DNA of 37,036 nucleotides from a virus. Its lineage: Duplodnaviria > Caudoviricetes. The DNA lies in IMG/VR virus record IMGVR_UViG_3300038379_000594, positions 1 through 37,036 of that record; one strand, 5' to 3'. The notes beneath the pieces were generated by a model. The model worked only from the letters and a program-made list of their open reading frames with translations, made no database searches and was not told the origin of the DNA. The first letter of the stretch is position 1. Every line of letters begins with the position of its first letter. This document shows positions 1 through 37,036 of this stretch, piece by piece. The translations under genes were made by a program, and so were the position numbers.

Positions 1-2
1 TC

Positions 3-176
3 GCCGGGTGTCACGCGTCAAGCGCTTTTGTAGCTTCAGAGTCCGCATATTTAACTTCTCAAGCGTCGAGGAGGGTTGGGAATGGATCAATGCCGCCGAG
101 GTATTCGCCGAATTTTGCTCAATGGAACGATACAATCAAGAATCGATTTATTGCTTATTACGAGTCTAAGCGTTAG
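3..176 (+). CDS. 5'-truncated ORF, c-type cytochrome-like C-terminal part (not in ORF track)
   Basis: Frame 3 is open from the window edge: AGCHASSAFVASESAYLTSQASRRVGNGSMPPRYSPNFAQWNDTIKNRFIAYYESKR*. It has GCH, a downstream MPP and a terminal helix; the first Cys of the heme motif would lie outside the window. Confidence 0.5.
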   Translation, partial: AGCHASSAFVASESAYLTSQASRRVGNGSMPPRYSPNFAQWNDTIKNRFIAYYESKR

Positions 177-447
177 TTGCTCACTACTTTCGGGGAAGTC
201 GCATGTGGAGGAAGCCTTACCCTATCGAAAGTTGGAAGACCCTATCACCATCGTAGAAGTATCAATTGATTTATTTGAGATTTGTAGGATACGGTGCGGT
301 TTGTCGGGACTTCACAGTATTGGTGCTGATATAAGCACAGACGAAGATCTGTGCACGTGCAAGAATAAAGATCGATACCGATTGCAAAGAGACCCTGTAA
401 AATTAATTGGCTTAGAAGATTGTAAAGCAGCAACTGAAGCGTACTGA
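76..447 (+). CDS. Cys-rich putative lipoprotein (true start uncertain, possibly TTG at 151)
   Basis: LLITSLSVSC lipobox-like stretch, then a CxxxC...CxC pattern shared with 540..794. Confidence 0.45.
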   Translation: MGMDQCRRGIRRILLNGTIQSRIDLLLITSLSVSCSLLSGKSHVEEALPYRKLEDPITIVEVSIDLFEICRIRCGLSGLHSIGADISTDEDLCTCKNKDRYRLQRDPVKLIGLEDCKAATEAY

Positions 448-539
448 AGCGGAAGGAAGGGAGAATTTGTAGAAGTCCCCCTGCAATCTTGTATCGTTCT
501 TAGATCAATAGATTACCACAAATTTAGAGGCTATAAAAT

Positions 540-794
540 ATGCGTTTTTGTTACTTAACCGTAACTGTTCTATTTTACTCTTGCACTACAGTTATACCGA
601 AAAACGTCTTTGACGCTTGTGATGATGCTTGCGATCCCTTGGCAGCAGTAGAAGTTGGTAAAAAATTCACGGGTAATTACTGTTGTAAGTGTTCTGACGG
701 ATCTGTCGAAGAACTTATAAAGGGGATGGATATACCCGGAAATTCGCTCCGGTTATTACAAGAGGAATCTATAACCTACACGCTATCCTTTTAA
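540..794 (+). CDS. small Cys-rich putative lipoprotein
   Basis: GAGG upstream of ATG; MRFCYLTVTVLFYSC signal peptide II-like start; CDDAC...CCKC. Confidence 0.6.
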   Translation: MRFCYLTVTVLFYSCTTVIPKNVFDACDDACDPLAAVEVGKKFTGNYCCKCSDGSVEELIKGMDIPGNSLRLLQEESITYTLSF

Positions 795-1031
795 TTTTCT
801 TGGATGTTGGAGAGACAAGAAATAAAAGAGGAAAGACCAGAGAGCTACCGCAATTAGGAGCAGAGCGCCGACTTGTAGGCGCTCTAAAGAGGTGCCAGAC
901 GAAGATATAAAAGCTAATGAGACGCTAACCCCAGAGACTACGACAATTCCTGAAGCTACCGGGTTATTATTATTACGTTGCGGGTCCATTTTTTTCACTC
1001 CGAGATCAAAAAGTAGAGTCTTCAAATTCAA
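783..1031 (-). CDS. small membrane protein with two predicted TM segments
   Basis: Hydrophobic stretches GIVVVSGVSVSLAFI and VGALLLIAVALWSFLFYFL; start may be the downstream Met (MDPQ). Confidence 0.55.
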   Translation of the reverse strand: MNLKTLLFDLGVKKMDPQRNNNNPVASGIVVVSGVSVSLAFISSSGTSLERLQVGALLLIAVALWSFLFYFLSLQHPRKLKG

Positions 1032-1248
1032 CTTTACGAACTTGGTACTTCAAAAGCTTTAGGCGAATTAGCTGACTTATTGGTATAGATAAATCGTCTG
1101 CTTCACGCTTGAGTAAGTTCCAATCCTTATCTGTTATCGAAATTGATCTTTGTCTGTACTGTTCTTCAGGGTCTTTCAATTGTTGTCGCTGTAATTTAGG
1201 TCTTCCGCGACCTGCTGGAACTTTTCCTGTTTTCGATAGTATGACCAT
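1006..1248 (-). CDS. ribbon-helix-helix (CopG/Arc-like) DNA-binding protein with N-terminal GRGRPK
   Basis: RSISITDKDWNLLKREADDLSIPISQLIR fits the RHH strand-helix-helix pattern; AGGAG RBS upstream. Confidence 0.7.
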   Translation of the reverse strand: MVILSKTGKVPAGRGRPKLQRQQLKDPEEQYRQRSISITDKDWNLLKREADDLSIPISQLIRLKLLKYQVRKVEFEDSTF

Positions 1249-1269
1249 AAATTTCTCCTATCCGGATCA

Positions 1270-1303
1270 CTTTTTTACCTTACTATAACAAAAATTGTCA
1301 ATA
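1270..1303 (-). promoter_or_regulatory. putative leftward sigma70-type promoter for the RHH gene
   Basis: TTGACA on the minus strand (1296-1301) in the intergenic gap; weak -10. Confidence 0.35.
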
Positions 1304-2170
1304 TTAAATAGACGCCAGAAATGCCTCTGCATGATACCGTTCACTGGCTAAATCTTTCTCACGCAAAAGCATATACTTTTGGACTGCATTCCTTAGGGAC
1401 CTGAAACTATACCCATCATTATAGGGACTTGCAGGATTTAGAAAGTAGGCACTTAGGGTTCTAAGCGGATTATCTTCAAAATTTACCCTTAAAATCGGGG
1501 GTGGGGCTTCGTATATCGCCTTACTTAACACCGGGTGATTCTTGTTCTTATCGTAAAATCTTGGATAACAAAATACCAAAGATTTTCGGTATTCGAATAG
1601 CATTTTTGACCAGGAGAAGTCTGGTGGCACTCTGAAAGGTCCGAAATAATTTCTAGGTGCTAGATCGTAAAACAGTGTAACTTCGGACAATTCTTCTTCT
1701 GTGTAAGGAGATAGAGGGTTGGAGATTAAGAGGTTGGGAGTTAAATTAAAGGCTTGTCGTCTTTCTTTATACTCGGGGGAAGAATGTATCAGTAATAACA
1801 CCTTCTTTGGGTCTTTTGGCACTAGATACTCGAAAGCGTGGTTATAGGGTTTCTGATCATCTTTGAGTTTCTTTTTATGTGCGATCCATTTAACACTCAA
1901 ATCCTCACACTTCGCGGGAATCTTTAAAATCTGCGGATGTATCGTGCTCGGAATCTTCTCTTGAAAATATTTCTCAAGGGGAGGAGGTAATATTTGCGGG
2001 TCAACAATTAACAGGGTTAGAGGGAGTTTGCCGTTTCTTCTTGCTACAGATTCCACGAAGTTTAGCAAAGTTGGAAAGTAAGTGCTCGTGCGGTCCCAAA
2101 CTAAAGCGACGTCGTAATTCCAAGAGTATAAAGCTTCGATCTCGGCCATGATTTTATCTTTTAATTCCAT
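1304..2170 (-). CDS. hypothetical protein
   Basis: 288 aa ORF with GGAAGG RBS, coupled to the upstream gene; no motif recognised. Confidence 0.7.
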   Translation of the reverse strand: MELKDKIMAEIEALYSWNYDVALVWDRTSTYFPTLLNFVESVARRNGKLPLTLLIVDPQILPPPLEKYFQEKIPSTIHPQILKIPAKCEDLSVKWIAHKKKLKDDQKPYNHAFEYLVPKDPKKVLLLIHSSPEYKERRQAFNLTPNLLISNPLSPYTEEELSEVTLFYDLAPRNYFGPFRVPPDFSWSKMLFEYRKSLVFCYPRFYDKNKNHPVLSKAIYEAPPPILRVNFEDNPLRTLSAYFLNPASPYNDGYSFRSLRNAVQKYMLLREKDLASERYHAEAFLASI

Positions 2171-2514
2171 CCTTCCTTCTTCCCTTTATTTTTATATTTT
2201 TGACGTGCTTTGGAAATTTTCCCTACGTTATCTGCAGTAGGATTGAGAGTATTGTAATTTTTTATTCTTTGGAAATAGTCTCGCACTTGTTGCTCTACTA
2301 GATCTAAATCTATTGTAACTCCCGCCTCCCTTACTCTTGCAATAATATGAAAAAATACACTTATCGAAGCTGAAACGCCTAGTTTCCCGCTGTAAACGAT
2401 ATCTTCACTGTTCCGGAATCCACCTTGTTCGTGGTATTGCCGCATGCATTGTAGTAGGTAATCTTTTAATTCTAAAACTTCCTCAACTTTTACTTTTTGA
2501 TCCTCATAGCTCAA
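2161..2514 (-). CDS. hypothetical protein
   Basis: TTG start overlaps the upstream stop; GGAG RBS; basic C-terminus. Confidence 0.65.
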   Translation of the reverse strand: MSYEDQKVKVEEVLELKDYLLQCMRQYHEQGGFRNSEDIVYSGKLGVSASISVFFHIIARVREAGVTIDLDLVEQQVRDYFQRIKNYNTLNPTADNVGKISKARQKYKNKGKKEGWN

Positions 2515-2681
2515 ATTTCATCTCCCCACTTTTTTTCGGATTCGTAATCTTGTAACCCTTCCGATACTTCTCTTTTATTTTCTTTTCTTGCTCTACCCCT
2601 GGAAGTATGTCGCGCGTAGTCTTCACCCCACCTTTTACTCCGCACCTCGAAGATCCAAATTCCGTAGGGCTTCATTGTCAT
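2511..2681 (-). CDS. small basic protein, 56 aa (not in ORF track)
   Basis: MTMKPYGIWIFEVRSKRWGEDYARHTSRGRARKENKREVSEGLQDYESEKKWGDEI*; exactly fills the gap between 2682..3326 and 2161..2514. Confidence 0.6.
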   Translation of the reverse strand: MTMKPYGIWIFEVRSKRWGEDYARHTSRGRARKENKREVSEGLQDYESEKKWGDEI

Positions 2682-3326
2682 TCACCTTGGAAAAAAATAA
2701 GCTATTCTAAGGTCTCCGACATTCCCGTCGTTCCTAATCCCATGCGTCTCTCCAGGACTTACAAAAAATATACTGCCTTGGGTTAGAGCTATTTCACCTT
2801 CGACATTATTATCTTCTGAAAGCATAAGAGTTGAAAGTCCCCGGTATACAACACCTACGCATTCTTCTTCGTAACAAAAATTGTTGACTTCCAAGAACGC
2901 ACTCCTAAACCTATACCCTCTAACTCTTGGGTAACCCCTGCGAGTAGGCAGTAGAGGGATTTTAAAGGGTGTCTTGTGTCCCTGGGTGAAATAATGAGGG
3001 TCAGAGTCTAACCAAACTCTTTGCTCCCAGGGAGATAAAACTCCTACTGAAGTGCAAAAATAAAGCAAAGGTTCTTCCCCGTGCACTACTTGCAAATTAA
3101 ATTGACCGGGGAAACAGGTGATGCTCCCCGGTCTTATAAAACTCGACCATTCCCTATTCTCTATGCTTGACACAATAAATCTACCGCGAATACAAAATAG
3201 ATAGGTACTGCAATCTTTTAACCCTACAATTCTTGAATCTTTATTACTGACAGTTTGGAACGACCATCTCCTGTCTGACCCAAAACTAATTGATCTTGAG
3301 TCTAATGGGTCGTAAAATACTTCCAA
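2682..3326 (-). CDS. cupin-fold protein
   Basis: C-terminal GSIFFVSPGETHGIRNDG matches cupin motif 2, G(x5)PxGxxHxxxN. Confidence 0.6.
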   Translation of the reverse strand: MEVFYDPLDSRSISFGSDRRWSFQTVSNKDSRIVGLKDCSTYLFCIRGRFIVSSIENREWSSFIRPGSITCFPGQFNLQVVHGEEPLLYFCTSVGVLSPWEQRVWLDSDPHYFTQGHKTPFKIPLLPTRRGYPRVRGYRFRSAFLEVNNFCYEEECVGVVYRGLSTLMLSEDNNVEGEIALTQGSIFFVSPGETHGIRNDGNVGDLRIAYFFPR

Positions 3327-3339
3327 TTTTCAACCTTTC

Positions 3340-3639
3340 TTATTTTTTCTTGGACTCAGGGATTCTAGATAAAACTACTGTAATTGACAAAATCAAACTC
3401 AATTCCGTCCTTTCAAAATCTCCTATCTCCGTCCAATCGTAACCTAAAAATTTTGTTAGTTCTTGCATTGCAACCGGGTAGTTCTTCAATATAAAATTTG
3501 TACGACTTATGGCTAGGGATTTATCCCTATCTTTCAGATCTTTCCACTTCTCAAGTTTTCGGTGCGGTATACATAAACTCCAAAAAGCTCTGCGACACAT
3601 ATGCACCGTTCTAGTAATTCTCTCTATATCTGAATTCAT
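3340..3639 (-). CDS. hypothetical protein
   Basis: ATG abuts the ParB-like gene stop. Confidence 0.65.
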   Translation of the reverse strand: MNSDIERITRTVHMCRRAFWSLCIPHRKLEKWKDLKDRDKSLAISRTNFILKNYPVAMQELTKFLGYDWTEIGDFERTELSLILSITVVLSRIPESKKK

Positions 3640-4320
3640 TCAAGACTCCAGCCAGTAATTACAAATTTCTGCGAATATCTCCCCGTCTGTCTGATCCTCT
3701 TTATCGCTTTCCATTCTCCATTCTGCAAAAGCTTGGGTGTAAACCGCTTGTTGCTGGGAGGTTAAAAAGAAAGTGACTTCTTTTAGATCTTCCAAACTAT
3801 TGTTTGAGTCCTTAGATTTAGTTCTACGTTTGCTGGGTTTACTGGAAGGTTCAAGGTCTAGGGGGTGATCATTTGAAGGTAATTCCGCTCCCAAAAAAGA
3901 CAGGTCTGTATCAACTATGAAAGTTTCAATCTCCTCCGGAGTGAAAGCTGTCAGAGTCAGATCGAAATTGTCTTCCCTTGCTAGACTCTCAAAAATCACA
4001 GTCAATTTGTCATTGTCGAAGTGGGAGTATTTCTGAATCTGATTGTCTGCAATCAGAAATGCTTTTTCTTGTGCAGAACTCAAGTGCTCGGCAATTACGC
4101 AAGGGACTTCTACCAATTTTAATTTCTTAGCTGCTAGATATCTCGCGTGACCGGCTATAATCTGGAAATCCTTATTGACTACTAAGGGGACTAGAAACCC
4201 GAAAGATTTAATAAGTTCTGCAAGTTTCGGGACCGTAGATTTATTCTCTCTCGGATTATCGGGGTTGGGGGTTAGTTCTTTGATCTTCAAATTAACAATT
4301 TTTAGGGTGTCCTGGGTCAT
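3640..4320 (-). CDS. ParB/Srx-like N-terminal domain protein
   Basis: LTPNPDNPR...IKSFGFLVPLVV...IIAGHARYLAAKKL...IADN. Confidence 0.9.
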   Translation of the reverse strand: MTQDTLKIVNLKIKELTPNPDNPRENKSTVPKLAELIKSFGFLVPLVVNKDFQIIAGHARYLAAKKLKLVEVPCVIAEHLSSAQEKAFLIADNQIQKYSHFDNDKLTVIFESLAREDNFDLTLTAFTPEEIETFIVDTDLSFLGAELPSNDHPLDLEPSSKPSKRRTKSKDSNNSLEDLKEVTFFLTSQQQAVYTQAFAEWRMESDKEDQTDGEIFAEICNYWLES

Positions 4321-4376
4321 CGGTGGGGTAAATCCTTCAAAAATGTTCCATATTTAAAATAAAATTAGTAGACTTA

Positions 4377-4409
4377 ACCCTAGGGTATTACAGGATAAGT
4401 TGTCAATCT
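4377..4409 (-). promoter_or_regulatory. putative leftward promoter in the divergent intergenic region
   Basis: Minus strand TTGACA-N18-TAGGGT; overlaps the palindrome ACCCTAGGGT. Confidence 0.4.
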
Positions 4410-4434
4410 CTTAAATTTTGAACACGGGAGAATT

Positions 4435-5079
4435 ATGGAACAGAAACAAAATGCAGTTACCGAGTGTCTTAAAAGGGTCGGAAGATCTTACAATTACGAA
4501 GTTTCTTACTGTGCTTTAGTTATCGATTGGATGGCGGGCGGTAGGTCTCTAGAAAGTTTTTGTGCACATATAGAAGTGCCAATTAGTAAAGTATATCAAT
4601 GGTGTACGCAGTATCCAGCCTTCAAAGACTCAGTAGAAATAGGAATGGCTAAGTGTCAAAATTGGTGGGAAACTCTATTATTAATGCACGCAACAGGTCA
4701 GCACAAAGACAAAAGGCACAAAATTAACGGCAAAACTTACGAGCACAGTAGCGAAAGCACTATTAAATTCATGCTCACAAAAAGATTTAGGGCTTATGTC
4801 GATCGAGTTGTGAATGAAGAATTGCCAGGAAATTCAAATATTTCGAAGGTTACGGAGTATACCGCTGAGATTTCAGAAGGTGTTATAATAACCCGTAAAG
4901 AAGAAAAGGTTATAGAAGTAGAGACTTTAGGTGGATTCGAAGATTCCGAAATTCTGGAAGGAGAAAGCATTCATGGGCCAGGATCTAATGTACACGGAGA
5001 CGAAGAAGGGTCGGATTCGAGCAATGATACGCAAAAACGAAGACGTGGAAGACCGAGAAAAACTGTGTCTGCCGAGTAA
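4435..5079 (+). CDS. terS: terminase small subunit
   Basis: HTH-like YCALVIDWMAGGRSLESFCAHIEV...VYQW...PAF; immediately upstream of TerL; GGGAG RBS. Confidence 0.8.
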   Translation: MEQKQNAVTECLKRVGRSYNYEVSYCALVIDWMAGGRSLESFCAHIEVPISKVYQWCTQYPAFKDSVEIGMAKCQNWWETLLLMHATGQHKDKRHKINGKTYEHSSESTIKFMLTKRFRAYVDRVVNEELPGNSNISKVTEYTAEISEGVIITRKEEKVIEVETLGGFEDSEILEGESIHGPGSNVHGDEEGSDSSNDTQKRRRGRPRKTVSAE

Positions 5080-5120
5080 ATACGTTGTAACGATGGCATC
5101 TAAAAAAAGGATTAAAAAAA

Positions 5121-6461
5121 TTGAACCGAGTGAAACTAATACTCCCACCGCTCCACGAAAAACAAAAAGTGATAGTAGCTCCGAGGACTGAGAAATTTGG
5201 GACTCATGTTTGTGGGACTAAGTTCGGAAAAACTTTAGGGTTTTCTATTAAATACGCGTCCATACTTTTCAACTCTAAGAGACCGATACAAATCTTGTGG
5301 GGTGCACCTTACTACGAAAATGCTGCTGTAGGGTTCAAGTATATCTTGAAATTATTGCATCCGGAATTGAGGTTAAAAAACTCGTCGGCTCTCACGATTA
5401 CTACTCCACACAACGGGTCTGTGGTATCTTTTAGGGGCCTAAATAAAGATCCCGAAAGTGTTGAAGGTGAAGCTTTTGATTACGTGATCATCGACGAGTG
5501 TTCAAAGGTTGTACCTCAAGCTATCAACTCTGTGCGGACTACAACTACAGCGACTCGTGGACCTATAGACTTAGTGAGTACACCGAGGGGGAAGGGTTGG
5601 TTCTTCGAATATTTTAAGAGGGGGTTAGACTCCAATCAAAAGGACTATATTTCTAATACCTACCCGACGTGGGACAATCCTTTAATTGCTCGCGAAGAGA
5701 TAGAAATCGCAAGAAGGCAAATGCCCGACAGACTTTTCAGACAGTATTACGGTGCAGAATTCCTGGACGATGGTAGCGTTTTTGTAGGATACCACGACCT
5801 AATCTACACCGACGTACTGCACTTTCAAAATAAAGACAGGCAATCTTGGATAATTGAGGACAGTTTGAATCGTAAAGTTGTTTTGGGTGTGGATTGGGCC
5901 AAGAAAACTGACTACACGGTCTTTACAGCGATCGACTATCTTGCAACACCGAAAAGAGTAGTAGGTTTTCAGCGTTTCAAAGACGTATCTTATATTTCTG
6001 CGGTTAAGTTACTGTTTCAATTTTCTAAAAGATTCAAAGACATTACACTTATCAGACACGACAAGACTGGTGTTGGTGAAACACTAGACGAATTACTAAG
6101 TAGGACTTCTTTACCCTTCGAGGGTGTTACTTTTACTCAAGATCGCAAGTCGGACTTAGTCTTGGAGCTAATTCTCGGTATAGAGAAAAAAGAAGTGGAA
6201 ATACCTTTTTGGAAAGAGCTGTTGGAGGAGTTGGAGAATTACGAGGTAGAAGTTAGCAAACTTGGTAAGATGTCCTATAGCGCTCCATCGGGACAACACG
6301 ACGATATTGTAACTTCCTTAGCTTTGTCTTGGTTTACTGCAGTAGAATATTCGACAGGTTTAGCGATGGAGGTCAAAGATTTAGACGATCTAACTAAAGA
6401 AGATTTCGAGGAAGATAATTTCGATTCTATTGACGCAGATTTTGAATTCTTAACTTTATGA
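5121..6461 (+). CDS. terL: terminase large subunit
   Basis: Adenine motif LHEKQ, Walker A GTKFGKT, Walker B YVIIDE, STP motif III, nuclease GVDWA and HDD. Confidence 0.95.
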   Translation: MNRVKLILPPLHEKQKVIVAPRTEKFGTHVCGTKFGKTLGFSIKYASILFNSKRPIQILWGAPYYENAAVGFKYILKLLHPELRLKNSSALTITTPHNGSVVSFRGLNKDPESVEGEAFDYVIIDECSKVVPQAINSVRTTTTATRGPIDLVSTPRGKGWFFEYFKRGLDSNQKDYISNTYPTWDNPLIAREEIEIARRQMPDRLFRQYYGAEFLDDGSVFVGYHDLIYTDVLHFQNKDRQSWIIEDSLNRKVVLGVDWAKKTDYTVFTAIDYLATPKRVVGFQRFKDVSYISAVKLLFQFSKRFKDITLIRHDKTGVGETLDELLSRTSLPFEGVTFTQDRKSDLVLELILGIEKKEVEIPFWKELLEELENYEVEVSKLGKMSYSAPSGQHDDIVTSLALSWFTAVEYSTGLAMEVKDLDDLTKEDFEEDNFDSIDADFEFLTL

Positions 6462-6469
6462 GGTGTCTC

Positions 6470-9400
6470 ATGGACAACAAAATTGGTGGGCGTTTCTATC
6501 TTGAAAAAGGTTTGAGTTACGACAGTATTTTTCCTGAGGATAAATCAGGGGACGGCGGTCTTTGGGATTCGGAGATTAAAGCTTTCTTAGATGCTCACAC
6601 GTTAAAAGGTACGATGTTCAATGACGATTGGGTTTTTATCGTTTTAGACCTTGTGTCTGATCACGTAGCCTCTTGCCCTTTAGTCGTCAAACGCAAGACT
6701 GTTGTAGGGGGGAAAGAAATTTGGGAATTGGACTCAAATCATTCAGTAAATAAATTGTTGGAGAATCCCAACCCGTTTCAAGATTACCACTCGTTTATGT
6801 ATAACTACACAATTGAATACAATTTGATGGGCAACGCCATTAATTGGTTTCCTCCGAGCAATTCCTTGCTGATCACTATTCCAGCTGAGAACGTCATTTT
6901 AGACTTTGACGGATCAGGTAATTTGATTCGCTATCTGATCAATCTCCACAATCCATTACCTTTGGATTCAAAAGATTTGAAGTTCGGTAAGGCTCCAACA
7001 GTTGTAATCTCGAAAGACGAGATCTTACACCAACGCAGACCGAACCCTGCAAGTTTTGTGTGGGGTCTTAGTCCGTTTATACCCACGAGAAAGTCGATTC
7101 TGTTCAATCGCTACACTCAAGACTACCTAAACTCGTTCTATCTAAAGGGAGCGACTCCTGGGCTTATTTTGACCGTAGACAAGGCGGTATCAGAGCAAAC
7201 CTCTTTACGGCTTCTCAGATCGATGGAGTTGGCCCATACAGGCCGTAGGAATCAGAGACGAGCTATGGTGCTGCCCAAAGGTGTAGAAGCCGAGAATCAT
7301 ACTCCGACAATCGCAGATCAAAAACTTATCGAGCTTGACGAATCGAATCGGAATAAAATCCTAAACGCTCTCAAAGTCCCAAAGCACGCAGTATCGTTAG
7401 CTGAATCTGGGAGTCTTGGAAGTCAAGAAGCTAAGCAAGCCGTCAAGTTCTTCTTTCAGTCAGCAATAATCCCGACCCAAAAGAAAATAGCGGCGCATTT
7501 AACTAAAGAGTTCCGCAACAGAGGGATTTTGACAGAAGACGAGGTCCTTTGCTTTGACACCTCGCATATCGAAGCTCTGCAAGAAGATCTAAGGGCTAAA
7601 GCAGAACTAGGTGCGCTACTCAAAGACCAGTGGACTCTAAACGAGATTAGGGAGCTCTGGAATAAGCCAGCGCTGGACGGAGGAGACAACCTACCTGGGA
7701 GCTATCCATTACCCCAGGAGGCCCCTAGCGATGATCCTAGCGATCCTGATGGGGTGTCAGAGGATTCAGAGGACTCCAAGCCGGAAGATGAGGAGGTATC
7801 TGATTCAGAGGAGGACAAGTCATTAGGGTTATCAAACTTACAGATTATAAACTCTGGTTTGAGAATCGACTCGGGAGCGGGAGCGCCACAACTTCTTGTC
7901 TGCTTCAAGAGTAATCGACAGTCGGGGGGGATTAATTCGGGTGCCCCCGAAATTATTTTTGCCCCGTCCCTCGACGACCCCACTTTCCTAATTCTCCGAA
8001 GCGGGAGTCGGGGGGAGGAAATGGGAAAGGGAACCCTTCCCATAATAGAGGGTGACCCCCTATACACCTTTTTTGAAAACAATATAAAATCGTTCACTCG
8101 GTCTAAAAGGGTCCTAAAAAAAGGCTTTACCCCCCAAAAAAGTGTGCAAAAAATAGGCAGAGGAAAAAAAAGGTGTGGGAGTGACACACCTAATTTTCTG
8201 GAGGATCTTTTTTGGAAATACTCTGAACCCCCTTTTCGATCAAAATCAGAATTAAATGCAAAAATTGATTTAAATGACGAAAAACCTAACCCATTGATTT
8301 TACAGAGAGCTGAAAATTTGCAAATAATTGGTGCATTATTCAAAGAGGAGATGAATTATTCCAAAAAGTACCTTCAGTACTATTCGAAGGTCAAAACGGC
8401 GCATGTTCTTGACAAGATTTCACAACTTTTCGATATACAACGCTATAACATATTGAATTATGTAGTGAATATGTTAAACGAGTCTGAAAAATTAGACCCG
8501 TCAAAATCGTCAAATAATGTCAAATCAAACACTTACTTCGTTGTGAAGAATTGTCAACAGGTGCGTTTTTCTTGTTTACGTCATTATGTATGGGAAAATT
8601 CTCATAACGTGTTGATTTTAGAGGATGGAAGTATCGCTAAAAACGAACAATTTTTCGATGAAAATTTGTATGGTCTTGTCAAGACTACGATATACAACGG
8701 TTTTCAATTTCTGCAAAATACGGAAGATACTGAGAAAATAATTTTTCGTTATTTTTATGCCAAATCTCCAAATTTTGAGGCCGAAAATTCTCAAAATCTG
8801 GAAGATTCGGATAATACAGGGAGGAAAATTTTTAATTACGACTTTGCCAAATCCCAGGAATTGGACAAAAATGTAAACTTTTTTGTACAAAAACACGTTC
8901 AAAGCTGTAATGTTTCGGAATCATTAAAGGATAGGGTGTGGATAACTCTCGAAAATCGAGAGCCTGTATGGTACGTCAAATTTTCCAAGTTGCTCGACCT
9001 ACAAAATAAGGGGTCAGCACTAACTGAGGGTGTCGAATTATGTCCAACTTTGTACCCAAAAGATGCACCAAACCTCATAGAAAGCGGTTTTAAAACTTTC
9101 TATGATTTTAATCTACAGTTTAAAGATATAACCGAAAGCGATTTAGAGGGGTTGTTGACCGACGAGGAGGAGGAATTACTCGCTTCTGAATTATTTTTGA
9201 GTCGAATTAATTTAATTCCGGAAAACAAAATCTCCGAATTAAATTCAATTTTAGAAAAAGCCGGATCTGAAATTCCTAAAAAGACTCCTCCGGCTTCCAA
9301 AATTCGCAGACAATTGTTGCGGGAATTGGAAAAAGACACTGCTGACATCGAAAAAGGAATTTTGGAGGATTTATTTCCGCTGGTCGAGAGCTCCTACAAC

Positions 9401-9979
9401 GTGCAATTAACCCCGATTTTGAAAAATCAGCAAAATGCTGAGGCTGTGCTGGCATTAAAAATTCGGGATTCGGAAGATCGCAGGTCAATTTTGTCTGCTC
9501 GCGGGTTAGAGACTTTTGCAAATATCTCCAGAACCACAACCAACGCAATTCTGGGAATTATTCAACAGGGGGTAAAAGATCAGGCTACTATCGACCAAAT
9601 ATCTTCCGCGATAGCATTTTATTTCCGAGAAATTACTCCTGCTAGATCTCTAACAATTGCTAGAACTGAGGTTTTAACAGCAATTTCACTAGGTAAAGCT
9701 GCTGCGACGGAAAACATGATTGAGGCATTTAAAGGGGAGGAAATATTTAAAGTCTGGTTGTCTGCAGGTGACGCAAGAGTAAGGGATTCCCACGTTCAAT
9801 TAGATGGAGATATTAAATTGGTGGAAGACCCGTTCGACAACGGGTTACAATTTCCGAGAGATCCATCAGGTCCTCCAGAAGAAACAATTAATTGTCGGTG
9901 CGATTTTTTGACTGTACCGGAATCCGAATTGCAGGATTTAAATTTAAATCCGTCGGATCTGCAGCTAGATAATTTGTAG
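6470..9979 (+). CDS. HK97-family portal fused to Mu gpF/SPP1 gp7-like head morphogenesis domain, with long insertions
   Basis: Portal motifs LLENPNPFQ, MGNA, GLSP, GATPG, TLNEIR...GGD. C-terminal RSLTIARTE, KVWLSAGDARVRDSH, PRDP...ETINCRC. GAGGT RBS favours ATG 6470 over 6458. Confidence 0.9.
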   Translation: MDNKIGGRFYLEKGLSYDSIFPEDKSGDGGLWDSEIKAFLDAHTLKGTMFNDDWVFIVLDLVSDHVASCPLVVKRKTVVGGKEIWELDSNHSVNKLLENPNPFQDYHSFMYNYTIEYNLMGNAINWFPPSNSLLITIPAENVILDFDGSGNLIRYLINLHNPLPLDSKDLKFGKAPTVVISKDEILHQRRPNPASFVWGLSPFIPTRKSILFNRYTQDYLNSFYLKGATPGLILTVDKAVSEQTSLRLLRSMELAHTGRRNQRRAMVLPKGVEAENHTPTIADQKLIELDESNRNKILNALKVPKHAVSLAESGSLGSQEAKQAVKFFFQSAIIPTQKKIAAHLTKEFRNRGILTEDEVLCFDTSHIEALQEDLRAKAELGALLKDQWTLNEIRELWNKPALDGGDNLPGSYPLPQEAPSDDPSDPDGVSEDSEDSKPEDEEVSDSEEDKSLGLSNLQIINSGLRIDSGAGAPQLLVCFKSNRQSGGINSGAPEIIFAPSLDDPTFLILRSGSRGEEMGKGTLPIIEGDPLYTFFENNIKSFTRSKRVLKKGFTPQKSVQKIGRGKKRCGSDTPNFLEDLFWKYSEPPFRSKSELNAKIDLNDEKPNPLILQRAENLQIIGALFKEEMNYSKKYLQYYSKVKTAHVLDKISQLFDIQRYNILNYVVNMLNESEKLDPSKSSNNVKSNTYFVVKNCQQVRFSCLRHYVWENSHNVLILEDGSIAKNEQFFDENLYGLVKTTIYNGFQFLQNTEDTEKIIFRYFYAKSPNFEAENSQNLEDSDNTGRKIFNYDFAKSQELDKNVNFFVQKHVQSCNVSESLKDRVWITLENREPVWYVKFSKLLDLQNKGSALTEGVELCPTLYPKDAPNLIESGFKTFYDFNLQFKDITESDLEGLLTDEEEELLASELFLSRINLIPENKISELNSILEKAGSEIPKKTPPASKIRRQLLRELEKDTADIEKGILEDLFPLVESSYNVQLTPILKNQQNAEAVLALKIRDSEDRRSILSARGLETFANISRTTTNAILGIIQQGVKDQATIDQISSAIAFYFREITPARSLTIARTEVLTAISLGKAAATENMIEAFKGEEIFKVWLSAGDARVRDSHVQLDGDIKLVEDPFDNGLQFPRDPSGPPEETINCRCDFLTVPESELQDLNLNPSDLQLDNL
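8287..8617. promoter_or_regulatory. cluster of IHF-consensus sites inside the portal gene
   Basis: WATCAANNNNTTR matches at 8287-8299 (-), 8523-8535 (+) and 8605-8617 (-); one-mismatch copy at 8446-8458 (-). Confidence 0.55.
8718..8855 (+). repeat. imperfect direct repeat, 87 nt period
   Basis: atacggaagatac...atttttcgtta...tgccaaatc vs attcggataatac...atttttaatta...tgccaaatc. Confidence 0.6.
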
Positions 9980-10014
9980 GAATTAATTAAATTCAAAAAT
10001 AAAGGGCTCGAAAA

Positions 10015-11493
10015 ATGAAAAAGATTTCCCTGGATTTTAGTCCGACTGAAGTTAAATCAGAAGGAAAGTCTGTAATTATCGAAGGTTACGCGAATAAAGC
10101 AATTATTGATCGAGGAAACGATTTAATTCCGGGTAATGCTTGGAAGCTCGAAGAATTCAAAACTAATCCGATTATATTTTTTAATCACGATCGAAATTGT
10201 CCGATAGGGAAAGCTATCGAAGTTAAATCTGACGAAAATGGGCTGTATTGCAAAATTCAAATTTCGAAAAGTCAGGCCGCTCCAATTCCCTATGTGCGGG
10301 ATATGATCAGTGAAGGAATCTTACGCACGTTTTCTGTCGGGTTTGATCCTTGTAATTCTGAATCTCGACGGGAAGACGGGGTAAATTTAATCTCCACTGC
10401 CAATTTGCTGGAGATTTCTGTCGTAAGTATCCCCATGAACCAGGCTTCGATTTTTGATTTATCGAAAGCTCTGACGACTAAGTCCCTCAAAGAGATTAAA
10501 GACTATCACTCGGCTTGTGCTAGGGTGGTAAGCGAAAAGGGGTGCCACATGGCGGAAATTCTCCATTCCTCTATCGCTCATGCGCAAAGCCGGGTGGAGG
10601 GATTTGACAAGATCGCGTCATTAAATCGAGTTGCCGAATTGTCTGGATTATCAATGCAGATGGTTTTGGATATTTTGGCAGGTGTCGTAACTCCGGTCCC
10701 GGAAGAATTTATCAAAGCTTTCTCGCAAGTTTTTTTGATGGCTACAGATATGCTGCGATTCATTGCAGGTGACGAATATCAAAATTACGGGGCTGAGTCA
10801 GTTGACCGATCAGAGAAAAAGGTGGAGCAAGACAGCGAGGGTGAAAATCAACAGACTGCAAAGTCCGGTAATCAGGAAACTGATGGGTGCGACGAGGAGG
10901 AAGGGTGTCACGAAGAAGATAAAGAAAATGCCGAGGACGAAAAGACTGTGGAGCAGGCGGAGGAGCAAAGCGAAAAATCTCATATTCGTGACCCCCTGGA
11001 TAGCATTACTGATTTTCTTCTTCACAATATTGTAACTCGAAAAGGTTTTGTGGATTGTAAGGAAATCGATTTCGAGGTTATATCTTTTCTGCAAAGAAAT
11101 CCTGAATACCGTTCGAGAGGTAAGGAGTTATTAGTAAAGCTAGACTCAAAGTGTAAACAAGCGGACCAGGGGTCTGAAGTTTCTGCTGCGGTCTCAACCC
11201 CCGTCGCACCGCAAGCCACCGAGATGGATTTCGGATCACCGCACCTTGACTTAATGAAATCCCAGTTAGCTTTGGCAGGTTCATTAGTATCTATATCTAA
11301 GGAAATTTTAGAAGCGATCAGGGATCTGAAGAATTCGGGGGTTGCAACAGCTCAAAGCTCAAGCGATAATAATCCCAAGACCGATAATCCCCAATCGTCC
11401 CCCGTGTTGCGATCTAATGATCTTGATAAAGTATCAAAAATGGTTGAGAATTTTGAACTTCGGATTAAGAAATTGTCTAAAAAATCTTCTTGA
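10015..11493 (+). CDS. HK97-family prohead protease with long C-terminal extension
   Basis: IEGYAN, DRGND, FFNHD, FSVGF, LLEISVVSIPMN; then HTH-like, acidic and coiled-coil segments. Confidence 0.92.
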   Translation: MKKISLDFSPTEVKSEGKSVIIEGYANKAIIDRGNDLIPGNAWKLEEFKTNPIIFFNHDRNCPIGKAIEVKSDENGLYCKIQISKSQAAPIPYVRDMISEGILRTFSVGFDPCNSESRREDGVNLISTANLLEISVVSIPMNQASIFDLSKALTTKSLKEIKDYHSACARVVSEKGCHMAEILHSSIAHAQSRVEGFDKIASLNRVAELSGLSMQMVLDILAGVVTPVPEEFIKAFSQVFLMATDMLRFIAGDEYQNYGAESVDRSEKKVEQDSEGENQQTAKSGNQETDGCDEEEGCHEEDKENAEDEKTVEQAEEQSEKSHIRDPLDSITDFLLHNIVTRKGFVDCKEIDFEVISFLQRNPEYRSRGKELLVKLDSKCKQADQGSEVSAAVSTPVAPQATEMDFGSPHLDLMKSQLALAGSLVSISKEILEAIRDLKNSGVATAQSSSDNNPKTDNPQSSPVLRSNDLDKVSKMVENFELRIKKLSKKSS

Positions 11494-11509
11494 AAGGGAG
11501 AATAGAAAA

Positions 11510-12922
11510 ATGAGTGAAAAACCCTCGAAGGACTTGGATAGTCGTCTAGCCAAAATCGAAGAGACTCTAGAGATCCAAGAAAAACAAGCCGAGTCTCAGA
11601 CTGCTGCTGCTTTGACGAGTGGCATAAATGCAGGTCAAGCTGGCCAAGTAGTGGGGAATCGTAGTAATTCTATGGAATCTCGTTGTCTACAAGCTTTTGG
11701 AGTTAGCAATCCTGAGAAATTGCTGACTCTCAACGTAGGTCGTCCTGCTTTCGCAGGGGTTGATATCGGCTACAAAGAGATGGTGAGGTCTTACAAAGAA
11801 GCGGTAGACGTTTCTCGATTCATCGCTCAAATTTTCTACCGCGACAATCTTGACATTGAAGCTCGTAGAGGAAGTAAAGATCAGCAAGAACAAAACGCTC
11901 AGGTAAAAAACATTCTGAATTCCCATTTCGCTAAAGACCATTTGATACCAATGCTTAAAGCTTTCGGCACTACTGTAGCAGGTGGCGGTCTTGAGTGGAT
12001 ACCTACAGCAGTAGCGGTCCAGTACGTTGAAGAGTACGAGCTTGAGAAGAAAGTAGCTAACTTCTTCCGTGAAATGCCTATGCCGACCAACCCTTTCAAA
12101 CTGCCTGTCCAAACTGGTGTAACAGTTGCACGTCTTGCGACTGAAGGTGTAGCAATGACAGGTTCTAACTTCAATACAACTAATATCACTTTCGATTCTC
12201 GAAAACTCGGGGAGTTTTATCCTCTGTCTGAAGAATTGAACGAGGATTCTGCACCTGCAATCCTAGCTCTTGGCCGTATGGAAGTTGCGGAAGCTCAGAT
12301 CCGTGCTCGTGAGACTGTCATTTTGAACGGTGATGACACCGGGACACACATGGACAACGACGTAACTGCAGCCGATGACGCTCGTAAGTTGCGTAAAGGT
12401 CTACGTAAATTGGCGCTTGCTAACTCTGCAAACGGCTCAGTAGTAACTTTCTCTTCAGCTGTTACTACTGCAAAGCTTGACGAGATGCGAGCAGCGATGG
12501 GTAAGTTCGGTGTGAATGTTCGTGATCTTGCCTATATCTTCTCCCCGACAACTTACAATCAAGCGGTTAATTTGCCAGAAGTTACGAGTGTTGAAAAATT
12601 TGGACCTCAAGCTACAATCTTGTCCGGAACTCTTGCAGCTTTCAGGGGTATTCCAATCATGACTTCTGAGTTTGTACGTGAAAACGTAGCGGCGACCGGA
12701 GTCAACACTCTTGCAGGTCCAAACACCAAGGGTTTGGTGTACCTAGTAAATGCTCGTCGGTTTTGGGTTGGTGTTCGCCGACCTATCGTTGTACGAGTAC
12801 AGCAAGATCTTCCGGACCACGACCGTTATTTGTTGGCAAGTTATAGTAGGATTGACTTTAAAGGTCATGAGCAGAATGCTAACGAAGTTTCTACGGTTCT
12901 GGGTATCGATGTCACGCTATAA
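11510..12922 (+). CDS. major capsid protein (HK97 fold)
   Basis: GGGAG RBS before MSEKPSK; GGLEWIP, LSEELNEDS, ILNGD, FRGIPI; follows the protease. Confidence 0.92.
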   Translation: MSEKPSKDLDSRLAKIEETLEIQEKQAESQTAAALTSGINAGQAGQVVGNRSNSMESRCLQAFGVSNPEKLLTLNVGRPAFAGVDIGYKEMVRSYKEAVDVSRFIAQIFYRDNLDIEARRGSKDQQEQNAQVKNILNSHFAKDHLIPMLKAFGTTVAGGGLEWIPTAVAVQYVEEYELEKKVANFFREMPMPTNPFKLPVQTGVTVARLATEGVAMTGSNFNTTNITFDSRKLGEFYPLSEELNEDSAPAILALGRMEVAEAQIRARETVILNGDDTGTHMDNDVTAADDARKLRKGLRKLALANSANGSVVTFSSAVTTAKLDEMRAAMGKFGVNVRDLAYIFSPTTYNQAVNLPEVTSVEKFGPQATILSGTLAAFRGIPIMTSEFVRENVAATGVNTLAGPNTKGLVYLVNARRFWVGVRRPIVVRVQQDLPDHDRYLLASYSRIDFKGHEQNANEVSTVLGIDVTL

Positions 12923-12974
12923 TCGATTCGATTAGTCATTGGTCTAATTCTCCCGTGACTTATTGATGTGCTGG

Positions 12975-12998
12975 GCCTACCCAAAGGGTAGGCTTTTT
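12975..12998 (+). terminator. rho-independent terminator after the capsid gene
   Basis: GCCTACCC-AAA-GGGTAGGC followed by TTTTT. Confidence 0.85.
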
Positions 12999-13054
12999 AA
13001 TTCCCGATTTGCTACTTTAGACTATGGTCTAAGCAAACTTTACGGGAGGGGGTT

Positions 13055-13915
13055 TTGTCAAAAATTACACTACTCAATGAATTTCAAAGTGAAGATATTT
13101 TCCCCCTTCGAACACCTGAGGGTTTGGCTGTATCGAGATCTCCCGGAACTTATTTAAAAACTTCAAGGATTCAAGGTAACTCTATTCTTTCCAGTCTCTT
13201 TATAAAGTCTCTCGACCCCGGAGCTTCGGTCACAATCAATTATTTTGATAATACGACTGGGGATTTATTTGGAGAACGATACGATTTAGAGTCTCACGGC
13301 ACTCAAACTGTGGCCGGGTCTACAGACAGGATTACAGTGACTCGAATCCACAATAAGCCGATTTGCGAAGCTATTGTGGCTGGAGGGAATGCGGAGTTCG
13401 GCGTCTATATCACTGTTGTAAGTTCTTTTGCCTCTGAGCTTGATAGGGCTTTAGTGAATGAAGGTCAGTTAGCCGTTCCGAGCAATCAAGGAATTCCTGT
13501 CGTCTGTTACGATGAGTCGACCAATAAATTTTTCTTTCTACGCTGTACAGATGGAAAGATAAGTGTTTCTGATGTATTAGGCTCCCCTGGAGTATTTGCG
13601 GGGTCGTTTGTGTCCACTCCTGGATTTTTGCAAACCCCCTTTTCCGTCACAGTTCCGGGGGGTAAAAAATATCATTTAGTAAGGAATCGATTAGTTTGTA
13701 GGTCTCATAGCAGTTATGAAATCTTAATAGATGGGTCGGCTGTAGGTTCGGGAGCTACAGGCCCAGGGTATCCAGTTGACGATTTGCAATTCCATCCGAT
13801 CAACTCGGTAGCAAATGCTGGCCAGTTGATAGAGATCCAATTTAAAACGCTAGTTGGTGGAGGACCAGTGATTGGAGTAGACTATCAATTAAGATATTCG
13901 AGTGAAGACGTCTAA
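13055..13915 (+). CDS. putative virion structural protein (beta-rich)
   Basis: GGGAGG RBS, TTG start, Gly/Ser/Thr/Val-rich, follows the capsid gene. Confidence 0.6.
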   Translation: MSKITLLNEFQSEDIFPLRTPEGLAVSRSPGTYLKTSRIQGNSILSSLFIKSLDPGASVTINYFDNTTGDLFGERYDLESHGTQTVAGSTDRITVTRIHNKPICEAIVAGGNAEFGVYITVVSSFASELDRALVNEGQLAVPSNQGIPVVCYDESTNKFFFLRCTDGKISVSDVLGSPGVFAGSFVSTPGFLQTPFSVTVPGGKKYHLVRNRLVCRSHSSYEILIDGSAVGSGATGPGYPVDDLQFHPINSVANAGQLIEIQFKTLVGGGPVIGVDYQLRYSSEDV

Positions 13916-13929
13916 ATAACTGGAGGGGA

Positions 13930-14499
13930 GTGATGTCTCTAACTAATTATAAAGTGCAAGCTTTTCCTATACTTGAAGATTTAGCCAATAATGCAGGTGT
14001 CCCGGTACATAAAGCACTTGAAGGTGCTACGGTCACCGGGAAAAATGCGATCCCGGGATTGGTCGCCAAAGATCCTTCCGGCAATTTCAAATACCTGGAG
14101 ATCGACCAATTTGGACAGTTAAAGGTAACTTCTCAGGCTTTGGACTTTGCGTGTTTGTCAGCTACAGACAAAGTGACTGGCGGTACTTCCGAGCAAGAAG
14201 TCTTGGCGATTGTCCTCCAGCAAAATACTGAGTATAAGGATATCGGTTTTATATGTTCGAATTTCCGACAATCTGAGTTCAGAATTGTCTGGGTTGCGGA
14301 TGTTGGTGTTACAGATGTCGAAACTGAATTGGCGACTTTGTTAGTTGGTCCTGGAGATTATACCCAGATTTCCGATGGGATGAGTTGCTTGGATTTCACT
14401 AGTGGTGGGACTGGCGTCCAAGAACTTCGAGTTTACGGCACTAATAAAGATGTAGCTTCAGATTTACGAGCTACTTTGACAGTTAAAGAAATCCAATAA
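13930..14499 (+). CDS. putative virion structural protein (beta-rich)
   Basis: GGAGG RBS; composition and late-operon position. Confidence 0.6.
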   Translation: MMSLTNYKVQAFPILEDLANNAGVPVHKALEGATVTGKNAIPGLVAKDPSGNFKYLEIDQFGQLKVTSQALDFACLSATDKVTGGTSEQEVLAIVLQQNTEYKDIGFICSNFRQSEFRIVWVADVGVTDVETELATLLVGPGDYTQISDGMSCLDFTSGGTGVQELRVYGTNKDVASDLRATLTVKEIQ

Positions 14500-14558
14500 T
14501 CCAGGTTTTCAACGGGTTGCGTACGGAAATTCAATAACAATATTGGGGGATTATAACT

Positions 14559-14744
14559 ATGTTACACTTCTACCGTGCGGGTTTTCGAAGTGGGATTATG
14601 AAGATTAATTGGGTTGTGGCAGGTGTTTCTGGGACCATGGGACTGCGAGCTTCTGTTAACGACACCGATATTGATTTCGGCAGTCAGGAAATTGCAGATG
14701 CGGTTCTTTTGAAGTATCCTAGTTTCTTCACAGAGATAGTTTAA
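14559..14744 (+). CDS. small hypothetical protein
   Basis: GGGGGA RBS; resembles the N-terminus of 14838..15242. Confidence 0.55.
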   Translation: MLHFYRAGFRSGIMKINWVVAGVSGTMGLRASVNDTDIDFGSQEIADAVLLKYPSFFTEIV

Positions 14745-14837
14745 GATTGTAAGTTAGTATGGGATATTCCAAGTCGATTCATTTGAGGCTTGCATGAATT
14801 TGCAGGCTCATTTCTCCGTTTTTTTTGGGGTTGAGTA

Positions 14838-15242
14838 GTGAAATTATTTTTCGCACGTGAAGATCTTCTAAGCGGGGCTATGGCTATCGAAGATATTCAT
14901 CCGTCGGGGTACACAATCAAATGGATGTTGGGTCGTGATGCACTCTATAAATCCATACCCTTTTATTCCCCCGATTATGTGAAGAATAAATACTCCGGGT
15001 TCTTCTGCGAAGAGAAAGAACTTCTTATTTTGCAAGGCCAAAACGCTAAAAGAAAATACGACTATCTAATCTCTCAAGCGAATGCTGCAACGCAGGATGC
15101 CGAACAGAGTCTTAAGATACCGGATAAAGAACTTGCAGAGAAATTTACCTTGAAAGCTGAGAATCTGAAGAAAGTAGCTAAAGCTGTCTCTGAAACAAAA
15201 GAGTTTCTAGCGTATTTAGACGCTACTTTAGGCGAGTATTAA
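14838..15242 (+). CDS. hypothetical protein with helical C-terminus
   Basis: ORF whose TAA abuts the next ATG. Confidence 0.65.
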   Translation: MKLFFAREDLLSGAMAIEDIHPSGYTIKWMLGRDALYKSIPFYSPDYVKNKYSGFFCEEKELLILQGQNAKRKYDYLISQANAATQDAEQSLKIPDKELAEKFTLKAENLKKVAKAVSETKEFLAYLDATLGEY

Positions 15243-16463
15243 ATGGATTCACGTATCTTCAGAGCTTTAATTTTTTCCGTCCCAGCTTTTTTTGCCTTTT
15301 GCTACCTTCTCGTTAACGATTCAAGGGCAGATTTAACAGGTGATACTGAGTCCGTTATGCCTGTTAAAATAAAAGGTCGAGACGAATTGCACACTGCTGA
15401 CGTCTTGCTTGAGGGGGGTATACGGCGTTTAGCAACTGATTCGGTTGTAACGGTTGAAGAAGTGTTCGGGCAAGACCCCCAAGGAACTACTTGGGGGTTC
15501 TTCGGCAATACACTTGAGGATGCAAATGGTATAGGGTCTACCGGTAACACGGTAAGAGTTCAAATCCCTGCGGCGGTAACACCTCTAGGAACTATTTACC
15601 CTGCGGTAGATTACACTTACACAATTACTGCCTCGGATGTTGCAAATAGTAACCCGGAAAGAGCCGTGGCGTTAAATCTTTGCACCGGATTGAATGCTGA
15701 CGCCAATTTCCAGAGTGCGAAGTGGCAGTGCTCTGTGGCTAAAGATTTCTCATTGTTTCACATTAATTCTCGATTGTTTAATGAATTCGGGACCAGAAGT
15801 TCTTGGACTCTGACTTGTTCGGGAGCTACGGTTTGTAATCCAGGGTATACTGACATTAAGAGGAGGGGGAAACCTACAGAATTGTCGAGATCCCCCAATG
15901 ATCCAAGGCAAGGAATTTTAGCTATAGCAGGTACTGTGTCTACAGTTCCAGGAGGAATAGGGGACGCATTCTACTCCTACCTAAAAAATACAGTCGGCTC
16001 TAATAATTTTAAAATAGATTGTAGCCCCTATATTGCAGGAACGTGCGATTTCAAAGTTGAATCTGTTTCTGATGAGATAATATTCATTGAGTATATCAGG
16101 TGTTTTGGTGGGGGTAGCGGTATCCAATTCGGAAAGTTTCTTAGTCAATCCGGGACCGGATTGACTAATGGTTTGGTTATGTCGGTTAAAAGCGAAGATG
16201 AGATTTTCACTTTTGAGCCAATTAAAAAGACCGAAGATTTCAAAAATATTATGGCGTCCATTCCTGGGAGTGATTTTAGGGTCGATATTCAAAGTGGGTC
16301 AGATCAATTTATCGCTCAATTTAGGCCTTCTGTTGCTATCCCTTTACTGCCGTCAGGGACTTTCACGACGAACGATTATATCAATATTAAAGTTTCAGAC
16401 GACTTATCAGCCGGTTTAGCTCAATTACAGTGCAGTGTATTTGGATTCAAGAGGGAGCCGTAA
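15243..16463 (+). CDS. putative virion-associated protein with N-terminal signal peptide
   Basis: MDSRIFRALIFSVPAFFAFCYLLVNDSRA|DLT; 8 Cys in the mature part; beta-rich. Confidence 0.65.
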   Translation: MDSRIFRALIFSVPAFFAFCYLLVNDSRADLTGDTESVMPVKIKGRDELHTADVLLEGGIRRLATDSVVTVEEVFGQDPQGTTWGFFGNTLEDANGIGSTGNTVRVQIPAAVTPLGTIYPAVDYTYTITASDVANSNPERAVALNLCTGLNADANFQSAKWQCSVAKDFSLFHINSRLFNEFGTRSSWTLTCSGATVCNPGYTDIKRRGKPTELSRSPNDPRQGILAIAGTVSTVPGGIGDAFYSYLKNTVGSNNFKIDCSPYIAGTCDFKVESVSDEIIFIEYIRCFGGGSGIQFGKFLSQSGTGLTNGLVMSVKSEDEIFTFEPIKKTEDFKNIMASIPGSDFRVDIQSGSDQFIAQFRPSVAIPLLPSGTFTTNDYINIKVSDDLSAGLAQLQCSVFGFKREP

Positions 16464-16467
16464 TAAT

Positions 16468-16986
16468 ATGGGCATTCGAATACCGGAAAGAGATTCTGCG
16501 GGCAGGGATATCAACAGAGTCACAGAAATAACTCCTGGTAGAACGATGCACGAAAGAGCGGTGCAGTTTACCACTTCCACGTTAGAATCTCTTTTCAACT
16601 CTGAATTTACCGACGTATTTATATCTTTCTTAGCGGCCGACGACACAGAGTTGACAACCCAAGAAACTATCGACACTAGTTGTGTTAAAACTAAAGTGTC
16701 TTTTAGGCCTACATTCTCTTACGACATTATCGGCGGGTTTGCGGAGGTTGCGAACAGACCAGACCAGCACGTCAGAGTTGACGTCATTGCTGCTCCTGGT
16801 GTGCTTAATACGAGATTAGTATCCGGTGTTAGCTTAAAAATCAGTCCGAAAGTTGTATTGGATGGAAGGACAGCGAAGGATTTGCCGTACATAGAGGGTC
16901 TACCGATAAATTGGATCGATATGGTTTTTTCCCATCCTGCGGGCTACAAAATTGAAGTGCAAGTTGTCTGGGAGTTGTTTAAGTGA
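16468..16986 (+). CDS. hypothetical, possibly structural protein
   Basis: GAGGGAG upstream of ATG 16468; stop overlaps the next start. Confidence 0.6.
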   Translation: MGIRIPERDSAGRDINRVTEITPGRTMHERAVQFTTSTLESLFNSEFTDVFISFLAADDTELTTQETIDTSCVKTKVSFRPTFSYDIIGGFAEVANRPDQHVRVDVIAAPGVLNTRLVSGVSLKISPKVVLDGRTAKDLPYIEGLPINWIDMVFSHPAGYKIEVQVVWELFK

Positions 16987-17519
16987 AACTATCCCTGCTG
17001 TGGGTTAAAACTAAAGACAGTAGATCCTCAGATCTAGTCTGTAAAATCTTAGGGGAGAAGTGCTCACACTTTGCAGTTGCCGTACATTTTGACCGTGGAA
17101 ATACCATAGTCTGGCATTCTACACCGGGCGGTGTTCAATGGATTGACTATCTTGATTATCAGAAATCGATAGTCATTGTAGCTAAAAGAGAGTACGACTG
17201 TATCCCTCAATCTGAATATTTCTACGCTTCTTTGTGCTCCAAATTGTTAAAATTTGAAGGTTACGACTATCTAGCTGCGGCGGGGTTAGGTCTAAAGAAG
17301 ATATGCAAATCGGTAGGTATTAACCTCAAAAGTAACGTTTTGAATTGCAAGAGTTTAGCAGTTTGTACCGAGATTTATAAATGCGTTTCTGATGCTTATC
17401 AGTCAGTGACGGGGTCAGCTTTGCTACAGATTGAAGCGGAAAGTAGTTTTTTGACGCCGTGGGAGCTATATATCGCTACACACAAAGCTGAAAGTGATTG
17501 TAAAGTGTTAAAGATTTGA
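16983..17519 (+). CDS. permuted papain-like NlpC/P60 (YiiX/YebB-like) enzyme
   Basis: His before Cys: SHFAVAV...VWHST..GV...GYDY...AVCTEI...LTPWEL. Confidence 0.7.
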   Translation: MKLSLLWVKTKDSRSSDLVCKILGEKCSHFAVAVHFDRGNTIVWHSTPGGVQWIDYLDYQKSIVIVAKREYDCIPQSEYFYASLCSKLLKFEGYDYLAAAGLGLKKICKSVGINLKSNVLNCKSLAVCTEIYKCVSDAYQSVTGSALLQIEAESSFLTPWELYIATHKAESDCKVLKI

Positions 17520-17541
17520 GAAATAAACCTAGGAGTTAAAT

Positions 17542-17826
17542 ATGAAGCTATCCTATCCCACGGCAAGAAAAGCAACCATTAAGGGACCTTATATATATTT
17601 GGATAAAGCTGGTCCGATATCTTTGAATTTAGGTGCTGAGGGAGTCGAAGTGCCTGATGAAGTAGCGCATAAAATATTAGAGCAAGATGGTGATATTATT
17701 AAGGTTTACCATGATCCGGTGGACATGTCGGAGGTTTTCCCCTCGGAAGTTGAAGAAGTACCAGAGAAAAAAAGGGCTGCGGCGGCGCCAAGAAATAAAA
17801 TGGCGGGTGAAGTAAAGAATAAGTGA
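17542..17826 (+). CDS. small head-completion region protein
   Basis: AGGAG RBS; EVPDEVAHKIL and C-terminal PRNKM; lies before the connector gene. Confidence 0.6.
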   Translation: MKLSYPTARKATIKGPYIYLDKAGPISLNLGAEGVEVPDEVAHKILEQDGDIIKVYHDPVDMSEVFPSEVEEVPEKKRAAAAPRNKMAGEVKNK

Positions 17827-17855
17827 ATTGAGAGGTAGGTGATTGGAGGTGTCTT

Positions 17856-18485
17856 GTGGCTCTTGCAGTAAATGCGTTTGTATCTTTGAGTACAGCTAAA
17901 GATCACCTACAAATTCCCCCGTTAGTAGTGAACCAAGATTCTCGAATTGAGAGAATGGTTAATACTGCTAGCGCGATGATCGAGAGCTACACCAATCGAT
18001 CGATAGTCAGCAAATCGATTATTGAGCATCAAGACGGTAGATCCAGCAATAAGATCTTGCTCAATCAATATCCCTTTGTAACTGGACCTGCGACCGGCGG
18101 TAAGCCGAGAGTTTGGATTGATGGGCTTTCCAATTTTAACGCTTTAGCAGAAGTAGACCCGGAATCTTACTACGTTGACAAAGAAATTATGATTATTAGG
18201 ATTTCCGGAATATTCCCGAAAGGTTACAGGAATATTAAGCTAGAGTACACTGCAGGTTTGGGCCTTATTGACGCTTTACCAGCGGATATAACTTGGGCTT
18301 GTTTGGAGTTGGTTGCCTGGTATTACAACACTTCTTCAAACCATCGGATTGGAGTTATTAGTCAGGGTAAACTAGGAGAAAACGTTAATTTTGAGCAGCT
18401 ATTGCCCAAACACATCGAGTTGCTGTTGCAGCCCTATGTTCGTTTTGAATTCCCGGATGCCAGCGTTGGTGTGAGGAATTCTTAA
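17856..18485 (+). CDS. head-tail connector (HK97 gp6/SPP1 gp15-like)
   Basis: VSLSTAKDHL...ASAMIESYTNR...YTAG...PADI..ACLELVAWYY...LLQPY. Confidence 0.85.
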   Translation: MALAVNAFVSLSTAKDHLQIPPLVVNQDSRIERMVNTASAMIESYTNRSIVSKSIIEHQDGRSSNKILLNQYPFVTGPATGGKPRVWIDGLSNFNALAEVDPESYYVDKEIMIIRISGIFPKGYRNIKLEYTAGLGLIDALPADITWACLELVAWYYNTSSNHRIGVISQGKLGENVNFEQLLPKHIELLLQPYVRFEFPDASVGVRNS

Positions 18486-19039
18486 TGCCTGAACCAATTT
18501 TTGAAATAAATGCTGAAACAGATAAAATAATATCTAGAATTAAATCTAGAATTGAAAGAACTCAACCTAAAAATCCAGCATTATTGAGATCGTTGCATCG
18601 TGTTGGTTTGTTGATATCGAATCAAGCTAAATTAAATATCAGAACCAGAAAACTAATAGACTTTGGACATTTGCTTAATTCGATATTTTACAAAATCCAG
18701 GATACCGCAAATGGTCCTGAGCTGTTGGTCGGGAGTTTCGGGATTCCCTACGCTCGAATTCATGAGTTTGGGGGGATTATTAGACCAGTTCGAGCTAGAG
18801 CTTTAGCGATTCCCCTTCGAAAGGAATTTAGAAATATACCCCCAAGGACTCTAGATTTGTTTGTGCTTAAAAGGGGTGGTAAGGTTTTCCTAGCAAGAAA
18901 GAACGGCGGTAAACTAGATATTCTGTATGTCTTGAAAGATCAGGTCCGCATACCTGCAAGGCCTTATTTGAGACCCGCTTTAGTGCGACACAGGGAGAAA
19001 ATCCTCGATATTTTAGCCGAGGGGTTTATCAGTCAATGA
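18485..19039 (+). CDS. virion morphogenesis / tail completion protein
   Basis: GHLLNSI, YARIHEFGG, IPARPYLRPAL. Confidence 0.85.
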   Translation: MPEPIFEINAETDKIISRIKSRIERTQPKNPALLRSLHRVGLLISNQAKLNIRTRKLIDFGHLLNSIFYKIQDTANGPELLVGSFGIPYARIHEFGGIIRPVRARALAIPLRKEFRNIPPRTLDLFVLKRGGKVFLARKNGGKLDILYVLKDQVRIPARPYLRPALVRHREKILDILAEGFISQ

Positions 19040-19482
19040 GCATTCAAAAACAGGTATTTTTAAATCTCAAAACTAAACTCCAGGAATTACCCTGGGCCAA
19101 TCTTGTAGAGTTCGAAAATATCCGGCTGCTGGCTAGTGAGTTTAACGCGCACGAGTTTCCTGCTATTCAGATTTATGACAATGGGGAGACAGCGACACAA
19201 TTGAAGGGCAGAACTTCCAATATTCTTTCAATATCGATCGAATTAGTATTAATGCGTTCCGCCGTTACTGGGCTTGTAGACCAAGGACAATTGTTCGACA
19301 AGAAATTAGAGATAAAACAAAAAATTGGTGAGGACCCAAGATTAGGGATAAACGGTGGTGTAGACGGCACCATAATGCACATCCAATATGTGGCGGGTGC
19401 TACAGACTTGCATAGTCTTGCTCCACACTATTTAGCTCGTCTCGATTTTGAAGTATTATTTCATGAACCTTTCAGTTGCTAA
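19036..19482 (+). CDS. putative tail terminator
   Basis: Size, FPAIQI motif, position before the tail tube gene. Confidence 0.6.
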   Translation: MSIQKQVFLNLKTKLQELPWANLVEFENIRLLASEFNAHEFPAIQIYDNGETATQLKGRTSNILSISIELVLMRSAVTGLVDQGQLFDKKLEIKQKIGEDPRLGINGGVDGTIMHIQYVAGATDLHSLAPHYLARLDFEVLFHEPFSC

Positions 19483-19537
19483 TAGATTTTTGACAACCCC
19501 GATTTGGGGCAAAAATAACTAATTTGGGAGTTTGGAA

Positions 19538-20773
19538 ATGGCTAAGAATTTTGCCTCAATTTACAACTCGGGGAATGACGCTGTTGCGCTAGAGCAAAGG
19601 ATTTTTATCAAAGAGGAAGTGACAAGAGGAACTTTAGCAGTCCCAGCGGATGCTGATTTTATCTACACAATAAACGGTGCGCAGGTAACTTTCACTCAAC
19701 CAGTAGAGAGCAGTCCAGTAAGAAGCGGAAGGCATCACAGCGGGATAATCCGCCAAAAGACATCTACTGAATGGACTCTACCGACTTTTTTTATGGTCGA
19801 TACGTCCTTAGGCGCCCCATCAGTTGCGGAAATCGATCCAGGTATGAGGGTACTTTATGAGAGTTTATTTGGCCGAGAGACTTCCCCCGGTGGTGTTTTA
19901 ACTTATGACCCTGCGACGCCGCCGAATATCACTTTTTCAATTTACAACAATGGGGATCAGTGGGCACAACAAGCTCCCGGCGCTTTCGTGGATTCTGGGA
20001 ATGCGACTTTCCCTGGGGACGGACAAGCGCAGATAGAGTTTGCCGGGATGGCTAAGACTGCTTATCTCGTGGGTGTGGGCAAGTCCGCAACTAATAATAA
20101 CGCAGGCAACACTGTAACTGTAGGGACGGGGGAAGGTGAAAGATTCCCAGTTGGTGCGAAAGTGATGCTCATTAAAGTTGCTAGTACTCGATCAACTGAC
20201 ACGCCTAACGGTTCCGCACGAACTGTGACTTCTGTAGCCGGTGATGTTGTGACGCTAGATGGAGCTGTACTTGCGGATGCTGATGGCACTGCTGGGGATC
20301 TATTTCTCTGCTACTACGAACCCGCAGCCCCTACAGCGATCAACAATCCGATTACAGGCTTAGTGGGAAGTTTCTCGATTGTTAATTTGCCGACGATGGA
20401 TTGTGTAAGATCAGTCGGAATAAATATGACGAACAACCATGAACCTATGGACTTTTGTTACGGCCACGAAGGTCTAGGAGGCCCCCTCTTTACACCGGGT
20501 GGTAGGTTCACTGCCGAAGTGACGATGGAGCTAAATCTCAATCACGATCTGGTGGAATTTATCAACAAAGTAAGGGACTTCGTGGGTGAAGACCTAACAC
20601 TTGTCCTGGGATCTCCGACAGGTCGCAGATTAGAAGCTACGATGCCCAAAGTTATATTCGCAGTACCCGAAATTCCTGTACCCGACACTGGTACTATCCC
20701 GATTTCTTTCACGGGGAATGCGTACCAAACTGCGGAAGATGCGGCTGATGAGGTGATGTTTGAATTCAAATAA
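19538..20773 (+). CDS. major tail tube protein with an inserted beta domain
   Basis: IFIKEEVTRGT start, LYESLFG, INMTNN, MPKVIF...ISFTGNA; followed by a terminator and the chaperone gene. Confidence 0.8.
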   Translation: MAKNFASIYNSGNDAVALEQRIFIKEEVTRGTLAVPADADFIYTINGAQVTFTQPVESSPVRSGRHHSGIIRQKTSTEWTLPTFFMVDTSLGAPSVAEIDPGMRVLYESLFGRETSPGGVLTYDPATPPNITFSIYNNGDQWAQQAPGAFVDSGNATFPGDGQAQIEFAGMAKTAYLVGVGKSATNNNAGNTVTVGTGEGERFPVGAKVMLIKVASTRSTDTPNGSARTVTSVAGDVVTLDGAVLADADGTAGDLFLCYYEPAAPTAINNPITGLVGSFSIVNLPTMDCVRSVGINMTNNHEPMDFCYGHEGLGGPLFTPGGRFTAEVTMELNLNHDLVEFINKVRDFVGEDLTLVLGSPTGRRLEATMPKVIFAVPEIPVPDTGTIPISFTGNAYQTAEDAADEVMFEFK

Positions 20774-20801
20774 TTGATACTCCAGGTTAAGTGGGATACT
20801 T

Positions 20802-20827
20802 TAGGGGTTAACAACCCCTATTTTTTT
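20802..20827 (+). terminator. rho-independent terminator after the tail tube gene
   Basis: TAGGGGTT-AAC-AACCCCTA followed by a T run. Confidence 0.85.
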
Positions 20828-20844
20828 ATTTTTTGGAGGATGCT

Positions 20845-21324
20845 ATGGGTGTATTTCTCGACGATAACGCAACAAAGAATTTTGAATTGATTCTCCGGAT
20901 TGATACGGCGGTTCGATGTGAAGATGGAGTTTATGACCAGTATTTGGAGAATCTGGACGAAACTTTATTAAATCTCGATCCTGAGCAAGAGCCTACGAGA
21001 TTTATCTTTCGCAGGGTTCTACCTTGGGACGCTCAACAACGGGTAGAGCGTGCGAAGGTAGACGCTGAGACGCGTGGGATAAACCTTGGGTATTTGCACG
21101 AAGAGGTTAGGGCTTCATTAATCGATATAAAAGGTCCAGGGATTAAATTTCAAAGAGATAAAGATTCTCTTTGCTCCAAAGAATTGATTACGAAGTTGGT
21201 GAGTGCCGGGGTTATTAATGATTTGGTGACTGCAAGACAAAAGGCTAATACTAATTCTATAGAATCCATGAAAAAAAAATCTCAGCCGTCCTTGAGCTTA
21301 GCTTCACAGACACTAGAGAGCTAG
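20845..21324 (+). CDS. tail assembly chaperone (lambda gpG-like)
   Basis: GGAGG RBS before ATG 20845; between tail tube and tape measure; A9 run near the 3' end. Confidence 0.8.
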   Translation: MGVFLDDNATKNFELILRIDTAVRCEDGVYDQYLENLDETLLNLDPEQEPTRFIFRRVLPWDAQQRVERAKVDAETRGINLGYLHEEVRASLIDIKGPGIKFQRDKDSLCSKELITKLVSAGVINDLVTARQKANTNSIESMKKKSQPSLSLASQTLES

Positions 21325-21719
21325 CTAAAAAAGGCAGGAGTTTCAATTGTGCAAATTGCCCGGAAGCTATTCAATCTTTAAGACGTTGTCACGAAGATAC
21401 GGAATTTACTTCTAAAGATGGATCAATCTGGCCAATACAAATTGAACAGGGGGGAGATCTTTACGGGTTTTGCCCCGCGAAAGCTTTTTGGGATGTAGAA
21501 GTTTCATCAATTTTTAAACTTTTAATAATTACTGCTGAGTCCGGGGCACTTTTAAATTCCGGTGGCGTGCTCGATCAACCGGCGTGGTATATTGAACTAT
21601 GTTCCTGGTTTCTCCCTAAATATTCCCAAATTCGTTTCGGTAGTCGAGCTAAAATGATTTTAGGCGATTCGAAGGTAGCCAAATCTCTACCCACCGTGCC
21701 GCCGAAATCTAGGAGGTAG
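21270..21719 (+). CDS. -1 frameshift extension of the tail chaperone (gpGT-like; not in ORF track)
   Basis: -1 frame open from the A9 run to TAG 21717-21719: ISAVLELSF...FNCANCPE...RRC...GFCP...GGVLDQPAWY...KSRR. Confidence 0.85.
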   Translation, partial: EKKISAVLELSFTDTRELAKKGRSFNCANCPEAIQSLRRCHEDTEFTSKDGSIWPIQIEQGGDLYGFCPAKAFWDVEVSSIFKLLIITAESGALLNSGGVLDQPAWYIELCSWFLPKYSQIRFGSRAKMILGDSKVAKSLPTVPPKSRR

Positions 21720-21722
21720 CAA

Positions 21723-24700
21723 ATGGCTGTATCAGAGGAATTATTGATCAAAGTCAAAGTCAATTCTGGGGATTCCTCGAAATCTCTATCTCAATTACAA
21801 AAAGAATTGAAGGAGTTGGGTTCTGCAGATGAAGAGATTCTCAAAGCCGCACTAGCTCTAGAGTCGATGAATGCTGAGACTATAAGGATTAATCAGGAAG
21901 TAGGTAAGTTAGATAAAGAGGTAGTCTCTGCTGGGGCAAGTTTGGGGAAATTCTTTCAGACTGTCAATGATATGACTCTAGAAATGCAGCATAATGTTGA
22001 GGCCACGAATATTTTAACTGCTGCTTTTAAGACGATCGGAACGATAGGTTTCGGGGAGAAATTCGGCAAAGGCCTAATAGGTACAACACTAGCGGCAGAT
22101 GTGGCCGCGACTGTCTTAACTGTCCTCGGCAAATCAGCTGAGAACGCCGAGAGTAATCTATTGGGAATCTTGGCGGGGGCTAGTTTAGTCGCGGGGTTTT
22201 TGTTAGGCCAATTTTCTTCAGCGGTCCTACATGCAATAAATCTCTTATCTGATTTGGCTATATCAATTGGCGTGACCTTGTATAATTCGATGCGAAAATT
22301 TGAGACAGTTTTTACAAAGTTAGACAAGACAATCCATCAATTCCAATTCGGCGTCAAAAACTTTGCGGATTCTACTGACGGGGCCTCGGGGTCTCTAGAG
22401 AATTGGGAGAAAGTGGTCGAGAATTTGACAGAAACCACCGCTTTTTCCTTAGCTGACATTTCGAAAGCCGTCAAAATTTTGGTGGCGGAAGGTTCGGCGA
22501 TCGGTCTTGAGTATTCTCAACAATTTGAATTACTTACTAGGGCTACAGATATAGCGTCTTTTCATAGTAGAGATTTGACGGATACACTATTAGCACTCGT
22601 TAGTGGGTTGACGGGCAATAGCTCTGCTGTAATAGCCTTAGGCATTGACTTGCGAGAGTTAGCCCTAACTCAAAACTTAATGAGTGAAGCATCCGATAAA
22701 AGCCTGGACAATATGTCTGATCTTCAAAAAACCCAACTGAGATACAATCAGATTATGAAAAAAACGTCCCCGATAATAGGTTCGGCTGCGGAGGAGCTTC
22801 GGACTTTTGATGGGAGGGTTGCTCAGGTAAATAAAACGGTGGAGCTTATCCAATCAAAAATAGGGCAGATGGGGGTTCTGTATCGATTCATAATAGATAT
22901 AGTACAGAAAACAACCCTAGCGATTCTAAAATTACCCGATCCAATATTAAAGATGGTGGGGACTTTTACGGATTTTGGCTCCGTTATTCTTATTGTTGGG
23001 GGTTATTTACTAAAATATTTATCCGCCATCACTCTTTTGATCGGTGGATTTGATATACTTAATAAAGTGATAAAATTTACCTCAGCCAATTCTAAATCTC
23101 TCGGGGGGGAGTTTTTACGGCAGGAGGGGATAAAGAGTTTATCCGATCTCCTCTCAGTGTTCGGCAAAGGATTTAAAACTTCGATAGCTGACGTACTTTC
23201 AAGATTTGCGAACCTCGATAAGATATCCAAGGGGTTGAAAGCAACTCTTATCAGTCTCGCCGCGGGGCTTTTAGGGTTTTTTCAGCAGGTAGTTACGTTC
23301 GGCGGCAAAGCCATAGTCATACTAGCTCCGATAGCGGCGAAGCTCACTTTACTGTTTCTTCTTGTCACTGCCACCAGCAAAGCGATGGGGGAGATCGTAG
23401 GGGAAGTGTCTATTGTAAGTGACGCAATCTCAGACTTCAGTAAATCTTTAGATAATGTCTCTGAGGGCTTAGGCCATGCAGCGGAAGTGTCCAAAGATTT
23501 CGGTAAATCACTAAAATCCAATATTCTTCCATTTGTAAATCTAGTTTTGGATAAGATAGCCAAGATTGTGAAGGTACTGATTTTGGGGTTTGGCACAGCC
23601 GCTAGTGTCCTGAGTTATTTCGGGAGCGTAATCTTAAAAGTGGGATTTTTCCTAACCGAAAGCACTCCTTCGCTCGATAAATTTATCCGTAAATCTGAAT
23701 TTGCTATGGCTTCTTTGTCGAAGTCTGTTAAGGATGTGATAGATTCCTTCCTAGAATACGATAAGAAAATTATTGAATCTGAGAAGTTAGGTGCGTCCTT
23801 CTTTTCTAAGACTCAAAAAAAGTTGTCTCTAGGTGAAGTAGAATTAGATGTTTTAAACTTTAACAAGATTGAAATATTTGGAGACGAATTCGAGAAGGCC
23901 ATAGGTAAGGCTCAGAAATCACTTACTGAATTCAACAGGGAGAAAGATAAATTCGATCGGGCTAATGCCGAGTCTTCACAAGAAGCGATAGATTTGTTGA
24001 AGAAGGTGAAAGATTCCCGCGAGGAATCCTACAAATTGTTCTTCTCTGGCCAAAAACAACTAATAGATTTAGAAAAAAATTGGAGGGAGGAATTATCTAA
24101 GACGGAAGTTGAGTTGTTAAAAGCTTCTGGAGAAGAAAGAAAGGCGTTACAGCTTTCGATTGAATTAAACAAAAAGAAGTTTGATTTAGAAGTTAAGAAT
24201 CTAAAGCATGCCGAAAATGTTTTCTTCGGTGGTCAAACTAGGATAACGGCTCTATCTAAAAAATTCCGAGAAAATTTAGAGTTAGAATTGAAGTTGTTCG
24301 ACCTTCGAAAAAAACAAGAAGCTCTTAAGAAGATAGACGACGAGAGGATAAAAGTCCTAGACGATTTGAAATCTAGGTATAAGAGTCTTTCGCAATCTAT
24401 TATTGATTTAGAGAAGGAAGCTTCTTCTCAAGGAAAATCCACCTCCGAAAATTTGCAATATGGCTACCAATTGCAGTTGGAGTCTTTAGAAGTTGAAAGA
24501 GAGAAATTAAGGGTTGCGGGGCTTTTGGATAAAAAGATAGGCGAGGAGATTGATAAACTTAAATCTCTCCACGGTAAAGAGTTTGAATTGAAGATAAAGG
24601 CTGCTGAGTCCAGTAAAAACTTTTTCACTTCTGAGGGTTTGCAGGATATCCAAAATGTTTTGGGGGTCAGCACTAAAAACTTTGCAAGTGTTTTGGGTAA

Positions 24701-26693
24701 GGGGGTTGGGGCACTAAACGGCGCAGTAGGTGCGGTGGGTGGGCTACTAGCTGTAATTTTCAAACTGCCAGAGATTTTGAAGTCCGTTTCAGGAATTTTA
24801 AACCAGATCACAGATTGGCCTAAAGCTCTTATCGAAGCTTCAGAAGAAGTGTTGAGCTCCTTCACTAATCTAGTAAGAAACTTCTTAGGGAATGTCATTG
24901 ATCAAGTAGGAAATAGTATTGATGCTGCAGTGGATTTCCAAGAAAGACTACCAGAAGCTCTAAGTGAAGGACTTAAAAAATTCATAGATGCCTTAGTCAA
25001 GCTGTTTGATAAATTGCCTGAGATGGTCCAACGAGTAGCTAAAAATGCGATCACCTTCTTACCTAAATTAACTCTTTCGATAGTGAAAGGTGCGGTAAAA
25101 CTTGTATCGATGCTGGTCAAGACATTACCAAAACTTATACCAGAGATAATAGTTTCGGTAGTTGACGGGACCATCGAAGCGATCAAAGAATTGCTCAATG
25201 AACTGTTTAAGATCTTCGGAGGTAAGGCAATATTTAATCTCGGTAAAGGAATTGAGGAAGGTGCGAATAAAGCCGTCAAAACCCTTACCGGTGTGTCAGA
25301 ACAGCTCTTCACTGTTCGAGATGCCACGAAAGAAGCTCAAGGGTTGGATATAGCGGACAAGATAGCAAAGGCTATAACCTCCAGCGGGAACCGTGCGGCG
25401 GCTTTTTTAATTAGGGCTTGGAAGTTGATCGAAGGATTCTTAGTCAAAACTTGGCATTTTCTTCTGGATTTACTATCCAAAGCTTGGCTAGGTATTATCG
25501 AGGGTCTAACTTTCTTGTTTGACGGTGTGGTACAAGCTTTCAAATGGGTTTTTGAGGATGTTCTATCTCCAATATTTAACGGAATATTAGAGGGATTAAA
25601 AGGCGCCTGGGAGATTCTGAAATCAGTGGGTGAAGGTCTTGTAATAGCTTTAGGTGCTTTGTGGGAGGCACTAAAAACCATCGGACAAGGCCTGGCGGAT
25701 CTTTTGGGTGAAGCGTGGAAAGGTCTAGAGCAAGTAGGCGTATTAGTGTCGGGCTTGTTCAGCAAGGCCTTCGAGGCACTACTTACGGTAGTAAACAAAG
25801 GCGCCGAGGTATTAACAGCCGCCTTAAATTTAATTTTTGAAGGGCTCAAAAAGACTTGGGAGTCCTTAGGTACAATCTGGAACACTCTTAAAGATATTGG
25901 TAGACCAATCCTAGACGGTCTGAAGAGTTTATTTGACGGACTATCAGGTATCTTCGATACAGCGACCAAACCCTTAAGGGACTTGTTTTCCGGCCTTAAG
26001 AATTTATTCGTTGAATCCATAAAACCCTTGACCGATCTGTTTGGAGGGCTAAAGGAGACATTCTCTGGAGCTATAGCGCCGGTGAGAGATATCTTTCAAG
26101 GCTCGGCAAGATTCTTTGAAAATATTTTCAAGGGATTAAAAGGGATATTGAATCTAGACTTCACTGAAGCGGGCAAAGGTTTCAGTGAAGCTCTCACTTC
26201 AGGGCTTAAAGATAGTGCGAATTTGTTCATTAAGATCGCAAATGGATTTATTGAAACTATAAACAAACTGAAGATTCCTGCGTTAGATTTTGATTTTAGC
26301 ATTTTGGGTAAAAGAGTTTCGGGGAGGATTTGGGGGGACATAGATTTAATTCCTGGGGATATCGAGAAGTTTGCGGAGTTTAATTCTGGGGGTTTAGTGC
26401 CCGGTTCTGGGAGTACTGATTCAGTACCGTCCCTGTTAACCCCAGGTGAATTCGTAATAAATAAAAATTCAGCGAATTCGCTAGGTTCTGGTGTTTTAGC
26501 TAGTCTCAATAAAGGAATCATGCCACAATCGAACGTCAATCAAAATTTTGAAGTCAGGGTTGAGATTAATACAACCCAACCGTTAGACGCGGACGTAATA
26601 CGGACAAAAATTGTCCCGCAGATGATGGGTGAGATCAAGAAGCAAAGTTTACGTGGCCATTTTGTTTTGAGCGATAAAGGTACAAGATCATGA
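21723..26693 (+). CDS. tape measure protein
   Basis: 1656 aa, helical, with hydrophobic segments, ~11-residue W/F repeats and C-terminal FNSGGLVPG...DSVPSLLTPGEFVI; AGGAGG RBS. Confidence 0.95.
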   Translation: MAVSEELLIKVKVNSGDSSKSLSQLQKELKELGSADEEILKAALALESMNAETIRINQEVGKLDKEVVSAGASLGKFFQTVNDMTLEMQHNVEATNILTAAFKTIGTIGFGEKFGKGLIGTTLAADVAATVLTVLGKSAENAESNLLGILAGASLVAGFLLGQFSSAVLHAINLLSDLAISIGVTLYNSMRKFETVFTKLDKTIHQFQFGVKNFADSTDGASGSLENWEKVVENLTETTAFSLADISKAVKILVAEGSAIGLEYSQQFELLTRATDIASFHSRDLTDTLLALVSGLTGNSSAVIALGIDLRELALTQNLMSEASDKSLDNMSDLQKTQLRYNQIMKKTSPIIGSAAEELRTFDGRVAQVNKTVELIQSKIGQMGVLYRFIIDIVQKTTLAILKLPDPILKMVGTFTDFGSVILIVGGYLLKYLSAITLLIGGFDILNKVIKFTSANSKSLGGEFLRQEGIKSLSDLLSVFGKGFKTSIADVLSRFANLDKISKGLKATLISLAAGLLGFFQQVVTFGGKAIVILAPIAAKLTLLFLLVTATSKAMGEIVGEVSIVSDAISDFSKSLDNVSEGLGHAAEVSKDFGKSLKSNILPFVNLVLDKIAKIVKVLILGFGTAASVLSYFGSVILKVGFFLTESTPSLDKFIRKSEFAMASLSKSVKDVIDSFLEYDKKIIESEKLGASFFSKTQKKLSLGEVELDVLNFNKIEIFGDEFEKAIGKAQKSLTEFNREKDKFDRANAESSQEAIDLLKKVKDSREESYKLFFSGQKQLIDLEKNWREELSKTEVELLKASGEERKALQLSIELNKKKFDLEVKNLKHAENVFFGGQTRITALSKKFRENLELELKLFDLRKKQEALKKIDDERIKVLDDLKSRYKSLSQSIIDLEKEASSQGKSTSENLQYGYQLQLESLEVEREKLRVAGLLDKKIGEEIDKLKSLHGKEFELKIKAAESSKNFFTSEGLQDIQNVLGVSTKNFASVLGKGVGALNGAVGAVGGLLAVIFKLPEILKSVSGILNQITDWPKALIEASEEVLSSFTNLVRNFLGNVIDQVGNSIDAAVDFQERLPEALSEGLKKFIDALVKLFDKLPEMVQRVAKNAITFLPKLTLSIVKGAVKLVSMLVKTLPKLIPEIIVSVVDGTIEAIKELLNELFKIFGGKAIFNLGKGIEEGANKAVKTLTGVSEQLFTVRDATKEAQGLDIADKIAKAITSSGNRAAAFLIRAWKLIEGFLVKTWHFLLDLLSKAWLGIIEGLTFLFDGVVQAFKWVFEDVLSPIFNGILEGLKGAWEILKSVGEGLVIALGALWEALKTIGQGLADLLGEAWKGLEQVGVLVSGLFSKAFEALLTVVNKGAEVLTAALNLIFEGLKKTWESLGTIWNTLKDIGRPILDGLKSLFDGLSGIFDTATKPLRDLFSGLKNLFVESIKPLTDLFGGLKETFSGAIAPVRDIFQGSARFFENIFKGLKGILNLDFTEAGKGFSEALTSGLKDSANLFIKIANGFIETINKLKIPALDFDFSILGKRVSGRIWGDIDLIPGDIEKFAEFNSGGLVPGSGSTDSVPSLLTPGEFVINKNSANSLGSGVLASLNKGIMPQSNVNQNFEVRVEINTTQPLDADVIRTKIVPQMMGEIKKQSLRGHFVLSDKGTRS

Positions 26694-28114
26694 CCATAGC
26701 TGTCTACACAGACCTGGGGGATTATCTAGAAGACGACTATTTGTCGGGACCTTACTTATCCCCAAGTCGTGTAGGCTACATGGGCTGTCAAATCCTTTTC
26801 ATCACCTCTAACACCCATGAAGCTGGTTTACAGACTAAATTCCAAATTGTTGACCATACCGATGAATACGGCAATCAAATAAATTTTGTAATTGCCGAAG
26901 ACGATGTTTCAGGGCAACAAACTCAATTTTTAATCACTGAAACTGCTCCTTTCGCTATCCAATCTAACTTTAGCATTGTAGATCACATTGAAAGTTACGG
27001 CTTACAGACCAATTTTGTAATCGCTGACGTAGACAACAGATACGGAATGCAAAGTAACCTTGTAATCTTAGACGTAAACAATCGCTACGGAACCCAGAGT
27101 AATTTTGTAATCTCGGACATCAACAATCGATACGGGATGCAAACCAATATTGTAATCTCAGATATTAACAACCGTTACGGACTACAAAGCAAATTCATAA
27201 TCTTGGACAGCGACAATCGTTATGGGTTTCAATTCATCGCGGTAAATTCTGAGATTGCAGCGTTTCAGGCTTTGATAACACTCTACAATACAGATTTACT
27301 ACGGATACTATGCGACTTCCCGAGCCGAGGCACTCCAGGGCAAGCTGGAAATTCTTGGACTGCAAATAGTACAGAGCCAGGGGACTTCAACGCTAACAAC
27401 CTAAACACGGATATTGTAGAACAAATTTGGCGTTCGACTCTTGGGACCGTCACAGGTGTCACTTTGACGTGTGACACAGGACTGCCACAAGGTGTATTCT
27501 TGGACACTTTCGCTGCTCTTAACCACAATCTAACTACATCGGCCCTAGTGACTCTAGTGGGAGCAACAGACTCAGGATTTACAAATATCGTAGTTAGTTT
27601 GGTACTAGAGGTCACTGAAGAGAACTTCTATTACATAGCACCTTTGATTCCGGATGTTTCAGCAAGATATTGGCGTGTAAATATCGACGATGCCGCTAAC
27701 CCTGATAATTTTATCTCAATCGGGACGATCGTTTTTGGAGCTTCAAAAGTCTTCATAGGAGAATGCTTTGTAGACGAGATACCTTTCCAAATCCAGGATT
27801 TTGCCGATCGTGTTGGTACTGAGGGCCATACGAACGTGTCTAATAGCCGGGCGATAAAGCGTAGAGTTGAGTTGGAGTTTAGAAGTATTGATTTCAACAA
27901 AAGGAATTTTGGGATTATGCGTTCGATGTTTAAGGAACGTAGGACAGTAAATAAGTGTCTCTGGATTCCAACACCTTCACCAGACGATCAGAAAGTAACG
28001 GACCGATTCGCAGTGTTTGGAAAAATGGAATCTATACCCACTGAGAGACACAACAACAGGGGAGCTGATGCAGATTACGTAAATTTCACTGTAGTCGTGG
28101 ATGAGAGTTTATAA
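26690..28114 (+). CDS. tail-tip (distal tail-like) protein with N-terminal repeats
   Basis: Directly after the TMP; NHNL and ARYWRV galactose-binding-like motifs; ends FTVVVDESL. Confidence 0.65.
   Translation: MTIAVYTDLGDYLEDDYLSGPYLSPSRVGYMGCQILFITSNTHEAGLQTKFQIVDHTDEYGNQINFVIAEDDVSGQQTQFLITETAPFAIQSNFSIVDHIESYGLQTNFVIADVDNRYGMQSNLVILDVNNRYGTQSNFVISDINNRYGMQTNIVISDINNRYGLQSKFIILDSDNRYGFQFIAVNSEIAAFQALITLYNTDLLRILCDFPSRGTPGQAGNSWTANSTEPGDFNANNLNTDIVEQIWRSTLGTVTGVTLTCDTGLPQGVFLDTFAALNHNLTTSALVTLVGATDSGFTNIVVSLVLEVTEENFYYIAPLIPDVSARYWRVNIDDAANPDNFISIGTIVFGASKVFIGECFVDEIPFQIQDFADRVGTEGHTNVSNSRAIKRRVELEFRSIDFNKRNFGIMRSMFKERRTVNKCLWIPTPSPDDQKVTDRFAVFGKMESIPTERHNNRGADADYVNFTVVVDESL
26820..27235 (+). 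repeat. coding tandem repeat, ~45 nt / 15 aa unit
   Basis: YGLQTNFVIADVDNR, YGMQSNLVILDVNNR, YGTQSNFVISDINNR, YGMQTNIVISDINNR, YGLQSKFIILDSDNR, plus ~4 degenerate upstream copies. Confidence 0.85.
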
Positions 28115-29820
28115 TGAGTTCTTCAGACAGACAACCGCACCTTACTGCGACTGTGTTAGACCAAGCATTACTTGATGCTTGCCACGATAATTTGAATTGT
28201 CAGTTAGAAATGGCGGTAGATATTCAAACTCCTACGGGTTTTATTCGAGCTTCTGATCGTAACAAATATATCGGAGGAGTGTTTTACGAAGCTCTTCTAA
28301 ACTTCCCGGTAATTCAAAGAACAATCGGCGACTGGCTTGCGGGGGAATTGGAATTTTCTAGTTTAGAATTGGAGCTATCCAATGTTGACGGAAGATTTAA
28401 TAATTTTCTGCCTGGTGGCGCTAATTTTGGTGGGTGGATTGGTAAGACTGTGGAGGTGAAGATCGGTCTTAGAGATGTCGCGTCAACTTATAAAACTATC
28501 TTCTCGGGGTTTGTAAGCGACGTAGGAGGATTCGGTAGGACGGTAAAGACGATAAGAATTAGCGCTCGGGATAAATTTGACAAGATCAACGTCAGTTTTC
28601 CTCCAGCAGTTTTCACATCTACGACATTCCCAGACATTGATAACGATGTTGCGGGTCTTGGTGTACCTGTAATTTACGGGGATTGGACGGTCGAGGTTAA
28701 TCCTGGGGGGAGTGTACCTGCGTTCCCAGTGAATGGGGCAGATCCGGACGTAAACGGTAACTCGAGTCATACCAACAATGTCCAATTAAGAATATCGGAC
28801 AACTCTTTAACCTTATTTGACAACACTACCGTTCATTTAAAGAGAGGTGACGTTTATTTCTTATTCGCAAGTGCCGACATAACTAACGTGCCTCTATCCA
28901 ACAATGCATTTGAGATTATCCAAAATGGTGTAACACTAGTAGAGGGTAATCCCTACGAGTATGATTCGGGCGATTCTTTCTTTGTAAAAGTAAAAGGCAA
29001 GGATTTAGGTTCTTACGATGACAACATCGTAGAAATAGCTCGGGATATTCTGATGACTTACGGGGGCCTAACTCCCCCCGACTTTGACTCTTCTTGGAAC
29101 ACGGTCAGGGATAAAAATTCCCCAGTAGAATCTGCGATAGTAAATTTCAAATCAAGAGTATGGCTGCAAGAAGCTCAGCCGTGCTTAACTTTCGCCTTAT
29201 CTCTTTTAGAACAAGTAAGGTGTGAGGTATTCGTAGATCGTAATCTAAAATTCAAAATATCCACTTTGCATTTGGATAGTTTAGATCCTTCACCTAGCTA
29301 TAGAATCCGTAACTGGGATGTAGTGAAAGATTCTTTTTCACCCCACCTCGACGAAAGAAACAATTTTAATAGGGTTCAAGGGGTTTACAGTTTTCTACCC
29401 GATCTAAATGAGAACTCGCGGAAGACACCGATACATAGGAATTCCGCCGCCGTAAATCAGGCGGGGAAGGAAATATTTAAAGAGATAGTATTCCCAAATC
29501 TTTATGAGGAGTTTGTCGTAATAAATCAATTGAAGGAGATGTTGCGTTTAGCTTCTGCCTATTTAGAAATTATTGACGTTGAGTTGACTTGGCGTTCAGT
29601 ATTGCTAGACATTTCAGACATGGTTAAACTTAACGTACAAATTGGTAGTAGTATTTACTCAGACGTGCCGTGTTTAGTAAGACAAGTCGGATACGATCCA
29701 GCAGGCTTAAAAATACCTGCTACAATTTGGTCTTTTCAGATGGTTCCATTCCCTGGTTGGTCGCCAGGGTATACAGGTATAACTGGCGGAACTACCGCCG
29801 TAATAACACAAGAGAGTTAA
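28114..29820 (+). CDS. baseplate hub / tail-tip protein
   Basis: LELSNVDGRF, IFSGFV, ARDKF, VPVIYG, LDISDMV motifs; synteny. Confidence 0.7.
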   Translation: MSSSDRQPHLTATVLDQALLDACHDNLNCQLEMAVDIQTPTGFIRASDRNKYIGGVFYEALLNFPVIQRTIGDWLAGELEFSSLELELSNVDGRFNNFLPGGANFGGWIGKTVEVKIGLRDVASTYKTIFSGFVSDVGGFGRTVKTIRISARDKFDKINVSFPPAVFTSTTFPDIDNDVAGLGVPVIYGDWTVEVNPGGSVPAFPVNGADPDVNGNSSHTNNVQLRISDNSLTLFDNTTVHLKRGDVYFLFASADITNVPLSNNAFEIIQNGVTLVEGNPYEYDSGDSFFVKVKGKDLGSYDDNIVEIARDILMTYGGLTPPDFDSSWNTVRDKNSPVESAIVNFKSRVWLQEAQPCLTFALSLLEQVRCEVFVDRNLKFKISTLHLDSLDPSPSYRIRNWDVVKDSFSPHLDERNNFNRVQGVYSFLPDLNENSRKTPIHRNSAAVNQAGKEIFKEIVFPNLYEEFVVINQLKEMLRLASAYLEIIDVELTWRSVLLDISDMVKLNVQIGSSIYSDVPCLVRQVGYDPAGLKIPATIWSFQMVPFPGWSPGYTGITGGTTAVITQES

Positions 29821-29831
29821 GGAGTTTCGGA

Positions 29832-30503
29832 ATGGCGGTAAATTTAACTTTGTCTGAGACTTTAGGCGGTAGTGCAATTGCTGATGCATTATCGGGAGGA
29901 GGAACAGGTTTAGATTTTGGTTCGGTACAGAACGGAAAGTATGCTCCACTAGTGAATCAAGCATTAAATCAGGGGTTTCAGAGTCTATATATTAGGCACG
30001 ACGCGGCTATAGATCCAATTACAGATGTGAAATTCTTCATAGATGCTTATAGCACTACTGGGTTTACTTATGGTGGTGCTCAATCTTCCGCTATTGATTA
30101 CACGACGATGAAATCTTTGGGCTCAGCTTCCGGAACATCAAAAAACAACCTTGACGGGTTATCCGGTGGTCTCTGGATTGATATGGATGCTGCTCAACGA
30201 TTGGGGGCTAACGACACCACGAGATTTGATATTGCTTCAAGACCGACCAACGTTAAAATTTTCGGCGATAACGGTACAGACGGACAAGATTTAGCGTCCG
30301 CATTTCTACTGCAGTCCGAGAGTTTGGTGAACGCTGGCCATGCGACACCGTCGGCACCTGTAGATGGTCAAATAGGTAAATCTTTGGATACTGTGAGAGG
30401 AGATAGTGCTTTAGTCCTTCTACGTGTTTATCTTCCTACCGCTCATCCGGACGGGGGGATAGTGCAATGGGCTTTTGCGGTAGTATACTCTTTCACAGCG
30501 TAG
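29832..30503 (+). CDS. putative tail structural protein
   Basis: AAGGAG RBS before MAVNLTLS; Gly/Ala/Ser-rich; has its own terminator. Confidence 0.65.
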   Translation: MAVNLTLSETLGGSAIADALSGGGTGLDFGSVQNGKYAPLVNQALNQGFQSLYIRHDAAIDPITDVKFFIDAYSTTGFTYGGAQSSAIDYTTMKSLGSASGTSKNNLDGLSGGLWIDMDAAQRLGANDTTRFDIASRPTNVKIFGDNGTDGQDLASAFLLQSESLVNAGHATPSAPVDGQIGKSLDTVRGDSALVLLRVYLPTAHPDGGIVQWAFAVVYSFTA

Positions 30504-30525
30504 GGTAGTCCATAGCATCGCTGCA

Positions 30526-30562
30526 TGTAAACCCTCTTCGAAAGGGGGGTTTACAATTTTTT
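30526..30562 (+). terminator. rho-independent terminator
   Basis: TGTAAACCCTCT...GGGGGGTTTACA stem followed by a T run. Confidence 0.8.
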
Positions 30563-30578
30563 AAAGGGTGACATTTTT

Positions 30579-30998
30579 ATGATTCAGCAAGATGTAAAAT
30601 TTATTCCTTACCGCTTTGAAATACGTTGGGGTTTTGATTATCAAGACGGAAGACAAAGATTCGGGGAGTGGACAAGACCTGGGGGGACTGAAGCTACTAG
30701 GGCTTATTCTCAAGACTTAAAAACCGCCAATATGGCTTTTATCGAAGTGAAGAATAGGGAGACACGAGAGATACTAAGGATAGCTGGGTGCCTAATTCGT
30801 GATTATGTAAGATTCCAGTGGGTTTCAACTGTTCCGGTAGGTTTTAAAGAAGAAAGTGGGATGATGAAAGTTCAAACAGGTACATATTCAGGTTCAGTCC
30901 AGGGGCTCACACTAGTTACTACAGACAAAAAATTCACACAATATATTGATGGAAGTTGCAAGATGGAAGAAACAGGAGGTGCAAATGCGGTACATTAA
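30579..30998 (+). CDS. hypothetical protein
   Basis: ORF with AGGG RBS, overlapping the next start. Confidence 0.65.
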   Translation: MIQQDVKFIPYRFEIRWGFDYQDGRQRFGEWTRPGGTEATRAYSQDLKTANMAFIEVKNRETREILRIAGCLIRDYVRFQWVSTVPVGFKEESGMMKVQTGTYSGSVQGLTLVTTDKKFTQYIDGSCKMEETGGANAVH

Positions 30999-33075
30999 GT
31001 TTTTAGCATTTATTGCCAGTTTATTTATTCAGGATGCTTCTTACTCTGTGGTTATTTCTCGATCTGACCTAGACCATCCTGCTTTAGGTACTTCGGGAGG
31101 CGCTGCGTTGCATACGCAAATCCAAGCGATTTACCAACAACTCGGTGATCAAGATAATAGCAGATACAAAGTTTACACATCTATAGCTAACTCTACTCTT
31201 AGCACCTACAAGCACAATTTCGGTGTAGCTTTTGAGGATTTAAAAGTATACATCTACACGGGTACTACGGGCAACTTAACTAGAGTTGCAAACCCAGGTC
31301 TTTCCGGATGGACTATAGTAGCAAACGGTGTAAACCAAAAAACTGAAATCGATGTCACGACGCCTAGCTCAGGCGGGCCACACACATTTGTCGTCATAGT
31401 CGTGCATACTCCGGAATCAGGTGTAACACTTCCTGAACGGACTGTAGGTACTGTGGGTGCTTTATCTAATGCTCAGGGGGCACTCGTAGACTCTTTATTC
31501 CCAGTAGCAGCTAACGTCCGCTACTTCCACTTGGACGCTTTTGAAAGTCCGGTTCTTGAGGAAGGGTCGAGGGGCAATAATTTACAAACCAACGGTCTTT
31601 CGTCTTCGAATTGGAGTGGTAAGGGATTTTTTGATAGAGAATCGGTATTAACTCTGGATGGTGTAGACGATTTCGTCTACAACGATGAAGCCCATTACGA
31701 CTCAACAGTTTACGAGAGTTACGGTTTGTGGGTGAAGATATTCGGATTTGGAACTAACCAAGCGATTTTCTCTTCCGGTCCCAGTGATCAGAATAGAAAA
31801 TTTCGAGTATTAACTGATGGGACTCTCCAATTTTTTCGTGGATGCACTACTACACATTTCGATTTTAGACATTTTATACCTCCATCATGGTTAGGTAAGT
31901 GGGTTCATCTGGCTATGACGGTATCTGGAAGTACAAGTCCGGAAATAAAAGTTTACATCAATGGGGACCTAACTTTTAAGGGTTCATGTACCGGTTCGGT
32001 ACACACTAACTCTGCCTCATTTCGTCAAACAAATATCGGTGCGATAGACACGCCCTCCCAATCGCCTACAGAATATTTTAAGGGTGAGGTACAAGATTTC
32101 TTTTTCTATGGGGATCCTGGAGCTACTACTGTACTGACGGAATCTGAGATTAAAGCAATTTACTCTCGTAGATTCACAAATACTGATCAACTAGCCGGGG
32201 GGCATGTTTTAGATGCGGACAGTTTCAATTTCTCTCCTTTAGTGGGGAAAGTTTATTTTTGGAACTTAAACGCAGACTCTTTAGATGATTCCGGGAACGG
32301 TGAAAATCTAACAAATTTGAACTCCACGCCTTTTACCGGGTTGAATATCTTCGGTATATCTGGCGCTGCGAGTTTAGACGGAGTTAATCAGCGTTTTGAA
32401 AGCACTTCTGCAGCTTTAAATCCTGGTACTGGCCACCAGACAGTTGGTGGGTGGTTTAAGTCAAGGTATTGGTATAATGCGACTGTTAACACTAACAGAG
32501 CTTTGATTTGGATCGGTAACGGGAACGACTTCACCGATTCGATACAGCTTTTTACTGCTTCCGGTGACGGGGGTATTTTATGCAGGATCGGTGTCGGGAG
32601 TAATGTAAACGATCACCATATCTACTTATCTCCCTTAGAGATCATTGAAGGATCTTGGGTGCACGTGGCTTGCAGATACGACCCCACAAGACTGACCACG
32701 GACATTTTTATAAATGGGGATTTAGTTAGTTCCCAGCAATCCAGTTTGCCTATCACTAACCCTTCAAATTACTTTGTGGTGGGGGCAAGAAGGTCTGGAG
32801 GATCTTTACCTTTTGAGGGCCAAATCGAACAAGTTTTCTTAGCGAAAAGGTTTTTAACGGATGCTGAGATAAAAAAGATCGCCGGATCTAAAATTGTTCA
32901 CTCAGGTTCTGTTAAGACGCATTCTTCTTGGGTCAATACGATTAGAACAGAAGATAAAGACAATACAATCTCTCTGCCCTTCGCCGGTGTGTTAGACTCT
33001 AGATCTTCGAAACTGTTCGGTTCATGGTCTGATATAGATGCTGGAAATTTATTAAATCTCTCAAATAGGGAGTAA
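30985..33075 (+). CDS. tandem LamG/ConA-like domain fibre or receptor-binding protein with signal peptide
   Basis: AGGAGGT RBS before MRYIKFLAF. Two LamG repeats: LDGVDD...WVK...WVHLAMT...YING...FKGEV and LDGVNQ...WFK...WVHVAC...FING...FEGQI. Confidence 0.8.
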   Translation: MRYIKFLAFIASLFIQDASYSVVISRSDLDHPALGTSGGAALHTQIQAIYQQLGDQDNSRYKVYTSIANSTLSTYKHNFGVAFEDLKVYIYTGTTGNLTRVANPGLSGWTIVANGVNQKTEIDVTTPSSGGPHTFVVIVVHTPESGVTLPERTVGTVGALSNAQGALVDSLFPVAANVRYFHLDAFESPVLEEGSRGNNLQTNGLSSSNWSGKGFFDRESVLTLDGVDDFVYNDEAHYDSTVYESYGLWVKIFGFGTNQAIFSSGPSDQNRKFRVLTDGTLQFFRGCTTTHFDFRHFIPPSWLGKWVHLAMTVSGSTSPEIKVYINGDLTFKGSCTGSVHTNSASFRQTNIGAIDTPSQSPTEYFKGEVQDFFFYGDPGATTVLTESEIKAIYSRRFTNTDQLAGGHVLDADSFNFSPLVGKVYFWNLNADSLDDSGNGENLTNLNSTPFTGLNIFGISGAASLDGVNQRFESTSAALNPGTGHQTVGGWFKSRYWYNATVNTNRALIWIGNGNDFTDSIQLFTASGDGGILCRIGVGSNVNDHHIYLSPLEIIEGSWVHVACRYDPTRLTTDIFINGDLVSSQQSSLPITNPSNYFVVGARRSGGSLPFEGQIEQVFLAKRFLTDAEIKKIAGSKIVHSGSVKTHSSWVNTIRTEDKDNTISLPFAGVLDSRSSKLFGSWSDIDAGNLLNLSNRE

Positions 33076-33080
33076 CACTG

Positions 33081-34646
33081 ATGTTCCGAATTTTACTTTT
33101 CATCTTTTGTGCGTTTTTGGTTTATTCAGGCAACGTAGCAGACATTAAAATAGATCGAGGTAATTTAGTAGGTAGAAGTGTAGATGGCACCGAAACAATA
33201 CCTGGCGCAGAGTATTACAGGGCTATCGGCAATATAAATTCGGGACAGATTGTTAGATACGGATACAACGAATCTAACAATTATATATCCACTTTAGATA
33301 TGCTAGTTGGTCCTGCTTACAAGTCCGTGCGAACGCAGATATCGACTAACTCAATAAATAACGTCAAAATATTAGTAACTCCAACAAAACCGGCACGAGT
33401 GATAGTTTTCTACCACGACGCAAGTTCTAACGATCGAAAAGCCAAAGTCGGGAGAGTAGCACCTGACGGGACTATAACTTTAGGTCCTGCCACGACTATA
33501 ATGGCTCACTCCAACGGCCCTGCGGAGGTATGTTGGAACTATGCGGCTTCTAGAATCGTATTTGCAGGTCAACCGACTAGTGGTACTTCTCTGGGGTTTA
33601 AAGCCGCGAGTATTGATTTAAACACAGATGTTTTAACCCTCGGAATTGAGACTTCGGCCTTCCCTTCTGCTAATGCCGACGCAAATTTAGACTGTGAATA
33701 TATAGGAAACGATAGTCGTCTCGTGTTTGCTATGGGCAATACTACTTCAAACGCATGCTCTGCAGTCACTGTTAGTGTGTCAGGTTTGTCAGTCTCTGTA
33801 AACGGTCCGCAAACAATTATTTCCTCGAATAATTTTTGCAGGATGGGGGTGATACCTAACTCCGGGACTCCTGGGACAATGTATTTTGTGAATTCTGCCG
33901 GGGCACATAATCAATGTACTTCTTCTTCTGGAACTATAACTTGCCAGGGTCTAATAACTACAAGCGCCTCTGACTTTGGGGAACCTTACGTATTCGCCAA
34001 CAATTCTCATGGAGGAATAACAATTTGGAGGATTACATCCACTGGTAATACGGCTCAAATCTTTGGAAATTTTGTTGACCGACTCACGGCCTCACCCTTC
34101 ACAACTTCATTCCGACAAACTTTCGCTAGTGCGGGGTTGAATGGGTTAAATGGCGGTTTCAATTTTTCAATATTTTCAAAAGATAAAGCGCTTGTCTTCT
34201 ACAACGGTAAAGACGCCAAATATTACAGTACGTATCTCAGTCCACAGCAAGGCGCCGTGCAGGTTTCAGAGGATGTTTTTCCGGCGGTTTCGACTGGTGT
34301 CGACTCGTATTACTCCGAAGAGACTGGAATCCTAATAGCGGCTAGCTCTGGTCTTGCAGCTAACAACACTGTGTCAGTAATAAATCCCGGGAACATCTTC
34401 GGGATAGCTGCAAAATCTGTGAATTCAGGAGAATTGGTGCCAGTTATCAGATTCGGAGGCATCTATTCTGGTATTTCTAGGGGAACTCAGGGGGGTGTGA
34501 ATTTTACCCCAGGATCTCGCTACTACTACAACACCCAGACAGGCAATTTGAGCACTACAATTAGCCATTTTTTTATCGGGATAGGAATTACTCCCACGAA
34601 AATAAAAACTGATTCGTTTTCGGAATGGATTAATTATGTGAGGTAA
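33081..34646 (+). CDS. putative spike/receptor-binding protein (propeller-like insert) with signal peptide
   Basis: MFRILLFIFCAFLVYSG start; GTITLG-type blade repeats; C-terminal IFGIAAKSVNSGELV...FTPGSRYY...IGIGI. Confidence 0.65.
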   Translation: MFRILLFIFCAFLVYSGNVADIKIDRGNLVGRSVDGTETIPGAEYYRAIGNINSGQIVRYGYNESNNYISTLDMLVGPAYKSVRTQISTNSINNVKILVTPTKPARVIVFYHDASSNDRKAKVGRVAPDGTITLGPATTIMAHSNGPAEVCWNYAASRIVFAGQPTSGTSLGFKAASIDLNTDVLTLGIETSAFPSANADANLDCEYIGNDSRLVFAMGNTTSNACSAVTVSVSGLSVSVNGPQTIISSNNFCRMGVIPNSGTPGTMYFVNSAGAHNQCTSSSGTITCQGLITTSASDFGEPYVFANNSHGGITIWRITSTGNTAQIFGNFVDRLTASPFTTSFRQTFASAGLNGLNGGFNFSIFSKDKALVFYNGKDAKYYSTYLSPQQGAVQVSEDVFPAVSTGVDSYYSEETGILIAASSGLAANNTVSVINPGNIFGIAAKSVNSGELVPVIRFGGIYSGISRGTQGGVNFTPGSRYYYNTQTGNLSTTISHFFIGIGITPTKIKTDSFSEWINYVR

Positions 34647-34650
34647 TTCC

Positions 34651-34956
34651 ATGGAAATTTTGGAAGGCGCACAAGCTTTAGGAACTGGAGGTATCGGTGT
34701 AATACTTAGTATTTTTATCTGGTTTCTGAAACGTTTAATCAATCAATTAGATTCACGGGATAGAAATTTAGAAGAACGTATCCAAGCTTTAATTTCCGAA
34801 GTGCAGGATATAAAAGAAATCTTAGCTGCCAGTTCTGAGATGCGAGACGACTTAAAAGATATCAGAGAGAATCAGACTGAAATCCGAGAACGATTGTCAG
34901 TTCTAGAGTTTTCGGGGACTAAAAATAAAACTAAACCCAAAACTCTAACTGTGTAA
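34651..34956 (+). CDS. single-TM coiled-coil protein, holin/antiholin-like
   Basis: GIGVILSIFIWFL TM segment then coiled coil; upstream of the endolysin. Confidence 0.55.
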   Translation: MEILEGAQALGTGGIGVILSIFIWFLKRLINQLDSRDRNLEERIQALISEVQDIKEILAASSEMRDDLKDIRENQTEIRERLSVLEFSGTKNKTKPKTLTV

Positions 34957-34995
34957 AAATAAAGGAAGGATTTGAAAAGACAGATTAGTGACAAT

Positions 34996-35016
34996 ATTGC
35001 CCAAACGGGCAATTTT
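34996..35016 (+). terminator. hairpin, possibly a weak terminator in the lysis cassette
   Basis: ATTGCCC-AAAC-GGGCAAT then TTT. Confidence 0.4.
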
Positions 35017-35047
35017 GGGAGTTTACCGGAATATTTGGAGGCGATTT

Positions 35048-35320
35048 ATGCGCGACAACATTCAGGATTTACTAGAAGTTTTTGACGTTGTAGAAGCTAG
35101 CCTTGAGAAATTCGCAATTATTTTTGAAGATGGCAAACTTACAATCACAGAATTAGTTCATCTAGTACCTTTATTCTCTAAAATCCAAATAGCTTTAGCG
35201 GGATTTGGGACAATTACTGCGGAATTGTCAGATCTTGATAAGGTAGAGATTGAAGAAATAGCTAAAAGGGCGATAGGCATCATAACAAAAATAAAAGATT
35301 TATTTTTTAAAAAAAAGTGA
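35048..35320 (+). CDS. small amphipathic lysis-cassette protein
   Basis: GGAGG RBS before MRDNIQ; DGKLTITEL...ELSDLD; overlaps the endolysin start. Confidence 0.6.
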   Translation: MRDNIQDLLEVFDVVEASLEKFAIIFEDGKLTITELVHLVPLFSKIQIALAGFGTITAELSDLDKVEIEEIAKRAIGIITKIKDLFFKKK

Positions 35321-36237
35321 ATACCCTTAAACTACCTTCTTTGACTGGGGAAGGTGACGGAGGGGGAAGCTCAGACCTTTTAAAACGCGCTCGGCTAAGG
35401 CTATCTGGGTTCTTCCCCCCAAATATCCACGCTCAAATTCTTGCACAGTGGCTGCACGAAAGTGCAAGAGGCACTTCAATCTTAGCCACCCAACACTTCA
35501 ATCTCGCTGGTTTGAAATACAGAGAAGAATTAAAACAAGTATCAGCTACACCTATCAGGTATAAATCACATTTCTACGCTAAATTTCCAGACATAAATTC
35601 TTTTGCTCGCGGGTACGAGGTCTTCATAAGTCGAAGCGTGTATAATGGATGGAGGGAGCATACGGGAGGTACGATAAATTTCATAAAATTTTTGGTCTCG
35701 AAAGGGTACGCAGAAGATCCGGATTATGTAGCGAAAGTTTTAAAACATCTACCAGAAGCTAGGAGGATTTTAAAAATGGAAGTTACTTCTAAATGGATAC
35801 CTGCGCACTCAACGAATTACGCAACATCTAGGGGCGGAAAAACTCCTACTATAATTGTGCTGCATTATACTGCCGAATCAAACTACAAATCTGCTGTAAG
35901 TTGGTTCCAAAACCCTAAATCTAAAGTCTCTGCGCATTATGTGGTTGGTAGAGAGGGTGAATTGGTACAAATGGTGCGTGAAGAGCATAAAGCTTTCCAC
36001 GCTCGACACACCAACAGCTATTCTATCGGTATCGAATGTGCAGCAGCGGCAGGGGAAAAACTTACACCACCGCAAGAAAAAGTTTTAATCGGTCTGTTAA
36101 AAGACGTAATGGCTCGCTGGAATATTCCGAAATCAAAAATAACCGGACACAGATTTGTAGGGATAGACACGAGTTGTCCCGGTTCGCTTTTCAAAACTGA
36201 AGAGGATTTGCGCACGTGGGTTAATCAGAATCTCTAA
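35317..36237 (+). CDS. endolysin: GH73 glucosaminidase-like + Amidase_2
   Basis: AQWLHES...NLAGLK...GYAEDPDY, then IVLHYT...SAHYVV...AFHA...SIGIE...GH...CPG. Confidence 0.9.
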   Translation: MNTLKLPSLTGEGDGGGSSDLLKRARLRLSGFFPPNIHAQILAQWLHESARGTSILATQHFNLAGLKYREELKQVSATPIRYKSHFYAKFPDINSFARGYEVFISRSVYNGWREHTGGTINFIKFLVSKGYAEDPDYVAKVLKHLPEARRILKMEVTSKWIPAHSTNYATSRGGKTPTIIVLHYTAESNYKSAVSWFQNPKSKVSAHYVVGREGELVQMVREEHKAFHARHTNSYSIGIECAAAAGEKLTPPQEKVLIGLLKDVMARWNIPKSKITGHRFVGIDTSCPGSLFKTEEDLRTWVNQNL

Positions 36238-36391
36238 GAAAAAATTTAGTTTTTTTGGTCGCATTCTCTAACAGAACCCTATTTCTTGTCAATCTAAATA
36301 AACTAATGCAACCAATTAATCCTAAAGAAAAATTTAGTTTTTTTTGGTCGCATTCTCTAACAGAACCCTATTTCTTGTCAATCTAAATAAA
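36236..36391 (+). repeat. ~65 bp near-perfect direct repeat, two copies
   Basis: aaaaatttag-T7/T8-ggtcgcattctctaacagaaccctatttcttgtcaatctaaataaa at ~36240-36302 and ~36328-36391. Confidence 0.95.
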
Positions 36392-36629
36392 TTCGGAGTA
36401 GGTAGCACGTTTGAACCGTCTTGTCTCAAAAGCCTACGTATCTTCTTATCAGAAAAAATTGTCAATAATTCACAGATGGTTACAAATGTTCACATAACAT
36501 TTGCTCCACCTCCAACCGACAAGGGTAGGGAATAGGGGAAATACTGCAGCAAAATAAATCCATTGATTTGCGAGATAGATTCTCTCAAGATGCACGGATT
36601 GATTGAATAGTTCTGCCGACAGGTTAAAT

Positions 36630-36657
36630 AAAAAAGTTACCTCTAAAAAAGGTAACT
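36630..36657 (-). terminator. terminator for the leftward gene
   Basis: AGTTACCT/AGGTAACT stem with an A run on its left (U tract on the minus strand). Confidence 0.65.
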
Positions 36658-36684
36658 GAGAAAGGAATTAATGCTCAAGAAGGA

Positions 36685-37032
36685 TTAATCTACAGGTATC
36701 TTATCCTGTATATCTTGTAAAAGGCTAGGTTTTTTTGCTAATTCGTCTCGCAGCATCGCAGGTAAAATCTGTCGGAGTATTTGTCTGATAGCTTCTTGAG
36801 TCGAACACTCAGGGGGCTTTATAATGTCGAGATAGTCAAGAATCGATTGCTCAATCCACAGCAAAATCTTTTTATTAGTCGGTCTCTGTTGTAATAAACT
36901 AATCTCTACGTTTTGCAAGGGTTTCTCGAAAACGACAGGACCTTTACTGTTCTTCACTTCTATCTCTGCGATTAGATCGCAAGTAGTTTCTTCAGCTTTG
37001 TAATTGTAATTTCCTTCCTGTGTGTACGTCAC
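36685..37032 (-). CDS. hypothetical protein, start uncertain at the window edge
   Basis: 115 aa ORF converging on the late operon; no motif recognised. Confidence 0.55.
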   Translation of the reverse strand: MTYTQEGNYNYKAEETTCDLIAEIEVKNSKGPVVFEKPLQNVEISLLQQRPTNKKILLWIEQSILDYLDIIKPPECSTQEAIRQILRQILPAMLRDELAKKPSLLQDIQDKIPVD

Positions 37033-37036
37033 ATTA

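What the first reader, a model, noticed from the sequence alone, without database searches (positions are those of the whole stretch)
15243..34646. Virion-type proteins with Sec-like signal peptides and paired cysteines: a possible periplasmic appendage-assembly route
Seen: three late genes in structural positions start with basic-hydrophobic-cleavage leaders: 15243 (MDSRIFRALIFSVPAFFAFCYLLVNDSRA), 30985 (MRYIKFLAFIASLFIQDASYS, strong AGGAGGT RBS) and 33081 (MFRILLFIFCAFLVYSG). Their mature parts have 8, 4 and 6 Cys, with two in each LamG domain. Known: tailed-phage virions assemble in the reducing cytoplasm and fibres normally lack signal peptides. Inference: these proteins are exported, disulfide-folded in the periplasm and dock on virions at lysis, or are displayed by the infected cell as adhesins or receptor blockers. 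This is the best candidate here for an undescribed system.
Basis: partly seen in the sequence, partly recalled or inferred. Interest (0 to 1): 0.85.

Follow-up and report, generated by a model that had tools for sequence, protein, structure and literature searches.

The report
Secreted, disulfide-paired phage appendage proteins
An uncultured tailed phage puts predicted secretion signals on three appendage-like late proteins, and in the best-sampled family the signal and paired cysteines come and go together, so these parts likely fold in the periplasm and would join the virus particle only when the cell bursts.

Summary
The three leaders and the 8, 4 and 6 cysteines are there. The window is an uncultured siphophage late operon; host unknown. 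In the 15243 family, 55 of 55 leader-bearing homologs have an even number of mature cysteines (2-14) in strictly co-occurring column pairs, while 21 leaderless homologs have 0-2; the states switch together several times on the tree. That is strong evidence for export and disulfide folding. The 30985 N-terminal domain sits at the same tail-tip position in 18 of 18 loci, leaderless in 14; two complete relatives hold only a leader-bearing copy. Cultured Cellulophaga phage phi10:1 has four unrelated leader-bearing proteins annotated as virion proteins by mass spectrometry. Docking on virions at lysis is inferred, about 60%. Weak points: 30985 cysteines are not conserved, its GTG 31048 could give a leaderless form, 33081 has no homologs, and no SignalP was run. 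Ten literature searches found no description. The scan found the same pattern before on other phage DNA.

The parts
15243..16463 (+). 406-aa protein: predicted signal peptide 1-29, strand-rich stem about 30-75, beta/alpha domain 78-208, jelly-roll domain 236-405; four predicted disulfides 147-163, 192-198, 260-268, 287-397; likely a decoration or spike subunit
15243..15329 (+). predicted Sec signal peptide of 15243
   Evidence: 55 of 78 homologs scored carry a leader
13055..17826 (+). accessory gene block between major capsid gene and head-tail adaptor (13055, 13933, 14559, 14838, 15243, 16468, 16983, 17542); leaderless except 15243; homologs follow the capsid gene in several phage types and lie at the tail end in others
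   Evidence: no Pfam or PHROG family except one weak hit on 14838
26690..30998 (+). conserved leaderless tail-tip block (26690, 28114, 29832, 30579) that precedes the anchor-bearing fibre gene in relatives
30985..33075 (+). 696-aa fibre-like protein: predicted signal peptide 1-21, conserved N-terminal helix plus beta-sandwich domain (likely tail anchor), two LamG domains
30985..31047 (+). predicted Sec signal peptide of 30985; GTG 31048 right behind it is a possible second start
31048..31416 (+). conserved N-terminal domain, present after the 30579 ortholog in 18 of 18 loci that reach this far
33081..34646 (+). 521-aa orphan: predicted signal peptide, six cysteines in 151-288, weak C-terminal likeness to phage cement domain PF09956 (E 7e-4, under the cut-off)
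34651..36237 (+). lysis end of the operon: two small genes (the first holin-like, inferred) and a glucosaminidase-amidase endolysin

Best explanation
The three late genes encode appendage-like proteins with predicted Sec signal peptides, which are likely exported, likely fold in the periplasm (15243 with four predicted disulfides) and would dock on finished particles when lysis opens the inner membrane. Steps: (1) the genes are tightly coupled parts of the late operon (seen in the sequence); (2) Sec export and cleavage (predicted from leader anatomy and homologs); (3) disulfide formation (inferred from covariation: strong for 15243, weak for the other two); (4) the proteins stay soluble in the periplasm (predicted: no further transmembrane stretch or lipobox was flagged); (5) at lysis 30985 binds the tail tip through the N-terminal domain that leaderless orthologs also carry, 15243 binds its leaderless accessory block, and 33081 binds through its cement-like end (all inferred, untested). 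Export is a per-gene switch, not a per-phage one: G002 has a leaderless 15243 ortholog with no cysteines beside leader-bearing tail-end proteins. The likely gain is oxidative folding and stability of exposed host-recognition parts.
For:: 55 of 55 leader-bearing 15243 homologs have even mature Cys counts; 54 of 55 have 4 or more, against 0 of 21 leaderless; nine column pairs never occur singly and four of them are the window's own eight cysteines. On the tree (leader cut off, Cys masked) leaderless rows nested among leader-bearing ones have 0-1 Cys and one leader-bearing row among leaderless ones has 8; the anchor domain follows the 30579 ortholog in 18 of 18 loci, 14 leaderless and 4 with a leader; complete genomes G001 and G003 each hold one anchor match, and it is the leader-bearing one; G003's has no start codon between leader start and domain; the predicted cut matches the leaderless N-terminus; the nearest relative (68%) also has a leader; both 15243 domains resemble virion folds (sheath and nozzle insertion domain Z 10.4, rmsd 2.3, 95 aligned; KHP40 cement Z 6.2, rmsd 4.0, 113 aligned). 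GC and GC3 like their neighbours, abutting or overlapping genes, no promoter-like site directly before any of the three; phi10:1 gp091-094, annotated as structural by MS/MS, all four carry leaders.
Against: No virion of this group has been examined and no cultured relative or host genome was found. Fold matches are middling and shared with non-virion proteins (flagellin Z 9.0, glycoside hydrolases Z 6.4-6.5; the anchor's best match is a bacterial neuraminidase domain, Z 8.1). The 30985 cysteines are not conserved, and the leader-bearing anchor fibres of L042 and L043 have odd counts (3, 5); the 15243 ortholog in L005 has 7. GTG 31048 could give a cytoplasmic form; 23 of 55 leader-bearing 15243 homologs have a Met just after the leader, against 3 of 21 leaderless. 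33081 has no homologs. The 15243 gene is dispensable in this phage group (1 of 9 relatives). The phi10:1 proteins are unrelated in sequence, carry only 0-2 Cys, and proteomic annotation can include co-purifying proteins.
Confidence: 0.6

Rival explanations
1. The proteins are exported but never join the virion: former appendage genes reused as soluble periplasmic or released proteins that block receptors, act as decoys or coat the infected cell, like moron products.
For: Export and disulfides fit equally well. LamG and jelly-roll folds bind surfaces and sugars. These phages also carry many lipoprotein genes near the tail end. 15243 is absent from 8 of 9 relatives searched.
Against: G001 and G003 would then have no cytoplasmic copy of a domain found in 18 of 18 tail-tip loci. 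The docking-type N-terminal domain is kept at 50-65% identity to leaderless orthologs. No moron-like promoter or composition shift. No membrane anchor to hold them on a cell. phi10:1 leader proteins are annotated as virion proteins.
Confidence: 0.22
2. Each gene makes two products: a leaderless cytoplasmic form from an internal start that joins the virion normally, and an exported form with another role.
For: GTG 31048 lies 4 codons before the conserved Arg, where leaderless orthologs have their Met at 5, with AGGA 13 nt upstream. Met39 of 15243, and a Met in that stretch in 23 of 55 leader-bearing homologs. A gene caller chose TTG 33117 for 33081.
Against: L042 has no such start; L043 and L049 have only a GTG or ATG inside the hydrophobic stretch, without a well-placed SD. 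32 of 55 leader-bearing 15243 homologs lack the Met. Strict Cys pairing is not expected for a form that folds in the cytoplasm.
Confidence: 0.12
3. The leaders are uncleaved anchors that tether assembly to the inner face of the membrane, with the mature parts in the cytoplasm.
For: No cleavage predictor was run; the 15243 hydrophobic stretch is long and modelled as a helix.
Against: Basic N-regions favour an N-in orientation (established positive-inside rule). Small residues at -3 and -1 recur across homologs. Leader and Cys pairs co-vary.
Confidence: 0.06

Closest known systems
Cellulophaga phage phi10:1 gp091-gp094 (KC821618)
   Same: Tail-end genes of a cultured siphophage, annotated as structural by MS/MS, all four with Sec-type leaders.
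   Different: No sequence likeness to the window's proteins; 0-2 Cys; the annotation lines shown do not mention leaders; no export route is described in anything I found. The source paper (Holmfeldt et al. 2013, recalled) was not seen.
Filamentous phage (inovirus) pIII (recalled, no call)
   Same: A virion adhesin made with a Sec signal peptide, with domains that gain disulfides in the periplasm.
   Different: pIII stays membrane-anchored and joins during extrusion of a non-lytic ssDNA phage; here the proteins are predicted soluble and the particle is a lytic tailed dsDNA phage built in the cytoplasm.
Late-added fibres and cement proteins of tailed phages (P22 tailspike, T4 long fibres, lambda gpD; recalled; KHP40 cement 7dou)
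   Same: Appendages that bind finished particles, also in vitro after lysis (recalled); jelly-roll, cement-like and LamG domains.
   Different: These have no signal peptide and fold in the cytoplasm.
Moron and lysogenic-conversion envelope proteins (lambda Lom and Bor, T5 Llp, Cor; recalled)
   Same: Signal-peptide genes inside structural operons.
   Different: They are outer-membrane proteins or lipoproteins without leaderless orthologs in the same virion gene slot; no lipobox or anchor here, and no moron-like promoter was found.

Membership tests
Sec/SPI-exported disulfide protein | basic N-region, hydrophobic core, small residues at -3/-1 | tested here: met
   by inspection and hydropathy script only
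Sec/SPI-exported disulfide protein | leader conserved in homologs | tested here: met
   15243: 55 of 78; 30985 anchor: 8 of 35 including the nearest relative; 33081 has no homologs
Sec/SPI-exported disulfide protein | cysteines in co-varying pairs tied to the leader | tested here: met
   met for 15243 only; not conserved in 30985; untestable for 33081
Sec/SPI-exported disulfide protein | paired cysteines adjacent in three dimensions | not testable with these tools
   the model's coordinates are not returned
Sec/SPI-exported disulfide protein | export and cleavage in cells | not testable with these tools
   needs experiment
Tailed-phage tail fibre or spike (30985) | gene after the tail-tip block with conserved N-terminal domain and variable distal binding domains | tested here: met
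   18 of 18 loci; lengths 213-1171 aa; LamG in some
Tailed-phage tail fibre or spike (30985) | N-terminal domain has the fold of a known tail-attachment domain | tested here: inconclusive
   Carin-1 tail assembly chain 8ck1_B Z 6.5, rmsd 6.8, 93 aligned; best row is non-phage
Capsid cement, turret or spike protein (15243, 33081) | cement or jelly-roll fold | tested here: inconclusive
   15243 domain 2 Z 5.8-6.3 to SPV1, KHP40, phiCjT23, HFTV1 chains; 33081 PF09956 under cut-off, Atlas cluster with 18% PF09956
Capsid cement, turret or spike protein (15243, 33081) | present on the particle | not testable with these tools
   no cultured relative
Moron | own promoter and terminator, distinct composition | tested here: not met
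   genes abut or overlap neighbours; GC 0.43 as in the operon; no promoter-like site directly upstream; a terminator-like hairpin at 30526-30555 lies one gene before 30985
Lipoprotein or membrane-anchored receptor blocker | lipobox cysteine or transmembrane anchor in the mature part | tested here: not met
   none flagged in the three
Inovirus pIII type | C-terminal membrane anchor, filamentous non-lytic phage | tested here: not met
   HK97-type capsid, tail tube, tape measure and endolysin genes; no C-terminal hydrophobic stretch flagged

The most novel reading that the evidence does not exclude
Tailed phages have a second, extracytoplasmic assembly line: host-recognition fibres and decoration proteins are sent through Sec, oxidised by the host's periplasmic disulfide machinery and snapped onto particles during lysis. 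Single gene families flip between the cytoplasmic and periplasmic route by gaining or losing a leader, and in the 15243 family a set of disulfides goes with it.
Probability: 0.6. Interest if true: 0.9.

Novelty: new variant of a known kind. Interest (0 to 1): 0.77.

Why it matters
Tailed-phage particles are taught to be built wholly in the cytoplasm. An export-then-dock route would add a maturation step at lysis, make infectivity depend on host Sec and disulfide systems, and explain leader-bearing 'hypothetical' genes that annotators read as morons or cut at a downstream start. The 15243 family is a natural experiment: one fold in a leaderless, cysteine-poor form and in an exported form with 1-7 predicted disulfides. 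phi10:1 makes the idea testable now in a cultured, non-pathogenic system.

Tried and rejected
Complex prediction of the 30985 N-terminal domain with the 29832 protein: no answer, score 0.00, controls not folded; not used as evidence either way. Host: two GTDB genome scans found no prophage; no cultured phage matched 15243, 28114, 13933 or the tail tube, and 30985 matched only a LamG stretch of an archaeal virus; capsid and terminase matches were under 30% and spread over many hosts; provirus record G008 showed no obvious host flank. A Bdellovibrionota host was my first guess from memory and stays untested. 33081: no homolog in two large searches; P0110 and P0111 are chance repeat matches; it was not folded. 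Foldseek on the 15243 model gave no PDB match at E 0.001; profile searches of PDB sequences gave nothing useful. Raw cysteine counts were rejected as evidence because leaderless neighbours have as many. The binomial and Fisher values treat related sequences as independent and are not taken as probabilities. The careful tree did not finish; both trees are quick trees. Five papers opened by keyword dealt with lysis proteins or bare counts, not exported virion parts. No sequencing-read check was run.

Full report
Setting. The window is the whole record G000, a 37-kb virus contig rated 71% complete. It holds a siphophage late operon: terminase, portal fused to a MuF domain, prohead protease, HK97-type capsid, adaptor, neck, tail tube, tape measure and an endolysin. 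No cultured phage or GTDB genome carries close relatives, so the host is unknown; lipoprotein-like genes in the window and relatives point to a diderm (inference).

Observation. The three leaders, start contexts and cysteine counts are as described. SignalP was not available; I used inspection and a script (an uncharged 9-residue window of high hydropathy near the N-terminus, no net negative charge before it). In the window it flags the three genes and one false positive among 29 ORFs. The three genes abut or overlap their neighbours, share their GC and GC3, and have no promoter-like site directly upstream.

15243 family. A search gave 84 proteins including the query. I dropped 4 that lack their N-terminus and 2 cut at the C-terminus. 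Of 78 left, 55 have a leader, 21 do not and 2 are ambiguous; four labels were changed by hand (P0005 to leader, P0081 to leaderless, P0029 and P0039 to ambiguous). All 55 leader-bearing proteins have an even number of mature cysteines (2 to 14); the 21 leaderless have 0 to 2. Nine column pairs never occur singly (query numbering 44/51, 147/163, 192/198, 260/268, 274/371, 287/397, 289/300, 291/301 and one insertion pair). The window's eight cysteines are four of these pairs. On a quick tree of the mature part with cysteines masked, the leaderless label needs 4 changes, 2 forced by starred branches. P0060 and P0062/P0067 sit among leader-bearing rows with 0-1 Cys; P0083 sits among leaderless rows with 8, on a long branch. 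So leader and disulfides appear to switch together more than once. One ortholog outside this set (L005) has a leader and 7 Cys. The gene follows the capsid region in siphophage-like loci, a podophage-like locus (L003) and a 116-kb record. It is optional: 1 of 9 relatives with the same tail block has it, and there (G002) it is leaderless with no cysteines while tail-end proteins have leaders. The AlphaFold model (pLDDT 87.5) has a domain like sheath, nozzle and crAss001 capsid insertions (Z 8-10, also flagellin Z 9.0) and a jelly roll like cement and turret proteins (Z about 6, also glycoside hydrolases). These are middling scores that fit a virion surface protein without proving it.

30985. 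Its first 120 mature residues are a conserved domain joined to variable fibre-like or LamG parts. Of 22 tail loci fetched with the 28114 protein, four end before this gene and L048 (same match as L047) was not read. In the other 17 and the window, the domain follows the 30579 ortholog in 18 of 18: 14 leaderless, 4 with a leader. The predicted cut leaves an N-terminus in register with leaderless orthologs. The nearest relative, P0088 (68%), has a leader; the label changes 3 times among 35 rows. Complete genomes G001 and G003 hold one copy each, leader-bearing. If this domain is the tail's fibre anchor, as its position suggests, these phages must attach an exported protein. Its fold match to known anchors is inconclusive. 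Against: GTG 31048 could start a leaderless form in the window; L042 has no such start, and L043 and L049 have only poorly placed ones inside the leader. The four cysteines are not conserved in 7 LamG-bearing homologs, and L042 and L043 have odd counts.

33081. No homologs. It has a weak cement-domain match at the C-terminus and Atlas look-alikes at 0.96 that are viral clusters, one with 18% PF09956, from a query under the recognition bar. It is the least secure of the three.

Breadth. In 27 loci including the window, the script found 39 leader-bearing non-lipoprotein genes on the late strand; 24 of the 30 with cysteines have even counts, against 60 of 140 leaderless homologs of window genes. 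This set includes the window's three, several 15243 orthologs and probably two lipoproteins. Leader genes also occur between tail terminator and tube (three in G003) and at the capsid and tail-fibre positions of podophage-like L003.

Cultured precedent. An earlier scan note pointed to Cellulophaga phage phi10:1. GenBank annotates gp091-094 as structural proteins by MS/MS, and all four carry leaders, while the other MS-annotated proteins I translated (gp077, 080, 083, 087, 088, 090) do not. They are unrelated to the window's proteins and have 0-2 Cys. This shows leader-bearing proteins in a virion preparation, not how they got there.

Mechanism. Most likely: late co-expression, Sec export, periplasmic folding with disulfides, release when holin and endolysin breach the envelope, then docking on particles through domains inherited from cytoplasmic ancestors. 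That fibres and tailspikes can attach to finished particles outside cells is recalled for T4 and P22 and comes from no call. My odds: export of 15243 about 0.93, of 30985 about 0.85, of 33081 about 0.75; docking on virions about 0.6 overall. Rivals: exported non-virion decoy or blocker 0.22, dual start 0.12, uncleaved tether 0.06.

Literature. Ten searches of PMC and bioRxiv (listings and abstract starts seen) found no account of Sec-exported virion appendages in tailed phages. Keyword passages were read in PMC3556154, PMC3765740, PMC7996906, PMC5776456 and PMC5723332; they concern lysis proteins or counts of signal peptides. PMC5776456 has a figure marking both signal peptides and MS-detected proteins that I could not see. 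No supplements were opened, and subscription papers, including the phi10:1 source paper, are outside the library. The scan's own notes report the same pattern in at least eight other windows; these are unchecked leads, and none matched the 15243 sequence.

Verdict. The feature is real. Export with disulfide folding is well supported for 15243, and export is likely for the other two. Assembly onto the virion is the best reading but untested. New variant of a known kind; interest 0.77.

Noticed in passing
window 540-794 (+): 84-aa lipoprotein-like ORF with a lipobox-type cysteine and six more cysteines, outside the late operon; no Pfam or PHROG match.
   Followed up: no
window 6458-9979: Portal fused to a MuF minor head domain with about 550 residues between them; relatives have 740-990-aa versions.
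   Followed up: partly
window 12973-12995 and 30526-30555: Terminator-like hairpins after the major capsid gene and after 29832, which may mark 29832 as a high-copy tail protein.
   Followed up: no
window 26690-28114: Distal-tail-position protein with several internal repeats of about 16 residues; length varies from 323 to 616 aa in relatives.
   Followed up: no
window 16983-17519: Leaderless 178-aa protein with 9 cysteines and an N-terminal His motif, in the accessory block; similar genes recur next to the block in relatives, possibly a peptidase-like enzyme (guess).
   Followed up: no
L046 16563-18680; G009 30322-34094; L039 17227-21701: Homologs of the post-capsid accessory block lie after the tail-fibre genes instead, so the block moves as a unit.
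   Followed up: partly
G003 31159-32678; L041 1050-1796; L046 2033-2374; L047 1362-1748: One to three leader-bearing genes with 4-6 cysteines inserted between tail terminator and tail tube genes.
   Followed up: no
L003 5150-7450, 9953-11607, 15109-15927: A podophage-like genome with five leader-bearing late genes, including one at the tail-fibre position.
   Followed up: partly
L043 17978-18931; L051 16399-17373; L056 14355-15239: Cysteine-rich lipoprotein genes of about 300 aa between fibre and lysis genes in many relatives; none at this place in the window.
   Followed up: no
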